Source: an uncultured Peptococcaceae bacterium (GTDB taxonomy: Bacteria > Bacillota > Dehalobacteriia > UBA7702). Taken from it: a DNA stretch of 64,000 nt. The stretch spans positions 11,528-75,527 of the forward strand of contig CAZWWH010000002.1 in NCBI GenBank assembly GCA_964637365.1, written 5' to 3'. How positions within the stretch are numbered: the first letter of the stretch is position 1; every line of letters starts with the position of its first letter. The notes beneath the pieces are model-generated. The model did not search any database. It was not told where the DNA came from and saw only the letters and a list, made by a program, of their open reading frames with translations. Shown in pieces: positions 1 to 64,000 of this stretch. The position numbers and the translations under genes are program-made.

Positions 1-2
1 CT

Positions 3-2219
3 TTGTCCTATACCTCCACTACAGTTCGGGATATAAAGGCTGCCGCTTGGGTGCTGGACAACGGTGCCAACCTTGGTGTGGTTCGCAATTACATTAATCG
101 CGCCTTTACACCGGAACAGCAGGACTTATTAAATGTTCTGATGGCAAATTGTCATGTGGAAAAAATTCGCGGTAAAAAAATTTTATTTTCTCAGGGAGAA
201 ACAGCACAATTTGTAGGGGAATTGGCATCACTCACCGGTAAGTTGCGTGATTTCCATATAGTAGATGCGGTTTTTACCGTTGTTCGAATGGGAAACCGTA
301 TTTATATTGTTTCCCGCAGCAGTTCTGAACAAATCAACGTGCGAGAGGTTTTGAAGTTTTATGGTGGTATGGGACACGATCATGCCTGTTCCGCCACGAT
401 TCGTGATGCAGATAGCATTTCCATTGATGCTGTCATTGATAAAATCCGTTCGGAATTATTGGAGTCCATTGCTCCACCTCTGATGGTAAAGGATATCATG
501 ACCACGCCGGTAAAAACTATCGACGCGCACACCACCATTCAGGAAGTTGAAGAATACCTGATTCGGTATGGACATTCAGGCTATCCTGTGATGGAGGAGG
601 GGAAACTCATCGGTATTATTTCCCGTCGCGATGTGGAAAAAGCCATTTATCATGGCTTTGGAAAAGTTCCGGTAAAAGGGTATATGTCTCATCATGTTAT
701 GACCATTTCCGAAGATATTCCTGTGGAAGAAGCACGCACCATGATGTTGGAACAGAATGTTGGTCGTTTTCCTGTTGTACGGGGCGAAGAATTGGTGGGG
801 ATTATTTCCCGTACAGACCTCCTTCAGCTTCTGTATGGGGAAAAGGTCACGACACGTCACAAAACAACCTATGAGCCTTCTGAAATTGCCGTGGATACCA
901 GCAATATGCTGTTAAAATTAAAGAACTCTTTACCGGAAAATACATATCGTATTTTGGGAGAAATCGCCTCTCTGGCGGATCGAGAAGGGTATCGTGTTTT
1001 TTTAGTAGGGGGACTCGTCCGTGACATGATGCTGGAGACGTCTTCTTCGGATTTGGATATTGTCGTAGAAGGGGATGGGATTACTTTTGCCCGTTTGGTA
1101 TCGGAGCAATACCACGGTCATCTTACGGCATATGAAAAATTCGGAACCTCCAATGTGATGATTGAAGGATTTTTAAAATTGGATATAGCCTCAGCACGTA
1201 CAGAGTTTTACGAATACCCCGCAGCGCTACCACAAGTGGAGAACAGTACCCTGCGTCAGGACTTGTATCGTCGAGACTTTACCATTAACGCCATGGCCAT
1301 ATCTTTGAATTTTTCTACCATTGGCCAGCTTGTTGATTATTATAATGGTAGGGAAGACTTGCTGAATAAAAGAATTAGAGTTCTTCATAACCTCAGTTTT
1401 GTGGAGGATCCTACCAGGATCATGCGGGCCATCCGCTTTGCCATTCGTTACGGCTTCCAGTTGGAAGAAGAAACGGAAATGTTTGCCAAAAAGGCCATTG
1501 CTGACGGCGTGTTTGAGAAACTCTCTTATCGTCGTATTTGGCAGGAAGTGATGATTTCTTTGAAAGAGGATGATCCCTACACAATATTGGAGCAATTCAA
1601 TGAATTTGGTTTATGGGATTATATTTTTCCGGGCCATCCTTTTGACTCTTCATTGAAGTCCACCAGCGAATTTTTGGAGAATCACGTTTCATTTTTAAAA
1701 TATCTGAAAACAAAGCCCAGCGTTCCATTGATTTATTTTTTGCTCTTGGTTTATGATATGACCAGAGATGAGCTGGATGAATTCTTTAAAAAAATTGAAG
1801 GTCGGCGTCATTATAAGGACAGCGCCTACTATGTCAATCGGGCCAAAGGCTACTTTTTTGATGAAGTGCCGACTTTGGATATTGTGGATTGGTATAAGAC
1901 TTTTTCAGAACAGAATCCAGAAATTATGATTGTTCTGATGCTAAAAGCTGATAAGAACCAAAGGAAAATTATTAATAATGCTGCTATGCGTTATTTTCGT
2001 TATCAGTTAAAAACCAATCGCCACGACCTTAAAGAATTGGTGGGGAAAAAACGAAAGATTTTGCAGGAAATTATTGAGGATCTGATCCGTGAAAAAACTT
2101 CCGGTCGTTTAAGTACAAAAGAAGAGGAATTGGACTATGTAAGGTCGAATCTAAAAATTGGCAAATATCACGATGATGATGATGCAGCGACGAAAGGGGA
2201 ATGGGATGCTGAACCTTGA
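3..2219 (+). CDS. CBS-domain-containing tRNA nucleotidyltransferase / polyA-polymerase family protein (5' partial at window edge)
   Basis: ORF runs from the window start, so the N-terminus is truncated. Tandem CBS-pair motifs (residues ~150-280). PolyA-polymerase head-domain motif GGLVRDMML...DLDIVVEGD. tRNA-NT C-terminal HD-like region. Confidence 0.6.
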   Translation: MSYTSTTVRDIKAAAWVLDNGANLGVVRNYINRAFTPEQQDLLNVLMANCHVEKIRGKKILFSQGETAQFVGELASLTGKLRDFHIVDAVFTVVRMGNRIYIVSRSSSEQINVREVLKFYGGMGHDHACSATIRDADSISIDAVIDKIRSELLESIAPPLMVKDIMTTPVKTIDAHTTIQEVEEYLIRYGHSGYPVMEEGKLIGIISRRDVEKAIYHGFGKVPVKGYMSHHVMTISEDIPVEEARTMMLEQNVGRFPVVRGEELVGIISRTDLLQLLYGEKVTTRHKTTYEPSEIAVDTSNMLLKLKNSLPENTYRILGEIASLADREGYRVFLVGGLVRDMMLETSSSDLDIVVEGDGITFARLVSEQYHGHLTAYEKFGTSNVMIEGFLKLDIASARTEFYEYPAALPQVENSTLRQDLYRRDFTINAMAISLNFSTIGQLVDYYNGREDLLNKRIRVLHNLSFVEDPTRIMRAIRFAIRYGFQLEEETEMFAKKAIADGVFEKLSYRRIWQEVMISLKEDDPYTILEQFNEFGLWDYIFPGHPFDSSLKSTSEFLENHVSFLKYLKTKPSVPLIYFLLLVYDMTRDELDEFFKKIEGRRHYKDSAYYVNRAKGYFFDEVPTLDIVDWYKTFSEQNPEIMIVLMLKADKNQRKIINNAAMRYFRYQLKTNRHDLKELVGKKRKILQEIIEDLIREKTSGRLSTKEEELDYVRSNLKIGKYHDDDDAATKGEWDAEP

Positions 2220-2871
2220 TATAACAAGAATACTTTTAACGATTCCAGCCTTAATCATTGCTTTAACGCTGCACGAGCTGTCCCACGGTTGGGTGGCTTA
2301 CCGCTTGGGTGATACTACTGCCAAGAGCCAAGGGCGTTTGAGCTTGAATCCACTGAAGCATATCGATCCTATTGGCGCATTGTTTTTGCTAATCGTGGGA
2401 TTTGGTTGGGCAAAACCTGTGCCGGTAAATCCCTACGCTTTTAAAAATAAAGACAAGGGTATGGCTTTGGTAGCCCTGGCGGGGCCTATTTCTAATTTTA
2501 TTATGGCCCTATTGGGTGGCATTGGCCTGATGATAACCTACCATTTTTTTGAAAATGCTGTTTACCAAGGCAGTGCCTCCATGGTGCCTTATTATCTCAC
2601 CTATTTCTGGATGTATTTCATTCAAATTAATGTGGTATTAATGGTATTCAATCTGATTCCAATCCCTCCTTTGGATGGCTCCAGAGTGGTTCGAGCCTTT
2701 TTATCCTTTGACTGGAAGGTTCGTTATGACCGTATTGAGCAATTCGGTATGTTTATTATGATGGCAATGTGTTTGCCTATTTTTGGTGGAACCTCCATCA
2801 TCAGTTTTATTTTAACAAAACCGGTTTCGGCTATTTCTCAATTTATTTATGGCTTGGCCGGAATCATGTAA
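2206..2871 (+). CDS. Site-2 protease (M50 family, SpoIVFB-like) membrane metalloprotease
   Basis: HELSHG zinc motif. NLIPIPPLDGS (LDG) motif. Multiple TM segments. Likely start MLNLDITR overlaps the upstream stop by 14 nt. Confidence 0.6.
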   Translation: MLNLDITRILLTIPALIIALTLHELSHGWVAYRLGDTTAKSQGRLSLNPLKHIDPIGALFLLIVGFGWAKPVPVNPYAFKNKDKGMALVALAGPISNFIMALLGGIGLMITYHFFENAVYQGSASMVPYYLTYFWMYFIQINVVLMVFNLIPIPPLDGSRVVRAFLSFDWKVRYDRIEQFGMFIMMAMCLPIFGGTSIISFILTKPVSAISQFIYGLAGIM

Positions 2872-2881
2872 GGAGACATAT

Positions 2882-3868
2882 ATGGCAAAAGAAACTATTT
2901 TAAGTGGAATGCGCCCCACAGGTAAACTGCATTTGGGGCATCTCAGTGTATTGGAAAATTGGGCAAAACTTCAAGAGGGCAATGAGAATTATTATATGAT
3001 TGCAGATTGGCATACCCTTACCACCGGTTTTAATGATACGAAAATGATTCAGAGCAATATTCGCGACATGGCATTGGATTATATGGCCGCCGGTATTGAC
3101 CCGGAAACTAGCGCTATTTTTATCCAAAGCCGTGTAAAAGAACACGCAGAGCTCCATTTGCTCCTTTCCATGGTAACGCCTTTGAGTTGGCTGGAGCGGG
3201 TGCCCACATACAAAGATCAAATCGCGCAATTCGGCAAAGACGGTAAGGATATTTCTACCTATGGTTTTCTAGGCTATCCTTTGCTGATGGCCGCTGATAT
3301 TCTCGTTTACCGAGCCACAGCAGTTCCCGTAGGGGAAGACCAGCTTCCTCATTTGGAATTTACCCGCGAATTGGTGCGCCGTTTCAATCATCTATATGAT
3401 TGCCAAGTATTTCCGGAACCGAAGGCTCTTTTGGCCAAAATTAAGCTGTTGCCCGGTACTGACAACCGTAAAATGAGCAAAAGTTACGGTAATGACATCC
3501 CCTTGGATGCCGATGATAAATTGATTCTTCAGAGAGTTGGCCAGATGGTGACAGATCCCGCCCGTATCAAGAAAACAGATTTAGGCCATCCAGACGTTTG
3601 CACCGTGTATACTTACCACACCTTCTATAATCAAGAAGAAGCTCCCGATATTGAGGAACGCTGCAAGGCTGGGGAAATCGGCTGCGTGGCCTGTAAAAAA
3701 CGCCTGGCGCAAAAGCTCAGCGAATTTATGGGTCCCATTCGCGAACGCCGCATGGAGTTCTCCGGCAATCCCAAACGTTTGGATGAAATTCTGGAAGCCG
3801 GCTGTGAAAAGGCACGAAAAGCTGCGGCGGAAACTCTGGCTAAAACAAGAGAGGCTATGAAAGTCTGA
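2882..3868 (+). CDS. trpS: Tryptophan--tRNA ligase
   Basis: Class I aaRS HIGH-type motif (TGKLHLGHL) and KMSKS motif. RBS AAGGAGA upstream of the ATG at 2882. Confidence 0.85.
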   Translation: MAKETILSGMRPTGKLHLGHLSVLENWAKLQEGNENYYMIADWHTLTTGFNDTKMIQSNIRDMALDYMAAGIDPETSAIFIQSRVKEHAELHLLLSMVTPLSWLERVPTYKDQIAQFGKDGKDISTYGFLGYPLLMAADILVYRATAVPVGEDQLPHLEFTRELVRRFNHLYDCQVFPEPKALLAKIKLLPGTDNRKMSKSYGNDIPLDADDKLILQRVGQMVTDPARIKKTDLGHPDVCTVYTYHTFYNQEEAPDIEERCKAGEIGCVACKKRLAQKLSEFMGPIRERRMEFSGNPKRLDEILEAGCEKARKAAAETLAKTREAMKV

Positions 3869-4632
3869 TGCCGCTCGCCATTAAATTGGATATTTTTGAA
3901 GGCCCTTTTGACCTGCTTTGTCATCTCCTTGATGAAAACCGTGTTGATATCTATGATATTCCCATTGCGGAGATTACTGCTCAATATTTGGAGTATCTTG
4001 ATGCCATGGCCAATCTTGATTTGGAGGTGGCCAGTGAATTTTTGGTTCTGGCGGCGACGCTGATTGCTATCAAAACAAAAATGCTTTTGCCAGTAGTAAA
4101 AAAAGATGATACGGGAGAATTTCCCGAAGGATACTATCAGGATGATGACGATCCCCGCTCCGATTTGGTACGCCAAATTTTAGAATACAAAAAGTATCGT
4201 GAATTGGCGGAATCTTTTAGGGAATTAGCAGAGGAGCAAAAAACGAAAATACCCAGGTCCAATGATGAGGAAATCTATGTTTCCATGTTCCGTGGAGAAA
4301 CGGTATTAAAAAATGTTTCCGTGGACAAGTTACGACTTTCCATGGAAAAGGTCATCGACCGCATGAAACAACGGGAAATTGTGCATACTGTATCAAAAGA
4401 GAATATCACAGTCGAAGACCGGATGCATCTTATTGAAAGCCGTCTGCAGAGCCATCCCGAAGGTTTTTTGTTCAGTGAACTGTACGACTATGAGTCGTCT
4501 CACATCCGCGTTATTATCGTTTTTCTGGCGCTGTTGGAATTGATTCGCCGTAAAAAAATTCGTGTTTTACAAAAAGAAAATTATGGAGAGATCCTTTTAT
4601 ATCCTTATGATGGAGTGAAACCGGTTTCATGA
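3868..4632 (+). CDS. scpA: Segregation and condensation protein A
   Basis: ScpA family N-terminus (LDIFEGPFDLLCHLL). Translationally coupled to scpB. Confidence 0.8.
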   Translation: MPLAIKLDIFEGPFDLLCHLLDENRVDIYDIPIAEITAQYLEYLDAMANLDLEVASEFLVLAATLIAIKTKMLLPVVKKDDTGEFPEGYYQDDDDPRSDLVRQILEYKKYRELAESFRELAEEQKTKIPRSNDEEIYVSMFRGETVLKNVSVDKLRLSMEKVIDRMKQREIVHTVSKENITVEDRMHLIESRLQSHPEGFLFSELYDYESSHIRVIIVFLALLELIRRKKIRVLQKENYGEILLYPYDGVKPVS

Positions 4633-5210
4633 CTGTACTATTTTCTGAAGAAATTATAAAAGCTGTGGAAGCCCTGCTTTTTGTGGCAGGGGAACCTCTT
4701 ACGGTCAAGGCCTTGGCGGATTATACCGAAAGCGATGAGGAGACTGTTCTTTCGGTTTTATCGGAGTTAAGGGTATTTTACGCCAATCGCGGCTTTTTTC
4801 TGGCTGAAATTGCCGGCGGCTATCAGTTTATGACGCCAAAGGAAATGTATCCTTACGTGGAACGTCTCTATCGACCAAAGGCGCAGAATCTAAGTAAGGC
4901 TGCTATGGAAACTCTGGCAGTGATTGCATACTGTCAGCCGGTAACCCGAGGGGAGATTGAGCATATTCGTGGTGTCAATGCTGACGGTATTGTAGCTGGT
5001 CTGTTAGAAAAAGGGCTTATTGACGAGGTCGGACGTAAAGATACGCCAGGAAAACCGGTGCTCTACGGCACCAATGATAAGTTTTTGCAATTACTGGGAC
5101 TGAACTCGTTGGAGGATTTGCCCCAAGTGAATCTTTCCACGGAAAATAACAGTGATGAGGCGGACAAACTGACGTTGATCTCATCGGAAAATGAGGTGGA
5201 GTCGCAGTGA
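4629..5210 (+). CDS. scpB: Segregation and condensation protein B
   Basis: ScpB winged-helix family (VEALLFVAGEPLT...). Start overlaps scpA stop (ATGA). Confidence 0.8.
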   Translation: MTVLFSEEIIKAVEALLFVAGEPLTVKALADYTESDEETVLSVLSELRVFYANRGFFLAEIAGGYQFMTPKEMYPYVERLYRPKAQNLSKAAMETLAVIAYCQPVTRGEIEHIRGVNADGIVAGLLEKGLIDEVGRKDTPGKPVLYGTNDKFLQLLGLNSLEDLPQVNLSTENNSDEADKLTLISSENEVESQ

Positions 5211-5833
5211 TCTGGCCATGGATTATACTGGCTATTTTACTCTTTTTATTATTTTATCCGCTGCGTATTAAGGGTCACTTTCGTTATGAAAAAGAACAAT
5301 GGCAAGGAAAGGTGACATTGCTTCCTTTCTTTGGGCTTAAATGGCCGAAAGTAACTTTGTTTGACTCCGATAGAACCAAGAAACGCGGCAAAGAAACGAA
5401 AAATGAAAAGAATCAAGCCAAAACCAAAATTGAAGGAAAGAAAAATCTATTTGGTCAGCAGCAATCCCTTGCTGAACAAATTCCCATAGTTCTGGAACTG
5501 CTTTCCGGTGCTAAGCAAGGAATTAAGAAGCTCCATGTTCGTTTTGTCTTCGGATATGGATTTAACGATCCAGCAGTTATGGGATACCTTACCGGTGCCA
5601 TTTATGGGATACTACCCTTGCTATTTGGTGATTTTCGTAACACCCATTGGTGCATTCGTGTCGAACCCCAATGGGGATTATCTGAAACCGTTGCTTTTGC
5701 CCGTTTTAACGCTACGGTAAGTCTTTTTTCTATGATTCGTTCTTTTGGACCTTTAATGCCGAAAGTTTATGATATGATTCCTAAAAAAACAAGGAGGAAT
5801 GAAAGATGTCGGAACATCCCATCGAATCCCTGA
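5207..5833 (+). CDS. Hypothetical membrane protein (YtfI-like)
   Basis: N-terminal TM helix, basic middle region. Sits directly upstream of ytfJ, as in the Bacillus ytfI-ytfJ pair. Family assignment is tentative. Confidence 0.4.
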   Translation: MIWPWIILAILLFLLFYPLRIKGHFRYEKEQWQGKVTLLPFFGLKWPKVTLFDSDRTKKRGKETKNEKNQAKTKIEGKKNLFGQQQSLAEQIPIVLELLSGAKQGIKKLHVRFVFGYGFNDPAVMGYLTGAIYGILPLLFGDFRNTHWCIRVEPQWGLSETVAFARFNATVSLFSMIRSFGPLMPKVYDMIPKKTRRNERCRNIPSNP

Positions 5834-6255
5834 TGTCAAGCGTATTAGAAAATTTAAAAAAAGTGGTTGACGCCAACACTGTCATTGGTGAGCCTATTTT
5901 ACTTCCCAACAATGTTTCCATTATTCCTGTCACAAAGCTATCCTGCGGCTTTGGTTGTGGAGGAGGAGAATACGGCCAAAAAGAAGGCGCTACAAAAATT
6001 CCCTTTGGCGGTGGTACTGGCGGCGGCATAAGCCTGCAGCCTTTGGGGTTTATCTCCGTTTCTGACCAGGATGTTAAATATATCCCCCTGGACAGCAATA
6101 CACCTGGTGGCATTGCAGACATAGTGGTAGACGGTATCGCTAAACTGGCCGCAGAACTTCCTAATTTGAAGAAAAAGAAATCCAAAAACGAGGAAAATGC
6201 CGCGGAAGTCATTGCTGAAATGGAAGAGGAAACACAAGAGATTCCCAAGGAATAA
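5806..6255 (+). CDS. ytfJ: GerW/YtfJ family sporulation protein
   Basis: Strong RBS AGGAGG. Conserved YtfJ N-terminal region (VIGEPILLPNNVSIIPVTKLSCGFGCGGGE). Confidence 0.65.
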   Translation: MSEHPIESLMSSVLENLKKVVDANTVIGEPILLPNNVSIIPVTKLSCGFGCGGGEYGQKEGATKIPFGGGTGGGISLQPLGFISVSDQDVKYIPLDSNTPGGIADIVVDGIAKLAAELPNLKKKKSKNEENAAEVIAEMEEETQEIPKE

Positions 6256-6279
6256 TTGAACGTCAAGTCCAATTTATTA

Positions 6280-6308
6280 TTGACAATTTCTCTCAGAACT
6301 GATAAAAT
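6280..6308 (+). promoter_or_regulatory. Sigma70-type promoter (TTGACA-17-TAAAAT) driving a cobalamin riboswitch
   Basis: Consensus -35 hexamer at 6280-6285, 17-nt spacer, -10 hexamer at 6303-6308. Confidence 0.5.
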
Positions 6309-6324
6309 TTTATTAAGTAAATAA

Positions 6325-6585
6325 TGACAAACCTGTGTAAAGTATTGGAATGAGGTGAAATCCCTCAGCGGACGGGCCACTGTGATTGCTTTTTAGCATA
6401 AGCCAGATCTTTGCTTTGCGATATGCTCCCTGTTTCGGCCAATGGACAGTTCCATTGAGGTGTCAGTGAATTTATCCGTGTCGGTGCAACAGGCTGGCAC
6501 GGTTTTATTTTGTACCGAAAAATCACACAAGGTGTTTGATAGAAAAGAATGATTTTCTTATCTGCACCTTGTGTTTTTTTATTCT
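6325..6585 (+). promoter_or_regulatory. Cobalamin (B12) riboswitch with intrinsic terminator
   Basis: Core GGAATGAGGTGAAATCCCTCAGCGGACGGGCCACTGTGA (6355-6395). Partial B12-box AAGCCAGATCTTTGC. Terminator hairpin CACAAGGTG...CACCTTGTG + T7 at 6527-6580. Confidence 0.7.
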
Positions 6586-6955
6586 ACGTATTTTCCAGAC
6601 TGCTTTGGAAATTTTATTGATATATTTTTCCATATTTCATTCATTTGGTTTCTTCCTGAGCACTCTCCAAATCTTACCTTGACCAAATAAGCTTCGATCT
6701 CTTTACCCTATGCTTTTCCCATATCTTATGATAAGCGCCATTGTCGTATTTTCTTGGAATATACGCAATACCTGCTCAGGATGAAATATGATAGGCGCAG
6801 CTTCCGTCCTTTCTGCGCTGCGCCCTCGGTGCTTCCCCGTGGCCAAAAGCCGCGGGGTATGCCCGGATAATTACAAAATGCTATTGTAATTGTACATTTT
6901 GAAATAAATAAGTTTTTGCCGGTAGAAATTAATGCCGGAAATGAAAGGAGATTTT

Positions 6956-8554
6956 ATGAAAAGAATGAAACGATTCATCGCACCCTTACTTGCTCTTGTC
7001 ATGGTAATATCTTTTGCCTTCGGTGTCACAGCCGCCGAAATCAATGCCGATGATGCCTCTAACAGCTATGTTTATCTAACAATGGAGAAATTTACTTTAG
7101 GGCAGGAATGTATTTTTGCACCTATTGCCATTCCCTGGGAGGAGGGAATGACTGCCGCATCCATTCTCGTCGATAAGCTTGGGGACGACAATTATCAATG
7201 CAGTGGCTCTTTAGACGGTGGTGACCTTTACATTTCAGCAGTAAAAGACCCCGATCAAGGTAGTGTTGATATGCCGAAGGTTATTTATGATGCAGTAATG
7301 GGCAGCCAAAATGTAATCTCTGCCCGTAATGAGAAGGAATGGCTCGGAGAGTTTGATTATTACAATGAAAGTGGCTGGATGTTGACGGTGAATGATGATT
7401 TTATTGGCACAAGCTCTGCTGCTCATACATTACAGCCCGGTGACGTTGTCCGTTGGCAATTTACCGTGTATGGCCTTGGTGCTGATTTGGGTAACAGTAA
7501 CGAATCTTTTGGTGGATATGATAAATTAATTGATGCTGCCAACAAAGATGACCTGGTAAAATCCTTGGCAAATGCTACACAAAAAGATACCAACGCATAT
7601 AAAAATGCCTATTCAGTGTTGGTCAATGCTGCGGCAACCCAGGCAGAGGTTGATACTGCAAAGGCCAATTTGGATGCCAATGCTGATGTTCCTTTGAATC
7701 TTTCTTCTTGTGAAAAACAGCACATTATTTTTACGAATGGGCTTCAGTTAAGTGCTACTGAACTTCAACTTGCACCTAAGGAAACTGAAAAATTAACCGC
7801 CGTGGTAACGCCTGACACGGCTAATTTCTCCGAGGTGGTCTGGAAATCTTCAAGAAAAGCTGTCGCCACTGTTTCGGCTGACGGCACTGTAACCGCAGTC
7901 GGTGAGGGGACGGCTAAAATTACCGCTACTACCAAAGATGGCGGAGCATCTGCTGTTTGTGAGGTTACAGTAAAAAAAGATGATGCCCCGGTAGAGATAA
8001 AACTCCCGTTCTCTGATGTTCAGAAAAAGGATTGGTTTTATACTGATGTTCTTTATGTTTACGAGAATGAAATCATGAATGGTGTCAGTAATACTGTGTT
8101 TGGTCCCAATGACGACTTGACCCGTGGTCAATTTGTTGCTATTTTAGGTCGTTATGCTGGGATTAAAGATAGCTCTAAAGGTTCGCCTGCTTCTAAAACC
8201 TTCGATGATGTGAAAACAACAGAGTACTATGCTTCTCATGTGAAGTGGGCCATAGATCAGGGGATTACTAATGGCGTAAGTGAAAAGAATTTTGCCCCTA
8301 AAGAAAAAATCACTAGAGAACAAATGGCTGCAATGATGTACCGCTACGCAAAGGCGATTGGTGTTACATTACCTGGGGCCGATAGCGACAAGTTTTCTGA
8401 TGACAATAAGATTTCCTCCTATGCTAAGGATGCAGTATATAGCATGAAAGCTGCAGGCATCTTAGGCGGTATGGGGAATAACACTTTTGCGCCTAAGGGT
8501 AATACCACTCGGGCCCAAGCAGCTAAAGTGATTCATGTGTTCATGGAACTGTAA
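6956..8554 (+). CDS. Surface protein: signal peptide + DUF4430 (transcobalamin-like beta domain) + Big_2 + 3x SLH domains
   Basis: Signal peptide MKRMKRFIAPLLALVMVISFAFGVTAA. DUF4430-type motif GEFDYYNESGWMLTVNDD...LQPGDVVRWQFTVYGLGADLG. Big_2 Ig-like segment (7720-7980). Three C-terminal SLH repeats (F.DV..W....I...G...G...F.P....TRAQ). RBS GAAAGGAG. Confidence 0.7.
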   Translation: MKRMKRFIAPLLALVMVISFAFGVTAAEINADDASNSYVYLTMEKFTLGQECIFAPIAIPWEEGMTAASILVDKLGDDNYQCSGSLDGGDLYISAVKDPDQGSVDMPKVIYDAVMGSQNVISARNEKEWLGEFDYYNESGWMLTVNDDFIGTSSAAHTLQPGDVVRWQFTVYGLGADLGNSNESFGGYDKLIDAANKDDLVKSLANATQKDTNAYKNAYSVLVNAAATQAEVDTAKANLDANADVPLNLSSCEKQHIIFTNGLQLSATELQLAPKETEKLTAVVTPDTANFSEVVWKSSRKAVATVSADGTVTAVGEGTAKITATTKDGGASAVCEVTVKKDDAPVEIKLPFSDVQKKDWFYTDVLYVYENEIMNGVSNTVFGPNDDLTRGQFVAILGRYAGIKDSSKGSPASKTFDDVKTTEYYASHVKWAIDQGITNGVSEKNFAPKEKITREQMAAMMYRYAKAIGVTLPGADSDKFSDDNKISSYAKDAVYSMKAAGILGGMGNNTFAPKGNTTRAQAAKVIHVFMEL

Positions 8555-8588
8555 AGTACTATATATAGGATAGGGAAGATAGATAAAG

Positions 8589-8623
8589 AAAACCGGAGTA
8601 TTCCTTTGAATACTCCGGTTTTA
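8589..8623. terminator. Bidirectional intrinsic terminator hairpin
   Basis: AAAACCGGAGTATTC-ctttg-GAATACTCCGGTTTTA: perfect stem flanked by an A-tract and a T-tract. Confidence 0.6.
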
Positions 8624-8821
8624 TATTGCCTTCAATTTAGCAACAAAAAAATCGCGGAACCATTCGGTTCCGCTGAAGGAAGGATAAAAGATAGAGATAA
8701 GAGTAGAAGATTCAGAATGAGATACGGATTATCATAAAAACTCATAGAGAGAGGAGTTTTAGAAAGGAGGGCAGCCGGCTGTACAATGACTGCCAAATTA
8801 AAAATAAGGAGATGATAGGTT

Positions 8822-9066
8822 TGGCAACTAAAAAAACTTTGTTCCCAAAGAGGAACAAAGCGCTTTTACAATGAAAAACACAAAACCTCTTACGCGGAAG
8901 TTCTTTGTAAATTCATAGGCTGAAATATCCTGACTTACCTTCTACGTTGATACCGCCTTCCCGCATGAACAGTGGCAAATGGTAACAACTCGGGTTTCAC
9001 AGTGGCGCGACCGTTGAGGATTTTCACCTCATTCCTTCTGCACCTATGATTTTTTGATTCAATTAC
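8822..9066 (-). promoter_or_regulatory. Cobalamin riboswitch (orphan; no downstream CDS) with intrinsic terminator
   Basis: Minus-strand core GGAATGAGGTGAAAATCCTCAACGGTCGCGCCACTGTGAAAC, GGGAAGGCGG, and AAGTCAGGATA B12-box-like segment. Terminator GCGCTTTGTTCC-tctttg-GGAACAAAG + T7 (plus 8822-8858). Confidence 0.6.
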
Positions 9067-9073
9067 TATAATT

Positions 9074-9102
9074 ATAATACATTAAAATCTACAAAAATTC
9101 AA
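9074..9102 (-). promoter_or_regulatory. Sigma70-type promoter (TTGAAT-17-TATTAT) for the orphan riboswitch
   Basis: Minus-strand -35 TTGAAT, 17-nt spacer, -10 TATTAT in an AT-rich region. Confidence 0.4.
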
Positions 9103-9231
9103 GTTAAGATATTATAACTATTCACTATAAAATTTTGCGTTTAAAGTTACTACATATTTAAGGGTAACCAGAGCAAAACTTATAATTATAAAATAAGGCT
9201 GTCCGGTTTTCCGAACAGCCTTACTACTCGA

Positions 9232-12102
9232 TTATGAGGGGACATCAGGATTTTTGTTAGGGCCACGCTTTTGTTTTTTATGGACAATCGTGGCGGTTAT
9301 GATAATGCCTGCTGCAAGTACAATGACTACAATAGAGCCAATGGCAATCCAACGGTGTTGCTCCCAGAATGATGTTAATTCTTCGGTAACACTATTATTA
9401 CCATGATCTGATTTGGTGTCATCGGTGTCTAACAGTGAACCTGCTTTGGCTCTTTTGGCAATAAAGTAATCACTACAATGCTCAATGATAAATTTCGTTG
9501 CTCCACCTTCGGCTGAAACTTTGTCAATAAATTCGGCCCTCATTTCTTCTGGTACGTAGTAAAAGAGGAGATATTTGCCGTCGGCTAATGATGTCTCCGG
9601 AATTTCAACCAAAGCTGGTCCTGGCATTTCACCTTCATGCATGAAGTGGATGATAAAAGGATCATCCGCTAGCTTACGGATGTTATCTTCGTTTTCACAA
9701 TCTTCTTTGCCAAAATAAATTTGCATATTAAAGTCCATGGGATTTTTGATGTCAGTGCCATTGAACGTAATGACGTAAGATTCCCCATTCTCAGTGGTAC
9801 CATCAAGCACCAAATTGATATTTTTTCCCTTAATTTCTTCAAATACTGATTTGGGTACTATGCCATTAGAAAAGTCGGCGCTGGTATACATGCGCCTTTT
9901 GCCGGAAACTTTCCTTTGAGAGAGAATATAGTCGCCTCCACGGTTTGCTTCGAACGTGGCTTGCATATTTTTGAGTGTTACTCCTACTTTTTCAAAGTCC
10001 TTTTTGGCTGCATTGTAGTAGTACATGGAGTATTTGCTTCCCGTTAAATCGACACTAATGGTGACGGTTGCCTTACCGGGGAATTCACCTTGGTGGGGGA
10101 AGTTCAGATAATAGGCGTCGGAAACAAAATCTCTAATTTCTTGTCCGTTGGCGGGAGTTGTCAGGATTCGGGCATCAAAATCCATGGGATTACTAATTTC
10201 TTTGCCTTTAAACGTGATGGTATATGCGTATTTATTATCGCACACACCTGTAATGGTATATTCCACATCTTTTCCGGAGATTAGTTCGAAAACCTCTTTG
10301 ATGACAATATTCTTTTTCAGGCCTTCGATAATTTTGCGGGCCAATAGTAAATCATCACTATGTTCCAGACTTTTTTGCTCTTTTTCTGAAAGCTTTAAAT
10401 AGCGCTGATAAAGAGCGTCTACCATGTTTTCATCGCTAAGTCTTATATTAATGGGATTGATAGATGCGGCAATATCTGCGTCCAATTTTTTTGCCGCATC
10501 GCTTATCGGATCGTCAGGATTATCCGAGGGATCGTTAATTTTGCTCAATTCTTTGATCTCGTCCAAAAGAATTTGCAGTTTACCGCGGTTGCTGATTTTT
10601 GACTTGTCGCTGCTGTTTAAGAGATTGTATTTTTGAGCGGTATCATAAATACTTTTAATATCTTCTTTCGTGGCGGTTTCCGGTAACTGCTCAATACTTT
10701 TGATGATGCTGTTAATTGTTTCTTCGGAACTGTTCGCTTCTTCTCTGAGATCGAAGAGGGGACGGAATCCATTGACAAAGCGGTAATATGCAACTAAGGC
10801 ATATCTTGCCTGGTCTGTTGCTATATGATTGCTTTCTCCAGCTGTTGCGTTGGAGCTGCCGTCTTTAGAGTAGGAATGAATAAAACCACCGTCTTTGCTG
10901 TTATAGTAGGCCAACAAGCCATCTAAAACAGTTTTTCCATTGTCAGTGATGAATCTTTGATCGCTAAGAGGATCGATCTGTAAGGAGCACAATGCCACCA
11001 GAACTTGAGCAGTGCTTTCTGCGTTGGGTACAGAAATGCTACCAAAGCCACCATCGTCTAGCTGCATTGCGGAAAGACGCGCCAATGCTTCGTCAACAAT
11101 GGTCTTGATCGTTTTCCCATTGGAATATACGGTAGTGGAGTCATAATAGGGAGCCAATGCCTGGAGTACCAAAGCAGTAATATCTGTATCACTGGAAGAA
11201 CTCGATAGAGCAAAACCGCCATCAGATAGTTGCTTAGATATCAAATATTCCAGAATCGCTTCTCTGGTTGTCGTAGCGTTTTCTGGAACCTCATATCGTT
11301 CGGAATCCAATGCGATTAAACCCCATGCCGCGCCATTAATACCTTGTTTCCACATGGGAGTCATGATACTCTGATAGATTCCGTCAGAAACTAAGTTTAC
11401 AGCGCTGCCATTTTTATCTTTCCCGAAGGATTTTGCATCTCTGCCCAAAGCGTTCAATGCCAAAATCGGACGGTGATAGTCGGTAGCTACGCGGTCACTC
11501 AGCCATCCTTTGGTTTGATAGGATTTGGTAACATAGGACTCAAGAGCCGTTAAGTAAGCTTCCGTGTCATCGGGATAACCAAATCTTGCAATGCCAAATG
11601 CCAGCCAATCGCAATCTGTGGTTCCGACACCAGCCAATGAACTTTCATTTAAGGCATAAAAGTTTTCCTGCTTTGACCAGTCAATCGTATTTTTAATGGC
11701 ATTTTCTAAATCATCGCTCAGATTGCGCACCGTACGTAGAGTGCCCGATAATTCCAATGATCCCTCTTCAACTGAACGATTATCGCCTTCCACAGTGGTG
11801 CTTTCAGATGATACGACACTGTGATCGATAATATTGTTGTAACCAGACAAAAATGTACGGAGCTGGAGTGATGTTACGCCTGCGCTATAAATATAGGCTT
11901 GGGAAGTACGTCCTGCCAGTTCGTCATAGCCCACATCCCAAATAAAATGTCCCCTTTGTGTCATGATTTGTTGCAGCGATTGGGCAGTAGTTGTGTCTTG
12001 GGTTTCTTCTTGATTGGATGATTCGTCATTTTTATCTCCACATCCCGTGAAAAAGAGACATAGCGCAAGACACAATACAACAATCAACGAGTGTTTTCTC
12101 AT
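9232..12102 (-). CDS. Large surface lipoprotein: alpha/alpha-toroid (prenyltransferase/terpene-cyclase-like) repeats + two tandem beta-domain repeats + C-terminal TM anchor
   Basis: Lipobox LFFTGCGD. Repeated Q/K.LsDGGF motifs (ISKQLSDGGFALS, AMQLDDGGFGS, YNSKDGGFIHS) typical of PF00432/SQHop-cyclase toroid repeats. Two ~140-aa internal repeats sharing ITF.G..I.NPMDF. C-terminal hydrophobic helix followed by KKQKRGP. RBS AGAGGGAG. Riboswitch directly upstream. Confidence 0.65.
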   Translation of the reverse strand: MRKHSLIVVLCLALCLFFTGCGDKNDESSNQEETQDTTTAQSLQQIMTQRGHFIWDVGYDELAGRTSQAYIYSAGVTSLQLRTFLSGYNNIIDHSVVSSESTTVEGDNRSVEEGSLELSGTLRTVRNLSDDLENAIKNTIDWSKQENFYALNESSLAGVGTTDCDWLAFGIARFGYPDDTEAYLTALESYVTKSYQTKGWLSDRVATDYHRPILALNALGRDAKSFGKDKNGSAVNLVSDGIYQSIMTPMWKQGINGAAWGLIALDSERYEVPENATTTREAILEYLISKQLSDGGFALSSSSSDTDITALVLQALAPYYDSTTVYSNGKTIKTIVDEALARLSAMQLDDGGFGSISVPNAESTAQVLVALCSLQIDPLSDQRFITDNGKTVLDGLLAYYNSKDGGFIHSYSKDGSSNATAGESNHIATDQARYALVAYYRFVNGFRPLFDLREEANSSEETINSIIKSIEQLPETATKEDIKSIYDTAQKYNLLNSSDKSKISNRGKLQILLDEIKELSKINDPSDNPDDPISDAAKKLDADIAASINPINIRLSDENMVDALYQRYLKLSEKEQKSLEHSDDLLLARKIIEGLKKNIVIKEVFELISGKDVEYTITGVCDNKYAYTITFKGKEISNPMDFDARILTTPANGQEIRDFVSDAYYLNFPHQGEFPGKATVTISVDLTGSKYSMYYYNAAKKDFEKVGVTLKNMQATFEANRGGDYILSQRKVSGKRRMYTSADFSNGIVPKSVFEEIKGKNINLVLDGTTENGESYVITFNGTDIKNPMDFNMQIYFGKEDCENEDNIRKLADDPFIIHFMHEGEMPGPALVEIPETSLADGKYLLFYYVPEEMRAEFIDKVSAEGGATKFIIEHCSDYFIAKRAKAGSLLDTDDTKSDHGNNSVTEELTSFWEQHRWIAIGSIVVIVLAAGIIITATIVHKKQKRGPNKNPDVPS

Positions 12103-12214
12103 TTTTTCTCCCTCTTTCAGTCTACCAACACTTGTTTGGCGCTGAATATGATCCTTTTGCGTAATTGTTTACGTGAGCGCTATAATTCTCGGCACGAATC
12201 ATGGAGCGCTTCCA

Positions 12215-12476
12215 TATAAATATAAAAGGGTATGGTAAAAAACCATACCCTTTCGCAATCGAATAGAATTCCAGTGATTCCAAATTTGAATACCTAAATT
12301 TTACAAATCTAGCAAATTCGAATCAAAGATACACCAGATTAACCTTTCTTCAGAAGGCATGGTAAGGTCAACCAAATGTTTTCTGGCTCATGCTAAAACG
12401 CAATCACAGTGGCCGGACCGCTGAGGAATCGCACCTCATTACCATTTTGATTACCTGTTACAATATCAAATTATCT
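12215..12476 (-). promoter_or_regulatory. Cobalamin riboswitch with intrinsic terminator (controls the 956-aa lipoprotein gene)
   Basis: Minus-strand core GGTAATGAGGTGCGATTCCTCAGCGGTCCGGCCACTGTGATTGCG. B12-box-like GAGCCAGAAAAC. Terminator AAGGGTATGGT-ttttt-ACCATACCCTT + TTTTAT (plus 12221-12260). Confidence 0.65.
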
Positions 12477-12482
12477 TAAAAT

Positions 12483-12511
12483 ATTATAATAATACTTGTA
12501 TAAAAAGTCAA
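12483..12511 (-). promoter_or_regulatory. Sigma70 promoter (TTGACT-17-TATAAT) for riboswitch c
   Basis: Near-consensus hexamers with a 17-nt spacer on the minus strand. Confidence 0.5.
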
Positions 12512-12604
12512 TACGAATGGGGGTATGGGTATTGGTCAGCGTTAAGAAAAGGAGGGATTTCCCTCCTTTTCTGTTCTATTAGAAGTATAATACATGGACC
12601 TTAA

Positions 12605-13351
12605 TTAAAGAGTATCTTCCATCCAACTCCCGCCTGGCAGATCTCTGCCTAAATCACAGGTATAATTCCATTCAATCACGTCGCCGGCCTGGACTTGATA
12701 ACGGCTGCAGCCATAATTGGGATACCAACTATTAACACAATACATCCAACCGCTCAAATCGCCACAATCAAATTCATATAAATTATTGATGCCTTCGATA
12801 TATGTGGATCCATACATTGGCGTCCAACTATATTCCATATGGATTTTATTATTCTTAGTTTCGCGAAGAAGGATATCAAAGACAGATTCTCCTTCATAGA
12901 ATGTTACGGTTCTGCGAGAAAGAATTACGCCATCGGAGGGGACAAGGCCTTTTTTGTTAGGGTCTAAATCCTCCATGTTGTCAAGAATGGTGGAGCATTT
13001 AATTGATAATGTACACTTAAGGGATTTCGATTTATCGATTTTTTGGTTTTCAGTATCAACAGGTTTGGGCTTTCCTTCAGGAATCGGGTCCGTGTTGTAT
13101 TTGTCCTTCTGGGAATCAGCATCATAGTTGGTGCTGCTTTCAGCCTTTGAGTATTTGTCATAATCGGTGCTGCTTTCATCAACGTCATCGACGTCAATAT
13201 AGCCATCATCATCTGCTTCTGGCTGGGTTTCTGTTGCCGCAACTTCCTTTTCATTTTTGTCTGCGGATTTATCATCTCCGCAAGCGGTGAGCATTAATCC
13301 CAAACTCAGCATCATAATGAGCAGTAGCATGAATATACTTTTTCGCTTCAT
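12605..13351 (-). CDS. Acidic lipoprotein with C-terminal DUF4430 (transcobalamin-like beta) domain
   Basis: Lipobox LMLTACGDD. Long D/E/S-rich low-complexity linker. C-terminal DUF4430-type motif GDLSGWMYCVNSWYPNYGCSRYQVQAGDVIEWNYTCDLGRDLPG. RBS AAAGGAGGAG before the ATG at 13351. Confidence 0.65.
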   Translation of the reverse strand: MKRKSIFMLLLIMMLSLGLMLTACGDDKSADKNEKEVAATETQPEADDDGYIDVDDVDESSTDYDKYSKAESSTNYDADSQKDKYNTDPIPEGKPKPVDTENQKIDKSKSLKCTLSIKCSTILDNMEDLDPNKKGLVPSDGVILSRRTVTFYEGESVFDILLRETKNNKIHMEYSWTPMYGSTYIEGINNLYEFDCGDLSGWMYCVNSWYPNYGCSRYQVQAGDVIEWNYTCDLGRDLPGGSWMEDTL

Positions 13352-13889
13352 TTTCTGACTCCTCCTTTTATTTTTGCCGTTTCTTATAAAAAAACACAGT
13401 CCTTTCGGTATCTGTGCCAAATGGTCACAGGCACAGAGTAATCACATTTGACATAAAATCAAATGTTTGATATCACCTTGTGCCGATCAGTGACGTCCGT
13501 ATTTCTTTATGATTTAATTTTAACCATTCAGGTCAAAAATGTCAATGGCGAGTGATTGCTATCTCGTAGAAAATTAGCTTTGGGTGATAACAAATTGGAA
13601 TCACCCGCGCGTTGACAAAAAACGGAAATATGCTATTCTTGTCTCATTGAAAGGGACGAACGTATATATTTAAGGTGCCATTATTGTTTCATACTGTGAT
13701 AATGCCGATATCTCAGTATGAAATGGCGCCGAATGATATTTAATAAGGAGGGTCGAGGTAATTTATTGATTTCTTTTAATTGGCGCGCCGAGATTAAGGA
13801 AGTCGTTGCCACATGGATTTATGAGATGTGGCGAGTTTTGTGTTTAGCAGTAAAAGCACCGGCTATGATATTAAGAAAGGTATTATATT

Positions 13890-15158
13890 ATGAAATTAAA
13901 AAGAGTTTTTTGTTGCATTGTCATGATCGGGGCAATGCTGATTTTTGGTTCTTTGGCTGCAATGGCTGCCAACATGGAATCCCCCGTTGAAAAGTTCAAG
14001 GATATTGATACAAAAGCATGGTATATTGATGATGTGGAATATGTTTATGAAAACGGTATTATGAATGGGATGTCCGATACCATGTTTGGGCCAAATCTAG
14101 CGGTGACCCGAGGCCAGTTTGTGACTATGTTGGGACGTCTTGTAGAGATTGATGATTCCAGTTTGGAATCACCCCAAAATACTATTTTTAGTGATGTAAA
14201 ACCGACGTCTTATTATGCATCCCATATTGCGTGGGCTACCGAGTACGGTATTGTCAATGGTATGTCCAGTACAACCTTTGCTCCGGAACAAAAAGTAACC
14301 CGAGAACAAATGGCTACCATGATGGCACGTTTTTCCAAGGTATTCCAAATCTATATTCCTACCAAAGCAGATACCGCCTTTGCTGATGATGCTGCGATCA
14401 GTAAGTATGCGAAGGAAGCGGTATACGGCTTAAAAAATATCGGAATCCTTGATGGTGTTGGCAAAAATATTTTTGACCCCAAGGGGGCTACCACCCGTGC
14501 TGCCGCTGCCAAAGTGATGCACTATTATATGGAATATGAACCTGCTGATACCGCAGTCGTTTCTATTGAAAAATTCACATTGGGTCAGGGGTATATTTTA
14601 GAACCCACGGTTGTTCCTCTTAATAATGAAGCTACGGCTGATAGTGTTCTTCGTGCCGCGGCCAAGGAAGTTGGTATTGATTTGAAGTTCCATGAAAAAT
14701 CTGGTTATCTTACTTTTGTAAAAGATGAGTGCAATGCTCCTCTGAAGATACCTGATTTTATTGCTGATGAGATGGCAAAAGACGAAGTGACGGTTGATAA
14801 TCGTGCAGATGACGCATGGCTTGGTGAATATGATTATACTGCTCAAGCCGGTTGGCTGTATTGGCATAATAATGCCACGGCTTCTACTACTGCTAATCAG
14901 TGTGCCGTCAGCGATGGCGATGTGGTACGTTTCCAATTTTCCATTAGCGGATGGGGTGCTGACTTGGGACGCAGTGATGCTTGGACCGTTGCCTATCGTG
15001 AGTCTGCTAATAAGGATGAATTGATGAAAGCAGTTGCCTGGGCAAATGATACCCAAAGCGAAGCATACGCCAATGCACTGAAAGTGCTCACGAATATCGA
15101 AAGTAGTCAAGAAGCGGTTGACGCGGCCCTAGCTGCCATGCCCTTACTTGCAGATTAA
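13890..15158 (+). CDS. Surface protein: signal peptide + 3x SLH + C-terminal DUF4430 domain
   Basis: Signal peptide with AMAAN cleavage site. Three SLH repeats. DUF4430-type motif GEYDYTAQAGWLYWHNN...VSDGDVVRFQFSISGWGADLG. Paralogous to the C-terminal part of the DUF4430 region in the 6956 gene. Confidence 0.7.
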   Translation: MKLKRVFCCIVMIGAMLIFGSLAAMAANMESPVEKFKDIDTKAWYIDDVEYVYENGIMNGMSDTMFGPNLAVTRGQFVTMLGRLVEIDDSSLESPQNTIFSDVKPTSYYASHIAWATEYGIVNGMSSTTFAPEQKVTREQMATMMARFSKVFQIYIPTKADTAFADDAAISKYAKEAVYGLKNIGILDGVGKNIFDPKGATTRAAAAKVMHYYMEYEPADTAVVSIEKFTLGQGYILEPTVVPLNNEATADSVLRAAAKEVGIDLKFHEKSGYLTFVKDECNAPLKIPDFIADEMAKDEVTVDNRADDAWLGEYDYTAQAGWLYWHNNATASTTANQCAVSDGDVVRFQFSISGWGADLGRSDAWTVAYRESANKDELMKAVAWANDTQSEAYANALKVLTNIESSQEAVDAALAAMPLLAD

Positions 15159-15178
15159 GCAGGAAAGAGGGAATATCT

Positions 15179-15601
15179 ATGGCAAAAATTACTGATGAAG
15201 TTTTGAATGAAATCCGTGCCAGAGCCAAGGAACTGCAACGTGCTCCTATGAAAGCTGAGATGAAGCAAAAGAGATCATACTATGGCGGTTGGAATCATGC
15301 CGTAACCCTCGCTGGTTTATGTCCTTATGATGGTCATCGTCGGGATGAAATCCGTCCTCCTATGAATGGGAAAGAATACACCAATTCCGAGCTATTGTCT
15401 TTTGTGCGTCAGGCAGCAAAAAACAATATTGCTCCGCAAAAACGTGATGTGCCGGAATATCCCTTTATTGAATACCGCTTTGGTCCTTGGGCTAAATTGA
15501 TGAAAAAAATGGGTTATCGTTATTTAAGAGAAGAACAGTCTGATCCGCGTCCTTCCTGGGTGCATACGATTCAGCGGTCAAGAGATGAGAGATTGGCCTA
15601 G
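15179..15601 (+). CDS. Hypothetical cytoplasmic protein (140 aa), co-oriented with the SLH-DUF4430 gene
   Basis: ORF with RBS GAAAGAGGGA, 20 nt after the upstream stop. No recognisable family. Confidence 0.4.
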   Translation: MAKITDEVLNEIRARAKELQRAPMKAEMKQKRSYYGGWNHAVTLAGLCPYDGHRRDEIRPPMNGKEYTNSELLSFVRQAAKNNIAPQKRDVPEYPFIEYRFGPWAKLMKKMGYRYLREEQSDPRPSWVHTIQRSRDERLA

Positions 15602-15605
15602 GCTC

Positions 15606-15652
15606 TAAGCTTTATAAGAAACAGGAGATACCTTAAGGTATCTCCTGTTTTT
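15606..15652. terminator. Bidirectional intrinsic terminator
   Basis: AACAGGAGATACC-ttaa-GGTATCTCCTGTT + TTTT, between convergent genes. Confidence 0.65.
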
Positions 15653-15722
15653 GGGTTTGCATAGAAACTTTCTGCTTGGTCAAGGGCTTGCGGCAGAGAA
15701 AGCAGAAAGAAAAGAATTTTCA

Positions 15723-16910
15723 TTATGGATCCATCATACCGTATTTTTTTTTGACACGGTCTAACTTTTCTATCATTGGTTTTGAGAGAATCCAAAGAAA
15801 GAAAAAGGTGGCGACACCATGAACTGCATCAACGGGAATACCTGAAAGATATATGGCCAATGCCCCAGTTTTTTCCGTATTTGTTGTTAGAACTGTCCAT
15901 GTGTTTAATAGCAGCCCATAAATTACTTGTGCGCAGAAATAACCGAAAAAGCAAAGTGGAAGCCGTTTCTTAGAAAGCCAGCCTTTTTTGAATAACACCC
16001 CGGCCAAAAAGCCAATGATACCAAAGGCAAACATTTGCCACGGCGTCCAAGGGCCTTGACCAAAGAAAAAGTTCGAAACAAAAGCCGTCATCGCACCGCA
16101 GAGAAATCCCGCCTCAGCACCCAAACAAACACCGGAAATGGCAACAATTGCCCAAATTGGTTTTACATAGGGAAACATAAAGAAAGCTGCCCGTCCTAAG
16201 ATGGCGATTCCCACCATAACAGCGATGACTACCAGCTCTCTAGCTTCAGGCTTGCGCTGTTCAAAGATCATGAAGAAAGGGATCATCGTTTCAATGATAA
16301 TCATCAAACTGATAAAGTAGTATTGACGGTCATTCATAAAGAGGATGCCAAAAGCAATGGTAGCGGGGATAACCACTAGAATAAGGAGTGCAGCCATAGC
16401 CAAACGCTTCTTAACCCGGCGTATTAGAAGCACCATGAAAGCTACCAATAACGCTACGACCATAGCGATACACCCCTGTCCCATGACAAAGGTTGCTTTT
16501 GGATCTACCTGAGTTTTTATGACATGGGAAACATAAAAGTATGTGATAAAAACGAATACTACAGCTAAAATGGAACTGAAAAAGGTCCAGATGGTATTAT
16601 CACTATTTTTTGTAGCTTTGTTCTTGTTAAAAAGCATGGCCAGGCCAAAGGCCATGGTAATGGTGGTGGCCAATCCCATAATTCTAATGACTGAGATAAG
16701 GGATTTCGCTGTTTCCGGAATTGCTTTTGCAATATCGGATTTATAGAACTTAGTTATAAAATTATAGAGACTGAAGGTAATGGTCTGGTTATCCGCCGTT
16801 ACAGTAATAAAGGGCATTGCTACGCAGACCAGAGCCACGATCAAGGCTGTGCGGGCGATTTCCTTTATGGTATGATTTTCATTTATTTTGTCTGTAAGTT
16901 CTGCTTGCAT
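15723..16910 (-). CDS. ECF-transporter S-component-like polytopic membrane protein, paralog 2 (~11 TM)
   Basis: About 11 predicted TM helices. First 295 codons are nucleotide-identical to the upstream paralog. C-terminal ~100 aa diverge. Last gene of the riboswitch-controlled ECF operon. Confidence 0.55.
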   Translation of the reverse strand: MQAELTDKINENHTIKEIARTALIVALVCVAMPFITVTADNQTITFSLYNFITKFYKSDIAKAIPETAKSLISVIRIMGLATTITMAFGLAMLFNKNKATKNSDNTIWTFFSSILAVVFVFITYFYVSHVIKTQVDPKATFVMGQGCIAMVVALLVAFMVLLIRRVKKRLAMAALLILVVIPATIAFGILFMNDRQYYFISLMIIIETMIPFFMIFEQRKPEARELVVIAVMVGIAILGRAAFFMFPYVKPIWAIVAISGVCLGAEAGFLCGAMTAFVSNFFFGQGPWTPWQMFAFGIIGFLAGVLFKKGWLSKKRLPLCFFGYFCAQVIYGLLLNTWTVLTTNTEKTGALAIYLSGIPVDAVHGVATFFFLWILSKPMIEKLDRVKKKYGMMDP

Positions 16911-16930
16911 AATTCCACGACATCCTCATT
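16027..16930 (-). repeat. Copy B of a ~0.9 kb 100%-identical tandem direct repeat (gene-conversion tract)
   Basis: Identical to 17255-18158, including 20 nt upstream of the start codon. Confidence 0.8.
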
Positions 16931-16944
16931 TATATATTAAAATA

Positions 16945-18138
16945 TTATGATTCCATCATACCGTATTTCTTTTTGATGCGATCTAATTTTTCTATCATTG
17001 GTTTTGAGAGAACCCATAGAAAAAAGAAGGTGGAAATTCCGTAAACCATGTTGACGGGAAAGCCTGAAATATAATAGGCTAAGGGACCTGTGGTGCTAGT
17101 ATCAAAAGCTAAAGTGAAAATTGTACAGGTATCCATAATGAGCCCATAGACAATTAATGCACTAAAAAAGCCAAAGATGCAAAGTGGAAGCCGCTTCTTA
17201 GAAAGCCAGCCTTTTTTAAAGAATATGCCTGCCAAGAAGCCAATAAGCCCTAATGCAAACATTTGCCACGGCGTCCAAGGGCCTTGACCAAAGAAAAAGT
17301 TCGAAACAAAAGCCGTCATCGCACCGCAGAGAAATCCCGCCTCAGCACCCAAACAAACACCGGAAATGGCAACAATTGCCCAAATTGGTTTTACATAGGG
17401 AAACATAAAGAAAGCTGCCCGTCCTAAGATGGCGATTCCCACCATAACAGCGATGACTACCAGCTCTCTAGCTTCAGGCTTGCGCTGTTCAAAGATCATG
17501 AAGAAAGGGATCATCGTTTCAATGATAATCATCAAACTGATAAAGTAGTATTGACGGTCATTCATAAAGAGGATGCCAAAAGCAATGGTAGCGGGGATAA
17601 CCACTAGAATAAGGAGTGCAGCCATAGCCAAACGCTTCTTAACCCGGCGTATTAGAAGCACCATGAAAGCTACCAATAACGCTACGACCATAGCGATACA
17701 CCCCTGTCCCATGACAAAGGTTGCTTTTGGATCTACCTGAGTTTTTATGACATGGGAAACATAAAAGTATGTGATAAAAACGAATACTACAGCTAAAATG
17801 GAACTGAAAAAGGTCCAGATGGTATTATCACTATTTTTTGTAGCTTTGTTCTTGTTAAAAAGCATGGCCAGGCCAAAGGCCATGGTAATGGTGGTGGCCA
17901 ATCCCATAATTCTAATGACTGAGATAAGGGATTTCGCTGTTTCCGGAATTGCTTTTGCAATATCGGATTTATAGAACTTAGTTATAAAATTATAGAGACT
18001 GAAGGTAATGGTCTGGTTATCCGCCGTTACAGTAATAAAGGGCATTGCTACGCAGACCAGAGCCACGATCAAGGCTGTGCGGGCGATTTCCTTTATGGTA
18101 TGATTTTCATTTATTTTGTCTGTAAATTCTGCTTGCAT
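16945..18138 (-). CDS. ECF-transporter S-component-like polytopic membrane protein, paralog 1 (~11 TM)
   Basis: Same architecture as paralog 2. Start overlaps the ecfA 3' end by 28 nt, implying translational coupling. The C-terminal half (ARELVVIAVMVGIAILGRAAF..., GQGPWTPWQ) resembles ECF S-components. Confidence 0.55.
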   Translation of the reverse strand: MQAEFTDKINENHTIKEIARTALIVALVCVAMPFITVTADNQTITFSLYNFITKFYKSDIAKAIPETAKSLISVIRIMGLATTITMAFGLAMLFNKNKATKNSDNTIWTFFSSILAVVFVFITYFYVSHVIKTQVDPKATFVMGQGCIAMVVALLVAFMVLLIRRVKKRLAMAALLILVVIPATIAFGILFMNDRQYYFISLMIIIETMIPFFMIFEQRKPEARELVVIAVMVGIAILGRAAFFMFPYVKPIWAIVAISGVCLGAEAGFLCGAMTAFVSNFFFGQGPWTPWQMFALGLIGFLAGIFFKKGWLSKKRLPLCIFGFFSALIVYGLIMDTCTIFTLAFDTSTTGPLAYYISGFPVNMVYGISTFFFLWVLSKPMIEKLDRIKKKYGMMES

Positions 18139-18158
18139 AATTCCACGACATCCTCATT
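17255..18158 (-). repeat. Copy A of the ~0.9 kb 100%-identical tandem direct repeat
   Basis: Identical to 16027-16930. Its upstream 20 nt lie inside the ecfA coding 3' end. Confidence 0.8.
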
Positions 18159-19790
18159 ATTAACTGCATTGGTAAACACATGCCTCGATAGCCGGTTGGC
18201 AGATGTTGTATAAAAGCTATTGCCGGAGAAAAATCGGTTTGGCGTATCGGTGGTAACAATATCGCCATCAAAAAACATAGAGCAGCTGTCACCATAGCGG
18301 GCACAAAACTCAATGTCATGGGATACCATCACTACAGTGACTCCTTGATTGATAAGCTTTTTCAGAATCTCTGCAAGTTTGATTTTAAAGTAATTATCTA
18401 AGCCTTTGGTAGGTTCATCCAGTAATAGAATTTTGGGTTCCAGAAGGAGGATTTTTGCCAAAGCCGCCCTTTGTTGTTCCCCGCCGCTGATATCATATGG
18501 ATGCATTTGCAATAAATCAGTAATTTCCACCAACTCTGCGACGCGGCGAATTTGTTCTGCTTGTTCTTCCTTGGGAATTTTTTTATCTCTCATCATTTCC
18601 CAAAGATCCAGTTCCACTGTTTTTTTCACAAAAAGCGATTGAGGATCCTGAGGAAGCACAGCCAGGTTGCCTACAAATAATTCCTTGTTGGAATATTTTT
18701 TAATTTCTTTCCCATTGATAAGGACTTTTCCTCGATATGGACGCAAAATGCCGCTCATAATTTTCAAAGTAGTGCTTTTGCCTGTGCCATTGCCGCCAAC
18801 AATGCAAAACAAACTAGCCTTAGGAATATCAACGGAAACACCTTTGACGATATCCTTACCTTCCTTTTCGTAGCGGAACCAAACTTCCTTTAAGCGAATC
18901 ACAGGGTCGCTTTTCTTTAATTCTTGATGGTGGTCAATATTTCGATATTTGATTTCCTGATTCTGAAATAGCTCAGAAATCCAGTTGCGTCCCTCTCTTA
19001 CTGTCAATGGACATTCCAGCAGATTGTCAACAGCCGCATAAATCTGCATAGGGGAGGGCATGGCTACAAACATATCATTATCTTCTTGTTTCAATTTGGT
19101 GCCGACATTTCTTGGCGTGTCGTCCGCAATGACTTTGCCTTTTTCCATCACCACAACTCGGTCAGCATAAGGAACGACGTCTTCCAAACGGTGTTCAATG
19201 ATGATGACTGTAGTGCCCACTTCCTGGTTAATTTTCCGAATAGTTGCAAGAAAATCTGCGGCGGCGATGGGATCCAACTGGGAGGTTGGTTCATCTAGTA
19301 GAAGAACGGACGGCTGCATTGCCATAATGGATGCAAGATTCAGTAGTTGCTTCTGACCACCGGAGAGCTCTGTTACATTTTTCATGAACCATGTTTGGAT
19401 TCCAAAATAGCTTGCCATTTCTGCTACTCTCAGACGAATGGTGTGGTTGTCAGCCCCTAAGCTCTCCAATCCAAAAGCTAATTCATGCCAAACTTTATCG
19501 GTGACTATTTGGTTGTCAGGGTTTTGTAAAACAAAACCGATTTGGGAGGATTGTGCGCGAAAGCTAACATCCTCCAGAGATTTACCATAAAACAAAATTT
19601 CCCCGCTTCTAGTGCCGTGGGGGGCCATCACTGTTTTTAGCTGGCGCATCAGGGTACTTTTGCCGCACCCTGATTTTCCGCAAAGTGCAATAAATTCACC
19701 TTGCTCTACTTTTAAATTGACGTGGTCTAACGCTTTTTTTTCTTGTTCTGGATATGAAAACGTCAGATCTTTGATTTCATAACATGCCAT
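18111..19790 (-). CDS. ECF transporter fused duplicated ATPase (EcfA-EcfA')
   Basis: Two ABC ATPase domains: Walker A GKSGCGKST and GGNGTGKST, signatures LSGGQKQ and ISGGEQQR. RBS GGAGG. Confidence 0.8.
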   Translation of the reverse strand: MACYEIKDLTFSYPEQEKKALDHVNLKVEQGEFIALCGKSGCGKSTLMRQLKTVMAPHGTRSGEILFYGKSLEDVSFRAQSSQIGFVLQNPDNQIVTDKVWHELAFGLESLGADNHTIRLRVAEMASYFGIQTWFMKNVTELSGGQKQLLNLASIMAMQPSVLLLDEPTSQLDPIAAADFLATIRKINQEVGTTVIIIEHRLEDVVPYADRVVVMEKGKVIADDTPRNVGTKLKQEDNDMFVAMPSPMQIYAAVDNLLECPLTVREGRNWISELFQNQEIKYRNIDHHQELKKSDPVIRLKEVWFRYEKEGKDIVKGVSVDIPKASLFCIVGGNGTGKSTTLKIMSGILRPYRGKVLINGKEIKKYSNKELFVGNLAVLPQDPQSLFVKKTVELDLWEMMRDKKIPKEEQAEQIRRVAELVEITDLLQMHPYDISGGEQQRAALAKILLLEPKILLLDEPTKGLDNYFKIKLAEILKKLINQGVTVVMVSHDIEFCARYGDSCSMFFDGDIVTTDTPNRFFSGNSFYTTSANRLSRHVFTNAVNNEDVVELCKQNLQTK

Positions 19791-20653
19791 TTAACATCCT
19801 CCATTATATCAATCACCATGGGGAAAAAACATAGAAAACCGTAGGCAATGTAAACAAATATCGCCAGCGGAGTTGTTTCATTCATGATGAACAATGGGCT
19901 GTACGAGATAAAAATCTTGCCTATTGCCACCATAATAAAGGCGAATAGTGTCGGAATTATAATAGAGGCAATCACAATGTAATCTCTGGTATCGAAACGG
20001 AAAATAGAAAAGCTGGTGCGCCCCGGAAGTCCATAACCTCGGGAACGCATGGAATCCGCTGTTTCAATTCCATTTTCCAATGCCCATGTTGTCATAATTG
20101 ATATGATTTTCATACCGTTTTTGGCCTTTTCAACGAGATTTCCTTCAGTCGCATCCCGACCCATACATTTTTGCCCATTAGAAATTACTTTGATTTGTGC
20201 TTTGAATTTCGGAACAAAACGCAGCACCATGGATAGTACCAAAGAAATTGCGGGAATGACCCGGCCAAAAAGGTAGATAAATTTATCTGATGTCATCACT
20301 GCGTTATAGCAGGAAAACCACATGATAACTGTAACAAACATTGTGGCGGAGGCGAGCCCGTAAATCAATGATTCCAAAGTTAACGGATTACCGCTGGGAA
20401 AATAAGTGAGAATCGTAGCGCCCTGATGATTGAAAAGAGGATTCATGACGGCTGCGAGAATTAAAAGCGGAAGCATTGCGCAGAGATTAAACAGCAGCGC
20501 CTTTTTTCCATTTAGATAAATAGAATAGGTTATAGCAGCCACGAAGGATATTGCGAGAAAAACTGGCTGCATCATAAACATGGTAAATAAAATGACAATA
20601 AGAAAAAATGAAAAATTTATAATTGGATGAAGCGTAGAAAAAGCGTCTTTCAT
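19763..20653 (-). CDS. ECF transporter transmembrane (T) component, CbiQ/EcfT family
   Basis: Polytopic membrane protein with the EcfT signature region ...ADSMRSRGYGLPGRT... RBS GGAGG 8 nt upstream of ATG (MKDAFST...). Overlaps the ecfA start. Confidence 0.7.
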   Translation of the reverse strand: MKDAFSTLHPIINFSFFLIVILFTMFMMQPVFLAISFVAAITYSIYLNGKKALLFNLCAMLPLLILAAVMNPLFNHQGATILTYFPSGNPLTLESLIYGLASATMFVTVIMWFSCYNAVMTSDKFIYLFGRVIPAISLVLSMVLRFVPKFKAQIKVISNGQKCMGRDATEGNLVEKAKNGMKIISIMTTWALENGIETADSMRSRGYGLPGRTSFSIFRFDTRDYIVIASIIIPTLFAFIMVAIGKIFISYSPLFIMNETTPLAIFVYIAYGFLCFFPMVIDIMEDVKWHVMKSKI

Positions 20654-20699
20654 TGGGAAACCTCCAAACAGAATCCTTCCGCAACAAAAAACGCTTGCA

Positions 20700-20882
20700 A
20701 TAAAAAAATCCTGCACCGAGCGCAGGACAATAGGGTACCACTGAAACCTCAGTCACGGAAGGCTTGGTAAATACAGCAAACAAAGTTTTCTGGCTTCCGA
20801 GTTTATGGCTCGTATCACAGTGGCCGGACCGCCGGGGAGTCTAACCCCGTTACCTTATGTCATTGCATTTCGATATTTGCTT
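20700..20882 (-). promoter_or_regulatory. Cobalamin riboswitch with intrinsic terminator controlling the ECF operon
   Basis: Minus-strand core GGTAACGGGGTTAGACTCCCCGGCGGTCCGGCCACTGTGATACG. B12-box-like GAAGCCAGAAAAC. Terminator CCTGCGCTCGGTGCAGG + T7 immediately upstream of the ecfT RBS. Confidence 0.6.
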
Positions 20883-20889
20883 TTTAATA

Positions 20890-20918
20890 ATCATAACAAA
20901 TTTTTTCGCTTTGCACAA
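20890..20918 (-). promoter_or_regulatory. Putative sigma70 promoter with extended -10 (TTGTGC-17-TGtTATGAT)
   Basis: Minus-strand hexamers with 17-nt spacer and a TG extended -10 element. Confidence 0.35.
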
Positions 20919-21135
20919 GCCCTTTTCTTGAAAAACTCTTTTCCTTGCTGTTGCTAAATCTTTATCTCCATGAATCGTGAAAAACTATCATTTTTAGTAA
21001 GGGTTTTTAACGATCATGTAAAACTTGTTTAAATTCTATTTTGATAATTTTCGATTTGCTTTTTGTGGAAAATTTTGATATTCTATAAAAATAGATTTGC
21101 TTTTCTGCAATACAACTCATGAGGGAGGCCAAAGT

Positions 21136-22623
21136 ATGAATATTTTTAATGAGTTTTTTAATAATAATACCTTATATTTTGATGCCTTTGATAAATTGGT
21201 GGAAGCTGTCTATGTCTGCGATACAAAAGGAAATCTAGTTTACTTTAATAAAACTGCGGAAAAATTAGACCGCTATCTTCTCAAAGATGTTAAAGGTAGG
21301 TCTACTTTTGAGCTTTATGGACTCGATGAAAGCAGCAGTCCTATGCTAAAAGCATTAACTACGGAGCGCCCGATTTATAACGAGGAATTTAAGTATTATG
21401 TGAACGGTAAGGAAAATGTTCAGTTATGTAATGCCGGTCCGATTTATAACGAGGGAAAGCTGGCCGGTGCATATACTGTTCAGTGCGACTTGACTCCCAT
21501 TAAAGATTTTGTGGAAAAGAACATTGCCCTCCAACGGGAAATCATTCATCAGAAGAGCCTTATTACAGCCAATTATCCGGAGAAAGACATTTTCTCCGGT
21601 CTCATAGGGAGCAGCGAGGCCTTTGCCAGATGTAAGGAGTTGGCGCGTCGTGTGTCAAAAACCGATTCTTCTGTGATGCTGGTGGGCAGCACCGGCAGTG
21701 GGAAAGAAGTGTTTGCCCGTGCCATCCATGACTACAGCAACCGCAGGAAAGGACCGTTTCTTGCCTTAAACTGTGCCGCCATCCCAGAAAGTCTCATTGA
21801 AGGAATATTGTTTGGCACCACCAAAGGCGTTTATACCGGTGCTATGGAGAAGGAAGGTCTCCTGGCCCAAGCCGATGGAGGCACGATATTCCTGGATGAA
21901 ATCAACTCCATGCCTTTGGCGTCCCAAGCGAAGCTTTTGCGAGTGTTAGAGGAGAAGAAAATCATGAAGCTAGGCAGCGATAAGGAAAAGGAAATCAATG
22001 TCAAAATCATCAGCAGCACCAATGAGTTTCCCCGGGAAGCCATAAAAAACGGTCATATGCGTGAAGACCTGTTTTATCGTTTATCTGTGGTGCAGATAGT
22101 GATCCCGTCGCTGAGAGAGCGGAAGGATGATATACCGCAGCTGGTTCAACATTTCATAGATAAATACAACAGCCGTTTTCAAAAGAATATATTGGGAGTA
22201 GACGGTGAGGTAATGGAGTATTTTATGAAATTTCCCTGGCCCGGCAATGTACGGCAGTTGAAAGCCTGTGTAGAGTCGGCGATGAACTTTGCGAAGGATG
22301 GTGCCTGGATTACCTTTTCCGATTTGCCTCAGTATGTGTTTGAAAGCTCTGATATGCCAGAGGACCGCTACCGTCAATGGCAGCAAATACGGCATCAGAA
22401 GCCGCCAATTCCAACGCCCACAGCCATTGTGGAGACGAAGACACCGGAGAAAAAACAGGAATTGTCGGAAATGAATCTCATGGATTCCATTTGGATGGAG
22501 GAAAGGGATGAAATTATTCAGGCCTTGCGACAATCAAAAGGTAATATTACCAGGGCGGCAAAGGCATTGGGAATGAGCCGCCAATCATTGTCATATCGTT
22601 TGAAAAAATACCGTCTAAAATAA
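21136..22623 (+). CDS. Sigma54-dependent transcriptional activator (PAS sensor + AAA+ sigma54-interaction + Fis-type HTH)
   Basis: Walker A GSTGSGKE. GAFTGA-like motif GTTKGVYTGA. Arginine-finger region. C-terminal HTH. N-terminal PAS-like domain. RBS GAGGGAGG. Confidence 0.75.
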   Translation: MNIFNEFFNNNTLYFDAFDKLVEAVYVCDTKGNLVYFNKTAEKLDRYLLKDVKGRSTFELYGLDESSSPMLKALTTERPIYNEEFKYYVNGKENVQLCNAGPIYNEGKLAGAYTVQCDLTPIKDFVEKNIALQREIIHQKSLITANYPEKDIFSGLIGSSEAFARCKELARRVSKTDSSVMLVGSTGSGKEVFARAIHDYSNRRKGPFLALNCAAIPESLIEGILFGTTKGVYTGAMEKEGLLAQADGGTIFLDEINSMPLASQAKLLRVLEEKKIMKLGSDKEKEINVKIISSTNEFPREAIKNGHMREDLFYRLSVVQIVIPSLRERKDDIPQLVQHFIDKYNSRFQKNILGVDGEVMEYFMKFPWPGNVRQLKACVESAMNFAKDGAWITFSDLPQYVFESSDMPEDRYRQWQQIRHQKPPIPTPTAIVETKTPEKKQELSEMNLMDSIWMEERDEIIQALRQSKGNITRAAKALGMSRQSLSYRLKKYRLK

Positions 22624-22681
22624 TATTGAATCAAGTAATCGTTGTAATAGGGTTGATTATTTTTTCCAAAAGTAAATAATC

Positions 22682-22740
22682 GTATAAAACCGCAAAAAAT
22701 CGAAGCTGTTGTTGTAAGTCGATTTTTTGCGGTTTTATTT
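22682..22740. terminator. Long bidirectional terminator hairpin
   Basis: AAAACCGCAAAAAATCGA...TCGATTTTTTGCGGTTTTA: ~18-bp inverted repeat with T-tract. Confidence 0.6.
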
Positions 22741-22870
22741 AATATTATTCATTAATTGTCGCACAAGATTTTTGAGCCTAATCTTAAAAATTGTTACATA
22801 CGACTTTCTATGTGAAATAATGCCAGCATAAATGCTTCTTCCTAAATTTTTTATAAAAACTTTCTTTCTT

Positions 22871-22886
22871 TGGCACGGTATTTGCA
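22871..22886 (+). promoter_or_regulatory. Sigma54 (-24/-12) promoter TGGCACggtatTTGCA
   Basis: Perfect match to the TGGCAC-N5-TTGCA consensus, ~100 nt upstream of the MttB-family gene and downstream of the sigma54 activator gene. Confidence 0.65.
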
Positions 22887-22989
22887 GTTATAGAATAACA
22901 AAACAAGATAAAATCGATTTTATTAAGAATTACACATCAGAAACTACACAACAGAGAAAAATTGATGAATGATTTAGGAGGAAATGATT

Positions 22990-24399
22990 ATGGTGCCCAG
23001 ATATCAGCTTTTAACCCAGGAAGACATTGTTAAAATTCACGAAACTTCGATGAGAATTATGGAAAACGTAGGGATCGTTTTCAGCTATGAACCTGCCAGA
23101 GAAATGTTGAAAAAGCATGGCGCAAAAGAAGAAGGACATACCATGTTCTTCCCCCGCAGCATGGTTGAAGAAAAATTGAAAACTGTACCTTCCGCCTTTA
23201 CCCTTCATGGCAGAAATCCTGAAAAAACCATCGAAATTAATACAGTAGACACTTGCTATGCAGGACCTTATGGTTCTCCCTTTGTCACAGATATTGATAA
23301 CGGTCGCCGTTACGGTACTTTGGACGATTTTATCAGAATTGCTAAATTGCAAAATGACCTCTCCAATGTCGATATCATCAGCCATATCGGTTGTGAAGCC
23401 AACGATGTTGATGCCGATATTCGTCACAATGTGATGACCTATTGGAACTTAAAATTGAGCGACAAACCCCTTATGGGCAGCGTCCTTGGTTATGAAGCTG
23501 CAAAACAGTCCATTGAAATGGCAGGGATTGCCAATGGTGGTCTTGATGTTTTGAAAGAAAAAACCGTTATTGCTTCCATTCCCTGCACCTTGACTCCCTT
23601 GAGTTATGATGACAAGATGGCTGGGGCTATCATGGCATATGCTGAATACAATCAGGCTCAGTTGATTAATTCTCTCTCCATTTCCGGTGCAACCACTCCT
23701 GCAACCCTTGCCGGTCTCGTAGCTTTGCAGAATGCTGAAGTTCTTGCCGGTATCGTATTGGCACAGTGTGTAAATCCCGGTTGCCCCATTGTTTATTCTG
23801 CTTCCGGCTCTAATGCCGAAATGAGCACTGGCGCATTGTCCATCGGTTCCCCAGAAGATGCCATTGTTTCTTTAATGAATGGTCAGTTGGCTAAATTCTA
23901 TAATATTCCCTGCCGTATTAGTGGTACTCTCTCCGACTCCAAAGCCTGCGATGCCCAAGCCGGTTTTGAATCCGCTATCACCGGTTTGATGGCTCAGTTG
24001 GCTGGTGGTAACTTCATCCTCCATTCCATGGGGATCATTGAAGCGTATAACTGCACCTCTTATGAAAAAATGATTATTGACAATGAATTGCTTGGCTATT
24101 TTAAACACATTGGCAGAGGTGTAGAGGTTAACGACGAAACCTTGGCTTATGACGTGATTGCTGAAGTTGGTCCTCAGGGCGAATTCCTCTCCAATCCTCA
24201 TACCTTCATGCATTTCCGCAAAGAGTTCTATCGTCCTACCATTACCGACAGACTCAACTATGACCAGTGGAATGCCAATGGCGCTCTTACCATTGAACAG
24301 AGAGCCAACGCTAAATGGAAACAGATGCTGGAAGAATATGTTGAACCTACGCTTCCTGCTGATGTTGATGCTGAATTGAAAAAATACATTGAAAAATAA
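22990..24399 (+). CDS. MttB-superfamily (trimethylamine-type) corrinoid-dependent methyltransferase, non-pyrrolysine member (quaternary amine such as glycine betaine, proline betaine or carnitine)
   Basis: N-terminal region QLLTQEDIVKIHETSMRIMENVGIVF...FPRSMVEEKLKTVPS typical of COG5598/MttB-family TIM-barrel methyltransferases. No in-frame stop, so no Pyl codon. RBS AGGAGG. Confidence 0.7.
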   Translation: MVPRYQLLTQEDIVKIHETSMRIMENVGIVFSYEPAREMLKKHGAKEEGHTMFFPRSMVEEKLKTVPSAFTLHGRNPEKTIEINTVDTCYAGPYGSPFVTDIDNGRRYGTLDDFIRIAKLQNDLSNVDIISHIGCEANDVDADIRHNVMTYWNLKLSDKPLMGSVLGYEAAKQSIEMAGIANGGLDVLKEKTVIASIPCTLTPLSYDDKMAGAIMAYAEYNQAQLINSLSISGATTPATLAGLVALQNAEVLAGIVLAQCVNPGCPIVYSASGSNAEMSTGALSIGSPEDAIVSLMNGQLAKFYNIPCRISGTLSDSKACDAQAGFESAITGLMAQLAGGNFILHSMGIIEAYNCTSYEKMIIDNELLGYFKHIGRGVEVNDETLAYDVIAEVGPQGEFLSNPHTFMHFRKEFYRPTITDRLNYDQWNANGALTIEQRANAKWKQMLEEYVEPTLPADVDAELKKYIEK

Positions 24400-24511
24400 T
24401 CTTAGTTCAATATATGAAGTAAATAGGGAGGGGAATTATCTCCTCCCTAACTTTTCTCAATGAAGAAATATGTAATTAAAGTATGGGGTATACTTTGGAA
24501 AGGATTATAAA

Positions 24512-25777
24512 ATGAAAAATTTCGGTTTTAGAAAATTGATGATTTTCATCATTTTAAGTGCCACTGTGGCCATTGCCTATCAATTACCTTATCTTCGGTA
24601 CACCTTTTACGATCAAATGATGGCCGCCCTGAATCTCAATGATGTACAAATGGGTGTTTTAGCCTCTGCAGTCAGCATTGCTAGTACAATCAGTTATCCT
24701 ATCGGTGGTTTTCTTGCTAACCGTTTTTCCATGCGATCTCTGATTAATCTTACCTTGGCAGCGTTCGTTGTACTTACTGTCTGTTTCGCTTTTACTACAA
24801 ACTATGTATTCCTGATTGGGATCCATGTACTTTATGGCTTTTTTGGTATCGCTACTTTGTGGTCTGCTTACCTCGTTGGGATCCGTAACCTAGGTGATGA
24901 AAGCGTGCAGAGTAAGCTCTTTGGTTTCAGTGAAGCGACTCGTGGGATCCTTCAGACCTTGCTTGGCTTTGCTTTCCTCGGCATCATGGGGGCAGCAGCA
25001 GCTCCAGCTATGGGCTTTAAAACCATGCTGATTGTCGGTGCTGTCGTTACCGGTGTCTTCCTGGTGCTCGGCTTTATCTTCCTCCCCAAAAAGGAACAAG
25101 ATGACAACATGGAAGCTCAGACGGAATCAGAGAAAAAATATACCATCGTAGATGTATTGAAGAACCCTGGTGTTTGGATTACGATTATCATTTTGACTTG
25201 TGGCTATGCTTGCTGGTCTTTCGGGAATGGTTATTTAACAACCTATACTGTGCGTGTCGCAGGTCTTTCCGAAACTACTGCTTCTTTTTTAGGCATGATT
25301 CGCAGCTATGTTATCGTGTTTATCGCCGGTTTCCTTGGCGGATGGGTACTTGATAAGTTTACCTATAAAGGGAAGGCTTTCCTCATCCTCTTTATTTTGA
25401 GCGCTGGTTGTTTTGCAGCTGTGATGTTTAGCAGTAAAGCTTTGGCTGTTTGCGTAGGTCTCACTCTCTTTGTGGCTTTTATTGCCAACATCATGAAGTC
25501 CACCTATTGGAGCATTATGGGACAAGCCGGCATTCCTTCCGGAATGACTGCTTTGGCTACCGGTTTTATTTCCTTAATTATTTTCCTTCCTGATGCGATT
25601 TTGCCTACATTCATTGGTACCTGGCTCAATAACGCGGAAGCGGCCGGTAATATTGCCGCCGGATTTGACCGGATCTTTATCATGCTGATTATATTTGCCG
25701 TTATCGGTATCCTTGGCAGCATTCTTCTGACTAGAAGAACAAAAAAAATTGACTCCAAAGGACAAATGGAGAAATAA
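24512..25777 (+). CDS. MFS transporter
   Basis: 12-TM major facilitator architecture, 421 aa. Confidence 0.6.
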   Translation: MKNFGFRKLMIFIILSATVAIAYQLPYLRYTFYDQMMAALNLNDVQMGVLASAVSIASTISYPIGGFLANRFSMRSLINLTLAAFVVLTVCFAFTTNYVFLIGIHVLYGFFGIATLWSAYLVGIRNLGDESVQSKLFGFSEATRGILQTLLGFAFLGIMGAAAAPAMGFKTMLIVGAVVTGVFLVLGFIFLPKKEQDDNMEAQTESEKKYTIVDVLKNPGVWITIIILTCGYACWSFGNGYLTTYTVRVAGLSETTASFLGMIRSYVIVFIAGFLGGWVLDKFTYKGKAFLILFILSAGCFAAVMFSSKALAVCVGLTLFVAFIANIMKSTYWSIMGQAGIPSGMTALATGFISLIIFLPDAILPTFIGTWLNNAEAAGNIAAGFDRIFIMLIIFAVIGILGSILLTRRTKKIDSKGQMEK

Positions 25778-26023
25778 TTGCTCTTTATCACGGTGATAAA
25801 ATACGGGCATATTTTTGTTAAATAAGCAAAGCTACCATAATCGATTCAGCACAACAAAGAATGCCTGAAACGTGTTGTGCTGTTCGATGAATGGTAGCTT
25901 TCTATTTTTCGGAACGTAGAGACAAAGGCGTAATGCTAATCCTAGATGTTGAATTATACTGCGCCCCTGTCTGTATGGTCTTCTCAGTTAAAACAAAAAT
26001 CATTTCAAAAGGAGCTGTTAAAT

Positions 26024-27532
26024 ATGAAAATATTGGGTAAAATTGATAAAACCATCTTTGGCACTTCTGTATTGATTTACGCTTTGATTTTTTTATTTAT
26101 TCTAATTTCCCCTAAAATGGCTGAGGCTGTCGTCAACTCTGTTATGGATTTTACATTATCTGCCGTTGGTTGGGTATATATTTTGGCTTATGCCTTCATC
26201 ACAGTTTCATTTCTTATTATTGGACTGAGCAAATACGGCAAATTGAAACTGGGAAAGCAGGAATCCAAACCCGAATATTCCTTTTTTAGTTGGATGGGAA
26301 TGCTTTTCGGCGCTGGGCTCGGGGTAGGACTTGTTTATTACGGAGTAACCGAACCAGTATCGCATTTTATGACAGCACCTTTTGCGGAAAGCGGTACAGC
26401 GGAAGCTGCCGCTGACGCTATGCGCACCACATTTTTTCATTGGAGCTTTCTGCCTTGGGCCAGTTATGGTATTGTAGGACTTTGTATCGGTTACTTCTCT
26501 CACCGCAAAGGATTACCGGGGCTTGTATCCTCTGCATTCCAACCAATGTTAGGGGAGAAAATCAGCAAAACGCCAGGGAAAATTATTGACGCTTTTTCCT
26601 TGATCGCTGTGATTTGTGGCGTTTCCATGTCCGTGGGCTTCGCAGCGACACAGTTAGCCAGCGGCCTCAGTATGCAGTATGGTCTGCCCAATAATTTTGT
26701 AACTGTGGCGATTATTGTTCTTACCATCGGTGTTTTGGCGACGGTATCCGCTATGAGTGGCGTTGCCAAAGGAGTCAAACTAATCAGTGATTCCAATATG
26801 TACATTGTGCTATTTTTTTTGGCTTTTACATTTATATTTGGTTCTACTGTTTTCCTGATTAATACCTTTTTTCAAAGCATGGGGAATATGGTTTTTAATT
26901 TACCGTGGCTCTTATTTTTTGCAGATAGCTTCGAAACCATATCCTCTCAAACAGGATTTGATTGGGTAGAAAGTTGGACAATTTTTTATTGGGCCTGGTG
27001 GGTGGCTTTTGCTCCTTTTGTAGGAGGCTTTCTTGCCCAAATTTCTAAAGGCCGCACCATCCGAGAATTCGTGTTTGCATGTCTTTTTGTACCCGGCGTG
27101 CTTTGCTGTATTTGGTTCACATTTTTTGGTGGTGAAGCCATCCATATGACACTCTTTGAAGGCTCCCAGGTTTGTGCTGCGGCTGCAGCGGATCTTAATA
27201 ATTCCCTTTTCGTATTTCTAAAGGAATTGCCAGTTTCTGGGTTTACCATTCCTTTGGCAATCCTTTTAATCATTACATTAATTGTAACTTCGGTGAATTC
27301 TGCCACTTGTGTTGCCGGCACTTTCAGTTCTGGTGGCGATTTTACACCATCTCTGGGACTCCGTGCCTTTTGGGGCGTCTTCATTGCCTTGAATTCCATT
27401 CTCTTTTTCTCCATCGGAGGCTTGGATACCTTGAAAAATACAGCCATTGTTTTCGCCTTCCCTTTTATTTTGATTATGGTTTTCATGGTGCTGAATCTTT
27501 TCAAAGACCTCAAAAACTGTGATGACGTCTGA
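26024..27532 (+). CDS. BCCT family (betaine/carnitine/choline) transporter
   Basis: BCCT-type polytopic protein with Trp-rich TM segments. RBS AAAGGAG before the ATG at 26024. Confidence 0.65.
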   Translation: MKILGKIDKTIFGTSVLIYALIFLFILISPKMAEAVVNSVMDFTLSAVGWVYILAYAFITVSFLIIGLSKYGKLKLGKQESKPEYSFFSWMGMLFGAGLGVGLVYYGVTEPVSHFMTAPFAESGTAEAAADAMRTTFFHWSFLPWASYGIVGLCIGYFSHRKGLPGLVSSAFQPMLGEKISKTPGKIIDAFSLIAVICGVSMSVGFAATQLASGLSMQYGLPNNFVTVAIIVLTIGVLATVSAMSGVAKGVKLISDSNMYIVLFFLAFTFIFGSTVFLINTFFQSMGNMVFNLPWLLFFADSFETISSQTGFDWVESWTIFYWAWWVAFAPFVGGFLAQISKGRTIREFVFACLFVPGVLCCIWFTFFGGEAIHMTLFEGSQVCAAAAADLNNSLFVFLKELPVSGFTIPLAILLIITLIVTSVNSATCVAGTFSSGGDFTPSLGLRAFWGVFIALNSILFFSIGGLDTLKNTAIVFAFPFILIMVFMVLNLFKDLKNCDDV

Positions 27533-27833
27533 TCTGATCTTGGAAATGACAAGGTGTCCGTAACCCGTAAAATAAACGATTGCAAAACTTCTCACATAAA
27601 AAAGAAGGTCTTTTCTTGTAGAAAAAACCTTCTTTTTTATGTGATACTCTATAATTGTTTGTTATTTTTTTAGAAAACATAGAAAAGAGCCTTGTTTAAT
27701 CGTGGGAAAAAGGGTAAAATAAAAAATAAATATATTGTCAGATTCGCTGGCACGAGGCTATGGCTTGATAGAAAAAGCCCTGTAGTCTATTTGGAAATGT
27801 CAGGATACTGACTGATGGTAAGGTGAATAGATT

Positions 27834-28436
27834 ATGGATGAACGCGGAAAAATGGGAATCGCTTTTGATAAGTATTTGGCGGATTTCTTAGCGGAAAATG
27901 GTAAAAAAATGGCAGAGCTTTCTGGTGGTCAATGGGAAGATCCATTGATTCGTCTTCCCTATTTAGGTGGTTCTATCACAATTAATCATAAGGATGGAAC
28001 CATTACTCCGGAACCCAAAGAATTATTGGAAAAGATTTTAATTTATAAGTATCTTTTGGAAGTTCAGGGCATTGAGGGGCCTGGTGATGATTTTATCGCT
28101 TTTATTCAGTTACCCTGTGGCTCCCATCACCAAAAGTTTTTTAAATTAGAGGTACTTGCCCCTCTTCAGAACCGTTTTGGCGAGGATTTGCTCGCGTTTA
28201 CCAAAGCGGCGAAAGCTTTTGGTGGTTTCCCCGTAAAGGGTGGCGATTTGGCTTATCAGATTCCTTATTTTCCAAAAATTCAGGTTCGTATACAGATCTG
28301 GGAAGGTGATGATGAGTTTCCGGCTCAGAGCGCATTTTTGTTTGACAATAAATGTCACTTCCATATGGATACCGACGGCTTAAATGAACTAGCCAATCAC
28401 ATGACGGCATTGCTTTTGGAAGAGGCGGATCGATGA
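27834..28436 (+). CDS. Hypothetical protein (200 aa)
   Basis: ORF with good coding periodicity. No family recognised. Confidence 0.4.
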   Translation: MDERGKMGIAFDKYLADFLAENGKKMAELSGGQWEDPLIRLPYLGGSITINHKDGTITPEPKELLEKILIYKYLLEVQGIEGPGDDFIAFIQLPCGSHHQKFFKLEVLAPLQNRFGEDLLAFTKAAKAFGGFPVKGGDLAYQIPYFPKIQVRIQIWEGDDEFPAQSAFLFDNKCHFHMDTDGLNELANHMTALLLEEADR

Positions 28437-29008
28437 GTCATTTTTTTGCCTATATCAGTAAAATGAAGTGGATCAAGCGATGGGGGCTCATGAAAAACAC
28501 TGCCGAGGAAAATATCATGGAGCACAGCTGGCAAGTCGCTACTATCGCCCATGGTTTGGCCACAATCAAAAATGATGTGTTCGGCGCCAATGTTGATGCC
28601 GAACATATTGCTATGCTGGCGTTATATCATGAAACCGGTGAAGTGATTACCGGTGATTTTGCTACGCCGGTAAAATATTTTAATCCCGAAATCAAAAATG
28701 CCATTGGTGATTTGGAACATCTGGCAAAGGAAAAAATTTTTTCCATGCTCCCAACAGAGCTGCAAAAAAGCTATCAACCATTAATTTTTCCCGATGAAAA
28801 AGGGGAAGAATATATCATTGTCAAAGCTGCTGATAAAATTTGCGCTTATTTAAAGTGTATAGAGGAATTGAAGTGGGGCAATCGAGAATTCTCCAAAGCG
28901 GAAAAAACCATTCGCAGTGATTTGGAAAAAATGGATCGAGAAGAAGTGCAGTATTTCTTGGAACATTTTTTGGAAAGCTTCTCTTTGACATTGGATGAAT
29001 TAAACTAG
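28433..29008 (+). CDS. HD-domain 5'-deoxynucleotidase (YfbR-like)
   Basis: HD motif region (ALYHETGEVITGDFATP, H...D residues), ~190 aa YfbR-like size. Confidence 0.6.
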   Translation: MSHFFAYISKMKWIKRWGLMKNTAEENIMEHSWQVATIAHGLATIKNDVFGANVDAEHIAMLALYHETGEVITGDFATPVKYFNPEIKNAIGDLEHLAKEKIFSMLPTELQKSYQPLIFPDEKGEEYIIVKAADKICAYLKCIEELKWGNREFSKAEKTIRSDLEKMDREEVQYFLEHFLESFSLTLDELN

Positions 29009-29044
29009 TAGAATGAATCATGAAATGAAAAAACAGGTGAAGTA

Positions 29045-30055
29045 ATGAGTGGCAATCGTGAAAATTATATGAAACGAAAAAACGGCAAAGAACATGGCTG
29101 CGAGAGGTCCTCTCCACCATCCGGCTCTTCCGATAAGCGTTTAACGCAGAGAAGCGGTGGCAACCGTCAAAAAAAATCATCCCTCGTCGGGAAGGTTTCA
29201 ACTTCCAAAGGAAATAAGCTGCCTTTTTATTTTGCAGTCTTTTCTCTTATTTTGATCATCATTGGCGTTGTGCTCATCTTCAAATCTCCGGGGCAGAGCA
29301 CTGCCGCGGCCCCCAAGCCAACGCCGGAACAGGCCATTGATTTTCACACCTTTACTTACGAGGATGGCCTTGTTACCATGGGGTTGAAAACAGCGGCTGA
29401 GGTCAGCCAGGAGGCGAAAAAAACATCTGAAATTATGATTCCGCCCAAAGCCAAAGAATATGACCCCATTATTTACAGTTATCCTGCTGCGGGAAAACGA
29501 GTGGCGCTGACCTTTGATGATGGACCTTCCAGTAAAATGACGAAGGATTATCTGAATGTATTGGATCAACTCAATATCAAAGCTTCCTTTTTTATGCTGG
29601 GTAACAGTGTAATGGCCTATCCCGATTTGGCCAAAGAAGTGGAAGAACGTGGCCACGATGTGCTAAGCCATTCTAAGGAGCATGCGATTTTGGCGAACCT
29701 TTCCAGAGAGCAGCTGGAAGCTGATTTTTCTTATTGCAATGATGCCTTTAAGGAGGTTCTGGGCCATACTCCCAAGATGGTACGACCGCCTTACGGCAGT
29801 TATACTGATGAGGTGCTTTCTATTTCCAGAAAATATGGACAAATTCCTATTTATTGGAGTATTGATACCAATGATTGGAGAAAGTACTCGACGGAAACTA
29901 TGGTGAATACGATTGTTAATAATCTCAGTGACGGAGGTATCATCTTGATGCATGAAGCCAAAGGGAATACTTTGGAAGCTCTGCCAGCCATTGCGGAGGC
30001 AGTGCGTGCTCAAGGTTATGAATTCGTACCTCTCTCAGAATTATTGTCATATTGA
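29045..30055 (+). CDS. Polysaccharide deacetylase (NodB homology domain) membrane-anchored protein
   Basis: N-terminal TM. NodB motifs TFDDGP...HS.EH... Confidence 0.65.
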   Translation: MSGNRENYMKRKNGKEHGCERSSPPSGSSDKRLTQRSGGNRQKKSSLVGKVSTSKGNKLPFYFAVFSLILIIIGVVLIFKSPGQSTAAAPKPTPEQAIDFHTFTYEDGLVTMGLKTAAEVSQEAKKTSEIMIPPKAKEYDPIIYSYPAAGKRVALTFDDGPSSKMTKDYLNVLDQLNIKASFFMLGNSVMAYPDLAKEVEERGHDVLSHSKEHAILANLSREQLEADFSYCNDAFKEVLGHTPKMVRPPYGSYTDEVLSISRKYGQIPIYWSIDTNDWRKYSTETMVNTIVNNLSDGGIILMHEAKGNTLEALPAIAEAVRAQGYEFVPLSELLSY

Positions 30056-30086
30056 TATTGTGGATGAAACAGAAAGAAGGAACAAC

Positions 30087-30962
30087 ATGAATGAAAAAAT
30101 GGGCAGAAATGACCATTGTTGGTGCGACAGTGGGAAAAAATATAAATCATGCCATATGAAATTTGATCAAAAATTGGAATCTTTGGCTGCTCAAGGTCAT
30201 ATTATCCCTTCCCATGACATGATTAAAACATCAGCGGAAATTGAAATGATCCGCCGTAGTGCCGAAGTAAATATTGCAGTATTAGATTATGTTGCAGAGC
30301 ATATTAAAGCCGGCATGACAACAGAAGAAATTGATATGCTGGTTTATCAAAAAACCACGGATTTAGGGGGGATTCCTGCACCCCTTGGCTTTGAGGGCTT
30401 CCCTAAAAGCGTTTGTACATCCATAAACGATCAGGTGTGCCACGGGATTCCTTCCAAGGATGATGTATTGAAGAATGGCGATATCGTTAATGTCGATGTA
30501 TCGACGATTCTCAATGACTTTTATTCTGATTCGTCCCGCATGTTCTGTATTGGCAATGTCAGCGAAGAAAAAAAGCGACTGGTAGAAGTTACTAAGGAAT
30601 GTGTGGAACTCGGCTTGAAGGAAGTAAAACCCTGGGGCTTTATGGGTGATATGGCTCAGGCTGTTTATGACCATGCGATATCCAATGGATATTCTGTTGT
30701 TAAAGAAATGGGCGGACACGGTGTTGGTTTAGATTTTCATGAGGATCCTTTTGTTAGCTATATTGGAAAACGAAATACAGAAATTGTTTTGGCTCCGGGT
30801 ATGATTTTCACCATCGAACCTATGATTAATATGGGAGACAGTAGTATTTTCCTGGATCAAAAAAATGGCTGGACCGTTTATACGAAAGATGGTAAGCCAT
30901 CGGCTCAGTGGGAAATCATGGTGCTGGTTACAGAAGATGGTAATGAGGTTTTGGCCTATTAA
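30087..30962 (+). CDS. map: Methionine aminopeptidase type I with N-terminal SEC-C zinc-binding motif
   Basis: SEC-C motif NDHCWCDSGKKYKSCH. MetAP pita-bread fold motifs with conserved metal ligands. Confidence 0.75.
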   Translation: MNEKMGRNDHCWCDSGKKYKSCHMKFDQKLESLAAQGHIIPSHDMIKTSAEIEMIRRSAEVNIAVLDYVAEHIKAGMTTEEIDMLVYQKTTDLGGIPAPLGFEGFPKSVCTSINDQVCHGIPSKDDVLKNGDIVNVDVSTILNDFYSDSSRMFCIGNVSEEKKRLVEVTKECVELGLKEVKPWGFMGDMAQAVYDHAISNGYSVVKEMGGHGVGLDFHEDPFVSYIGKRNTEIVLAPGMIFTIEPMINMGDSSIFLDQKNGWTVYTKDGKPSAQWEIMVLVTEDGNEVLAY

Positions 30963-31058
30963 TCCGTTAAATATCTAAAAAAGGAATTACACCGATTTGA
31001 TTTGGTGTAATTCCTTTTTTTATTTATTGAGTTTTGTAAATTTGTTGGTTATATCTTT

Positions 31059-32489
31059 TTACCATTTTGACTGCGCCAAACCACCGTTACTCCAGTCGGA
31101 AGAAGCGTCGCCATATGTTTTTCCTTGGTTGTCGGTAAATTGGCCGACACTGGGATAGCTAACCGAGTATTTGGCGTTAAAATACCATTCCCCGGTGAAG
31201 GAAGAACCATCGGTAAAATATCCGGTTCCTTTTGTGATATGTCCTTCCGCAAATGTGCCGATATACAATTCACCCAAGGTTGATATATAGCGTCCCGTGC
31301 CGCTCATCATACCTTTGGACCAATTACCAATGTATCGCTGGCCCGTTTCTGTGGTATAGCTTCCATAGGAGAGTACGCCATTGGTAACTTGACCATAATA
31401 ACCGTCTTTTTTATCATTGAAACGAAGAGACAGTAACCCACTTACATCAGTTTTGGAATCAGCCTTTCCATAAAATTGATTGGTGCTTCGTACGATACTT
31501 GGCAAGGGACAGGTGATGGAGAGAATTTGTCCATTTCCCCCCCAATTCTTCTTCTCAATGCTAACTTTTAGTGCCGAAGCAACTGTATCAATGGGTACCA
31601 TAGTGCTTTCATTGACAAGCCGGGGAGTCGTTGCAAAAATAACTTCTGTGCCGTTTATATAGGCATTCGCTTTCCCAATCCAGCATTGCATATCTTGATC
31701 GTCACTGTCTGCGACTAAAAGTTTGGTTGTAGAATAGAAAGAGACTTGATATCCCATGGCCTCTAAATAAGGTCTGACTTGGATCATATCAACTCCATTT
31801 ACGGTTTCTGTGAAGACGTCTGTTTTGACTAATTTGCCGTTGACATAAATATTAGTGCCATCATTACCTGGAATATTGGGTTTACCCAAATAATATGCCA
31901 TGATTTTGGCTGTTTCCCCGCGGGTAATTGGATTTTGGGGGCGGAAACTGTCGTCTTCATAACCATCGAGAATTGCGGCTTTTTGTAGATACTGCACAGC
32001 GACCTTTGCCCATTCCCCAATTTGCTCATCATCAGTAAAAGGGGTTGGTTCGATAACGGCCTCTGGAAGATCTTTCTTAACTTTGTCCAGATATCGGTAA
32101 AACATGACCGCTAATTCCTGGCGAGTGATAGCGCCATCGGGCAAAAACGTGCCGTCAGAGTATCCATCCACAACACCATTCTCACTGGCCCAAAGGATTG
32201 CATCTTTGGCCCAGTGCTGATTTACATCGGGAAATGGTGTGTCCTCCGTATACTTATCTAAGCTGATTTGAGATTCACGGGCCAAAATGACCACAAATTC
32301 CGCCCGTGTAATCTGTCCATTTGGCAGAAACGTACCGTCGGGGTAGCCTTTAATGAGTCCCTTGTCCGTAATGTATTCAATATTATCCTGGGACCAGTGG
32401 CCATCAATATCAGTGAATTCTGCAGCCAAAACAGGCATTGTACAAAATACGCAGAGGATGAGTGTTAGCAGAAAAAGGCGTTTTTTCAT
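31059..32489 (-). CDS. SLH-domain surface protein with copper-amine-oxidase-N-terminal-like domain and MORN repeats
   Basis: Signal peptide. Three SLH repeats. Cu_amine_oxidN1-like segment. C-terminal repeated G.Y.G motifs characteristic of MORN repeats. RBS AAAGGAG. Confidence 0.6.
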   Translation of the reverse strand: MKKRLFLLTLILCVFCTMPVLAAEFTDIDGHWSQDNIEYITDKGLIKGYPDGTFLPNGQITRAEFVVILARESQISLDKYTEDTPFPDVNQHWAKDAILWASENGVVDGYSDGTFLPDGAITRQELAVMFYRYLDKVKKDLPEAVIEPTPFTDDEQIGEWAKVAVQYLQKAAILDGYEDDSFRPQNPITRGETAKIMAYYLGKPNIPGNDGTNIYVNGKLVKTDVFTETVNGVDMIQVRPYLEAMGYQVSFYSTTKLLVADSDDQDMQCWIGKANAYINGTEVIFATTPRLVNESTMVPIDTVASALKVSIEKKNWGGNGQILSITCPLPSIVRSTNQFYGKADSKTDVSGLLSLRFNDKKDGYYGQVTNGVLSYGSYTTETGQRYIGNWSKGMMSGTGRYISTLGELYIGTFAEGHITKGTGYFTDGSSFTGEWYFNAKYSVSYPSVGQFTDNQGKTYGDASSDWSNGGLAQSKW

Positions 32490-32518
32490 AGTTGAATCTC
32501 CTTTGAGACAGCGTTCCA

Positions 32519-33757
32519 TTATTCTAAAGTATCTTCAAAAGGAAGTGCTTCAATATACTTGTTGATTGATGATAGAATCACCTCTTGGTAGTGTTCGATT
32601 TCTCCGGGATCATCTGCAATTTTTTCAGTCACCGTGTAGATATCAGTGGCGGGGAACAGCTGATTATTTTGAATGTCGTAAATTTGTAAACGAATTGTAA
32701 TATTCCCGGCTGTGACGTCTGCGGCGTAGTGTCCATTGCTGTCCAGAGGAATAATATACATGATATATCGGCAATCATTCATACTGATTGCGCGCATAAA
32801 ATGTTTCTCCATCGCCTCGGTGGCATTCAAGGTTAAAAAAGATGTGGATGAGTCGATCTCCCCATACTGCTTTATGTAGGGGAAATAAATATGGGGAACC
32901 TCGTCAATGGGATCCGCATTGCAATACACATCCATCATTTGTTGATTACTGTATGGCGTTGCTTGTAGGACATTGGGGGGAGCCGCTAGAACCATGGTAC
33001 CATTTATTTTTGGAATACTATTGACGACTGGCACAGGGGTGTCAGTGCATTTACGTCGGTACTGCGTAAGGATTTTAGCCACTTCAAATTGTTGGTAATA
33101 ATAAATCTCTTCTGGGGAAAGATATTCCTTGACATCATATTGTTCTTTTTCCACGGCATTGATAAATTTCAGTGATTCATTATTTTTTAATGATTCCAGT
33201 CCAAGCCACAAATCTTCACGAAGGGGAATTTCAATTGATTCCAAGGGTAATAACTGCAGTGTTGGAAAATCATATTGTTCAGCTTCAATATAGAGATTTT
33301 TTAAGCTAGGATGTGATGATAAAGTTGTATAATCAAGATCGGAATTATCAAATACAGTCAAAGTCTCTAGATCTGATAACTTCAGAATGGGGGAGATATC
33401 TTTCAGTGTGCATTCTCCCCGTAGGGATAGACTGGTCAAACCTTGCACCGTTGACAAGTCTGCCAAGCGTTTCCAATCGGCATCTCCGGATAAGTTCATT
33501 TCCAAGGTAAGGTTTTCCGCGGAGGGACTCCCTATACTGCTTAAATTGTCAAGAATATATGATGCTTTAGGAGCGTCAAACCGAACAATGATATCAGAAG
33601 AACCATCCAGGGCTTCTCCGACTTTTGATAAATCGAACTCCTTTTTGTCAATGGTGACAACATTGACCTCATTATTGTTGAAGTAATAATCACCACCACA
33701 GGCTGTGAGAGAAAAAGCAATCGTTAATATAAAGAAAAGTATGAAATTCTTTTTCAT
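32519..33757 (-). CDS. Lipoprotein with leucine-rich-repeat-like region
   Basis: Lipobox SLTACGGD. LRR-like L..L..L segments. Confidence 0.5.
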   Translation of the reverse strand: MKKNFILFFILTIAFSLTACGGDYYFNNNEVNVVTIDKKEFDLSKVGEALDGSSDIIVRFDAPKASYILDNLSSIGSPSAENLTLEMNLSGDADWKRLADLSTVQGLTSLSLRGECTLKDISPILKLSDLETLTVFDNSDLDYTTLSSHPSLKNLYIEAEQYDFPTLQLLPLESIEIPLREDLWLGLESLKNNESLKFINAVEKEQYDVKEYLSPEEIYYYQQFEVAKILTQYRRKCTDTPVPVVNSIPKINGTMVLAAPPNVLQATPYSNQQMMDVYCNADPIDEVPHIYFPYIKQYGEIDSSTSFLTLNATEAMEKHFMRAISMNDCRYIMYIIPLDSNGHYAADVTAGNITIRLQIYDIQNNQLFPATDIYTVTEKIADDPGEIEHYQEVILSSINKYIEALPFEDTLE

Positions 33758-33913
33758 ACAAAACCTCCCAATTTTTTGTATATTATAACATATATAATGT
33801 CAGGTTTCAAATGAGTGGTGAAAGTTTTTATACGGTCGGTTAATTAATTACTTTATTAATTGTTAAAAAAATGGTAATATAAATCAACAAAGATTATTGA
33901 TAAGGAGGTTCTT

Positions 33914-34276
33914 ATGAAAATTTATATTTGTGAAAAATGTGGTGAAATCGTCATGGAATTGAAAAAGGGCGGGAAGCCTTTCTGTTGTGGACAAGCCATG
34001 AAGGCATTGAATGCAAATTCCACCGACGCTGCCACAGAAAAACACGTTCCTGTAGTTACTAAAGAAGATGGAAAACTCCATATCAGGGTTGGTTCCGTTG
34101 ATCATCCCATGACGGAAGAACACAGCATTGAATGGGTGGCTGCCGTTGGTGACCAATTTACGATGATGCATCGTTTTCAACCCGGAGAGGCTCCTGACGT
34201 CACGGTTTGTGATCGTGGCGCTAAGGAAGTTTACGCTTATTGTAATCTTCACGGTTTGTGGAAAGTGGAGCTTTAA
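33914..34276 (+). CDS. dfx: Desulfoferrodoxin (2Fe superoxide reductase)
   Basis: N-terminal desulforedoxin Cys cluster (CEKCGEIV...FCCGQ) and C-terminal SOR domain. RBS AAGGAGG. Confidence 0.75.
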   Translation: MKIYICEKCGEIVMELKKGGKPFCCGQAMKALNANSTDAATEKHVPVVTKEDGKLHIRVGSVDHPMTEEHSIEWVAAVGDQFTMMHRFQPGEAPDVTVCDRGAKEVYAYCNLHGLWKVEL

Positions 34277-34279
34277 ACT

Positions 34280-34930
34280 ATGGATAAGACAGTTTTATTC
34301 CAGCTATCTTACGGTCTTTATGCCATTGGCGTAATGGATTATAACAATCCTACTGGATGTATCGTTAATACAGTTTTCCAGGTCACCAGTGATGAGCCTT
34401 CCATTGCAATAAGTATCAATAAAGATAATTATACCATGGATATTTTGAAGCAGAATCCCCAGTTTGCAGTCTCAATTCTTGGGGAGAACGCAGATACTGA
34501 AGTTATTGGCAGCCTGGGATTTACCACTGGTAAAGAGAAAAAGGACAAATTTTCGACTCTGCCTTACCAAATGATGGATGGTGCGCCGGTGGTTTCTCAT
34601 GGTGCCACTGGATATTTGCGTTGCGAAGTTCTTTCCATGACGGAAAATGGTACCCATATCGTTGTTATCGCTAAGGTTCTAGATGCGAAACATGGAGAAG
34701 AAGGTAATCCAATGACTTATAAATACTACCATGAGGTCAAAAAAGGGAGTGCGCCGAAAAATGCGCCGACCTATCGTGGTGAAGATACGGAAGACTTTGC
34801 AACGGCTTCCACCGGTCCTAGGTACCGCTGTATGTTTTGCGGATACATTCATGAAGGAGAACTTCCCGATGATTTTGTTTGCCCAGGATGCGGCATGCCA
34901 GCATCGGCTTTTGAAAAAATATCTGAGTAA
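34280..34930 (+). CDS. Flavin reductase-like domain fused to rubredoxin (high-molecular-weight rubredoxin)
   Basis: N-terminal flavin-reductase split-barrel region. C-terminal rubredoxin CxxC...CPGC (YRCMFCGYIHEGELPDDFVCPGCG). Confidence 0.7.
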   Translation: MDKTVLFQLSYGLYAIGVMDYNNPTGCIVNTVFQVTSDEPSIAISINKDNYTMDILKQNPQFAVSILGENADTEVIGSLGFTTGKEKKDKFSTLPYQMMDGAPVVSHGATGYLRCEVLSMTENGTHIVVIAKVLDAKHGEEGNPMTYKYYHEVKKGSAPKNAPTYRGEDTEDFATASTGPRYRCMFCGYIHEGELPDDFVCPGCGMPASAFEKISE

Positions 34931-35325
34931 TGTTTAGTCTTTGAAAAGAAAACCGACGAAATAGTATTTCGTCGGTTTCTTGCATAAGATAGAGAATAGG
35001 CTTCATAAGGATGGTGGGAATTTTGTATGACCAATCAACATACCGTCATTGGCTAATCGGAGTCAATCGACTTTATTTTGCGTCTTGGTCGGCTGCCGCC
35101 TTAAGCTATGGTAAAAGCGCAGAGGATATTACAATATTAGCGGAATATTTTTCTTTGCTTTCTGATTGTTTGTCGAATATCGTCTTGGCATTAGGAGCCG
35201 AAGTGGTTCTTGATACTGACGACGGTAATATTTTACTTTAGTACTCTTGATTGAATTTATATGATACGGTATAATATAATTAGCTATTTTTATGCCTATT
35301 TTGAAATAAAACGAAAAGGGGTGAT

Positions 35326-36861
35326 TTGATGAATCTTCTTCATTTGCTTTTCACACGCTTATTTTCAATCTCGATTTTGATTCTTTTACAAATCATCCTA
35401 TTTTTAGGTGCGATTTTTATTTTGTCTGAAGTAACTCCCTTTGTCTATATCTTTTTTACTGCCGTCAGTATGGTTATCGTTATTTATGTTTTGATGAATG
35501 ATGATAACCCTGCTTATAAATTATCCTGGTGTATTGTGATTCTGATGGCGCCACTCTTTGGTGGCATACTGTACTTGATATTTGGTAACAACCGCCTCCC
35601 AAAGCAAATTCGGGTCCGCGCTACTGCCTTTAACAGCACCAGTCTCCATCAGGCGTATCGAAACGACCATATCCTAAAAGATCTTTGGAATAAAGACAAA
35701 CGCCTCGGTACCATTGCCCGTTATGTGGACGAGATTGGCGGCTTTCCGGTCTGGGAAAACACCTCGGCGGAATACTTCCCCAGTGGGGAAAACAAGTTTG
35801 TTTGCTTAATTGAGGAATTGGAAAAGGCGGAGCAATATATTCTTTTGGAATACTTTATTATTGCCAAAGGACGCATGTGGGACACCATCCATCATATTCT
35901 GTGTGAAAAGTTGGAGAAAGGTGTAGAGGTTTACTTGATTTATGACGATGTGGGATGTATTTCAACTTTGCCTCATGACTATTATAAGCAGTTGACCCAG
36001 GAGGGATTTCATGTAAAGGTCTTTAATCCCTTCCGACCGCGCCTCAACCCCTTTATGAATTATCGTGATCATCGCAAAATTGTGGTAATTGATGGGAAGA
36101 CAGCATTTTGTGGCGGTATCAATCTGGCAGATGAGTATATCAATGAAAAACCTCGCTTTGGTTATTGGAAGGATACAGCGGTAATGATTCGCGGCGAGGC
36201 TGTCTGGAATTTGACAGAAACCTTTTTTAAAATGTGGAATTTCTGCTGTACCCGCAATGAGGAAAAAGTGGATATCAGCTCCTATCGTCGTACCATCGGT
36301 ACTTCCTTTAGTGACGGTTATATCCAGCCATTTAGCGATAGCCCCCTAGACCGTGAAAACGTTAGTGAGAATTTTTATCTGAATGTTATTAATCGGGCCA
36401 AGGAATACGTCTATGTTTCTACACCGTATCTAATCATTGACCATGAAATGCAAACAGCCCTTTGTTTAGCGGCAAAAAACGGTATTGATGTTCGTATTAT
36501 TGTTCCGGGGATTCCCGATAAAAAGACGGTCTTTATGGTAACACGCAGCTACTACGGCCCTTTGGTCGAGGCCGGGGTGCGTATTTATGAATATACTCCC
36601 GGTTTTATCCATGCGAAAAATATGGTTTCTGATGACAAAATTGCTCAGGTGGGAACCATTAACATGGATTTTCGCAGCTTTTATTTTCATTTCGAATGCG
36701 GTGTGGTTTTTTATCGGAGCGGCGTGATTGCAGATATCCGTGAGGATATGGAGCGCACTATGGCCGATTCTAAGGAGATCACGGCTCAGGTTGTCAAGGA
36801 AGTCCCCTTATTCAAACGCTTTTTCAGGGCGTTTTTAAAAATTTTTTCCCCCATGATGTAG
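35326..36861 (+). CDS. cls: Cardiolipin synthase
   Basis: N-terminal TMs and two PLD HKD motifs (HRKIVVIDG...GGINL; HAKNMVSDD...GTINMD). Confidence 0.8.
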   Translation: MMNLLHLLFTRLFSISILILLQIILFLGAIFILSEVTPFVYIFFTAVSMVIVIYVLMNDDNPAYKLSWCIVILMAPLFGGILYLIFGNNRLPKQIRVRATAFNSTSLHQAYRNDHILKDLWNKDKRLGTIARYVDEIGGFPVWENTSAEYFPSGENKFVCLIEELEKAEQYILLEYFIIAKGRMWDTIHHILCEKLEKGVEVYLIYDDVGCISTLPHDYYKQLTQEGFHVKVFNPFRPRLNPFMNYRDHRKIVVIDGKTAFCGGINLADEYINEKPRFGYWKDTAVMIRGEAVWNLTETFFKMWNFCCTRNEEKVDISSYRRTIGTSFSDGYIQPFSDSPLDRENVSENFYLNVINRAKEYVYVSTPYLIIDHEMQTALCLAAKNGIDVRIIVPGIPDKKTVFMVTRSYYGPLVEAGVRIYEYTPGFIHAKNMVSDDKIAQVGTINMDFRSFYFHFECGVVFYRSGVIADIREDMERTMADSKEITAQVVKEVPLFKRFFRAFLKIFSPMM

Positions 36862-36883
36862 CGATAGGCAAAAGGAGAGGTAA

Positions 36884-37399
36884 TGAAACAGGTTGATAAA
36901 ACAGCGATAAACTATTTATTACTGGCCTATGGAGCCTTTACTTACTTGGCTCCTTTTTCGTCGTTGTTCCCCGCTGGGGATTAACTGTTATGACATGGCT
37001 GATCGGTTTGGGCTTTTTAATCTTTGGCATGATTTGTTTCGGTATTTTTTTTATGGAACCGTAAAAGAGAAACCAACCACGTGATGTTGTTGGGGTGTCC
37101 TGGGCATCATTGCCGGCATTGTTGTCATGGTATTTCGTCTCAAGGTTGCGCTGGTGATTTTACCCAGCTTGATTGGGATAGTGGTGGTGGCATCGGCAGC
37201 CTGGTGCATTCTGGTGGCAATGCGTTACCACAGCTGGAAAATAACCAGATGGTGGGTGCCGCTGATTGCCGCACTCGTTGCTTTCATTGTGGCAGTTCTG
37301 ATTTTCTCAATCTTAGCAGCACTGTCACCTTGCTCACAAGAATTATTGGTATCTACTGTATTGATTTTTCCGCCCTTCGTTTTGGTGAATCCTATATAG
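36884..37399 (+). pseudogene. DUF308/HdeD-like small membrane protein gene apparently disrupted by frameshifts
   Basis: Three consecutive membrane-protein-like reading-frame fragments (36884-36985, 36968-37053, 37081/37127-37399) with G..I..GI-type repeat helices. A T8 homopolymer sits at ~37037-37046. Confidence 0.35.
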
Positions 37400-37498
37400 T
37401 AAAAAAATATTTATAAAGTTAAAACAGCTTTTTGCATAGTTCCGATATAAACCTGCCAATAATAAAGGAAATTGATTCCATTATTGGGAGGTTTTTTT

Positions 37499-38956
37499 AT
37501 GTCTATATCATATTGGGAAGATACCGTAACTTTGTCACCGCGAGAAGAACTCCAGGGGCCAATTCGTACGGAAGTGGCGGTTATCGGCGGAGGCATTACA
37601 GGTATTCTAACTGCTTATTATTTGCAGAGTGCTGGTAAAAAGGTAATCTTACTGGAGGCCGACCGCATGCTGCGCGGAGTTACCTCTGGAACTACCGCTA
37701 AGGTCACATCACAGCATGGTTTGATTTATGACAATTTACAGCGTTACTTTGGCGGTGAGGGCGCAGAGATTTATGCGACAGCCAACGAAAAAGCGATCTC
37801 TCACTATCGTGACCTCATTAAAGAAAAGGAAATTGACTGCGATTGGGAAGATGTTGATGCCTATATTTATTCCACAGAGGATTCACTCCGTATTGAACAG
37901 GAGGCAAAAGCTGCCCAAAGTGTCGGCATTAAAGCGGAATTTACCGATAAAACAGAGTTGCCCTTCGAAGTTAAGGCAGCGGTACGCTTCCCAAATCAGG
38001 GAAAATTCCATCCGTTAAAATTTCTTGCTGCCTTAGCCAAGGAGCTTACTATTTATGAAAATGTCCGGGTAAAGGAAGTTAATGATGGTGAAGTAATATG
38101 GGATGGCGGGACGGTACTTGCTGAAGATGTGATCATTGCGTCCCATTATCCCTTTATCAATTTTCCCGGATTTTACTTTCTAAAAATGCATCAGGAACGT
38201 TCTTATGTGGTAGCTGTGTCCAATGAAGCAAAGATTCGCAACCATTATTTGGAGGAGAATGGCCATTGTTCTTTCCGCAGTCATGGAGATGCTCTTTTTA
38301 TCGGCGGGGGAAATCATCGTACCGGCGAACATCACGGTACTGTATATGATGATCTGTGGATGCGGGCAAAGCATTGGTATCCTCAAAGCCGTCTTAAATA
38401 TTTTTGGTCTGCCCAGGATTGCATGACTGATGACAGCCTACCCTATATTGGGCGATATTCTTTGGATACACCTCATCTTTATTTGGCCACGGGCTTCGGC
38501 AAGTGGGGGATGACTAATGCCATGGTTGCAGCACATCTGTTAACGGATCTAATTACGGAAAAGCATTCTCCATATGCATCGCTTTATGACCCTGGGCGGT
38601 TAAAAATTTCAGCTTCAGCCAAGCAGTTTTTGGTTGATAGTGGTGAAACTATGAAAGGCTTGAGTAAATCCATATTTTCTATTGGATCACACCATATTGG
38701 GGATTTGGAAAAGGATTCTGCCAAAGTCATTGACCTTCATGGATCTTTAGCAGCCGTTTATCGTGATCAGGAAGGAAAAGACTCCGCAGTTTCCGCTGTC
38801 TGTTCTCATCTGGGATGTGCAATACACTGGAACCAGGATGAAAAAATCTTTGAATGTCCTTGTCATGGTTCTTGCTTTAGTCATCAAGGAAAGGTTCTAA
38901 GCGGTCCCGCGTTGAAGGATTTACCCCCTATTACTATTGAAGGTGTTAGCGTATAA
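37499..38956 (+). CDS. FAD-dependent oxidoreductase fused to C-terminal Rieske [2Fe-2S] domain
   Basis: N-terminal dinucleotide fold VAVIGGGITGILTAYYL. C-terminal Rieske motif CSHLGC...CPCHGSCF. RBS GGGAGG. Confidence 0.7.
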   Translation: MSISYWEDTVTLSPREELQGPIRTEVAVIGGGITGILTAYYLQSAGKKVILLEADRMLRGVTSGTTAKVTSQHGLIYDNLQRYFGGEGAEIYATANEKAISHYRDLIKEKEIDCDWEDVDAYIYSTEDSLRIEQEAKAAQSVGIKAEFTDKTELPFEVKAAVRFPNQGKFHPLKFLAALAKELTIYENVRVKEVNDGEVIWDGGTVLAEDVIIASHYPFINFPGFYFLKMHQERSYVVAVSNEAKIRNHYLEENGHCSFRSHGDALFIGGGNHRTGEHHGTVYDDLWMRAKHWYPQSRLKYFWSAQDCMTDDSLPYIGRYSLDTPHLYLATGFGKWGMTNAMVAAHLLTDLITEKHSPYASLYDPGRLKISASAKQFLVDSGETMKGLSKSIFSIGSHHIGDLEKDSAKVIDLHGSLAAVYRDQEGKDSAVSAVCSHLGCAIHWNQDEKIFECPCHGSCFSHQGKVLSGPALKDLPPITIEGVSV

Positions 38957-38957
38957 A

Positions 38958-39037
38958 ATGAAATTGAAATTCAATTTCATATTGACATGAAAGCGGTAAA
39001 GGAGTAAAATAAATATGAAATTGAAATTCAATTTCAT
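38958..39037 (+). promoter_or_regulatory. Two identical 23-bp perfect palindromes (putative Zur/Fur-family operators) bracketing a sigma70 promoter
   Basis: ATGAAATTGAAaTTCAATTTCAT at 38958-38980 and 39015-39037. TTGACA (38982-38987)-17-TAAAAT (39005-39010) lies between them. Directly upstream of the Fur-family gene and znuACB. Confidence 0.55.
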
Positions 39038-39075
39038 ATTTAACGCCATCTCTATTCTCTTTGAAGGAGGCTGCT

Positions 39076-39489
39076 ATGGGCTATAATACCAAACAAAGAG
39101 ACCGCATCATGGATTATTTACTTGCCAATCGTGACCGTCATATTACGGTGGATATTTTATTTGACGCCTTCCGGGAGGAAGGGAAATCCATTGGAAAGTC
39201 TACCATTTACCGCTATCTTGACATCTTAGTGAACGAAGGCACGGTACGTAAGTTCAAAATTGAGGAGGGGCATCCTGCCTGTTATCAATATTGTGGCGAT
39301 CATCAACATTGTTGCGAACATTTCCATCTAAAATGCGACAACTGTGGTGAACTATTCCATATTGATTCGGACTATTTGTTCAAAGCAAAGGATGAATTAA
39401 TGAATCTCTACGGCTTTGCTGTGGATTCATCGAAAACCGTACTTTATGGACGCTGTGCCAAATGCAGTGGGGAGGATGAAAATCAATGA
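39076..39489 (+). CDS. zur: Fur-family transcriptional regulator (likely zinc uptake regulator Zur)
   Basis: Fur-family DNA-binding N-terminus and C-terminal CxxC pairs (CEHFHLKCDNCG...CAKCSG). Heads a znuACB operon. Confidence 0.65.
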   Translation: MGYNTKQRDRIMDYLLANRDRHITVDILFDAFREEGKSIGKSTIYRYLDILVNEGTVRKFKIEEGHPACYQYCGDHQHCCEHFHLKCDNCGELFHIDSDYLFKAKDELMNLYGFAVDSSKTVLYGRCAKCSGEDENQ

Positions 39490-40439
39490 AACGTTTTTCC
39501 GCCATCATTTTAACGTTGTTTGCTTGCTTTTTCCTGGCGGCCTGCAGTGGTGACCAAGCGGCCAGTCAAGAGGAACCCAAAGGGGATTCTTCCGGTAAAA
39601 TTCAGGTGGTAGCTACGATTTTTCCCGTTTATGATTTTGCGAGAGAAGTCGGTGGGGATAATGTTTCGGTAACAAAGATTTTGCCCTCCGGTGTGGAGAG
39701 TCATTCCTTTGAGCCCAGCCCCTCCGATGTTATCACCATTAACGAGGCAGATCTTTTTCTTTATACCGGCGACACCATGGAACCTTGGGTATCCACAGTG
39801 ATCCGGGGGGCCGATTCTGATGCTCTTTCGGTCGGAGTCGTTTCCAAAGGCGTTCCTTTGCTTCGACTGAAGGATGAACATGATGAAGACAAAGAACATG
39901 AGGAGCATTACGATTATGACCCTCATATTTGGACCGATCCTGCCAGAGCCATGATTATGGTGGATAATATTACTGCCTATCTTTCTGGCTGCGACCCGCA
40001 GCATGCTGATGAATATACTGCTAATGCCGCTTCCTATAAAAAAGAACTTGAAGCTCTCGATAATAAAATAAAGGAAATTGTGACCAACGGTAAGAGAGAT
40101 GAAATTATATTTGGTGGTCGCTTTGCGTTTCTCTATTTTGTTGACCACTATGACCTGGATTATGATGCCGCTGTTGATTCCTGTTCCGATCATAGCGAGC
40201 CCAGCGCCAAGAAAATTGCGGAAATTATCACGGAGATAAGGGAAGATCAGATTCCCGTCATTTATTATGAGGAATTAACCAATCCCACGGTTTGCCAAAG
40301 TATTGCCGATGATACCGGCGCGAAAATGTTGATGCTTCATTCCTGCCATAATGTCACAGAAGAAGAGTTGGCAAACGGCACTACCTATCTGTCGTTGATG
40401 GAGCAAAACGCCGAGAATCTGAAAGAGGGATTGAACTGA
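39486..40439 (+). CDS. znuA: Zinc ABC transporter substrate-binding lipoprotein
   Basis: Lipobox LAACSGD. Cluster-9 metal-binding SBP fold. His/Asp/Glu-rich loop (DEHDEDKEHEEHYDYDPH). Confidence 0.75.
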   Translation: MKRFSAIILTLFACFFLAACSGDQAASQEEPKGDSSGKIQVVATIFPVYDFAREVGGDNVSVTKILPSGVESHSFEPSPSDVITINEADLFLYTGDTMEPWVSTVIRGADSDALSVGVVSKGVPLLRLKDEHDEDKEHEEHYDYDPHIWTDPARAMIMVDNITAYLSGCDPQHADEYTANAASYKKELEALDNKIKEIVTNGKRDEIIFGGRFAFLYFVDHYDLDYDAAVDSCSDHSEPSAKKIAEIITEIREDQIPVIYYEELTNPTVCQSIADDTGAKMLMLHSCHNVTEEELANGTTYLSLMEQNAENLKEGLN

Positions 40440-41146
40440 TGTACTTAGCTTGTGATCATTTAACAATGAAATATGAGAATACTTTAGCGCTGGATGACAT
40501 TAGCTTTCAGGTAGATGCCGGTGATTATCTCTGTATTTTGGGAGCCAATGGCTCAGGGAAGAGTACACTTTTGAAGGCGATTCTTGGACTTCTCCCTGTA
40601 AAGAATGGCAGTGTTGTCTATGGGGACGGGGTGAGAGCCTCTGAAATCGGCTATCTGCCTCAGCAAACTGTAGTGCAAAAAGATTTTCCCGCATCGGTAT
40701 GGGAAGTGGTTCTCTCCGGTACCTTAAACGGATGCGGCTTAAGGCCCTTTTATTCTCGCCAAGTGAAAGCAATGGCGGAACACAATATGGAACGGCTAGG
40801 TATTACTGATTTACGAAAGAAAAGCTATCGTGAGCTCTCCGGCGGTCAGCAGCAGCGTGTCCTTTTGGCTCGGGCGCTCTGTGCTACCAAAAAATTGTTA
40901 TTACTCGACGAGCCGGTCACCGGCCTGGATCCTGTGATTACGTCGGAGCTTTATGAACTGATCGGAACAATTAATCGAGAAGAGGGAATTTCTGTGATTA
41001 TGGTGACCCATGATATGGAAGGAGCCTTAAAGCACAGCAATAAAATTCTGCATTTAGACCAAAAGGTTCTATTTTTTGGGGATACTGAGACTTACACCCA
41101 CTCGAAAATTTGCAGAATCTTTTTGGGAGGAAAATGCCAATGCTAA
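40439..41146 (+). CDS. znuC: Zinc ABC transporter ATP-binding protein
   Basis: Walker A GANGSGKST, signature LSGGQQQR, Walker B LLLDEP. Confidence 0.75.
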   Translation: MYLACDHLTMKYENTLALDDISFQVDAGDYLCILGANGSGKSTLLKAILGLLPVKNGSVVYGDGVRASEIGYLPQQTVVQKDFPASVWEVVLSGTLNGCGLRPFYSRQVKAMAEHNMERLGITDLRKKSYRELSGGQQQRVLLARALCATKKLLLLDEPVTGLDPVITSELYELIGTINREEGISVIMVTHDMEGALKHSNKILHLDQKVLFFGDTETYTHSKICRIFLGGKCQC

Positions 41147-42006
41147 CATTATTCCAACAAATTTTTTCCTACGATTTTTTGGTGCGGGCATTGGTGGTAG
41201 GTTCGCTCGTGTCAGTCTGTGCCTCTCTTCTCGGCGTGACCTTGGTCCTGAAGCGTTATTCTATGATAGGAGACGGTTTGGCTCATGTGGGTTTTGGTGC
41301 TCTTTCTGTGGCTTTGGCCATGAATGTGACCCCCTTGCAAATTTCCATTCCTGTCGTGATGATCGCCGCTGTCCTGTTGCTGCGCATTAGTGAAACCAGT
41401 AAAATTAAAGGGGATGCTGCCATTGCTCTGATTTCCAGCAGCGCTATTGCCATTGGTGTCATTGTAACCTCCTTAACCAGTGGTTTAAGCGTAGATATTT
41501 ACAGCTATATGTTCGGCAGTATTCTCGCCATGGGCCGTCAGGACGTGTTCTTGAGCGTTGCCTTGTCTGTCATTGTATTTATTCTTTTTATACTCTTTTA
41601 CCATAAGATTTTCGCTGTAACCTTCGATGAAAATTTTGCGCGGGCTACCGGTACCCGTTCCGGGGTCTATAATATGTTGATTGCGCTTTTAACAGCCTGC
41701 ACCATTGTGGTGGGGATGCGCATTATGGGTACGATGTTGATTTCCAGTCTGATTATCTTTCCTGCTCTTACTTCTATGCGGATATTTAAGAGCTTCCGTA
41801 TGGTTATTATCAGCTCTGCTGTGGTTTCTATTGTTTGCTTTTTCTGGGGAATTGTGTTATCCTTTGGTCAGTCATTGCCAGCAGGAGCCAGTATTGTTTT
41901 AGTAAATCTTTTGGCATTGGGGCTGTTCTCCCTGATTGGCTTCTTGATTTCAAAATTGAATAGGAGAAAACTTCATGGACAAAAAGAAAATAGAGCGTAT
42001 CAATGA
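41134..42006 (+). CDS. znuB: Zinc ABC transporter permease
   Basis: 8-TM ABC-3 family permease. Confidence 0.7.
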   Translation: MPMLTLFQQIFSYDFLVRALVVGSLVSVCASLLGVTLVLKRYSMIGDGLAHVGFGALSVALAMNVTPLQISIPVVMIAAVLLLRISETSKIKGDAAIALISSSAIAIGVIVTSLTSGLSVDIYSYMFGSILAMGRQDVFLSVALSVIVFILFILFYHKIFAVTFDENFARATGTRSGVYNMLIALLTACTIVVGMRIMGTMLISSLIIFPALTSMRIFKSFRMVIISSAVVSIVCFFWGIVLSFGQSLPAGASIVLVNLLALGLFSLIGFLISKLNRRKLHGQKENRAYQ

Positions 42007-42307
42007 ACTTGCAAGAAAGGCAAAGACCCAAGGCCTAACTGCGGCAGAAACGGAAGAACGAGCTGGGCTGCGAAAGGAGTATATCGCATCTTTTCGTAAC
42101 AATATGCGCGCTACATTAGATAGCATCGTCATTCAGGAGTCTGACGGCACCTTAACCCCTCTGAAGAAAAAGGAGCCCCATCAGGTGCATCCTCATGAGC
42201 ACTGTGGTTGCGGTTGTCATGATCATCATCACGAACACCATCATGAGCGTCATGACGGCCACTGCGGTTGCAGACATCATCATGATGATAGTACTCTAAA
42301 ACATTGA
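41975..42307 (+). CDS. Small DUF896-like protein with His/Cys-rich C-terminal metal-binding tail
   Basis: N-terminal helical region (IERINELARKAKTQGLTAAETEERAGLRKEYI) followed by HPHEHCGCGCHDHHHEHHHERHDGHCGCRHHHDD. Overlaps the znuB 3' end by 32 nt. Confidence 0.5.
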   Translation: MDKKKIERINELARKAKTQGLTAAETEERAGLRKEYIASFRNNMRATLDSIVIQESDGTLTPLKKKEPHQVHPHEHCGCGCHDHHHEHHHERHDGHCGCRHHHDDSTLKH

Positions 42308-42561
42308 CAGACTTCTCAAGTTCCATAATCAATTCTCAAAAGAGGCATAAGCCTCTTTTTGATTTTTTTGTGATTTTTTTCAATAATTTTTAGGTCATTG
42401 GGAAACAGCAGGTCAGCACGGAATGGTAAATTTGCAATTCGGCGCTGTTTCGTTTACAATAGATAGTAATTGCAAAACAGAAAAATAAAATGCAATTTCG
42501 TGGAAGTATTGGCAGCAAAATACCTGTTAAAAGGGAATTTTGGCATTTGGAGGAATCATTC

Positions 42562-44898
42562 ATGCTGGAGACAATTATAAAGAGAGATTTTCGAGAGGTG
42601 CCTTTTGACGAGGACAAAATTGTCCAAGCCATTGTAAAAGCCTTTAAAGCTTCAGGCAGTACCAAACGGGAAGAAACGGCTCAGGAATTGACAAAACAAG
42701 TTGTGGCCTTTCTGGAGGAAGAGGGCAACGACCACCCCACAGTGGAACATATTCAAGATATCGTGGAACGCGTTTTGATGGATAACGGCTTTGTGCAGAC
42801 AGCCAAAGCTTATATTCTTTACCGGGCCGAAAGAAGCCGCGTTCGTGAAATGAATACCAGTTTGATGAAAGTGTATCACGATATCACTTTTAAATCGGCA
42901 AAGGAGTCTGATATTAAGCGCGAAAATGCCAATATTGACGGTGATACGGCCATGGGAACCATGCTGAAATACGGCTCTGAAGGCTCCAAGCAATTTTATG
43001 AAATGTTCGTTTTGGATAAGGAATTCGCCACGGCTCACCGTGAAGGGGATATCCATATCCATGATATGGATTTTTACACTCTTACTACCACTTGTTGTCA
43101 GATAGATTTACAAAATCTATTCCATGGCGGATTTTCTACCGGCCACGGGGTGCTCAGAGAACCCAATGATATTTCAAGCTACGCTGCCTTGGCCTGCATC
43201 GCCATTCAAAGTAATCAGAACGACCAGCATGGCGGCCAAAGTATTGCAAATTTCGATTACGGTATGGCGCCCGGTGTGTATAAAACCTTTGTGAAGCGTT
43301 TTAAAACCAATTTAGGTAATGCGCTGGAGCTTCTCGCCAATCGCAGCGACTTCGCAGAATTGGCGGAAAATGTTTTGGAACATTGTGGAAAGCCTGCCAT
43401 GGAAGGGGATGAGCAAAATACTCGTTGCTGTCAGTACCTTGTGGAACAGGGCTTTGCCGAAGATTTGTCCGAAAGAATCGTGGGATTTGCCCAGCGAAAG
43501 GCCATGGAGGAAACGGATCGCTTGACCTATCAGGCTATGGAAGCCTTTATCCATAATCTCAATACCATGCATTCCCGGGCCGGAGCTCAAACTCCCTTTT
43601 CTTCTATTAATTACGGAACAGATACCAGCCCCGAAGGTCACTTGCTGATTAAAAATCTTCTTTTAGCTACAGAAGCAGGTTTAGGCAGGGGAGAAACACC
43701 GATTTTCCCTATTCAAATTTTCCGCATCAAGGAAGGAAAAAATTACGAGCCCGGTGATCCCAACTATGATCTATTCCGTCTGGCTTGCCGTGTCAGTGCC
43801 AAGCGGTTATTCCCTAATTTCTCTTTTCAGGATGCTCCCTATAATCTTCAATATTATAAAGAAGGGCATCCTGAAACCGAAATTGCCTATATGGGCTGCC
43901 GTACTCGCGTCATTGGTAATTATCACGATAAAGACCAGGAGGTTTCCACACGCAGAGGAAATCTTTCCTTTACTTCTATTAACTTGCCCCGTATTGCCAT
44001 TCGCTCCAATGGTGACTTGAATTTCTTCTTCGATGAGTTGGAACGAAAAATGGATTTGGCAGTGCGCCAGCTCAATGAACGCTTTGCCATTCAGTGCAAA
44101 AAGAAGGTAAAAAATTTCCCCTTCCTGATGGGACAAGGTGTTTGGCTTGACAGCGAAAAACTCGATTGGGATGACGAAGTAGGCGAAGTATTGAAGCACG
44201 GTACTTTGTCCGTCGGTTTCATCGGTTTGGCTGAAACCTTAGTAGCGCTTTGCGGCAGCCATCATGGGGAAAGCGAAAAAGCCCAGAATCTTGGTTTGGA
44301 AATTGTTGGCTTTATGAGAAATTATCTTGATAATCTTACGAAAAAAACAGGCCTTAACTATACTCTTTTGGCGACGCCTGCCGAGGGACTCAGCGGCCGC
44401 TTTGTGAGAATGGATAAAAAGCGCTTCGGCATTATCAAAGGCGTGACGGATCGTGACTACTATACCAACAGCTTTCATGTTCCTGTCTATTATCCTATCA
44501 GTGCCTTTGAGAAAATACATTTGGAAGCGCCATACCATGCCATGACCAACGCTGGCCATATTACTTACGTAGAAATGGATGGCGATATTGCCCAAAACCT
44601 TGATGTATTTGAAAAACTGATTCGCGCAATGAAGGAGGCCGGCATCGGTTACGGTTCCATCAATCACCCAGTAGACCGTGACCCTGTCTGCGGTTATAAC
44701 GGCATTATTGGTGATACCTGCCCCCATTGCGGACGCAGTGAAAACAATGTAGAATTTGAAAGAATTCGCCGTATTACTGGTTATTTGGTCGGTACACTTA
44801 ATCGCTTCAATAATGCCAAACGTGCCGAGGAACGTGACCGTTTGGTTCACGGGAAAGAAGGGTTACATGAACATACAAATTGCGGAACTTGTGAATGA
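42562..44898 (+). CDS. nrdD: Anaerobic ribonucleoside-triphosphate reductase
   Basis: ATP-cone N-terminus. Class III RNR core. C-terminal Zn-ribbon (CGYNGIIGDTCPHCG) and glycyl-radical motif (RITGYLVG). RBS GGAGG. Confidence 0.85.
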   Translation: MLETIIKRDFREVPFDEDKIVQAIVKAFKASGSTKREETAQELTKQVVAFLEEEGNDHPTVEHIQDIVERVLMDNGFVQTAKAYILYRAERSRVREMNTSLMKVYHDITFKSAKESDIKRENANIDGDTAMGTMLKYGSEGSKQFYEMFVLDKEFATAHREGDIHIHDMDFYTLTTTCCQIDLQNLFHGGFSTGHGVLREPNDISSYAALACIAIQSNQNDQHGGQSIANFDYGMAPGVYKTFVKRFKTNLGNALELLANRSDFAELAENVLEHCGKPAMEGDEQNTRCCQYLVEQGFAEDLSERIVGFAQRKAMEETDRLTYQAMEAFIHNLNTMHSRAGAQTPFSSINYGTDTSPEGHLLIKNLLLATEAGLGRGETPIFPIQIFRIKEGKNYEPGDPNYDLFRLACRVSAKRLFPNFSFQDAPYNLQYYKEGHPETEIAYMGCRTRVIGNYHDKDQEVSTRRGNLSFTSINLPRIAIRSNGDLNFFFDELERKMDLAVRQLNERFAIQCKKKVKNFPFLMGQGVWLDSEKLDWDDEVGEVLKHGTLSVGFIGLAETLVALCGSHHGESEKAQNLGLEIVGFMRNYLDNLTKKTGLNYTLLATPAEGLSGRFVRMDKKRFGIIKGVTDRDYYTNSFHVPVYYPISAFEKIHLEAPYHAMTNAGHITYVEMDGDIAQNLDVFEKLIRAMKEAGIGYGSINHPVDRDPVCGYNGIIGDTCPHCGRSENNVEFERIRRITGYLVGTLNRFNNAKRAEERDRLVHGKEGLHEHTNCGTCE

Positions 44899-45361
44899 CT
44901 CCATCGTTGATGGAAAAGGGCTGCGCTTGAGCATTTATGTTCAGGGATGCAGCCATCACTGCAAAGGGTGCCATAATCCACAAACCCATGATCCCCGGGG
45001 CGGAAAAACCATGGCGATTGAAGAAATCTGGGCGCTGGCTCAAAAGAATCCCCTGATAGATGGCTTGACCTTTAGCGGCGGGGAACCTATGGAACAGCCA
45101 ATTCCTCTCATTGCATTGGCTCGAAAAGCGAAAGATGCGGGGATGGGTATCTGGTGCTATACCGGTTATACCTGGGAGGAACTGGTGAATTCTGATGATG
45201 ACCGCAAAGAGCTCCTTGGACTCGTCGATGTTTTGGTAGAAGGTCCTTTTAAGCTAGAAGAGCGCACGCTTTCTATGGCTTTTAAGGGGTCGAAAAATCA
45301 AAGAATCATCGATGTTCCTCAAAGCCTTGCCAAAGGAAAAATCGTATTATTTATGGAATAA
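44867..45361 (+). CDS. nrdG: Anaerobic RNR activating protein (radical SAM)
   Basis: CxxxCxxC-type cluster motif (GCSHHCKGCHNP). Overlaps the nrdD 3' end. Confidence 0.75.
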   Translation: MNIQIAELVNDSIVDGKGLRLSIYVQGCSHHCKGCHNPQTHDPRGGKTMAIEEIWALAQKNPLIDGLTFSGGEPMEQPIPLIALARKAKDAGMGIWCYTGYTWEELVNSDDDRKELLGLVDVLVEGPFKLEERTLSMAFKGSKNQRIIDVPQSLAKGKIVLFME

Positions 45362-45409
45362 CTTAAGGGCGGTGTGTGAAAATGCGCCGCCTAGTTTTAT
45401 AATAAGGAG

Positions 45410-47629
45410 GTGGGGTTTTTGCTATATGCTGAGGTGTTAATCAATCGAAAAGTAGAAGCTCTGGATCATGGCTTTACCTATGAAATCCCGCCGGAGCTTT
45501 TTGATGAGATTCATGTGGGCAGTGTCGTTTCCGTCCCTTTTGGTGCTCAAACGGTCAAGGGCATTGTTTTGAGTATTACCGATGACCCCGGTGACATAAC
45601 GCCGAAGTACATTGACAGCCTTGTAAATGAATCCTTTATTTTCCCCGAAGATTTGTTGGAATTGGCAAATTATTTGGGGGAATACTACATGAATCCTAAA
45701 ATGTCTGTATTGCGTGCCATGATTCCTCGTGGGGTAAACCTTTTTGGCAAAGCGCTGAAGGCGAAGACTGAGTCTTACTATACTTTAGCGCCTTGGGCGG
45801 AGATATCGGGGCTTCGCAGTGAAAAGCAGAAGGTAATCGTAGAGTACCTTTCTGAGTACAGTGAAATTTCTCTTTCAGAAGCCTTGAATGAACAGGGATT
45901 TTCCCAATCCTCACTGCAAAACCTCGTAAAAAAGGGCATTCTTCTCAAGCAGCAGCGACCTGTACGCCGCGGCCGATATACCGTCAATCTTAATACCCCA
46001 AATGGGTTTATTTTGACTGATGAACAAAGAAATGTGCTCCATGCCATCAGAAATCGTAGTGAGAATGATAAGCGGCCGATATTGTTACACGGCGTCACCG
46101 GCTCCGGGAAAACCGAAGTATATCTTCGGCTGGTCGCCGATGCTATGGCCAAGGGAAAACAGTCCATTGTGTTGATGCCTGAAATCGCTTTGACGCCTCA
46201 ATTTATTTCCGTTTTTGAACAGCGCTTTACTGGAAAAGTCGTTTTGATGCACAGCCGTCTCAGCGCTGGAGAACGGCGGGACGCTTGGTATGCCGCTCGT
46301 TACGGTGAAGCGTCGGTGATTTTGGGAGCGCGCTCTGCGGTGTTTGCACCCGTTTGCAACTTGGGGCTCATCGTCATGGATGAGGAGCATGAGGAAAGCT
46401 ACTACCAAAGTAATACTCCCAGATTTCACGCAAGAGAAGCAGCGGCAAAGCGCTGTGAAATGGCGGGAGCATTGTTTGTAATGGGCAGCGCTACTCCATC
46501 TTTTGAGTCCTATAAAAAAGCAAAGGATGGTACCGTTCAGCTTTTATCAATGGCGCATCGTGTCAATGAACGTCCCTTGCCGAAGGTGAAAATTGTCGAT
46601 ATGAGAGATGAGTTAAGAGCTGGCTGGACTGACGTATTAAGCCGCCCTTTGTTAGAGGCTATAGGAAAAAATCTAGAGCAGAAAAAACAAACAGTCCTGT
46701 TTTTGAATCGTTTAGGCTCTCATACCTTCGTTTCCTGTCGTGATTGTGGTTTTGTGCATACTTGCCCCGACTGCGGCATATCTCTCATTTATTATGAAGG
46801 AAAAAAGACTTTGCACTGCAACCATTGTGATTATGAAATTGAGATGAAGCAAGCCTGCCCGCAATGTGGTAGTTACAGAATTCGGTATTTCGGTTTGGGA
46901 ACTGAGGGACTTGAAAAAGCGGTGCGAAAAAATTTCCCCCAAGCCGGTATTGACCGTTTAGATTCCGATAGCACAAAGCATAAAGGTGATTTTGACCGTA
47001 TATATCAGCGGATGAAGAGTAGTGAAACGGATATTCTTATTGGAACAAAAATGGTTACCAAAGGATGGGATTTTCCCAATTTAACTTTAATCGGCGTCAT
47101 CGCCGCAGATTTGACCCTGAATTTTCCCGACTTTCGTTCCGGAGAAAGGGCTTTTCAGACCATTACCCAGGTAGCGGGCCGTTGCGGCCGAAGCAATGAG
47201 GTGGGACAGGTGATTTTACAGACCTATCGCCCCAATGATCCTGTCATTCGCGGCGGCAGCCATCAGGACTATGCCACTTATTACGAATGGGAGTCGGAAA
47301 AGAGGGCAGGATATGGTTATCCACCCTTTACCCACGAGGGAAAAATCGTCCTTTCCGCACCTCGTAGTTATTTATTCCAGCATGAGTTGGATCGGATTCA
47401 CGAAAAGTTGGAAGAGACCGTTTCCAGAGATACCTTGGTGCTTGGTCCCGCTCCGGCGGTTTATCGTTACCGCAAAGAAATGGAAAAATGGGTCGTAACC
47501 TTGGTGAATAAAAAACTTTCTGTCTTAAGGAACGAAATAAAAGAAGGACTTCGCCGCTTAAAGGTAGAAAATATATTAGATAAGAATATTGTGGTGCAGG
47601 TGGAACTCGATCCCCTGGATATTATTTAG
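45410..47629 (+). CDS. priA: Primosomal protein N' (replication restart helicase PriA)
   Basis: Walker A GVTGSGKTEVY, DEEH box, C-terminal Cys4 zinc-binding motifs. Confidence 0.8.
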   Translation: MGFLLYAEVLINRKVEALDHGFTYEIPPELFDEIHVGSVVSVPFGAQTVKGIVLSITDDPGDITPKYIDSLVNESFIFPEDLLELANYLGEYYMNPKMSVLRAMIPRGVNLFGKALKAKTESYYTLAPWAEISGLRSEKQKVIVEYLSEYSEISLSEALNEQGFSQSSLQNLVKKGILLKQQRPVRRGRYTVNLNTPNGFILTDEQRNVLHAIRNRSENDKRPILLHGVTGSGKTEVYLRLVADAMAKGKQSIVLMPEIALTPQFISVFEQRFTGKVVLMHSRLSAGERRDAWYAARYGEASVILGARSAVFAPVCNLGLIVMDEEHEESYYQSNTPRFHAREAAAKRCEMAGALFVMGSATPSFESYKKAKDGTVQLLSMAHRVNERPLPKVKIVDMRDELRAGWTDVLSRPLLEAIGKNLEQKKQTVLFLNRLGSHTFVSCRDCGFVHTCPDCGISLIYYEGKKTLHCNHCDYEIEMKQACPQCGSYRIRYFGLGTEGLEKAVRKNFPQAGIDRLDSDSTKHKGDFDRIYQRMKSSETDILIGTKMVTKGWDFPNLTLIGVIAADLTLNFPDFRSGERAFQTITQVAGRCGRSNEVGQVILQTYRPNDPVIRGGSHQDYATYYEWESEKRAGYGYPPFTHEGKIVLSAPRSYLFQHELDRIHEKLEETVSRDTLVLGPAPAVYRYRKEMEKWVVTLVNKKLSVLRNEIKEGLRRLKVENILDKNIVVQVELDPLDII

Positions 47630-47651
47630 TATGAAAAGAGAATGAAGCGAT

Positions 47652-48095
47652 ATGGCTATTTATGAAATTGTACAAGTTGGAGACGATGTATTAAGAGAAA
47701 AATGTCAGCCTGTCAACGAGGTCAACGACACGGTACGTGAGCTCCTTGATGATATGGCGGAAACAATGTACCATGCTGACGGTGTGGGGCTGGCTGCTCC
47801 TCAGGTGGGAATTCCCAAGCGTATCATCGTGGTTGATGTGGGGGAAGGCTTGGTGCAGTTGGTGAATCCTGAGTTAGTCAACGGCAGGGGAAGACAAACC
47901 GATGAAGAGGGCTGTCTCAGTGTTGTTGGCGTTACAGGGACGGTGGAACGCTACAAAACCGTCATAGTCAAAGGTCTTGATCGCAACGGAAAGGGCGTTT
48001 TGATTAAGGCCAGCGGTCTATATGCCAGAGCCCTTCAGCATGAAATGGATCATCTCGACGGAATTTTGTTTATTGATAAAGTAGTGAAGAAGTGA
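47652..48095 (+). CDS. def: Peptide deformylase
   Basis: Motifs [22 protein letters not shown]. Confidence 0.85.
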
Positions 48096-48099
48096 TTGT

Positions 48100-49044
48100 A
48101 TGAAAATTATTTATATGGGCAGCCCGGAATTCGCAGTTTACGGATTGAACGCCCTTTACAATGCGGGCCATGAAATTAAGGCAGTGATTACAAGAGAGGA
48201 TAAAATTAGAGGACGAAAAAAACAGCCTCAGCCCACCGCCGTCAAAGCGAGAGCCATGGAATTGGGATTGACCGTTTATACTCCATCGAATGTCAACGAT
48301 TCGGATTTTATCGCAACCCTTAAAGATACCGGCGCAGAGCTTATTATTGTATCAGCCTTTGGCCGCTTGCTGAAATCGGAAATTTTGTCGGCCCTGCCCT
48401 TGGGGGTATTGAACATCCACGGTTCCCTTTTGCCAAAATATCGTGGCGCTTCTCCGATGAACGCCGTATTGCGGGATGGCGAATCCGAAACCGGTATTAC
48501 CATTATGTATCTCAATGAAGGCATGGACGAAGGGGATATTTGTCTGAAAGGTTCCCTGGAAATTGGTGAGGATGAAAATTTTGCCTCCCTTTCCCAGAGG
48601 ATGGGAGAATTGGGCGGTCAGCTGATTGTGGAGGCCCTGGAACTGATGGAGCGGGGAAATGCTCCCAGAATCCCTCAAAATCATGAAGAGGCAACATACT
48701 GTCAGCTGATGACGAGAGAAGACGAAAAAATTTCTTGGCAGTGCGACGGCAAAGCCATTCACAATCAAATTCGCAGTCTCTCTCCGGAGCCCGGCGCATA
48801 TACTCATCTCAACGGAGATGTGGTAAAATTAATTGCCTCTCACTGGGAACCTATTACGGTGGAAGGAACTCCGGGACAGATTTTGTCCATGGATAAAAAA
48901 AATGGCGTAGCAGTTTGCTCTTTGGGTGGTATATTGTGGCTGCAGGAGGTAAAGCCCGCAGGTAAAAAGACCATGAGAGCCACCGATTGGTACCGTGGGC
49001 TTCGCCAAAAAGAATCTGCTGTTTTTACTGATGACGAAGTTTAA
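48100..49044 (+). CDS. fmt: Methionyl-tRNA formyltransferase
   Basis: Formyltransferase N-terminal domain with HGSLLPKYRGASP motif, and a C-terminal domain. Confidence 0.85.
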   Translation: MKIIYMGSPEFAVYGLNALYNAGHEIKAVITREDKIRGRKKQPQPTAVKARAMELGLTVYTPSNVNDSDFIATLKDTGAELIIVSAFGRLLKSEILSALPLGVLNIHGSLLPKYRGASPMNAVLRDGESETGITIMYLNEGMDEGDICLKGSLEIGEDENFASLSQRMGELGGQLIVEALELMERGNAPRIPQNHEEATYCQLMTREDEKISWQCDGKAIHNQIRSLSPEPGAYTHLNGDVVKLIASHWEPITVEGTPGQILSMDKKNGVAVCSLGGILWLQEVKPAGKKTMRATDWYRGLRQKESAVFTDDEV

Positions 49045-49063
49045 AGGAGGAATTTAATTCGGT

Positions 49064-49750
49064 ATGTTATTTTTTGACCCGACTATGATTATATTAATTC
49101 CCGCGATTATTTTATCTATGTGGGCGCAAATCAATATCAGTAGCACCATTGGTCGTTATGAAAGGGTTCAGGCGCGTAGCAGTCTGACCGGAGCTCAAGT
49201 GGCTCAACGAATTTTGCAGGCTAATGGTATTTATGATGTCCGTGTGGAAGCGGTGAGAGGTCATCTCACAGATCACTATGATCCTCGTACTAAAGTGGTG
49301 AGACTTTCCGAGTCTGTTTATGGCAAAACTTCCTTGGCAGCTTTGGGAGTGGCCGCTCATGAAGTAGGTCATGCTATTCAGCATGAAAACGACTATATGC
49401 CTCTGCGCATCCGTTCCGCTCTGGCCCCTATTGCTCAGTTTGGAAGCTATGGCTCCTGGATTTTGCTGATTGTGGGAATTTTGTTGTCCTCAATGTCTTT
49501 GGTTGAAGTCGGCATTTGGCTTTTTGTCGCCGTAGTTCTATTCCAGTTGGTGACGTTGCCTGTGGAATTCAACGCTTCCTCCAGGGCTTTGGTGCAGTTG
49601 GAATCCGGCGGTTATCTTGAATCCGATGAGATTAGCGGCAGCCGCAAAGTGCTGCGGGCCGCGGCGATGACCTATGTGGCCGCTGTTGTAATGGCTATTC
49701 TTCAATTGGTACGTTTGCTGGCCATTGCCGGTATTTTCAATCGTGACTAA
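49064..49750 (+). CDS. Membrane zinc metallopeptidase (HExxH)
   Basis: HEVGHAIQH motif. Conserved fmt-rsmB neighbourhood. Confidence 0.6.
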   Translation: MLFFDPTMIILIPAIILSMWAQINISSTIGRYERVQARSSLTGAQVAQRILQANGIYDVRVEAVRGHLTDHYDPRTKVVRLSESVYGKTSLAALGVAAHEVGHAIQHENDYMPLRIRSALAPIAQFGSYGSWILLIVGILLSSMSLVEVGIWLFVAVVLFQLVTLPVEFNASSRALVQLESGGYLESDEISGSRKVLRAAAMTYVAAVVMAILQLVRLLAIAGIFNRD

Positions 49751-49759
49751 GGAATTAAC

Positions 49760-51109
49760 ATGGAAAACACACGAAATTTAGCGGCAAAAATTCTTCACGC
49801 TGTAACGGAAGAGGGAGCGTATGCCAACCTCACCTTGAGCCGGTATTTGAATCAATGTGGCCTGGAGCGCCGTGACAAGGCCTTTGTTACCAGCTTAGTT
49901 TACGGTACACTGGAGCATCTATGCCCTATTAATTATCAATTAAATCAGTTTTTGAAAAAGCCCTTAAAGAAGAAGGATCGTTTTTTAATGACCCTTCTTC
50001 GTTTGGGTTTTTATGAAATCTTATACACTGACACTCCCGGACGTGCCGTGGTCAATGAAATTGTAAAATTGGCAAAAAAACACGGCCATCAAGGCTGGGG
50101 AAATATGGCCAATGGTATTTTACGAAATCTTCTTCGTCAAAAAGAAATGTTAGCATGGCCAAAATTTTCCACCCCACTGGAAAAAATTGTCTTTGAGTCC
50201 TCATTGCCCCAATGGCTGGGAGATCTTTGGCAAAGAGAGCGGGGAGAAGGAGAAGCTGTTCGCCTTTTGGAGAGTGTTCAGGAGGTACGCTCTCTGGTTT
50301 TGCGGGTCAATACCTTGGTCGTTAACCGTGGTACTTTGCAAAAGGATTTGGAGCAAGAAGGCTGCTATACGGAACCTTGCCGTTATTCACCACATGGTCT
50401 CCGTTTCCTTTACGGTGAAAACCCGTTGACTACCTCATGTTATCAAAATGGTTTCTTTACCATACAAGAGGAATCGTCTCAAATGGCCGCTTTAGCGCTA
50501 TCTCCCGGACCCGGACAAAAAGTTCTTGATCTTTGCGCGGCGCCTGGAGGAAAAACAACTCACTTGGCTCAGCTCATGAAGAATCAGGGAGCCATCATGG
50601 CGGGGGATATCCATCCTCATAAAATCAAGCTCATCGAAGAAAACGCTCGACGTTTATCTATTAATATTATCGAAGCTGAGACTAGAGATGGTAAGCTGTG
50701 GGGAGAGGAATTTCCTGGATTCTTTGACTGCGTGCTGCTGGATGCTCCCTGCTCTGGCCTAGGCGTTCTTTCCAGAAGACAGGACGCCCGCTTCCGCAAG
50801 GATGCTTCAGATATTGTAGCTTTGGCGGCAGTGCAGTGGGATTTAATTTGTTCCGCAGTCAAAGCTCTGAAGCCCGGCGGTGTTATGGTTTATTCTACCT
50901 GCACTCTGACAAATTTGGAGAATCATGAAAACCGCCGCAAACTTTTGGAATCATTTTCAGAGATAAAGCCCTTGAACTTATCGGAACGGCTGCAAAACTT
51001 TTCTCAAGAGGAAGCGCCGTTTTTGCAAGAAGGTTATTTGGAATTATTGCCTTACCGTCACCATACTGATGGATTCTATATCTCCGCTTATCGAAAGGAA
51101 CCGTCATGA
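49760..51109 (+). CDS. rsmB: 16S rRNA (cytosine967-C5)-methyltransferase
   Basis: NusB-like N-terminus plus SAM-MTase domain with motifs DLCAAPGGKT, DAPCSG, TCT. Confidence 0.8.
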   Translation: MENTRNLAAKILHAVTEEGAYANLTLSRYLNQCGLERRDKAFVTSLVYGTLEHLCPINYQLNQFLKKPLKKKDRFLMTLLRLGFYEILYTDTPGRAVVNEIVKLAKKHGHQGWGNMANGILRNLLRQKEMLAWPKFSTPLEKIVFESSLPQWLGDLWQRERGEGEAVRLLESVQEVRSLVLRVNTLVVNRGTLQKDLEQEGCYTEPCRYSPHGLRFLYGENPLTTSCYQNGFFTIQEESSQMAALALSPGPGQKVLDLCAAPGGKTTHLAQLMKNQGAIMAGDIHPHKIKLIEENARRLSINIIEAETRDGKLWGEEFPGFFDCVLLDAPCSGLGVLSRRQDARFRKDASDIVALAAVQWDLICSAVKALKPGGVMVYSTCTLTNLENHENRRKLLESFSEIKPLNLSERLQNFSQEEAPFLQEGYLELLPYRHHTDGFYISAYRKEPS

Positions 51110-52167
51110 TTGATTTGTTGTGTCTTGATAAAAATGATATGGAAACACTCATGGTTGATGCGGGATTCCCTGGCTATCGTGGCCGCCAGCTTTACGAGTG
51201 GTGTCACTGCAAAGAAGCAACCAATCTTCAAAGTATGACGAATTTACCACGAGATTTGAAGGATTGGCTGGCCAAATATGCAGTGATTGGCAAAGGTCGC
51301 TGTTTAGATACCCTTTATGGCTCTGACGATCAAACGGTGAAATTTCTTTTGGAATTCCCGGAGAAAACCGCCATTGAAACAGTTTTAATGCGATACGAAC
51401 GGGAATCCGCCAGAAACCGCAATACGATATGTGTTAGCACGCAAGCTGGCTGTGCCATGGGATGTCAATTCTGTGCCACGGCACTTAACGGGCTTCAACG
51501 AAACCTTTCCACTGGTGAAATTATTGAGCAAGTGAACTACGGGAATCGCTACTTAAGCAGAAAAAAAGAATCCCACATTACCAACGTTGTTTATATGGGC
51601 ATGGGAGAACCTCTGGCAAATTGGAACGCTGTATGGAAAAGTATTACTATTCTTAATGATGCGAAAAACATTGGTATGCGGCGAATTACAGTTTCTACTT
51701 CTGGTCTGGTGCCACAAATCAGAAAAATAACGGAGTTAAATCCGCAGTTTACTCTGGCGGTGTCTTTACACGCTCCCAATGATGCATTGCGCAACCGCTT
51801 AATGCCCATCAATCGAAAATATCCCATCAAAGATCTAATAAATGCTTTGGATGAATATGCGGAAAAAACAGGACGCCGCGTTACCATTGAATATGCCCTA
51901 TTCGATGGTGTCAATGATTCGGAAGAAATTGCCAAGGAATTGGTAACTCTTTTAAAGGGACGACTGGTTCATGTTAATCTTTTGCCGGGAAATCCTGTAA
52001 AAGAGACAGGTTTGCGTCGCTCCAATGAAAAAAATGTGGTGCAATTTCTAAAGCATCTTGAAATAAACGGTATTGAGGCAACATTAAGAGAATCAAGAGG
52101 CCAAGATATTGACGGAGCTTGCGGTCAGCTTAGGGCAAAGAAAAAAGACTGCATCGATAATCAGTAA
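51106..52167 (+). CDS. rlmN: 23S rRNA (adenine2503-C2)-methyltransferase (radical SAM)
   Basis: CAMGCQFCAT cluster motif and GMGEPL motif. Confidence 0.85.
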   Translation: MIDLLCLDKNDMETLMVDAGFPGYRGRQLYEWCHCKEATNLQSMTNLPRDLKDWLAKYAVIGKGRCLDTLYGSDDQTVKFLLEFPEKTAIETVLMRYERESARNRNTICVSTQAGCAMGCQFCATALNGLQRNLSTGEIIEQVNYGNRYLSRKKESHITNVVYMGMGEPLANWNAVWKSITILNDAKNIGMRRITVSTSGLVPQIRKITELNPQFTLAVSLHAPNDALRNRLMPINRKYPIKDLINALDEYAEKTGRRVTIEYALFDGVNDSEEIAKELVTLLKGRLVHVNLLPGNPVKETGLRRSNEKNVVQFLKHLEINGIEATLRESRGQDIDGACGQLRAKKKDCIDNQ

Positions 52168-52255
52168 AAAGTTACTGACAAAAAGAGGAAAAATAGAAAA
52201 AAAACAGAATTATATACGTTGAATCATTTTACGTTTGATACGAAAGAAGGTATTT

Positions 52256-52987
52256 ATGAAAGCCTGGTCGTTGACAGATATCGGATTAAAGAGAATAGAG
52301 AATGAGGACTTTTATTTTTGTGATGCCGAGAAAGGCCTATTTCTGATTGCCGATGGCATGGGTGGCCATGCTGGGGGTGAAGTTGCCAGCGCCACTGCAG
52401 TAAAAGTTGTTCGTGATCATTTCTTCGGCGTGACAGAGGAAAACTACCGGAAAGAAATCAGCGGTATTTTTCGTTTAGCCAATCAAGAAATCTATCAATT
52501 GGCTCAGAGGAAAAAGCATTTGAAAGGGATGGGCACTACTTTGGCAGCGGCGGCTGTTTCCGGGGAGCACTTATTCATTGGTTATGTAGGTGATAGCAGA
52601 GTCTATCTTTATCGTAATGGTGACATTCGTCAACTGACAGAGGATCAGAACATCGCCGGACAACTGGTGCGGAGCGGTGAATTAACGGAAGAAGAAGCCA
52701 TGGAGCATCCCGGAAAAAATTTACTCACCAATGCCATGGGGCTTCATCCAGATTTAGAGATTGCTTTTTGCCATGAAATTCTGGAAAAAGATGATATCTT
52801 GCTGATGTGTACCGATGGTTTAAATAGTTTTCTTTCTTCATCGGAATTGGCACAAATCATTCATAAGTATGAAAAAGACTTATCAAAAGCTTTAGATAAA
52901 ATGTTAAAAACCGCCCTAGAACGTGGGGGCGATGATAATATAACAATCATATTGACGAAAAATTCTTGGTATGAGGTGAAATCATGA
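52256..52987 (+). CDS. stp: PP2C-family Ser/Thr protein phosphatase
   Basis: PP2C motifs (ADGMGGH, DGLN). Upstream of and overlapping prkC. Confidence 0.8.
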   Translation: MKAWSLTDIGLKRIENEDFYFCDAEKGLFLIADGMGGHAGGEVASATAVKVVRDHFFGVTEENYRKEISGIFRLANQEIYQLAQRKKHLKGMGTTLAAAAVSGEHLFIGYVGDSRVYLYRNGDIRQLTEDQNIAGQLVRSGELTEEEAMEHPGKNLLTNAMGLHPDLEIAFCHEILEKDDILLMCTDGLNSFLSSSELAQIIHKYEKDLSKALDKMLKTALERGGDDNITIILTKNSWYEVKS

Positions 52988-54966
52988 TAGGAACGAAGTT
53001 TATGGGACGATATGAAATCGTTTCCAAATTGGGAAGCGGTGGTATGGCCGTGGTTTATAAAGCGGTGGATACAGTTTTGAACCGCATGGTAACTGTAAAA
53101 ATCATGCAGGAACAGCTTTCCTCTAATCAACAGTTTGTGGTTCGATTCCGCAAGGAAGCGCAGGCTGTTGCGGCGTTGTCCCATCCTAATATTGTGAAGG
53201 TGTACGATGTGGGTTGCAGCGAAGAGGGTGAACACTACCTGATTATGGAATACGTGGAGGGCCGTACATTAAAAGAAGTAATCCAGAAAAACGGTTCTCT
53301 TTCAGTGTCAGCTTCTTTGGATTATGTGAACCAAATTTTAGCCGGGCTGCGCCATGCTCATTCCTATGGTGTAATTCATCGTGATATCAAGCCTCAAAAT
53401 ATTATGATTACACCCAATAACCAAGTAAAAATCATGGATTTTGGTTTGGCACTGAACCTTTCTGACTCTACTATGACGTATGATTCCACGGTGTTTGGCT
53501 CCGTTCATTATATTGCACCGGAAATTGCCCAAAAGGGTACCGGAGATGCCCGGGCGGACATCTATTCCACTGGGATTGTTCTTTACGAAATGCTTACTGG
53601 GGAATTACCCTTTTCGGGCGAGAGTCCTATTACGATTGCTTTGCAGCATGTAGAGGGGAAGTATGCCCCAGTTGATGAGATTGACGATGATATTCCCTAT
53701 GAAGTGGCCCGCATCGTTGATAAAACCATGGCAGTGGATCCCGAAGAACGGTATCACAGTGTAAAATCTGTAATGCGTGACATTGAACGTGCTGCGACTC
53801 AGCATGGGATTCGTTTATCCTCTGTTTCTGTAGATGAAAACGATACTACAATGCGCACTTCGGCATTAAATCAAACAATTCCGGTGAGAGAACCCCAAAA
53901 AGTTCACCGCAATTATGACTTTGATGAAGATGAAGACTTTGATTTAGATGATGAGGAAGATTCTTACAATCGACGTTCCAAAAAGAATCGCGGTTCTTCT
54001 TCTACTCGAAGTGCAAAAGCGGAAGCAGCCAGGAAAAAGAAAAAGAAGAAGATCATAATCGGTGTAATTATTGGCATCGTTCTCTTGTCCGTGGGAATTT
54101 TTGCGGGTGTACGTGCCTTTACAAATACCGGTGAAGAAGTGGAAGTCCCCAAAGTTGAAGGTGAAAAAGTTGACGTTGCCTGTGATATGCTGGATGAACT
54201 GGGGATTAAGTACAATATCAACTATATGGAAAGCGATGAAGTGGAAGTTGATTATGTAATCTCTCAAAGCATCAAAGCTGGCCAAAAAGTGAAAGCTGGG
54301 CGCACCATTGAACTGGCTGTAAGTACTGGTAGTGACAAAATAGAGGTACCTGACGTTGTCGGAGATACTGAGGAGAAGGCCACCAAGAAACTGGAAGGTG
54401 AAGGTTTCAAGGTGAAAGTAAAAGAAGAAGCTTCTGATACAGTGAAGGAAGGTAGAGTGATTAGTCAAGATCCCGAAGGTGGAGAAGAGGCTGGAAAAAA
54501 TGCGACTGTCACCATTGTAGTAAGCACCGGCAAAGATGCAAAGACAGAAACCACTACTGTGCCGAATGTTACAGGCCTTACTCTCGAAGATGCGGAAAAA
54601 CAGTTGAAAGCCAAAGGCTTGAATTGTGGTAAGGTAACGGAAAAATATTCTTCTGAGGCGGAATCTGGCTATGTATATTATCAGAGTATTAACGCCGGAA
54701 CCACAGTGGAAAAAGGTACCACCGTTGATCTTACGGTAAGCAAAGGTACGGAAACAAAATCTTATAATTATTCTTTTGTGGTGCCTCAGGAATATGATGA
54801 TGGTTTATTGATTATCGTTTGTGAAGACGAGCGTGGCAGCGAAGAGTATTACCATGATACTTGTAGTGCCGGGCAGACGGTGCGTCTTACCATTGATGTG
54901 ACACCCCCTGGTAGAATTATCGCCACCATTGATGGTTCAGAAGTTGACCGCAAAACGGTGAATTGA
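52984..54966 (+). CDS. prkC: Ser/Thr protein kinase with PASTA domains
   Basis: Hanks kinase motifs (GSGGMAVVYKA, HRDIKPQN, DFG). TM segment. Three C-terminal PASTA repeats. Confidence 0.85.
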   Translation: MIGTKFMGRYEIVSKLGSGGMAVVYKAVDTVLNRMVTVKIMQEQLSSNQQFVVRFRKEAQAVAALSHPNIVKVYDVGCSEEGEHYLIMEYVEGRTLKEVIQKNGSLSVSASLDYVNQILAGLRHAHSYGVIHRDIKPQNIMITPNNQVKIMDFGLALNLSDSTMTYDSTVFGSVHYIAPEIAQKGTGDARADIYSTGIVLYEMLTGELPFSGESPITIALQHVEGKYAPVDEIDDDIPYEVARIVDKTMAVDPEERYHSVKSVMRDIERAATQHGIRLSSVSVDENDTTMRTSALNQTIPVREPQKVHRNYDFDEDEDFDLDDEEDSYNRRSKKNRGSSSTRSAKAEAARKKKKKKIIIGVIIGIVLLSVGIFAGVRAFTNTGEEVEVPKVEGEKVDVACDMLDELGIKYNINYMESDEVEVDYVISQSIKAGQKVKAGRTIELAVSTGSDKIEVPDVVGDTEEKATKKLEGEGFKVKVKEEASDTVKEGRVISQDPEGGEEAGKNATVTIVVSTGKDAKTETTTVPNVTGLTLEDAEKQLKAKGLNCGKVTEKYSSEAESGYVYYQSINAGTTVEKGTTVDLTVSKGTETKSYNYSFVVPQEYDDGLLIIVCEDERGSEEYYHDTCSAGQTVRLTIDVTPPGRIIATIDGSEVDRKTVN

Positions 54967-55857
54967 TTGATGACAGCAGAAGGTTTATTAATCAAAGGTT
55001 ATAATGGATTTTATTATGTTGAATCAATGGGGCACCTGTGGAGTTGCTCTTTGCGCGGACGCTTCCGCATCAAAAAGCAAACATTTCTTCCTGGGGATTT
55101 GGTGAGAATCACAGTCGTAGATGACGCCAAAAGCCATGGCGTTATTGAAGAAGTGATGGAACGTAAAAACGAATTGCTTCGCCCCCATGTGGCCAATGTA
55201 GATCGAGCTGTAATTACCTTTGCATTACAGAATCCCAAGCCTGACCTTTTATTGCTGGATCGTATCCTAATCCAAGTTTTAGATGCCAAAATTCAGCCGT
55301 TGCTTTGCTTTAATAAAGCGGATTTGGTTTCTGAGGAAGAGCGGCATTCCTTGATTCATCCCTATCAAAAAGCTGGTTTTGATGTAATCACGGTTTCTGC
55401 AAATACAGGTGAAGGAATTCAAGCATTGCGGTCCGCTATCCATGGGAATTTGATTGTGATGGCTGGCCCCTCCGGAGCTGGAAAAAGTAGTATTCTCAAT
55501 GCATTAAATGCTCGATTCCATTTGGAAACAGGAGAATTGAGCAAAAAGGTGGAACGGGGAAAGCACACCACTCGCAGGGTAGAGCTATTGCCTTTGGATG
55601 ATACCACCTATATTGCGGATACTCCAGGCTTTTCTAGTTTATTTTTGCCAGAAGGTATTGAACGTCCTAATTTGCAGCGGTTTTATCCAGAATTTGCTCC
55701 TTTTTCCGAAGAGTGCCCTTATTTATCTTGTCTCCACGATAAAGAACGAGATTGTGGCATTAAAGACGCAGTGGAGCAGGGTAAGATTGACCGTGGCCGT
55801 TATGAACGGTATTGTGTATTTTTGGAAGAATTAAAAGAAAGAGAAGGAAAGTACTAA
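54967..55857 (+). CDS. rsgA: Ribosome small-subunit-dependent GTPase A
   Basis: OB-fold N-terminus. Circularly permuted GTPase (GPSGAGKSS). C-terminal zinc finger (CPYLSCLHDKERDC). Confidence 0.85.
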   Translation: MMTAEGLLIKGYNGFYYVESMGHLWSCSLRGRFRIKKQTFLPGDLVRITVVDDAKSHGVIEEVMERKNELLRPHVANVDRAVITFALQNPKPDLLLLDRILIQVLDAKIQPLLCFNKADLVSEEERHSLIHPYQKAGFDVITVSANTGEGIQALRSAIHGNLIVMAGPSGAGKSSILNALNARFHLETGELSKKVERGKHTTRRVELLPLDDTTYIADTPGFSSLFLPEGIERPNLQRFYPEFAPFSEECPYLSCLHDKERDCGIKDAVEQGKIDRGRYERYCVFLEELKEREGKY

Positions 55858-56507
55858 TGACAATTTTAGCGCCTTCACTTTTGGCAGCGGATTTCAGTTG
55901 TCTAAAGAATATGACATTGGAAGTGGAGCAAGCTGGGGCCCAATGGCTTCATTTGGATATTATGGATTACCATTTTGTTCCGAATCTTACATTTGGTGCC
56001 GGCGTTGTAAAGTCGCTTCGTCCCCATTCCGACATGGTATTCGACGCACACCTTATGGTGGAAGATCCAGAAAAATATATTGCTGATTTTCAAAAGGCTG
56101 GTGCGGATTATTTTACCTTCCATTATGAAGCCGTGGATGATGCCGCCAAGTTGATTGATACCATCAAGGAACACGGTATGAAAGTTGGTATTTCCGTAAA
56201 ACCGGGGACAGATATCAAAGTTTTGGCTCCATATTTAAATAAGTTAGATCTTGTTCTGGTAATGAGTGTGGAACCAGGTTTTGGCGGTCAAAAATTTATG
56301 GCAGATATGTTATCAAAGGTCCAATGGTTAAAAGAACAAAAGATGTGCGGCGCAGGAAGCTACCTGATTGAAATTGATGGAGGTATTAATCGTGAAACCG
56401 CCATTGATGCGGTCAAGTCTGGAGTAGAAGTCCTTGTGGCGGGAACGGCGGTATTTGGAGCCAAGAATATTTCGGCGGAAGTGGAATATTTTCTCAATCT
56501 TCTGTGA
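55857..56507 (+). CDS. rpe: Ribulose-phosphate 3-epimerase
   Basis: TIM-barrel RPE motifs (HLDIMD, MSVEPGFGGQ). Start overlaps the rsgA stop (TAATG). Confidence 0.85.
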   Translation: MTILAPSLLAADFSCLKNMTLEVEQAGAQWLHLDIMDYHFVPNLTFGAGVVKSLRPHSDMVFDAHLMVEDPEKYIADFQKAGADYFTFHYEAVDDAAKLIDTIKEHGMKVGISVKPGTDIKVLAPYLNKLDLVLVMSVEPGFGGQKFMADMLSKVQWLKEQKMCGAGSYLIEIDGGINRETAIDAVKSGVEVLVAGTAVFGAKNISAEVEYFLNLL

Positions 56508-56559
56508 TTTAGACCTTTACAAAATAAAGAATTGTGCTATAATATTAAAAAATGAAAAA

Positions 56560-56720
56560 TTCTTCGGGGACGGTTCGATTCCGTACCGGCGGTAAAGCCC
56601 GCGAGCCTACTTGGTTGATTCGGTGAAATTCCGAAGCCGACAGTAAAGTCTGGATGGAAGAAGAATGGTGATTATTTATCATGCTTTGGGAGCCCCGATA
56701 TCAATCGGGGCTTTTTTGCG
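56560..56720 (+). promoter_or_regulatory. FMN riboswitch (RFN element) with intrinsic terminator
   Basis: TTCTTCGGGGACGG...CCGTACCGGCGGTAAAGCCCG...GATTCGGTGAAATTCCGAAGCCGACAGTAAAGTCTGGATGGAAGAAGAATG. Terminator GGGAGCCCCGAT-atcaa-TCGGGGCTTTTTT. Confidence 0.85.
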
Positions 56721-56737
56721 TATATGGGAGTGATGGA

Positions 56738-57886
56738 ATGCAAATTGAAGATGAGAAATATCATGAACAGTTTATGCGTAGAGCTCTGCATTTAGCGGAA
56801 AAAGCCAAGGGTTTTACCGCACCTAATCCCATGGTTGGTGCAGTCATTGTAAAAAATGGTCAAATTGTAGGGGAAGGGTATCATCGCCGTGCTGGTGAAA
56901 ACCATGCAGAGGTCAATGCACTGCATCGTGCCGGGACTCATGCCCAAGGAGCTACGATATACGTTACTCTAGAGCCTTGTTCCCACTATGGAAAAACCCC
57001 ACCTTGTGCCGATGCACTGATTCGGGCAGGAATTAAAGAAGTATATATCGCAGTGGCAGATCCGAATCCAAAAGTTAACGGTGGTGGGATTCAGAAACTG
57101 GAACAAGCTGGAATTAAAGTGCATATAGGCCTTTGCGGCAAGGAAGCATTTTATTTAAATGAGGTATTTTTTACTAACCATACAGAGAAACGTGCTTTTG
57201 TGGCGTTAAAAAGCGCGCAAAGCATTGACGGGAAAATTGGCCCAGACAATGGAGCTCCTATAAGAATCACCTCTGAATTATCACGGAAATACGGTCATAT
57301 GCTGCGTCGGGAATATGGCGCTGTTTTGGTGGGAATCAATACCATATTAAATGATGACCCCGTGCTGAATATCCGCTATGATATTCCCCATGATAGTAAT
57401 AGACCAATATGTATTATTGTTGATTCAGAAATGAGAATACCGCTTAACGCCAAGGTATTGGATTTAAATGATGGGCCAATTCTGATATATACCGCAGCCG
57501 AGCTTTCCCGTAGTTTACGGGGAAAAATCGAAAGTAAAGGCGTGGAAGTAGTAGCCCTTCCTGATGGATATGGTCGTGTTGATTTGAAACAGTTGCCTTA
57601 TGATTTATATCAACGCGGTATTTGTGGTGTCTTGATAGAAGGCGGCTCTCAGATTCTAAGCAGTTTTTTTTCTGCTGAAAATTGGGATCGGTATTATGCT
57701 TTTACAGCACCAAAACTCATCGGCAAGCAAGGAATTCCACTTTTTGCTCATACCCCCCAAACAGTTCTGGACAACATAATACGAGATAAAGCCCAGATGA
57801 TTGATGAGGATATCCTGGTAGAATATCTCAGAAAGGATGGATTTGATCGATGTTTACCGGAATTATTGAAGAAAAGGGAATCCTAA
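56738..57886 (+). CDS. ribD: Bifunctional diaminohydroxyphosphoribosylaminopyrimidine deaminase / 5-amino-6-(5-phosphoribosylamino)uracil reductase
   Basis: CMP/dCMP deaminase zinc motifs (HAE...PCSHYG) plus reductase domain. Confidence 0.85.
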   Translation: MQIEDEKYHEQFMRRALHLAEKAKGFTAPNPMVGAVIVKNGQIVGEGYHRRAGENHAEVNALHRAGTHAQGATIYVTLEPCSHYGKTPPCADALIRAGIKEVYIAVADPNPKVNGGGIQKLEQAGIKVHIGLCGKEAFYLNEVFFTNHTEKRAFVALKSAQSIDGKIGPDNGAPIRITSELSRKYGHMLRREYGAVLVGINTILNDDPVLNIRYDIPHDSNRPICIIVDSEMRIPLNAKVLDLNDGPILIYTAAELSRSLRGKIESKGVEVVALPDGYGRVDLKQLPYDLYQRGICGVLIEGGSQILSSFFSAENWDRYYAFTAPKLIGKQGIPLFAHTPQTVLDNIIRDKAQMIDEDILVEYLRKDGFDRCLPELLKKRES

Positions 57887-58497
57887 AATCCATTGTCCAG
57901 AGAGGGGAAAGCGCCTTTCTTGATATCCAATGCAAGACAGTTTTAGAGCGAACAAAATTGGGAGACAGCATCGCCGTCAACGGTGTTTGTCTTACCGTGA
58001 CCCATTTGGAATTCGATTCCTTTACAGCTGATGTGATGGCAGAAACTTTACACCGCACTTCTTTGGGAGAATTGAAGAAAGGTTCTCCCGTCAATTTGGA
58101 GCGAGCCCTCCGCTTGGGAGACCGCTTGGGGGGACATATGGTAAGCGGTCATGTAGATGGCATTGGAACTATCGTCAAACTGGAACAGCAGGGGATTGCC
58201 ATTGTTATGACAATCGCAGCAGAGGAATCTGTTACCGATGGTATTATAGAGAAGGGCTCTATTACCATTGACGGAATTAGTCTCACAGTGGTTTTTGTGA
58301 AAAAGGATTGCTTTGCTGTATCACTGATTCCCCACACCATGCAGGAAACAAATTTATCTTATAAAAAACCCGGAAATACAGTGAATTTGGAAACTGATAT
58401 GATCGGGAAATATGTAAAAAAAATAATTACATCCCAATCTCGCGAGACTGGTTCACAAATCACTATGGATCTTCTTGCGAAAAATGGCTTTCTGTAA
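57850..58497 (+). CDS. ribE: Riboflavin synthase alpha subunit
   Basis: MFTGIIEE... and duplicated lumazine-binding halves. Confidence 0.85.
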
Positions 58498-58511
58498 AAG
58501 GAGGAACTGGA

Positions 58512-59735
58512 ATGAGCTTTTGTACAATTGAAGATGCGATTTCTGAATTAAAACAAGGTAAAATGATTATTGTTGTGGACGATCCCAATCGCGAGAATGA
58601 GGGTGATTTGATTTGTGCGGCGGAATTTGCCACGACAGAAAATGTAAATTTTATGGCCAGCTATGGCAAGGGCCTGATTTGTATGCCAATGAGTAGTACC
58701 CATATTCACCGTCTTGGCCTTCGACAAATGGTGGAACATAATACTGACAATCATGAGACTGCTTTTACTGAGAGCATTGACTATGTAACTACTACCACAG
58801 GTATTTCTGCGGTGGAGCGCTCTGTAACGGCTATGAAAGCTGCGGAGGACTCTGCTCGCCCAGCTGATTTCCGTCGTCCTGGCCATATGTTCCCTCTAGA
58901 AGCTAAAGCTGGAGGCGTTTTGGTTCGCAATGGTCATACTGAAGCTACCGTGGATCTAATGAGACTTTCGGGTTTAAAAGAAATCGGCTTATGTTGTGAA
59001 ATTATGCGGGAGGATGGTACCATGATGCGTACCTCTGAACTAATGGAATTTGCCAAAGAGCATGGTTTGAAAATTACTTCCATTAAGGCGCTCCAGGCTT
59101 ACCGTAAAATGAATGATAAATTTATGGTGCGCGCCACAACTTCCCAGCTTCCCACGAAATATGGACGTTTTACCCTTCATGGCTATATCAATACCATCAC
59201 TCAAAAGCATCATGTGGCTTTAGTGATGGGAGATGTTGCCGATGGCGCGCCTGTTTTATGCCGGATGCACTCCGAGTGTCTCACTGGTGATGTGTTCGGC
59301 TCCTGCCGCTGTGATTGTGGCTTGCAGTTAGATTCTGCGTTACGCCAGATTGCAGAAGAAGGACGCGGCATTTTGGTTTATCTCCGTCAAGAGGGACGCG
59401 GTATTGGGTTAATTAATAAACTCAAAGCCTATGAGCTTCAGGAGAAAGGCCTTGATACTGTGGAAGCGAACATTGAGCTGGGATTTGCTCCGGATTTGCG
59501 GGATTACAGTGAGGGCAGTCAAATTTTAAAGGATCTGGGTGCCACCAAGTTACGTTTGCTGACTAACAATCCTACAAAAATATCAGGTCTTGCTGATTAT
59601 GGCATTGATATTGTAGAGCGGGTCAGCACGGAAATGCCCACCAATCCTTATAATGAATTCTACATGGAAACCAAAAAAGAAAAAATGGGTCATCTTTTAG
59701 AGCATATTGATGGTCACCATCATAAAGAAGCATAA
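58512..59735 (+). CDS. ribBA: Bifunctional 3,4-dihydroxy-2-butanone-4-phosphate synthase / GTP cyclohydrolase II
   Basis: DHBP synthase N-domain (RENEGDLI). GCH-II C-domain (CxRxC...C zinc motif CRCDCGLQ). Confidence 0.85.
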
Positions 59736-59753
59736 GAAAGGGACGTGAGAGTT

Positions 59754-60218
59754 ATGAAAAAAGTAGAAGCACAGCTTATCGGTAATGGATTAAAAGTGGC
59801 GATTATTGCAGCCCGTTTCAATGAATTTATCACCGGCCGCTTGATTGAAGGAGCAGAGGATGGACTCGTTCGGCACGGTGTCAATACAGATGACATTACT
59901 TTATACCGTGTACCCGGCGCTTTTGAGATTCCTGTAGCCGCTCAGAAAGCTGCTGGCAAAGGCGATGTGGATGCAGTGATTTGTCTTGGTGCTGTCATTC
60001 GTGGTAATACCCCTCATTTTGACTATGTGGCAGCAGAGGTCTCTAAAGGCTGCGCACAGGTAAGTCTTGCTAGCGGTAAACCTGTGGTTTTTGGCGTGTT
60101 GACCACCGATACCATTGAACAGGCCATCGAACGTGCCGGTACCAAGGCCGGAAACAAAGGGTATGATGCAGCTGTTACTGCCATTGAAATGGCAAATCTG
60201 ATGGGAATGTTTGAATGA
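59754..60218 (+). CDS. ribH: 6,7-dimethyl-8-ribityllumazine synthase
   Basis: Lumazine synthase fold ([13 protein letters not shown]...VPGAFEIP). Confidence 0.85.
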
Positions 60219-60847
60219 AACGTTGTGTTTTAGTTTGTAACGGTGCCTTTAATGACTTGGAATTTCATAAAAATCTCCTAAAAGAGAATGATTATATTAT
60301 TGCTGCTGACGGCGGCGCCAATCATTGCCGAAAAATGGGAGTAACACCCCATTTATTATTGGGAGATTTCGATTCCATTCATCAAGAAACCGATGACTGC
60401 TTTTCAAAAATTCCTCATCTTAAAGTTCCCTCGGATAAGGATTTTACGGATATCGTTTTGGGAATTGAGGAGGGCTCAAAAAGGGGGTATTCCGAAATTT
60501 TGATTTTAGGGGCTTTGGGTGGAAAGCGAATTGATATGGAACTCAGTAATCTTTTATTATTATCTCAATACCAGGAATCCATTGAAATTGTTGACGAAAC
60601 CCGTAGGATTCGCTGTATTCATGAAGGAGAGTCTGTTTCTATTCATGGTTGGAAAAACCAGTATCTTTCCATAATACCATTAACCCCTTTGGTAAAGACC
60701 GGTCCCAGTCAGGGGCTAAAATATCCTTTAATGGGGTTGGCGTTTTCCTTCGGGGATACTCTGGGAATTAGCAATGAAATTAATGCAGAAATTGCCGAGG
60801 TTTCAGTGCTGGAGGGCAAGGCTCTATTGATTTGTCAAAAAAAATAA
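60215..60847 (+). CDS. Thiamine pyrophosphokinase
   Basis: TPK catalytic motifs (IAADGGANH..., GDFDS) and C-terminal thiamine-binding domain. Confidence 0.7.
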
Positions 60848-60864
60848 TCACAAAATAGCAGGAT

Positions 60865-61494
60865 ATGACAGATAAAGGTCGTAATATAATATCATTCAGG
60901 AAAATATGCCATATGAATAAAAAAGAAGAATTCATTAATATCTATCAAGAGAATATCCATCGTGACGGTGCTCATCAGTTGCTTGACTATTTGAAGCATA
61001 AATGCGATTTCTTTACAGCACCTGCCAGCGCACGCTTTCATTTATCACATGAAGGAGGTCTTGTGACTCATAGCCTTAATGTATATGACTGTTTGAAGGC
61101 TTATATGGAACGCAGTCGTGTACGCGAGGAATATGGACTCATTGCCAGTGATGAGACCATTGCCATTGTAGCATTGCTCCATGACCTTTGCAAAATTGAT
61201 TGCTACAAACCGGGATTTCGTAATGTTAAGGATGAAAACGGAATATGGCAGCGCGTGCCATCGTATGACTATGAGGACAAACTGCCCTATGGTCACGGTG
61301 AAAAGTCTGTCTACATCATTAGTGGGTTTATGCGTCTCACCCGGGAAGAGGCTTTTGCTATTCGTTACCATATGGGATTTTCTGGTACGGAGGATAACCG
61401 TAGCGTTGGGGATAGCTTTCGTCGTTATCCTTTGGCTTTTGCTCTATCTACTGCCGATATGGAGGCCACTTATTTTCTTGAAAACAATGAATAA
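60865..61494 (+). CDS. HD-domain phosphohydrolase
   Basis: His...HD motif (FHLSHEGG...LLHDLCK). Start may instead be the internal Met at ~60913. Confidence 0.5.
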   Translation: MTDKGRNIISFRKICHMNKKEEFINIYQENIHRDGAHQLLDYLKHKCDFFTAPASARFHLSHEGGLVTHSLNVYDCLKAYMERSRVREEYGLIASDETIAIVALLHDLCKIDCYKPGFRNVKDENGIWQRVPSYDYEDKLPYGHGEKSVYIISGFMRLTREEAFAIRYHMGFSGTEDNRSVGDSFRRYPLAFALSTADMEATYFLENNE

Positions 61495-61515
61495 GAGAAT
61501 GAATAAGAGAAGGTT

Positions 61516-62082
61516 TTGACCATGAAATATGGAAATGGGGTAGGGTATTCCAGTAAGTTTCAATTGCCGGAATACCGAATAACACCCAGTTTTTTGGCAA
61601 GAATATCACCGAATTTGCCGCTTATTATCAGTATTTTACTATTAGTGGCAATGTTATTTCTTGGTTTTTTTAATATTATTTCCTGGGGGATAATGCTGGT
61701 AGTTAGCGGTCTAGTGGGTATTGTAATGTCAATTTTATCCATGTCCATTGCTAATATCCACAGGAAATCTACCCTTAAACCTGATCGTGAAGCGATCTTA
61801 AAGAAAAAAGTTATTGTTAAAAGCAAGTCAAAAGGTAGTGTAATTCACCGACTTGTATTTGAGTTTTCCAATGGTTCTCAATATTACTTGGATCTTGTAA
61901 ACCAGGATGAGTTGTTCCAGTATTACAATGTCGGAGACCGCGTCTGTGTTCATGGCGGATATACCTATCCGGAAAAATATGAAAAACTCTTCGATGATAA
62001 AATTGTTTGCATATCCTGCGGTCACCTATATCTTACGGAAACACAGCGTTGTCGCCACTGTCAATTAACACTTTTAAAGTAA
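61516..62082 (+). CDS. Hypothetical membrane protein with C-terminal Cys4 zinc-ribbon-like motif
   Basis: Two TM helices (residues ~30-75). C-terminal CISCGH...CRHC. Confidence 0.4.
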   Translation: MTMKYGNGVGYSSKFQLPEYRITPSFLARISPNLPLIISILLLVAMLFLGFFNIISWGIMLVVSGLVGIVMSILSMSIANIHRKSTLKPDREAILKKKVIVKSKSKGSVIHRLVFEFSNGSQYYLDLVNQDELFQYYNVGDRVCVHGGYTYPEKYEKLFDDKIVCISCGHLYLTETQRCRHCQLTLLK

Positions 62083-62264
62083 AAATACCCGTGTTTTTAA
62101 AGAACACGGGTTTCGTCTTTTTTCGAAAATATTATTTACAAATCGACAAAAAATGTTATAATTATTAATTGACTACGAAGTAAAGGAGGTTTGGTAAGTA
62201 AGCTCTGCGGCGCACCTCGCTGGGACGGCCGCAAAGGGGAGATTCAATAGAAAGGGGTAAAACA

Positions 62265-63674
62265 ATGACAGAACAAGCACACACCTTAAAAAAACATAAG
62301 GTAACGACAACAACAGTATTTTTTATGATTTTTTGCATGGTTTGCGCCGGAGCTTATGGTATCGAGGATATGATTCCGACCTCAGGCCCCGGACTTACTC
62401 TGTTGCTTTTGGTGGTATTACCATTTTTTTGGAGTATACCCCAGGGCCTTGTCGCCGCTGAACTGGGGTCAGCGATTCCGGAGGAGGGCGGTTATTATAA
62501 GTGGATCCAACGGGCTTTGGGAGAATTTTGGGGCTTTCAGGCTTGTTGGTGGCGAACCGTTTCTATCTATGTGGATTCCACACTTTATGTTATTTTATCG
62601 GTTGGCTATATTTCTTCTATTTTTCCATTAGACAGTTGGCAGGAATTTGCACTAAAGGTGTTTTTTATATTGGCGTTTACTTACGTCAATATACTTGGTT
62701 TACAATCGGTAGGGCGGATCGCATCCTATTTTTCGATTATCGTTATTGGTTCCTTTATTGCCCTTATTTTTGTGGGGGCCGCCAATTTTCAATATAACCC
62801 GGTGACGCCCTTTATTCCGGAAGGGCAGGGACTTCTGGAAAGCATTGGACTTGGTATTGCCATCTGTATGTGGATGTATGCTGGATATGAATCAATGTCT
62901 ACAATGGCAGGAGAAATGGAAAATCCGCAAGTAATCCCTAAAGCTACAATTTTGTCAGTGCCAGCAATTATGCTTTTATATATTTTGTCGACGGCAGCTT
63001 GTTTGGGAGCAGTCGGTAATTGGCAATCCTGGGGCGTTGAGGATGGCATTTCCTTTGGCAGCGTGGCGCACTTATTAGGCCATCCCATTCTGGGATTTGT
63101 TTTTGTTATTACGGCAGTTATTGCAAATTTGTCAATGTATAATACCTATTTGGCATCGGGTTCCAGAGGATTTTTTTCCTTGGCAGATGACAACTTGAGT
63201 CCAAGATTTCTTAAGAAAATACATCCCAAGCATAAAACGCCGTATATTGCAGTCATTAGTATGGCAGTGATAAATCTTATTCTCTGTCAATTTGGATTCG
63301 ACACCCTGGTGGTTATCGATGTTTTCCTTTTGATGTTCGCCTATATCCTAATTTATATCGCTGCCATTGTTCTGCGAATCAAAGAGCCAGAGTTGAAGCG
63401 TCCTTTCCGCATTCCTTTGGGGATAAAAGGTCTGACTATTTTATGTATTAGCCCGATTGTTTTAGCTGTAATCGCACTTTTTACTAATGGTTTAGATTAT
63501 TTTATCGGCGGTTGCTTAGGAGCAATTTCCGGACCTGTCGCCTACATCATTTGCAAAAAAGTATATGGTGGTGTGGATGGCAGCAAAAGAATTCTCTCAA
63601 AAGACAAAAAGTCCATGATTATTTTATGTGGAGTGATGATAATTTTTATGGCTGGCGGACTGATTCTTTTTTAA
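62265..63674 (+). CDS. APC-family amino acid permease
   Basis: 12-TM APC-superfamily architecture. RBS AAAGGGG. Confidence 0.65.
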   Translation: MTEQAHTLKKHKVTTTTVFFMIFCMVCAGAYGIEDMIPTSGPGLTLLLLVVLPFFWSIPQGLVAAELGSAIPEEGGYYKWIQRALGEFWGFQACWWRTVSIYVDSTLYVILSVGYISSIFPLDSWQEFALKVFFILAFTYVNILGLQSVGRIASYFSIIVIGSFIALIFVGAANFQYNPVTPFIPEGQGLLESIGLGIAICMWMYAGYESMSTMAGEMENPQVIPKATILSVPAIMLLYILSTAACLGAVGNWQSWGVEDGISFGSVAHLLGHPILGFVFVITAVIANLSMYNTYLASGSRGFFSLADDNLSPRFLKKIHPKHKTPYIAVISMAVINLILCQFGFDTLVVIDVFLLMFAYILIYIAAIVLRIKEPELKRPFRIPLGIKGLTILCISPIVLAVIALFTNGLDYFIGGCLGAISGPVAYIICKKVYGGVDGSKRILSKDKKSMIILCGVMIIFMAGGLILF

Positions 63675-63729
63675 TCAATGATAATTAAGCGCAAGCGGAA
63701 TACAACCGCTTGCGCTTTTTGTTATTATT

Positions 63730-64000
63730 TTAAGATTGACTGCAAAGGTAGATAGAATTTTCGATAGCTTTAAAGAATCCAGATTTGTTGATGTTATAAG
63801 GAGAAGGGAGCTCAATGAGAGCGGAATACATTCCTTGTTCTTTGCCATAACCAGCCAAATACCCCTTAAACCCTACAAGTCCTGACTCAAAGGCCATTTC
63901 CTTTTCCTGTTGGGGAAGATACGTTACATTGTTGGCGGATAAGCCTGCACTACTTGAGAAGAGAACCTTATAGGGAAGCCCCATATTTTCTTTAAAAATA
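63730..64000 (-). CDS. Hypothetical protein, 3' portion (gene continues beyond window end)
   Basis: Open frame reaching the window edge, convergent with the permease. No family assigned. Confidence 0.25.
   Translation of the reverse strand, partial: IFKENMGLPYKVLFSSSAGLSANNVTYLPQQEKEMAFESGLVGFKGYLAGYGKEQGMYSALIELPSPYNINKSGFFKAIENSIYLCSQS

Follow-up and report, generated by a model that had tools for sequence, protein, structure and literature searches.

A rearranged cobalamin-riboswitch-associated gene cluster with a probable role in corrinoid scavenging in a spore-forming Bacillota bacterium

The locus described here is a rearranged copy of a B12-scavenging gene cluster known from other Gram-positive species, and in its host, a spore-forming Bacillota bacterium, it probably serves the scavenging and import of corrinoids, the vitamin B12 family. 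As a cluster the system is already known; the locus is a variant of it, for which sequence comparison and structure models predict a corrinoid role. A B12-linked uptake system, as put forward in a preliminary description of this DNA, is supported by homology of the S components to CbrT, the fold of the beta proteins, gene linkage in 80 related loci and the riboswitches. This copy stands out by its scrambled layout, by a riboswitch that has no gene (the orphan) and by two S genes that form a tandem mosaic pair.

Gene content and conservation of the cluster

The locus comprises three DUF4430 proteins (two SLH-anchored, one a lipoprotein), a toroid lipoprotein, an ECF module and two S components, distributed over six transcription units on both strands. 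Within the window (the whole stretch of 64,000 nucleotides that was analysed), the genes are as follows.

6956–8554 (alternative start 6932), forward strand: SLH-beta1, cell-wall anchored, with signal peptide, divergent DUF4430 domain, helical linker, Big_2 and three SLH domains
9232–12102, reverse strand: alpha, 956-aa toroid lipoprotein, lipobox FTGC
12605–13351, reverse strand: lipo-beta, 248-aa lipoprotein, lipobox LTAC, low-complexity acidic linker, C-terminal DUF4430 domain
13890–15158, forward strand: SLH-beta2, with signal peptide followed by three SLH domains and a divergent DUF4430 domain
15179–15601, forward strand (same direction as SLH-beta2): HNH_repeat protein, 140 aa, no signal peptide
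15723–16910, reverse strand: S2, 395-aa membrane protein, ~210-aa N-terminal extension and CbrT-like S domain
16945–18138, reverse strand: S1, 397 aa, matching PDB 6fnp_A (CbrT), E 6e-8
18111–19790, reverse strand: fused EcfA–EcfA' ATPase, 559 aa, TIGR04520 384.6 bits (cut-off 315), two ABC_tran domains
19763–20653, reverse strand: EcfT transmembrane component, matching EcfT of PDB 5d3m/6fnp, E 1.4e-10

The preliminary description assigned every flanking gene to capture or transport; the genes it listed are as described, and the HNH_repeat protein had been overlooked. It also called the apparatus undescribed, which is wrong because the same five-gene set, together with the alpha/beta assignment, has been published for L. 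sakei lsa1836–1840 (10.1101/864751); moreover, the cluster is present in at least 561 species genomes. In a sample of 80 loci, each from a different species, 79 have a DUF4430 gene no more than 10 kb from the toroid gene; EcfT occurs in 70, AA' in 67 and an S gene in 56. The genes mostly form a single operon, and the canonical order in relatives is R-alpha-beta-(alpha-beta)-T-AA'-S. Rfam places a riboswitch upstream in 6/7 loci and our own covariance model in 40 of the 66 with usable upstream sequence, and among loci missed by the latter Rfam recovers a riboswitch in 4/8. In many Bacillota, linkage of toroid, DUF4430 and ECF-CbrT genes downstream of B12 riboswitches is near-obligate. Alpha–beta gene overlaps of 20–32 nt are seen in loci L088 and L089, natural DUF4430–toroid fusions occur (P0081; 2 of 60 homologues), and SLH-DUF4430 homologues lie directly 3' of riboswitches in L085, L087 and L089. 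The closest relative (L084, 69% identical) keeps a beta-beta-alpha module with neither a riboswitch nor adjacent ECF genes.

Riboswitches and the orphan transcript

Cobalamin-clan Rfam matches were found at exactly four sites in the scanned interval (positions 5500–22000), in line with the four riboswitch-like elements within 15 kb first reported. Their coordinates, with those of associated signals, are listed below.

6280–6308, forward strand: promoter-like site of the SLH-beta1 unit (TTGACA-17-TAAAAT, with TG; 11/12 matches)
6319–6452, forward strand: short cobalamin-riboswitch-like aptamer without P6 extension, SLH-beta1 leader (RF01482, 39.2 bits, E 2.9e-4, sub-threshold)
6476–6502, forward strand: terminator-like hairpin, likely expression platform of the 6319 element
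8589–8622, both directions: 15-bp palindromic hairpin, SLH-beta1 terminator and final terminator met by the convergent orphan transcript
8640–8835, reverse strand: CU-rich non-coding tail of the orphan riboswitch, containing CCCUCCUUUCUAA, own terminator at 8673–8654
8836–8861, reverse strand: terminator-like hairpin that forms the orphan riboswitch's expression platform
8901–9062, reverse strand: full-length cobalamin riboswitch with P6 extension, orphan (RF00174, 71.2 bits, E 1e-15)
9102–9074, reverse strand: promoter-like site of the orphan riboswitch
12224–12254, reverse strand: terminator-like hairpin in the alpha-gene leader
12356–12486, reverse strand: short cobalamin riboswitch, alpha-gene leader (RF00174, 35.0 bits, above gathering score)
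12511–12483, reverse strand: promoter-like site of the alpha-gene riboswitch
12545–12572, both directions: palindromic terminator 3' of the lipo-beta gene
13352–13545, reverse strand: lipo-beta promoter (13545–13517) and leader
20708–20728, reverse strand: terminator-like hairpin that forms the expression platform for the ECF-operon riboswitch
20763–20894, reverse strand: short cobalamin-riboswitch-like aptamer in the T-AA'-S1-S2 operon leader (RF00174, 27.0 bits, E 1.6e-3, sub-threshold)

Two elements pass the Rfam gathering score (31.5 for RF00174, 50 for RF01482) and two fall just short; three match RF00174, the model originally proposed for all four, one of them below threshold, and the 6319 element matched RF01482 instead. 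Alignment shows an invariant core (GGTG...CC) and B12 box (GCCACTG...AGYCAG) common to all four, each is followed 20–130 nt downstream by an intrinsic-terminator-like hairpin, and three have a strong promoter-like site immediately upstream. A purpose-built covariance model detected no fifth riboswitch in the window; because these four elements had been used to seed the model, only the lack of a fifth match is informative.

Riboswitch control, initially ascribed to the whole locus, holds for three of the six units (SLH-beta1, alpha and the ECF operon); lipo-beta and SLH-beta2, two of the three DUF4430 genes, have no detectable riboswitch, and the fourth riboswitch lacks a gene. The lipo-beta leader, read by eye, contains attenuator-like alternative hairpins (three GGCAC/GTGCC copies and CACAG...CTGTG followed by a T run), which are kept in L084.

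The gene-less element is the best-scoring of the four. No credible ORF was found in its tail, nor any coding remnant by blastx, and the fold z over the whole 491 nt is −6.0. The tail is a candidate riboswitch-gated small RNA. EutX of Enterococcus and Rli55 of Listeria are riboswitch-gated small RNAs, and the orphan unit resembles them in combining a full-length cobalamin riboswitch, its own promoter and terminator, a short non-coding tail and a second terminator; unlike them, it is associated with no ANTAR-type hairpins or eut genes that we could see.

Alternatively, the orphan and the two sub-threshold elements could be nonfunctional remnants of a rearranged single-leader operon, with regulation now mostly constitutive. 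The scrambled window invites this explanation, since relatives such as L089 carry one co-directional operon with a single leader, as do the orphan's want of a gene, the two scores under the gathering threshold, a leader comparison in which the alpha-gene aptamer is missing from the homologous leader of L084, and the ~430 nt between the 6476–6502 hairpin and the SLH-beta1 start codon, a non-coding stretch in which no ORF or coding remnant was found. Nevertheless, we consider such decay unlikely: the orphan is the best preserved of the set (71 bits), with promoter-like site and terminator kept, the invariant core and downstream terminator persist in all four, and the 6319 element and the alpha-gene aptamer share 88% identity across 59 nt, a sign of recent duplication and not of decay.

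Capture proteins

The proposal that DUF4430 is transcobalamin beta-like agrees with Pfam on the ORFs and with the structure model. The lipo-beta domain, which has four conserved cysteines, scores 61.6 bits in Pfam, and its AF2 model (pLDDT 93) predicts the beta fold of transcobalamin, intrinsic factor and haptocorrin: the top 17 Foldseek matches in the PDB are all beta domains of these carriers (E 4e-7 to 7e-6); a bacterial DUF4430 structure comes next, and the match after it has E 1.6e-2. Among the matches is PDB 5np4, "Beta domain of human transcobalamin bound to cyanocobalamin", in which the isolated domain binds corrinoid unaided. HMMER profiles of the beta family did not reach transcobalamin in the PDB, and the homology thus rests on Pfam membership and fold. 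SLH-beta1 passes the DUF4430 profile (27.8 bits, cut-off 23.8; Big_2 1e-15, SLH 1e-38), SLH-beta2 falls below the same cut-off (21.6 bits; SLH 4e-35), and both, like lipo-beta, were aligned with DUF4430 homologues.

The likeness of the alpha protein to the transcobalamin alpha domain is looser than first supposed. Its model (pLDDT 89) does contain an alpha6/alpha6 toroid (~aa 120–455). After it come a helical region, a pair of repeated domains of ~130 aa each and, at the C terminus, a TM helix, such that the protein is anchored both by lipid and by this helix. By sequence and structure, however, the toroid is closer to terpene cyclases/prenyltransferases, and alpha has no sequence match to Pfam Cobalamin_bind. 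We infer that alpha and beta would nonetheless sandwich a corrinoid between them. It is also conceivable, if improbable, that ECF-CbrT imports B12 while only DUF4430 binds corrinoid, the toroid, from the terpene-cyclase/prenyltransferase or glycosidase-like superfamily, serving as a non-binding enzyme or scaffold. It might then work on the envelope, or else remodel bound cobamides or set them free. Such a role sits poorly with the adjacency of alpha and beta in nearly all sampled loci, their gene overlaps in relatives and their occasional fusion. In addition, alpha as a lipoprotein lies outside the cell and so away from isoprenoid diphosphates, and it carries D-T-D-I-T-A where squalene-hopene cyclases have the motif DxDDTA.

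In eukaryotic transcobalamin, intrinsic factor and haptocorrin the two domains form a single protein, whereas here they reside on separate membrane- or wall-anchored proteins, and the rare bacterial fusions run beta-alpha rather than alpha-beta. Under the corrinoid-sandwich reading, low intracellular cobalamin would let the riboswitches read through, so that the cell produces the transporter and the toroid protein along with one of the two SLH-anchored DUF4430 proteins, while the remaining two DUF4430 proteins would be made from promoters without a riboswitch. DUF4430 proteins in the S-layer/wall zone and at the membrane would capture free corrinoids; near the membrane, the lipo-beta and toroid pair would close around or hold the corrinoid and hand it to a CbrT-like S component, with import powered by EcfT–AA' through ATP. 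Imported B12, converted to the sensed form, would then turn the switches off.

Transporter, substrate and comparison with known systems

The predicted ECF-type transporter of T, fused AA' and two S components was borne out, the S domains being homologous to CbrT. Residues 222–395 of S1 align to 6fnp_A, and no other S component was matched. For EcfT, the ATG at 20653 is the probable start, since a longer ORF would run into the leader terminator. Over ~900 nt, including the ribosome-binding site, S1 and S2 are near-identical, with one amino-acid difference at residue 5; their final ~300 nt (aa 296 to end) share roughly 50–85% identity per 60-nt block, and the divergence is confined to helices 4–6. 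The pair may represent two corrinoid specificities sharing one ECF module.

The ECF module of Lactobacillus delbrueckii is a shared one, whereas the locus encodes a dedicated module beside its S genes, with fused ATPases and tandem S paralogues that each carry the N-terminal membrane extension. Otherwise the transporter resembles L. delbrueckii ECF-CbrT (PDB 6FNP; PMC5997447) in its homologous S domain, matching T subunit and ECF-type ATPases. By analogy, its expected substrates are those of ECF-CbrT, which carries cobalamin and cobinamide and for which hemin is no competitor (PMC5997447). The alpha and beta proteins add extracytoplasmic partners; accessory proteins are absent from the discussion in that paper.

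Compared by gene set, L. sakei Lsa1836–1840 (Verplaetse et al., 10.1101/864751) is alike in having S, fused AA', T and secreted beta-like and alpha-like (toroid) proteins, the latter two placed by HHpred with the transcobalamin beta and alpha domains, and the idea of an extracellular alpha/beta binder feeding an ECF transporter is common to that paper and ours. The present locus differs in carrying four cobalamin riboswitches, two S genes and three beta paralogues, two of them with SLH anchors; its alpha is far larger, and its genes are spread over six transcription units that use both strands. Unlike the corrinoid reading here, the L. sakei system was published as a heme importer: in the sole experiment on such a cluster, a heme-uptake defect rather than a B12 phenotype was reported, deletion of the five genes impairing hemin uptake (heme sensor, 57Fe ICP-MS) and complementation restoring it, and in docking, heme came to lie at the interface of the modelled alpha/beta pair (10.1101/864751). 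That the present pair likewise captures heme, or that the importer takes up other tetrapyrroles in place of corrinoids, is very improbable given the cobalamin riboswitches ahead of this and most homologous loci, the homology to CbrT, whose cobalamin transport hemin did not compete (PMC5997447), a beta fold whose top matches are B12 carriers, and a window in which no heme-related genes were found. The neighbours of the locus (an MttB-family methyltransferase, a BCCT transporter and a DUF3786 cluster) point to corrinoid-dependent metabolism and hence to B12 demand.

A 2026 review describes extracellular capture in Gram-positive Firmicutes as "entirely uncharacterized" (PMC13616437). In outline, the locus is reminiscent of Bacteroides BtuG/BtuH/BtuJ/BtuK (PMC6143338; PMC13616437), with several lipid- or wall-anchored surface binders and a riboswitch-controlled B12 transporter, although no relationship between the folds is known and the Bacteroides relay feeds an outer-membrane TonB transporter, not an ECF importer. 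Lastly, a homologue of the HNH_repeat protein adjoins an SLH-DUF4430 gene in both L084 and L085.

Proteins of the locus and their folds

The core functional reading of the locus, that its products serve B12-linked uptake, draws on independent lines, namely a CbrT-like S component, a transcobalamin beta-type fold and linkage to cobalamin riboswitches, which together give this part of the preliminary description good support as a prediction from sequence. The proteins concerned are the following.

Protein-coding genes of the capture locus
6956–8554, +, SLH-beta1: signal peptide, divergent DUF4430 (27.8 bits; cut-off, 23.8), followed by Big_2 and three SLH domains
9232–12102, −, alpha: 956-aa toroid lipoprotein with a C-terminal TM helix
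12605–13351, −, lipo-beta: lipoprotein with DUF4430 (PF14478; 61.6 bits against a cut-off of 23.8)
13890–15158, +, SLH-beta2: three SLH domains, then a divergent DUF4430 (21.6 bits, just under the cut-off of 23.8)
15723–16910, −, S2: S component
16945–18138, −, S1: S component
18111–19790, −, fused EcfAA': TIGR04520, 384.6 bits against a cut-off of 315
19763–20653, −, EcfT: PDB 5d3m_D, E 1.4e-10

The proposal that DUF4430 is a transcobalamin beta-type domain was borne out by both a Pfam match and a fold match. Specifically, when the DUF4430 domain of lipo-beta was modelled with AF2 (pLDDT 93) and the model compared with the PDB using Foldseek, each of the top 17 matches (E 4e-7 to 7e-6) was a beta domain from transcobalamin, intrinsic factor or haptocorrin, followed by a Ruminococcus gnavus structural-genomics DUF4430 protein and then by a gap to E 1.6e-2; the TM score against the isolated human beta domain is 0.75. 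The matches include PDB 5np4, which holds the isolated human beta domain with cyanocobalamin, and a stand-alone beta domain can therefore bind B12, as the human one does. A phmmer search of the PDB with lipo-beta returned no match, and none of the profiles A1, A3 and A5, built for this analysis, reaches transcobalamin, intrinsic factor or haptocorrin there; the predicted link between the beta proteins and transcobalamin is one of Pfam membership and fold only. The protein database contains no close orthologue of SLH-beta1, the best match being 43% identical, and the divergent SLH-beta subfamily is rare (32 matches) and variably anchored, by SLH, Flg_new, fn3 or dockerin domains. Members of this subfamily lie directly behind cobalamin riboswitches in two related loci from other genomes, L085 and L087.

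Adjoining SLH-beta2, and missing from the preliminary description, is a gene for a small cytoplasmic HNH_repeat protein (PF18780; 140 aa, 15179–15601, +). Such a gene sits next to an SLH-DUF4430 gene in three genomes, those of the window, of its relative L084 (6815–7255) and of L085 (7509–7841), in the last of which it has a cobalamin riboswitch on one side and the DUF4430 gene on the other. The protein may be a regulator. As a general partner of the system it was rejected on evidence too thin: phmmer found only the L084 protein and a weak match in another related locus (L031), to which Pfam adds L085.

Residues 71–470 of alpha give a confident alpha/alpha toroid model (pLDDT 89), and among 60 alpha homologues 33 have some match to Pfam Prenyltrans, 16 to SQHop_cyclase_C and none to Cobalamin_bind (PF01122), so membership of the last family was rejected. 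From the model and these counts, alpha is predicted to share the fold class of the transcobalamin alpha domain yet to lie outside its sequence family. One of the main rival explanations holds that alpha does not bind the ligand at all and has an enzymatic or scaffold role. The only PDB match found by phmmer is a terpene cyclase, at a nonsignificant E of 0.6, and the Prenyltrans score of alpha itself is 17.3 bits against a cut-off of 26.5, at which an identity as a class II terpene cyclase or prenyltransferase was rejected. The catalytic motif of class II terpene cyclases is DxDD; the corresponding stretch of alpha, an exported lipoprotein, reads DTDITA and is missing the third Asp, and a DxDD enzyme was likewise rejected. 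Alpha exceeds the usual length of its family (620–650 aa) by ~330 aa, and its region from residue ~470 to 956 (9232–10690, −) contains two repeated domains of ~130 aa that match nothing in Pfam and that recur in a few homologues: P0002, P0004 and the alpha proteins encoded in the loci L088 and L089.

In transcobalamin, intrinsic factor and haptocorrin the alpha and beta domains are carried on one chain, whereas in the window they are encoded by separate genes. Natural beta–alpha fusions occur in 2 of 60 alpha homologues, and the domain order also differs: alpha precedes beta in transcobalamin, but the rare bacterial fusion P0081 has beta before alpha. No locus protein matches families of the BtuG, BtuH or BtuJ type in the Pfam and NCBIfam annotation, and the resemblance to Bacteroides BtuG/BtuH is functional only.

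EcfT, two ECF-type ATPase domains and the S components are encoded together in the window. Both S proteins exceed the Pfam ECF_trnsprt cut-off of 30.7 bits (38.5 and 34.8), and the S domain (aa 222–395) aligns with residues 8–179 of CbrT from L. delbrueckii (PDB 6fnp_A; E 6.2e-8), the sole PDB S component that it matches. Moreover, the structure matched by EcfT is the T subunit of the CbrT-type complexes in the PDB. Over ~900 nt, a stretch that takes in the ribosome-binding site, the two S genes are near-identical and the encoded residues differ only at position 5; their final ~300 nt (from aa 296 onwards, helices 4–6) retain roughly 50–85% identity per 60-nt block. In S components, the half made up of helices 4–6 shapes the substrate pocket and helices 1–3 touch EcfT. 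Tandem S genes were seen in none of the 80 other sampled loci, and the pair looks like the product of a recent partial duplication or gene conversion, judging from the pattern of identity. The same DNA is found in three public assemblies, in each of which the metagenome contig stops within or next to the S-gene repeat.

Cobalamin riboswitch-like elements and transcription units

Four cobalamin riboswitch-like elements had been claimed, and an Rfam scan of the interval returned exactly four matches to the cobalamin clan (CL00101); two of these reach the gathering threshold and two fall below it.

Cobalamin riboswitch elements
6319–6452, +: RF01482, 39.2 bits against a threshold of 50, below (E 2.9e-4)
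8901–9062, −: RF00174, 71.2 bits against a threshold of 31.5, above
12356–12486, −: RF00174, 35.0 bits against a threshold of 31.5, above
20763–20894, −: RF00174, 27.0 bits against a threshold of 31.5, below (E 1.6e-3)

In an alignment (A2) of the four elements with eight Rfam-confirmed riboswitches of other loci, the GGTG...CC hairpin and the B12 box, GCCACTG...AGYCAG, are invariant in all four window elements. The aptamer at 8901–9062 is full length; the other three are without ~70 alignment columns that correspond to the P6 extension, an architecture that we take to be of the class-II type. All four are followed by a terminator-like hairpin (6476–6502, 8861–8836, 12254–12224 and 20728–20708), three are preceded by a promoter-like site (9–11 of 12 positions matching in the promoter scan), and three have a B12-related gene downstream, the exception being 8901–9062, which has no downstream ORF. 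Our own covariance model, whose seed included the four elements, recovers these and detects no fifth in the window, and given that seed it is the lack of a fifth that carries information; neither Rfam nor this model detected one in the divergent region 13420–13890. Another main rival, that the regulatory elements are partly decayed, is favoured by the two subthreshold scores and opposed by the invariance of the hairpin and B12 box.

Comparison with L084, a 69%-identical relative that has no riboswitch at all and no adjoining ECF genes, bears on the history of the short aptamers. The L084 alpha leader (9765–10000) keeps the flanking leader sequence but is without the ~110-nt aptamer (12356–12486); from this alignment of homologous leaders, the aptamer seems to have been acquired or lost as one module. 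The aptamer of the alpha gene is also 88% identical to that of SLH-beta1 (6319) across 59 nt, and the short aptamers of the window suggest duplication, or module-wise gain and loss.

A promoter and terminator scan combined with direct reading of the sequence divides the locus into six transcription units.

Transcription units
Unit 1, +: promoter, riboswitch, terminator, 430 nt of non-coding sequence, SLH-beta1
Unit 2, −: promoter, full-length riboswitch, terminator, 196-nt CU-rich tail, two terminators; no gene
Unit 3, −: promoter, riboswitch, terminator, alpha
Unit 4, −: promoter, leader with alternative hairpins, lipo-beta; no riboswitch
Unit 5, +: promoter, SLH-beta2, HNH_repeat gene; no riboswitch
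Unit 6, −: riboswitch, terminator, T-AA'-S1-S2

SLH-beta1, alpha and T-AA'-S1-S2 are thus placed behind riboswitches, but the units of lipo-beta and of SLH-beta2 with the HNH_repeat gene are without one, and the claim that all genes of the locus are riboswitch-controlled is therefore only partly true. The lipo-beta leader (13352–13545, −) contains three GGCAC/GTGCC segments able to pair as alternative hairpins, which are conserved in L084 (8840–8990), and a terminator made up of CACAG...CTGTG and a T run. It matches no Rfam family and no recognized aptamer, and from its predicted pairing it may be an uncharacterized attenuator. In unit 1, the ~430 nt that separate the riboswitch terminator from the SLH-beta1 start codon (6503–6931, +) are unusually long for a riboswitch leader; this gap has no ORF and no Rfam match, and blastx and blastn against all sampled loci found no coding remnant in 6490–6960.

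The gene-less unit (8640–9102, −), in which a promoter-like site, the full-length riboswitch and a terminator are followed by the 196-nt CU-rich tail and two further terminators, carries the highest-scoring riboswitch of the window. Its terminators face the 3' end of SLH-beta1, the two units being convergent. The tail contains CCCUCCUUUCUAA, which we take to resemble the 3' end of 16S rRNA, and has no credible ORF; blastx and blastn against all sampled loci likewise found no coding remnant in 8560–8900. When the tail RNA was paired with 49 translation-start regions, the best duplex (−53.8 kcal/mol) was not better than those of shuffled tails (minimum −52.7). This riboswitch, SLH-beta1 and any other riboswitch are all missing from L084, the nearest relative. 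The unit may be a relic or a riboswitch-gated small RNA, the latter in the manner of EutX or Rli55.

Distribution of the cluster and the question of its substrate

The preliminary description presented the system as undescribed. This did not hold: the split alpha/beta idea has already been published, and the cluster is not rare. The toroid family has hundreds of members, and at least 561 species carry it in a scan that took a single genome from each; from these, 80 loci were sampled. A DUF4430 gene lies within 10 kb of the toroid gene in 79 of the 80, and EcfT, EcfAA' and a CbrT-like S component were found in 70, 67 and 56, respectively, many loci being truncated. The canonical layout is one co-directional operon in the order riboswitch, alpha, beta, (alpha, beta), T, AA', S. 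Rfam detects a same-strand cobalamin riboswitch upstream in six of seven loci tested; of the 66 loci with upstream sequence, 40 have one in the 1.5 kb ahead of the cluster according to our covariance model, and Rfam recovers a riboswitch in four of eight loci that this model missed. Collectively, the linkage, operon and riboswitch counts place the alpha, beta and ECF-CbrT genes in the core of the Bacillota B12 regulon, and the window is a scrambled derivative of the canonical operon.

Individual loci add detail. In L088 and L089, the alpha gene (941–957 aa) overlaps the lipo-beta gene by 20–32 nt, an arrangement consistent with coupled expression. In L089 the canonical operon follows one riboswitch, and a second riboswitch there precedes a 2227-aa protein with DUF4430, Cadherin-like and SLH domains. 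In L085 (9360–10230) and a further locus, L086 (1421–2351), a riboswitch-controlled SLH-DUF4430 gene is followed by a MotA_ExbB-family gene, DUF2149 and giant surface proteins (1140–2790 aa); this stretch, in which no ECF genes were seen, is a different B12-linked surface module.

The remaining main rival, heme import, comes from the published L. sakei cluster lsa1836–1840, for which heme was proposed as the substrate and a deletion phenotype with complementation was reported (10.1101/864751). All five of its gene types (S, AA', T, exported beta-like and exported alpha-like) are also clustered in the window, and the set is seen in 56–79 of the 80 sampled loci, a likeness by gene types. ECF-CbrT, on the other side, transports cobalamin and cobinamide, for which hemin is no competitor (PMC5997447). 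We found no paper that joins this cluster to B12 riboswitches or assays its cobamide binding. The present analysis argues that heme, the one function so far published for a cluster of this type, is an incomplete assignment or does not apply generally, and points to the DUF4430, toroid and ECF-CbrT operon as a widespread candidate for extracellular cobamide capture in Gram-positive bacteria.

A proposed route of cobamide capture and its surroundings

Under the cobamide reading, low B12 would allow the leaders to be read through, with production of SLH-beta1, alpha and the transporter as the result. Corrinoids would be bound at two levels, in the wall layer and at the membrane, by DUF4430 proteins; the lipo-beta and alpha pair would hold or enclose the ligand and pass the corrinoid to a CbrT-like S component, and EcfT-AA' would import it. 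A more ambitious joint reading, which we consider unlikely as a whole, combines a multilayer extracellular cobamide relay with gating of a small RNA and an origin of the animal carriers in split binders. In it, DUF4430 "antennae" of the wall may feed a membrane split-transcobalamin alpha/beta pair and one ECF motor, and the two mosaic CbrT-like S components may have different cobamide specificities. The stand-alone full-length riboswitch may control a small non-coding RNA through which B12 status is signalled in trans, and the animal B12 carriers may descend from prokaryotic split alpha/beta binders.

Extracellular cobamide capture in Gram-positive bacteria is an acknowledged gap, described for the Firmicutes in a 2026 review as "entirely uncharacterized" (PMC13616437). 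If binding is confirmed, the system would be a Gram-positive counterpart of the Bacteroides BtuG/H/J relay, and would supply bacterial transcobalamin-beta relatives for evolutionary and structural study as well as new B12-binding modules for biotechnology. The window itself offers testable oddities in its gene-less riboswitch, the presence or absence of aptamers among close relatives and the tandem mosaic S pair.

Beside the ECF operon lies a cluster at 21097–28436 (+), which encodes a sigma-54 activator, an MFS transporter and a DUF3786 protein together with the following.

Methyltransferase and transporter genes of the adjacent cluster
22984–24399, +: MttB-superfamily methyltransferase
25946–27532, +: BCCT transporter

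This cluster suggests corrinoid-dependent demethylation of quaternary amines, and therefore a need for B12 next door to the uptake genes. Two further RNAs were encountered. An FMN riboswitch (56556–56669, +; 108 bits), an ordinary feature, is directly upstream of the ORF 56681–57886, in what is probably a riboflavin operon. In L084, an OLE RNA (20026–20625, −; 426 bits) adjoins a polyprenyl synthetase gene and lies ~400 nt from a DXP synthase gene.

Follow-up and report, generated by a model that had tools for sequence, protein, structure and literature searches.

A stand-alone cobalamin riboswitch with a conserved, separately terminated 3' extension: a candidate B12-gated regulatory RNA in uncultured Clostridia

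Riboswitches that control RNAs rather than genes

To our knowledge, riboswitches whose output is a non-coding RNA and not a gene are very few. The cases reviewed for vitamin B12 are AspocR, with an antisense RNA as its effector, and Rli55/EutX, with an ANTAR decoy (PMC8079631). Rli55 of Listeria monocytogenes and EutX of Enterococcus faecalis each consist of a stand-alone cobalamin riboswitch that is expressed as an sRNA from its own promoter within the eut locus; with B12 a short terminated RNA is made, and without B12 a longer RNA in which the 3' extension is the effector, its ANTAR-binding hairpins sequestering EutV (PMC8079631). AspocR, also of L. monocytogenes, is antisense to pocR; it is terminated at 230 nt with B12, and its long form of 1,400 nt runs across pocR (PMC8079631). 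An S-box riboswitch of Clostridium acetobutylicum, convergent on the ubiG-mccBA operon and downstream of it, directs an antisense RNA (PMC2566862). Serrano-Gutierrez and Merino (2023) have compiled a catalogue of the 'antisense-acting riboswitch', which includes a cobalamin riboswitch opposite an Ig-like surface-protein gene in Parabacteroides and has no DUF4430 or SLH case (PMC9943018).

The locus described here lies in a 64,000-nt stretch of DNA from an uncultured Peptococcaceae bacterium (the window, to whose positions coordinates refer unless stated otherwise, with + or - for the strand). It carries an orphan cobalamin riboswitch for which the first-pass annotation had proposed, among other readings, a riboswitch sRNA; this is the best reading, and it gains support from a second lineage, the Clostridia MAG SARD16_bin.024 (L009), in which the unit is conserved throughout. 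Stated in full, the reading we prefer, to which we give an even chance on the sequence evidence, is that the locus forms a transcription unit of its own and yields a non-coding RNA gated by B12, the long form of which would act in trans at low B12.

In its working the unit is closest to Rli55/EutX, without belonging to that family. The resemblance that the first-pass annotation had seen is one of logic, namely a two-isoform design (here with predicted lengths of about 237 and 420 nt). It does not extend to the effector: dual hexaloop hairpins of the ANTAR type (A at position 1, G at position 4) are absent from the extension in both the window and L009, and because these hairpins define the EutX/Rli55 family we place the unit outside it. 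In their stead there is an unstructured CU-rich tract, the neighbours are genes for B12 uptake and surface proteins, and Rfam detects no sequence similarity between the unit and Rli55/EutX. A scan of the ORFs up to 49 kb revealed no proteins of the eut or ANTAR kind.

The orphan unit and its surroundings

The aptamer, a long form with a P6 extension, occupies 8901..9062 (-), where it matches Rfam family RF00174 over the full model (9062..8901, model positions 1-189; 71.2 bits against a gathering threshold of 31.5, E 1.4e-15), bearing out the conserved minus-strand aptamer of the first-pass annotation. The alignment contains the conserved core, including the B12 box (GCCACUG...GGGAAGGC) and AGUCAGGA, and L009 is identical in these elements. 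The L5 loop reads UCGCG (9010..9006, -). Four cobalamin-type riboswitches lie in the window, and the orphan is both the best scoring and the sole full-length match (162 nt). The others stand 5' of genes: one at 6319..6452 (+; 39 bits, sub-threshold) precedes the DUF4430-Big2-SLH gene on which the orphan is convergent, one at 12486..12356 (-) precedes a gene for a 956-aa protein, and one at 20894..20763 (-; 27 bits) precedes an ECF transporter operon. Most of the P6-extension region is missing from the alignment of the 12486..12356 copy, the one short copy that was inspected for this feature.

Upstream of the aptamer, a promoter-like site spans 9071..9102 (-), with TTGAAT as -35 (9102..9097), a 17-nt spacer and TATTAT as -10 (9079..9074); a perfect TATAAT (9076..9071, -) overlaps the latter, and transcription is predicted to start at about 9066 (-). 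The hexamers and spacing of the 'good' sigma70 promoter that had been annotated are thus present, but the site alone is weak evidence, because the spacer is AT-rich and such hexamers abound in it (8 observed, 3.5 expected). In L009 an extended -10 (TGgTATAAT) aligns at this position, and its spacing to the conserved 5' end GUAA(A)UUGAAU is that of the window. The orphan riboswitch would be transcribed from this putative promoter.

A P13-type regulatory hairpin (8871..8916, core 8904..8882, -; fold z -3.8) sits between the aptamer and the first terminator, T1, and carries a 7-nt loop, CGCGUAA, at 8896..8890 (-). This loop, L13, is complementary to L5 (CGCG/CGCG), and an L5-L13 kissing-loop layout is typical of cobalamin riboswitches. 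Both loops are kept in L009 (L5 unchanged, L13 reading CGCG(G/U)AA) while the P13 stem varies. By inspection, an L5-L13 kissing loop appears likely in the window copy as well.

The element ends, as annotated, in an intrinsic terminator: T1, the riboswitch expression platform (8829..8861, hairpin 8861..8836, -), has an 11-bp stem of -13.3 kcal/mol and the tail UUUUUUAGUU (U6), and the short RNA form, with a predicted length of about 237 nt, would end there. When T1 is blocked, the best fold of the window copy pairs UAAGAGG of P13 with CCUCUUU of T1, and this antiterminator-type alternative reaches -14 kcal/mol against -27 for the terminator fold. The antiterminator is thus only weakly predicted in the window copy, and ligand-dependent switching of the window riboswitch is putative. 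The antiterminator of L009 is clear: CCCCGUUUU (P1 3' strand) pairs with GAAGCGGGG (T1 3' strand).

No credible gene follows the element on its strand, in line with the first-pass annotation. Downstream, the minus strand has just two ORFs (8742..8858, 38 aa, and 8632..8796, 54 aa); both begin with TTG, lack a Shine-Dalgarno sequence and traverse terminator hairpins; a check for small genes finds none credible. That the riboswitch controls a hidden small protein, either a 17-codon GUG ORF at 8881..8828 or a peptide encoded beyond T1, is an explanation to which we attach almost no probability. The existence of the TTG ORFs speaks for it, as does the sequence AAGAGG in the P13 3' strand, which with N4-GUG opens the 17-codon frame across T1. 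Set against this, the candidate ORFs extend across terminator hairpins, a start codon is absent from the corresponding site in L009, window and L009 have no ORF in common on either strand, the two lineages differ by indels whose lengths are not multiples of three and which break the frame, and the minus strand of the extension beyond T1 has no purine-rich Shine-Dalgarno sequence. Extension and unit both appear to be non-coding.

The gene upstream, which encodes the 956-aa protein (12102..9232, -), lies on the same strand as the riboswitch and has its own terminator (9192..9225, -; 15-bp stem, -23.0 kcal/mol, 6 U in the tail); the riboswitch unit is therefore insulated upstream and is not simply a 3' UTR. 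Downstream, the unit is convergent on the 3' end of 6956..8554 (+), a gene whose 532-aa product is a surface protein with DUF4430, Big_2 and three SLH domains; domain matches confirm the architecture that had been annotated. The convergent orientation is found in both lineages, and a functional link between the unit and its DUF4430 neighbour is conjectural. The neighbours are DUF4430, SLH and ECF-transporter genes. With its four cobalamin-type riboswitches, the window forms an island of B12 uptake. Among the products encoded between 21 and 49 kb are an MttB-family methyltransferase, a BCCT transporter and NrdD. The MttB-family gene lies about 14 kb from the unit and is of the kind that works with corrinoid proteins.

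A second 3' end and the case for antisense action

Beyond T1, minus-strand RNA would enter an extension of 155 nt (8674..8828, -) that lies between T1 and a second terminator, T2, and belongs to the long form only. The extension is CU-rich and G-poor (C 28%, G 10%, U 42%), and it includes the most pyrimidine-rich 100 nt of the transcribed strand in the 64-kb window (76%). Directly after the T1 U tract comes a conserved 10-mer, GUUGCCAAAC (8819..8828, -), which is identical in L009 and which, being positioned past that tract, would be present only in read-through RNA. Several anti-Shine-Dalgarno-like motifs are found within the extension (AUCUCCUU, CCCUCCUUUC, ACUCCUCUCUCU and UCCUUCCUU). Neither the window copy nor the L009 copy of the extension matches an Rfam family at E <= 1.

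T2 (8644..8673, hairpin 8673..8654, -) has an 8-bp stem with 6 GC pairs and the tail GAUUUUUUUG (U7), and it serves the minus strand only, the plus strand having no U tail. The long RNA form is predicted to end there, at about 8646, which gives a length of about 420 nt. A third terminator, T3 (8589..8622, 15 bp), is bidirectional; it ends the convergent plus-strand gene and backs up T2. The mRNA of the convergent gene has its predicted end at about 8630 (+), so that the predicted 3' ends of the two RNAs stay apart and there is no overlap. Because T2 and T3 both precede the convergent gene, read-through of T1 should yield a discrete RNA of about 420 nt and not an antisense RNA to the coding sequence. 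An architecture of own promoter-like site, T1 and second 3' end at T2 is thus present at the level of sequence, and also in L009. T2, T3 and the 5' cobalamin-type riboswitch of the convergent gene itself (6319..6452, +) are features that the first-pass annotation did not contain.

These terminators bear directly on the main alternative, namely that the unit acts at low B12 by antisense RNA or transcriptional interference on the convergent DUF4430-SLH gene or its 3' UTR, in the manner of AspocR or of the S-box riboswitch at ubiG, and so alters the expression of this gene or the stability of its mRNA. Such an action has precedents (PMC8079631; PMC2566862), the survey of riboswitch orientation found an enrichment (190 convergent cobalamin riboswitches, P 1e-10; PMC9943018), and the convergent arrangement with the DUF4430...SLH gene is kept in both lineages. 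Moreover, since T1 has a partial U tail on the plus strand in both lineages, a plus-strand mRNA that escapes T3 could end at T1 and would then be fully complementary to the extension. The read-through antisense transcript into 6956-8554 that the first-pass annotation had envisaged is nevertheless disfavoured by T2 and T3, minus-strand terminators with U7-type tails that are conserved in L009, and by the predicted RNA ends (about 8646 and about 8630), which leave no overlap.

The regulatory sense of such an action would also be awkward. The convergent DUF4430 protein is presumably of a B12-binding type that is switched off by B12 and needed when B12 is scarce, so its gene should be expressed at low B12, the very condition under which the antisense RNA is expected; to repress a gene with such a product and its own B12 OFF-switch under these conditions would be counter-productive. 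AspocR and the present unit have in common a cobalamin riboswitch that converges on a gene from its 3' end. AspocR differs in that the long form here should, by prediction, terminate about 90 nt away from the stop codon of the convergent gene, in that this neighbour is not a regulator of B12-dependent pathways, and in that an AspocR-type target should be useless without the ligand, which the DUF4430 protein would not be. The comparison with AspocR in the first-pass annotation accordingly appears to fail on regulatory sense, which would be contrary here, the convergent gene having a B12 OFF-switch of its own. All in all we hold antisense action to be unlikely.

By position alone, the unit would count among the 'antisense-acting' cobalamin riboswitches, and it is the intervening terminators that argue against that mechanism. 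The catalogued cases and the S-box case are defined by orientation only, with read-through assumed, and for none of them is there a description of a conserved extension that ends at a second terminator. Calls of an 'antisense-acting riboswitch' that are made from orientation only can thus be wrong when terminators intervene.

Conservation of the unit in a second lineage

L009 was located as the top SLH match of a genome scan with the 532-aa protein, a scan that matched SLH domains only. Its GC content is 51%, against 42% in the window. The L009 locus (coordinates in this paragraph are its own) has a full-length cobalamin riboswitch (6149..5959, -; 60.5 bits) followed by T1 (5915..5890, -), with GUUGCCAAAC directly after the tail, then by a CU-rich tract of 133 nt with the most pyrimidine-rich 100-nt stretch of that locus (80%), and then by T2 (5746..5727, -; U7) and the terminator T3 (5646..5615, -). 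The G content of the extension is 10-11% across the two copies. The predicted isoforms of about 258 and 420 nt match the lengths in the window, and the convergent gene encodes a protein of 998 aa with DUF4430, cadherin-like, beta-propeller and SLH domains.

The SLH domains of the two convergent neighbours share only 42% protein identity, and neutral DNA should therefore be saturated between these lineages. We evaluated conservation by global alignment of window and L009 segment by segment, comparing each score with those of 300 dinucleotide-preserving shuffles. The aptamer (z 7.5), the platform of P13 and T1 (z 4.2) and the extension (z 3.9, with none of the 300 shuffles reaching the observed score) are conserved, and the DNA upstream of the -35 (z -0.2) and the spacer between T2 and T3 (z -0.1) are not. 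Compensatory changes relative to L009 affect four pairs in P4, one in P13 and four in T1, the last with two further one-sided changes. Taken together, the conservation of these segments but not of their flanks, and the maintenance of the helices by compensatory changes, suggest that selection acts on the riboswitch, its terminator and the extension.

We also considered that the unit may be a functionless relic or an insulator. It would then be a leader whose operon was lost in a rearrangement, and the tract and the terminators would only halt stray transcripts, for instance by Rho loading. A Rho-loading site, too, looks C-rich and G-poor, and the composition of the extension (C 28%, G 10%) fits a rut site. 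The unit lies at a synteny break relative to L001, the genome with the closest homologue of the 956-aa protein (69% identity), where recN follows that gene and no riboswitch unit stands 3' of it; the target searches described below, which gave none, would likewise fit a relic. A relic is harder to reconcile with conservation of the extension and the platform but not of the flanking spacers at 42% identity of the neighbouring proteins, with a T1 maintained by compensatory changes, with the conserved promoter position, 5' end and isoform lengths, and with an orphan aptamer that scores best of the four in the window. We judge this explanation improbable, less likely still than antisense action. 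Because the unit recurs beside a DUF4430-type gene in a distant Clostridia genome, it is probably a functional riboswitch-controlled regulatory RNA.

The unit is known from two independent lineages, the window and L009. Two further contigs of the same species as the window are uninformative, because they are identical across the unit: one (L008, GCA_036306385.1) carries the same sequence there, and the other (L033) is 99.6% identical overall, with no SNP between 7968 and 10116. The unit appears to be patchy and not general to DUF4430-SLH loci, since none of five other such loci (P0123, P0124, P0133, P0144 and P0156) has a convergent riboswitch. An nhmmer profile of platform and extension, run against all 160 loci, returned just the two known copies, and a pattern scan of viral contigs and a BLAST search of plasmids gave no matches. 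Matches in metagenome DNA to an L5-specific pattern were rejected; these were 120 unrelated riboswitches, mostly on high-GC contigs, that share only a 40-nt core. The lineage itself is thinly sampled: the DUF2953 neighbour has three non-self homologues among 5.8 billion proteins, and the sole long contig among them stops at ytfJ.

A proposed B12-gated RNA and its meaning

For our preferred reading, a B12-gated RNA whose long form acts in trans, the sequence shows an aptamer and its terminators, no ORF, and a unit that is conserved throughout in another lineage; use of the promoter, ligand-dependent switching, two RNA isoforms and action in trans are what we would predict from these features. 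Transcripts would begin at about 9066 (-). Once adenosylcobalamin binds, P13 would be locked by the kissing loop of L5 and L13 (CGCG/CGCG), T1 would form, and an aptamer-only RNA of about 237 nt would be released. At low B12, T1 would be bypassed and the G-poor, pyrimidine-rich extension of 155 nt added, giving a long RNA of about 420 nt that would stop at T2, with T3 as a back-up, and so stay out of the convergent gene. The extension would be the effector: its exposed CU-rich anti-Shine-Dalgarno motifs and GUUGCCAAAC may pair with the purine-rich ribosome-binding regions of mRNAs, and the overall outcome would be a response to B12 limitation. Pairing with mRNAs is the most likely mode of action in trans, and sequestration of an RNA-binding protein by the extension is less likely.

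C-rich base-pairing sRNAs are familiar in Firmicutes, where RoxS/RsaE and FsrA bind Shine-Dalgarno regions through exposed C/U-rich motifs. The response mediated by FsrA is a cofactor-sparing one, for iron, and a sparing logic is what we propose here for B12. The control of such sRNAs lies with protein regulators that act at their promoters. The analogy with the present RNA is functional only: there is no sequence relationship, the control here would be by a riboswitch, and pairing is a proposal.

Searches for targets covered the window and its B12 genes. Whole-length duplex prediction (duplexfold) is meaningless for long sequences, and complementarity was sought with short words; the best match of the RNA elsewhere in the window was 13 nt (E 0.32), inside two ECF-S paralogues, which is at chance level. 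Duplex energies with the start regions of local B12 genes were no better than those of shuffled RNA, and the complement of GUUGCCAAAC has no other occurrence nearby. An 8-nt match to the Shine-Dalgarno region of the neighbour, seen in both lineages, was rejected as evidence because it is expected for any CU-rich RNA.

More tentatively, and at a probability well short of even, the unit may represent a third mechanistic type beside the antisense RNA and the ANTAR decoy: an sRNA of about 420 nt, conserved in uncultured Clostridia and acting in trans, in which an unstructured CU-rich 3' module with GUUGCCAAAC would silence mRNAs at their ribosome-binding sites when B12 is low. The resulting 'B12-sparing' response would be analogous to that of the iron-sparing sRNAs, except that the RNA itself would do the sensing, and the sRNA would be genetically linked to S-layer-anchored, B12-scavenging proteins. 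If this is true, the design of a riboswitch plus an exchangeable sRNA module would be more general, through a different conserved effector in two distant anaerobic Clostridia, and it would offer a handle on how B12-auxotrophic anaerobes of gut and digester, with their S-layer proteins for B12 scavenging and their ECF transporters, re-program themselves when corrinoids run out.

Cobalamin riboswitches of the B12 island

The B12-uptake region of the window (the B12 island) carries, besides the orphan, stand-alone cobalamin riboswitch, three further cobalamin-type riboswitches, each preceding a gene or operon: the DUF4430-Big2-SLH gene (39 bits; window 6319-6452, plus strand), the gene for a 956-aa prenyltransferase-like surface protein (35 bits; 12356-12486, minus strand) and the ECF transporter operon (27 bits; 20763-20894, minus strand). 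Their aptamers measure 131-134 nt, compared with 162 nt in the orphan, and most of the P6-extension region is missing from the copy at 12486..12356 (the one of the three short copies for which the alignment is shown); on these grounds the island may use two structural riboswitch subclasses, which, if real, could differ in corrinoid selectivity.

The riboswitch at 6319-6452 is separated from the start codon of the DUF4430-Big2-SLH gene (6956) by about 500 nt. In this gap (6453-6955, plus strand), hairpins resembling terminators occur at about 6470-6510 and about 6528-6595, along with several GC-rich hairpins. The gene has either an unusually long leader or a second promoter.

Within the orphan, the motif AAGAGG in the 3' strand of the platform hairpin (P13) precedes a GUG frame of 17 codons (MFFIVKALCSSLGTKFF; 8881-8828, minus strand) that spans the terminator, T1. 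Sequence comparison revealed no conservation of this frame in L009 (the second lineage with a riboswitch-ncRNA unit, a distant Clostridia MAG), and the frame is therefore probably a chance occurrence or the vestige of a translational platform.

Structured RNAs at related loci

The ncRNA riboswitch of L009 forms a back-to-back pair with a second cobalamin riboswitch (6385-6502, plus strand), which is divergent from the ncRNA promoter region, has its own bidirectional terminator and heads the gene for an 877-aa SLH protein. On two other compared contigs (L002 9993-10111 and L003 8056-8174) the annotated start of the gene for P0002 (898 aa) falls inside a cobalamin riboswitch (67 bits), so that this start codon has probably been called too far upstream.

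An orthologue of the DUF4430-Big2-SLH protein, P0124 (36% identical), is encoded on three gut metagenome contigs, where Gut-1 (RF01706; 64 bits), an orphan RNA motif, lies about 175 nt upstream of it (L034 1981-2059, L035 335-413 and L036 76-154), in the place that the cobalamin riboswitch holds ahead of the window gene. Gut-1 consists of four hairpins in tandem linked by GUGAAAUCC, a linker similar to the riboswitch L4 sequence GGUGAAAAUCC.

An OLE RNA (426 bits; 20026-20625, minus strand) adjoins a polyprenyl synthetase gene in L001, the locus of the relative that is nearest when judged by the 956-aa protein, and places that lineage among the OLE-bearing anaerobic Firmicutes.

Transporter paralogues and neighboring genes

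Two ECF S-component-like genes lie in tandem on the minus strand (15723-16910, 395 aa; 16945-18138, 397 aa), and approximately their first 290 residues are identical. This identity, together with 45 SNPs densely clustered at 16122-16319, in one of the two copies, relative to a 99.6%-identical strain (L033), suggests that the paralogues of the window strain have recently undergone gene conversion with each other.

Elsewhere in the window, an ordinary FMN riboswitch (108 bits; 56556-56669, plus strand) lies immediately 5' of an ORF (56681-57886) that is accompanied by further plus-strand ORFs.

The plus-strand genes adjoining the B12 island (21097-28436) encode a sigma-54 activator, an MttB-family methyltransferase (495 bits), an MFS transporter, a BCCT betaine/carnitine/choline transporter and a DUF3786 protein. 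Judged by this gene content, the region resembles a cluster for corrinoid-dependent demethylation of quaternary amines, and it could thus plausibly use the B12 that is taken up.

What the first reader, a model, noticed from the sequence alone, without database searches (positions are those of the whole stretch)
12605..13890. Acidic DUF4430 lipoprotein lacking its own B12 riboswitch, and an unexplained structured intergenic region
The 271-aa lipoprotein (12605-13351) has a long Asp/Glu/Ser-rich linker and a C-terminal DUF4430, but no riboswitch upstream. The 540-nt divergent region 13352-13890 instead contains a perfect hairpin TCTGTGCC-N11-GGCACAGA (13411-13437) and a palindrome ATCAAATGTTTGAT (~13470). 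On the plus strand a TTGACA-16-TATTCT promoter is followed by a ~150-nt leader with nested stems (GGTGCCATT...AATGGCGCC enclosing TCATACTG...CAGTATGA). That leader runs upstream of the SLH-DUF4430 gene at 13890. It matches no riboswitch class I recognise. It may be a novel cis-regulatory RNA or a protein-binding leader for this branch of the system.
Basis: seen in the sequence. Interest (0 to 1): 0.55.

Follow-up and report, generated by a model that had tools for sequence, protein, structure and literature searches.

The report
Riboswitch-free control region of B12-binder genes
The 540-base spacer between two vitamin-B12-binder-like surface protein genes is a conserved two-way control region, with back-to-back promoters, a repeated protein-binding palindrome, a stop/go RNA switch before the lipoprotein gene and conserved RNA hairpins before the other gene, and it stands where neighbouring genes carry B12 riboswitches, though what it senses is unknown.

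Summary
Corrections: the lipoprotein is 248 aa, not 271, and the plus leader is about 243 nt, not about 150.

No Rfam family matches the spacer, while every other transcription unit of this B12-uptake island carries a cobalamin riboswitch or a sub-threshold copy.

Only one other lineage shares the gene order (L082 and relatives; proteins 59-80% identical). Against it the spacer is 57% identical overall, with discrete conserved blocks:
- **Promoters.** Two back-to-back sigma-70-type promoters.
- **Operator.** A 21-bp palindrome, GTGATnnCAA-N-TTGGAATCAC, present three times in the window (0.00 expected), all in this gene module.
- **Minus-strand leader.** A terminator / antiterminator / anti-antiterminator attenuator.
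- **Plus-strand leader.** The inner hairpin has 12 pairs, 7 of them compensatory, and an invariant AUGCCGA loop. A second hairpin has a GYGCCGA loop. There is also an SD-like AAGGAGGG.

The RUGCCGA loops are complementary to UCGGCA(C) in the sensor loop of the attenuator. This could be loop-loop cross-talk or chance.

The sensor is unknown, and with two lineages the covariation evidence is thin. This is a candidate new leader, a variant of a known kind.

The parts
12605..13351 (-). DUF4430 lipoprotein gene, 248 aa. It has signal peptide plus lipobox LTAC, an acidic D/E/S linker and a C-terminal DUF4430 domain.
   Evidence: The relative's gene is called at the equivalent ATG.
12545..12572 (-). 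Intrinsic terminator hairpin ending the lipoprotein transcription unit. It reads as a terminator on both strands.
   Evidence: The relative has no stretch aligned with it and no terminator-like site between the two genes.
13517..13545 (-). Promoter of the lipoprotein gene, TTGACA-17-TAAAAT (11 of 12 matches). The predicted start is near 13510.
   Evidence: The same hexamers and spacing occur in L082.
13472..13494 (-). P0 hairpin, the presumed sensor of the attenuator. The arms are GUCAC/GUGAU and the loop is UGAUCGGCACAAG. The loop starts with a YUNR-type CUGA and contains segment 1 (GGCAC, 13484-13480).
   Evidence: The 25-nt block is nearly invariant in the relative.
13441..13471 (-). Window-specific inner hairpin inside the 1:2 helix. 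The relative has a 4-bp hairpin in its place.
13411..13437 (-). Antiterminator hairpin (segments 2:3), UCUGUGCC-N11-GGCACAGA.
   Evidence: I19. Searches give -13.4 kcal/mol. It is conserved in L082 at -15.7 kcal/mol.
13388..13418 (-). Leader terminator (segments 3:4). It has a CACAG...CUGUG stem topped by a GAAA-capped CC/GG extension, followed by U7. It ends 36 nt before the ATG.
   Evidence: -9.2 kcal/mol. In L082 the stem has a different upper part, 12 bp at -14.7 kcal/mol plus U6, and the scan flags it.
13584..13604 (.). Operator O1, the palindrome GTGATAACAA-A-TTGGAATCAC. It lies between the two promoters, 7 bp from the plus-strand -35.
   Evidence: (I12). 19 of 21 positions are conserved in L082.
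13612..13639 (+). Promoter of the SLH-DUF4430 operon, TTGACA-16-TGcTATTCT. The predicted start is near 13647.
13687..13723 (+). HP1, the conserved hairpin. It has an 8-9 bp lower stem, a 1x1 mismatch, a 4-bp upper stem and the heptaloop AUGCCGA (13702-13708).
13745..13752 (+). Shine-Dalgarno-like AAGGAGGG, 137 nt before the start codon. No conserved ORF follows it.
13768..13804 (+). HP2, a 9-bp stem whose loop region contains GCGCCGA (13785-13791). L082 has a hairpin at the same place with unrelated stem sequence and the loop AGUGCCGA.
13806..13845 (+). Terminator-like hairpin UUGCCACAU-N11-AUGUGGCGA followed by GUUUUGUGUUU. It is absent from the relative.
13890..15158 (+). SLH-DUF4430 surface protein gene, 422 aa.
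   Evidence: It is syntenic in L082.
15179..15601 (+). 140-aa HNH_repeat protein gene. It has no signal peptide by inspection and is 80% identical in the relative, the best-conserved protein of the module. It is the candidate regulator.
12274..12294 (.). Operator O2, in the leader of the 956-aa gene. It lies within a 25-nt block that is identical in the relative.
14152..14172 (.). Operator O3, ATGATTCCAG-T-TTGGAATCAC, inside the SLH-DUF4430 coding region. It is found in this lineage only.
12182..12202 (-). Hairpin AUGAUUC-GUGCCGA-GAAUUAU in the 956-aa leader, downstream of that leader's riboswitch terminator. Its loop is fully complementary to UCGGCAC in the P0 loop. It is found in this lineage only.
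12356..12486 (-). Cobalamin riboswitch in front of the 956-aa gene. It lies downstream of the lipoprotein gene, not upstream of it.
   Evidence: 35 bits against a gathering score of 31.5.

Best explanation
**What it is.** The spacer 13352-13889 is the control region of a four-gene module: 956-aa binder <- DUF4430 lipoprotein <- spacer -> SLH-DUF4430 -> HNH_repeat protein. It takes the place that B12 riboswitches hold elsewhere in this island.

**DNA level.**
- Two sigma-70-type promoters fire back to back, with predicted starts about 137 bp apart.
- A dimeric DNA-binding protein binds the 21-bp palindrome O1, which abuts the plus-strand -35.
- The same protein binds O2 in the 956-aa leader and O3 in the SLH gene.
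- I infer that this protein is the module's own 140-aa HNH_repeat protein.

**RNA level, minus strand.**
- The lipoprotein mRNA starts with a leader of about 160 nt that works as a transcription attenuator.
- By folding energy the default state is segment 1 paired with segment 2, plus the 3:4 terminator followed by its U-run. This is premature termination 36 nt before the start codon.
- If a factor holds the P0 hairpin loop (CUGA..UCGGCAC), segment 1 is withheld.

**RNA level, plus strand.**
- The SLH-DUF4430 mRNA has a leader of about 243 nt.
- Two hairpins in it present RYGCCGA loops to a sequence-specific partner.
- An SD-like AAGGAGGG probably binds 30S subunits without initiating translation, as a STAB-SD stabiliser does.

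**Shown in silico:** the elements, their conservation, the compensatory changes and the mutually exclusive pairings.

**Inferred:** the transcription starts, that termination and read-through actually occur, the identity of the DNA-binding protein, and the factor that captures P0. For that factor I rate a protein at about 0.3, an RYGCCGA RNA loop at about 0.2 and a small molecule at about 0.12.
For: **No known RNA family**
- Nothing is found in the spacer of either lineage.
- The other four units of the island have B12 riboswitches or sub-threshold copies.
- Homologues of the lipoprotein gene in L001 and L002 have one directly upstream.

**Conservation pattern**
- Against L082 (flanking proteins 59-71% identical) the spacer is 57% identical overall.
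- The conserved blocks coincide with the elements listed in the summary.
- Both promoters keep their hexamers and spacing.

**Attenuator**
- The terminator's upper stem is rebuilt in L082 while its base and the U-run are kept.
- The 2:3 hairpin and the 1:2 helix are predicted in both lineages.
- Energies for 1:2, 2:3 and 3:4 are -23.4, -13.4 and -9.2 kcal/mol in the window. In L082 they are -19.7, -15.7 and -14.7.

**Plus-leader hairpin and palindrome**
- HP1 has 12 pairs, 7 compensatory, 100% of cells paired, and 0 of 500 shuffles reach the observed covariation score. Slid controls give 29-44% paired.
- The palindrome has 3 matches at <= 3 mismatches in 64 kb against 0.00 expected, all in the module. 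No further match appears even at <= 5 mismatches.
- O2 lies in a block identical over 25 nt in both lineages.

**Other**
- The HNH_repeat protein is 80% identical between lineages.
- No conserved small ORF is present in either leader.
Against: - Only two independent lineages exist. The 15 further loci of the relative add 7 SNPs in 505 nt, none in the hairpins, which is little information.
- The pairs of the 1:2, 2:3 and lower 3:4 helices never vary, so they give no covariation evidence.
- The window's terminator is weak: 5 Watson-Crick pairs plus 2 G-U pairs at its base, -9.2 kcal/mol. The simple scan did not flag it.
- No transcript data exist, so the starts are consensus predictions.
- O1 in L082 has 4 mismatches to the ideal palindrome, and O3 is absent there.
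- O2 lies in transcribed sequence and could act as RNA instead.
- The HNH_repeat protein model was poor (pLDDT 52), so DNA binding is not supported structurally.
- HP2 in the window can also fold so that GCCGA is buried in a small inner stem.
Confidence: 0.6

Rival explanations
1. Loop-loop cross-talk between RNAs. The RYGCCGA hairpin loops act in trans. They are HP1 and HP2 of the divergent SLH leader, plus the GUGCCGA hairpin in the 956-aa leader of this lineage. They kiss the UCGGCA(C) in the P0 loop of the nascent lipoprotein leader, withhold segment 1 and cause antitermination. In the window the 956-aa hairpin is made only when the B12 riboswitch reads through. That would pass the B12 signal on to a gene that has no riboswitch of its own.
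For: - The only complement of 7 nt or more between plus and minus leaders that both lineages share is UGCCGAU (HP1 loop) with AUCGGCA (P0 loop).
- Each lineage also has one loop fully complementary over 7 nt (GUGCCGA with UCGGCAC). It is the 956-leader hairpin in the window and HP2 in L082.
- Both partners sit in predicted hairpin loops.
- The P0 loop opens with CUGA, a YUNR U-turn motif. Such motifs are described for rapid antisense loop contacts (PMC4152353).
- RUGCCGA heptaloop hairpins occur 3 times in the window against 0.22 expected, P(>=3) = 0.002. All three are in the B12 island.
- Segment 2 (GUGCC) resembles the loops, so the loops would compete with it for segment 1.
Against: - Only 6-7 bp are involved, and a 7-mer complement between two leaders of this size is expected about twice by chance.
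- The enrichment test was made after the motif had been seen.
- HP2 in the window reads GCGCCGA, which leaves only 5 contiguous pairs.
- The 956-leader hairpin is absent from the relative.
- The contact would have to form within the short time of leader transcription.
- No experiment bears on it, and a protein that binds RYGCCGA loops explains the plus-strand loops equally well.
Confidence: 0.2
2. The minus leader is a small ligand-sensing riboswitch. The P0 loop pairs with segment 2 to form an H-type pseudoknot that a small molecule stabilises. The ligand could be a corrinoid-related compound or a metal. This favours the terminator, giving an OFF switch that replaces the B12 riboswitch.
For: - The leader stands where orthologues carry a Cobalamin riboswitch.
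- A block of about 25 nt is nearly invariant (UCACUGA..UCGGCAC.A.GUGAU), which is more than the helices alone require.
- The architecture is that of a typical expression platform.
- The relative's whole module has no Rfam riboswitch, so some other sensor is needed.
Against: - The conserved core is very small and consists of a single hairpin.
- No multi-stem junction is present.
- No other examples turned up in 80 homologous loci or in JGI metagenomes.
- Known B12 aptamers are far larger.
Confidence: 0.12
3. There is no signal-responsive RNA. The plus leader is only an mRNA-stabilising 5' UTR, with hairpins and a STAB-SD, as is common for abundant surface proteins. The minus-leader terminator is a constitutive leaky attenuator that sets a low expression level. 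All regulation comes from the palindrome-binding transcription factor.
For: - AAGGAGGG is conserved far from any usable start codon and no conserved ORF follows it. This fits STAB-SD (Agaisse and Lereclus 1996, cited in PMC3997798).
- The operator evidence is the strongest statistic of the study.
- No switch was found in the plus leader.
Against: - Stabiliser hairpins need no invariant loop, yet the AUGCCGA loop is invariant while 7 of 12 stem pairs changed.
- HP1 starts 28-40 nt from the predicted 5' end, not at it.
- The three-way alternative pairing and the invariant P0 loop are not needed for a constitutive terminator.
Confidence: 0.2
4. The plus-strand nested-stem structure (13674-13730) is the aptamer of a new riboswitch that controls the SLH-DUF4430 gene through the downstream hairpin and U-tract.
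For: - The structure is present and stable, at -26.5 kcal/mol.
- No known family matches it.
- A terminator-like hairpin follows at 13806-13845.
Against: - The outer stem and the terminator-like hairpin are not conserved in the relative.
- No alternative pairing links HP1 or HP2 to the terminator or to the SD in both lineages.
- The weak Lysine hit (17.5 bits) is not reproduced in L082.
- A single hairpin with a 7-nt loop makes a poor ligand pocket.
Confidence: 0.08

Closest known systems
Cobalamin-riboswitch-controlled B12 uptake and binder operons (Rfam RF00174, RF01482)
   Same: - The gene families are the same: DUF4430 and SLH surface binders, a transcobalamin-like large protein and an ECF transporter.
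- The position is the same, a 5' leader ending in an intrinsic terminator.
- Neighbouring units and homologues of the lipoprotein gene use this riboswitch.
   Different: - No aptamer is detectable at E <= 10 on either strand in either lineage.
- The leader upstream of the terminator is only about 85-90 nt.
Factor-dependent terminator/antiterminator leaders of Firmicutes (trp-TRAP, pyr-PyrR, bgl/sac-LicT/SacY, T-box)
   Same: - A promoter is followed by a leader of 100-250 nt.
- A terminator lies just before the RBS.
- A mutually exclusive antiterminator shares the terminator's 5' arm, and an upstream element decides between them.
   Different: - None of their signatures is present: no GAG/UAG repeats, no RAT, no PyrR loop, no T-box sequence and no Stem I. 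This comes from reading the sequence and from the absence of an Rfam hit.
- The deciding element is a 5-bp hairpin with a 13-15 nt loop.
Antisense-RNA-mediated attenuation and kissing-loop control on plasmids (pT181, pIP501, pAMbeta1; ColE1 RNAI/RNAII; R1 CopA/CopT) - from my own knowledge
   Same: - Complementary hairpin loops of about 7 nt are present.
- One loop carries a YUNR U-turn.
- The proposed outcome is a choice between terminator and antiterminator in a nascent leader.
   Different: - Those antisense RNAs are read from the opposite strand of the same DNA and are fully complementary to their target. Here the two transcripts are divergent, do not overlap and share only 6-7 nt.
- The predicted effect here is antitermination, not termination.
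- The interaction is untested.
STAB-SD 5' UTR stabiliser (Bacillus thuringiensis cryIIIA)
   Same: An SD-like GGAGG element lies about 120-140 nt upstream of the start codon and has no associated ORF.
   Different: - The function is not tested.
- The element sits between two hairpins that have conserved loops.

Membership tests
Cobalamin riboswitch clan CL00101 (RF00174, RF01482, RF01689) | Covariance-model score at or above the gathering threshold, including the B12-box core. | tested here: not met
   No clan member is reported for 13300-13950 on either strand, even at E <= 10. The same holds for L082 2400-4100. In the same window the models find four copies elsewhere.
Lysine riboswitch RF00168 | Score of at least 30 bits, with the five-stem architecture kept in relatives. 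| tested here: not met
   The score is 17.5 bits with E = 0.033 for a 651-nt search, and large parts of the model are deleted. There is no hit in the relative.
Intrinsic-terminator transcription attenuator (leader with terminator and antiterminator) | A stem-loop followed by a U-run, inside the 5' leader, on the sense strand, upstream of the RBS. | tested here: met
   In the window the element spans 13418-13388 and ends in U7. L082 has a 12-bp stem plus U6, which the scan flags.
Intrinsic-terminator transcription attenuator (leader with terminator and antiterminator) | An alternative hairpin that uses the terminator's 5' arm, plus a further upstream partner for that hairpin's 5' arm. | tested here: met
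   The 2:3 hairpin (I19) and the 1:2 helix are predicted in both lineages. All of these pairs are invariant, so there is no covariation.
Intrinsic-terminator transcription attenuator (leader with terminator and antiterminator) | Observed premature termination and conditional read-through. | not testable with these tools
   This needs Term-seq or in vitro transcription.
T-box leader RF00230 | Stem I with a specifier loop, the T-box sequence, and an antiterminator bulge that pairs with tRNA NCCA. | tested here: not met
   There is no Rfam hit at E <= 10. The leader upstream of the terminator is only about 85-90 nt, and no conserved bulge is present in the 2:3 hairpin.
ANTAR two-hairpin target | Two tandem hairpins with hexaloops (A at position 1, G at position 4), the second overlapping a terminator, and an ANTAR protein nearby. 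The features are recalled from my own knowledge. | tested here: not met
   The loops are 7, 8 and about 10 nt long. HP2 does not overlap the terminator-like hairpin. No ANTAR domain is found in the 20 neighbouring proteins scanned.
Dimeric transcription-factor operator | An inverted repeat of fixed geometry that recurs near co-regulated promoters more often than chance and is conserved in relatives. | tested here: met
   Three 10+1+10 sites are found at <= 3 mismatches against 0.00 expected, all in the module. O1 and O2 are present in the relative. Binding itself is not testable here.
Kissing-loop antisense control | Complementary sequences displayed in hairpin loops of two RNAs. | tested here: met
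   The complement is 6-7 nt and is conserved in both lineages.
Kissing-loop antisense control | A demonstrated RNA-RNA complex with a regulatory effect. | not testable with these tools
   duplexfold on the full leaders was uninformative.
STAB-SD | A sequence in the 5' UTR complementary to the 16S 3' end, not used for initiation. | tested here: met
   AAGGAGGG is conserved and no conserved ORF or start codon lies at a workable distance. The stabilising effect was not tested.

The most novel reading that the evidence does not exclude
In this B12-uptake module the riboswitch signal, or the activity of the divergent promoter, would reach a riboswitch-less gene through short RNA loop-loop contacts. 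Hairpins with RUGCCGA loops occur on the divergent SLH leader. In the window lineage there is also one on the read-through part of the B12-riboswitch-controlled 956-aa leader. They would kiss the UCGGCAC sensor loop of the nascent lipoprotein leader and flip its terminator/antiterminator switch. This would be chromosomal, trans-acting, kissing-loop-driven antitermination between neighbouring transcripts that do not overlap.
Probability: 0.18. Interest if true: 0.8.

Novelty: new variant of a known kind. Interest (0 to 1): 0.5.

Why it matters
B12 uptake genes in Firmicutes are a textbook case of riboswitch control. Here a conserved four-gene binder module has two units without a riboswitch.

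In one lineage no known riboswitch is detected anywhere in the module. Control there appears to rest on a repeated operator, a compact attenuator with an invariant sensor loop, and hairpins with matching loops.

If the sensor is identified, it would show what can replace a B12 riboswitch. It would also give a small, testable attenuator. If the loop complementarity is functional, it would be a rare chromosomal example of kissing-loop control between neighbouring mRNAs.

If the sensor is not found, the region is still a well-defined annotation: promoters, an operator and leader elements for an uncharacterised family of surface corrinoid binders.

Tried and rejected
**RNA family searches**
- Rfam at gathering score on the whole window, and at E <= 10 on the spacer and on the relative, gave nothing in the spacer.
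- The Lysine hit (17.5 bits) is rejected as chance. It is below threshold, heavily gapped and absent from the relative.

**Searches for more examples**
- blastn and nhmmer of the spacer against 80 loci that encode lipoprotein homologues found no similarity.
- Covariance model R1 (HP1 to AAGGAGGG) against 702 kb of held sequence matched only the two source lineages.
- The next-closest lipoprotein homologues (L086, L087) have a different gene order, SLH - 941/957 aa - lipoprotein on one strand. They have no comparable spacer.
- Fifteen more loci of the relative's lineage show only 7 SNPs, too few for covariation.

**Other readings considered**
- Leader peptides and small ORFs: none is conserved. 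The apparent shared 'MITNWNH..' ORF is only the conserved operator and promoter DNA, and its substitutions show no third-position bias.
- A translational switch in which the 5' arm of HP2 sequesters the SD (repeat D3) is not conserved in L082.
- T-box and ANTAR were considered and rejected (see the membership table).
- A dsDNA-site reading of TGCCGA is rejected. The flanking stems change sequence but keep pairing.

**Uninformative runs**
- AlphaFold of the HNH_repeat protein without an alignment gave pLDDT 52, which is unusable.
- RNA duplexfold on the whole leaders was uninformative.

Full report
**1. What is there**

The window is 42% G+C. It carries a B12-uptake island from about 6.3 to 20.9 kb, between housekeeping genes (trpS, scpAB, ytfJ) and a sigma-54 activator with an MttB gene. 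The island holds the following:
- an SLH-Big_2-DUF4430 gene at 6932-8554 (+);
- a Cobalamin riboswitch at 9062-8901 (-) with no ORF behind it;
- a 956-aa gene at 12102-9232 (-), preceded by a Cobalamin riboswitch at 12486-12356;
- the DUF4430 lipoprotein gene at 13351-12605 (-);
- an SLH-DUF4430 gene at 13890-15158 (+), followed by a 140-aa HNH_repeat gene at 15179-15601 (+);
- an ECF-type transporter operon at 20716-15723 (-).

At E <= 1, two further sub-threshold B12 riboswitch copies appear, at 6319-6452 (+) and 20894-20763 (-). Every unit of the island therefore has a B12 riboswitch except the two that diverge from the spacer 13352-13889.

**2. Check of the observation**

- The lipoprotein has 248 aa from the ATG at 13351. 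It has the lipobox LTAC, an acidic linker and a C-terminal DUF4430 domain. The '271 aa' figure comes from the mechanical TTG ORF.
- The hairpin at 13411-13437, the imperfect palindrome at 13458-13471, the promoter at 13612-13639 and the nested stems are all present.
- Rfam finds nothing in the spacer at E <= 10 except a 17.5-bit Lysine match and noise.
- Homologues of the lipoprotein gene in L001 and L002 carry a Cobalamin riboswitch immediately upstream. Five more loci have one further upstream.
- The statement 'lacks its own B12 riboswitch' is correct and is unusual for this gene family.

**3. Comparative material**

- The lineage is rarely sampled. L081 is the same species as the window.
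- Only one other lineage has the same gene order. It is represented by L082, L085 and L113, plus 15 near-identical loci.
- Protein identities between the two lineages are SLH 59%, lipoprotein 71%, 956-aa 69% and HNH_repeat protein 80%.
- There the four-gene module sits in a different genomic place, between HTH_3/HlyIII/RuvC and RecN/ArgR. No Rfam riboswitch hit is found from the start of its 956-aa gene, through the lipoprotein gene and the spacer, to the start of its SLH gene.
- The next-closest homologues have a different, co-linear gene order.
- Sequence searches, a covariance model and a JGI pattern scan found no further examples.
- All conservation arguments therefore rest on two lineages. 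Within the second lineage there are only 7 SNPs in 505 nt, none in the hairpins.

**4. Conserved blocks**

The two spacers are 57% identical over aligned columns. The conserved blocks are discrete and map onto interpretable elements:
- RBS and start of the lipoprotein gene;
- AAAAAACACAG;
- TATCTGTGCC;
- GGCACA;
- GTGCCGATC;
- GTGATAACA..TTGGAATCA;
- CGTTGACAAAAA;
- GAAAT.TGCTATTCT;
- AATGCCGAT;
- AAGGAGGG;
- the RBS region of the SLH gene.

**5. DNA level**

- Both promoters keep their hexamers and spacing in both lineages. The minus-strand promoter is TTGACA-17-TAAAAT. The plus-strand promoter is TTGACA-16-TGcTATTCT.
- Between them, 7 bp from the plus-strand -35, lies the palindrome GTGATAACAA-A-TTGGAATCAC (O1).
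- A search with the idealised 21-mer at <= 3 mismatches finds exactly three sites in 64 kb, against 0.00 expected. They are O1, O2 (12274-12294, in the 956-aa leader) and O3 (14152-14172, inside the SLH gene). No further site appears even at <= 5 mismatches.
- O2 lies in a 25-nt block identical in both lineages. O1 is 19 of 21 conserved. O3 is specific to the window.
- This pattern is that of a dimeric DNA-binding regulator.
- By inference the regulator is the HNH_repeat protein. By inspection of its sequence it has no signal peptide, and it is the best-conserved protein of the module. Its structure model was too poor to use.

**6. Minus-strand leader (lipoprotein gene)**

From a predicted start near 13510 the RNA contains, in order (coordinates):
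- P0, with arms GUCAC/GUGAU and the loop UGAUCGGCACAAG;
- segment 1, GGCAC, inside that loop;
- a lineage-specific inner hairpin;
- segment 2, UCUGUGCC;
- segment 3, GGCACAGA;
- segment 4, CUGUG, followed by U7;
- the RBS, 20 nt further on.

The pairings 1:2, 2:3 and 3:4 are mutually exclusive in the classic way.

| Helix | Window (kcal/mol) | L082 (kcal/mol) |
|---|---|---|
| 1:2 | -23.4 | -19.7 |
| 2:3 (antiterminator) | -13.4 | -15.7 |
| 3:4 (terminator) | -9.2 | -14.7 |

- Taken together, 1:2 plus 3:4 is much more stable than 2:3 alone, so the thermodynamic default is termination.
- The upper part of the terminator is completely different in the two lineages. The window has a CC/GG extension with a GAAA loop. 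L082 has five more base pairs. The base of the stem and the U-run are kept. That is structural conservation.
- The 1:2 and 2:3 pairs are invariant and so give no covariation information.
- The roughly 25-nt P0 block is conserved beyond what the helices need. Its loop begins with CUGA, a YUNR motif (PMC4152353).
- My reading is that P0 is the sensor.
- No conserved leader peptide is present.

**7. Plus-strand leader (SLH-DUF4430 gene)**

- **HP1.** It has 12 pairs, of which 7 changed on both sides and 1 changed on one side. All cells pair, and 0 of 500 shuffles reach the observed covariation score. Slid registers give 29-44% pairing. Its heptaloop AUGCCGA is invariant.
- **HP2** follows at the same relative position in both lineages, with unrelated stem sequences. 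Its loop holds GCGCCGA in the window and AGUGCCGA in L082.
- **AAGGAGGG** lies between the two hairpins and is conserved. No usable conserved start codon follows it. This matches a STAB-SD-type element (Agaisse and Lereclus 1996, via PMC3997798).
- **The terminator-like hairpin** at 13806-13845 exists only in the window.
- I found no alternative pairing conserved in both lineages that would make this leader a switch on its own.

**8. The loop complementarity**

- The only complement of 7 nt or more between the plus and minus leaders that both lineages share is UGCCGAU (HP1 loop) with AUCGGCA (P0 loop).
- L082's HP2 loop adds GUGCCGA with UCGGCAC.
- The window has a third hairpin, AUGAUUC-GUGCCGA-GAAUUAU, in the 956-aa leader downstream of that leader's riboswitch terminator.
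- RUGCCGA heptaloop hairpins occur 3 times in the window against 0.22 expected, with P(>=3) = 0.002. This test is post hoc. All three lie in the island, and one is inside a coding region.
- This fits a model in which these loops compete with segment 2 for segment 1 and cause antitermination.
- Seven-nucleotide complements are common by chance, the window's HP2 fits poorly, and a loop-binding protein is an equally good partner for the plus-strand loops. I rate this model at about 0.2.

**9. Comparison with known systems and verdict**

- The region works like a factor-dependent terminator/antiterminator leader combined with an operator-controlled divergent promoter.
- It is not a member of the cobalamin, lysine, T-box or ANTAR classes. 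Each was tested and the defining features were not met.
- It is a candidate new leader with a very narrow distribution, so I class it as a new variant of a known kind.
The conserved element is the inner hairpin and its loop, not the nested-stem 'aptamer'. The clearest switch is on the other strand, in front of the lipoprotein gene.
- Interest is moderate at 0.5. The architecture is coherent and testable, and it replaces a riboswitch in a riboswitch-rich locus. Two lineages and no transcript data leave the mechanism inferred.

Noticed in passing
window 9062-8600 (-): A strong Cobalamin riboswitch (71 bits) with its own terminator (~8860-8830) has no credible ORF behind it. It runs toward the 3' end of the convergent 540-aa gene. 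The read-through RNA is CU-rich and includes GCCCUCCUUUCU, which is complementary to SD-like sequences such as the conserved AAGGAGGG at 13745-13752. It may be a riboswitch-controlled small or antisense RNA. It is absent from the relative's module.
   Followed up: partly
window 6319-6452 (+) and 20763-20894 (-): Two compact B12-riboswitch-like elements fall below Rfam gathering scores: AdoCbl at 39.2 of 50 bits, and Cobalamin at 27 of 31.5 bits. They share the core GGUCCGGCCACUGUGAU...AGCCAGAAAAC with the 12356-12486 copy. This genome seems to use a short variant that standard thresholds miss.
   Followed up: partly
L082 2534-2769 (= L113 4765-5000): In the relative, the leader of the 956-aa gene has no detectable B12 aptamer. 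It keeps two blocks of the window's leader: CCATGCCTTCT..AGAAAGGTT, which is the 3' edge of the window's riboswitch, and the O2 block. It looks like a decayed or replaced riboswitch.
   Followed up: partly
window 7040-7054 (+): A hairpin AUCA-AUGCCGA-UGAU has the same heptaloop as HP1. It lies inside the coding region of the 540-aa SLH-Big_2-DUF4430 gene, about 90 nt after its likely true start. This could be chance.
   Followed up: no
window 6932-6958: The 540-aa ORF probably starts at the ATG at 6956 (GGAG-N6-ATG, MKRMKRFIAPL... signal peptide), not at 6932.
   Followed up: no
window 9232-12102 (-): The 956-aa riboswitch-controlled protein has no Pfam domain. Its homologues are named terpene cyclase/mutase or prenyltransferase-like by their sources and often carry SLH or DUF4430 domains. 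This suggests an alpha/alpha-toroid corrinoid binder similar to the N-terminal domain of transcobalamin.
   Followed up: no
window 15723-18138 (-): Two tandem paralogous ECF S-component-like genes (395 and 397 aa) each have an N-terminal extension of about 220 aa in front of the transporter domain. The repeated pattern of internal ORFs suggests a recent duplication.
   Followed up: no
L106 and L108 (JGI contigs): The P0 search pattern hit a CRISPR array by chance. Its repeat is GTGCTCAACGCCTTGCGGCATCACTGAATTCGGCAC. It is unrelated to the finding.
   Followed up: no
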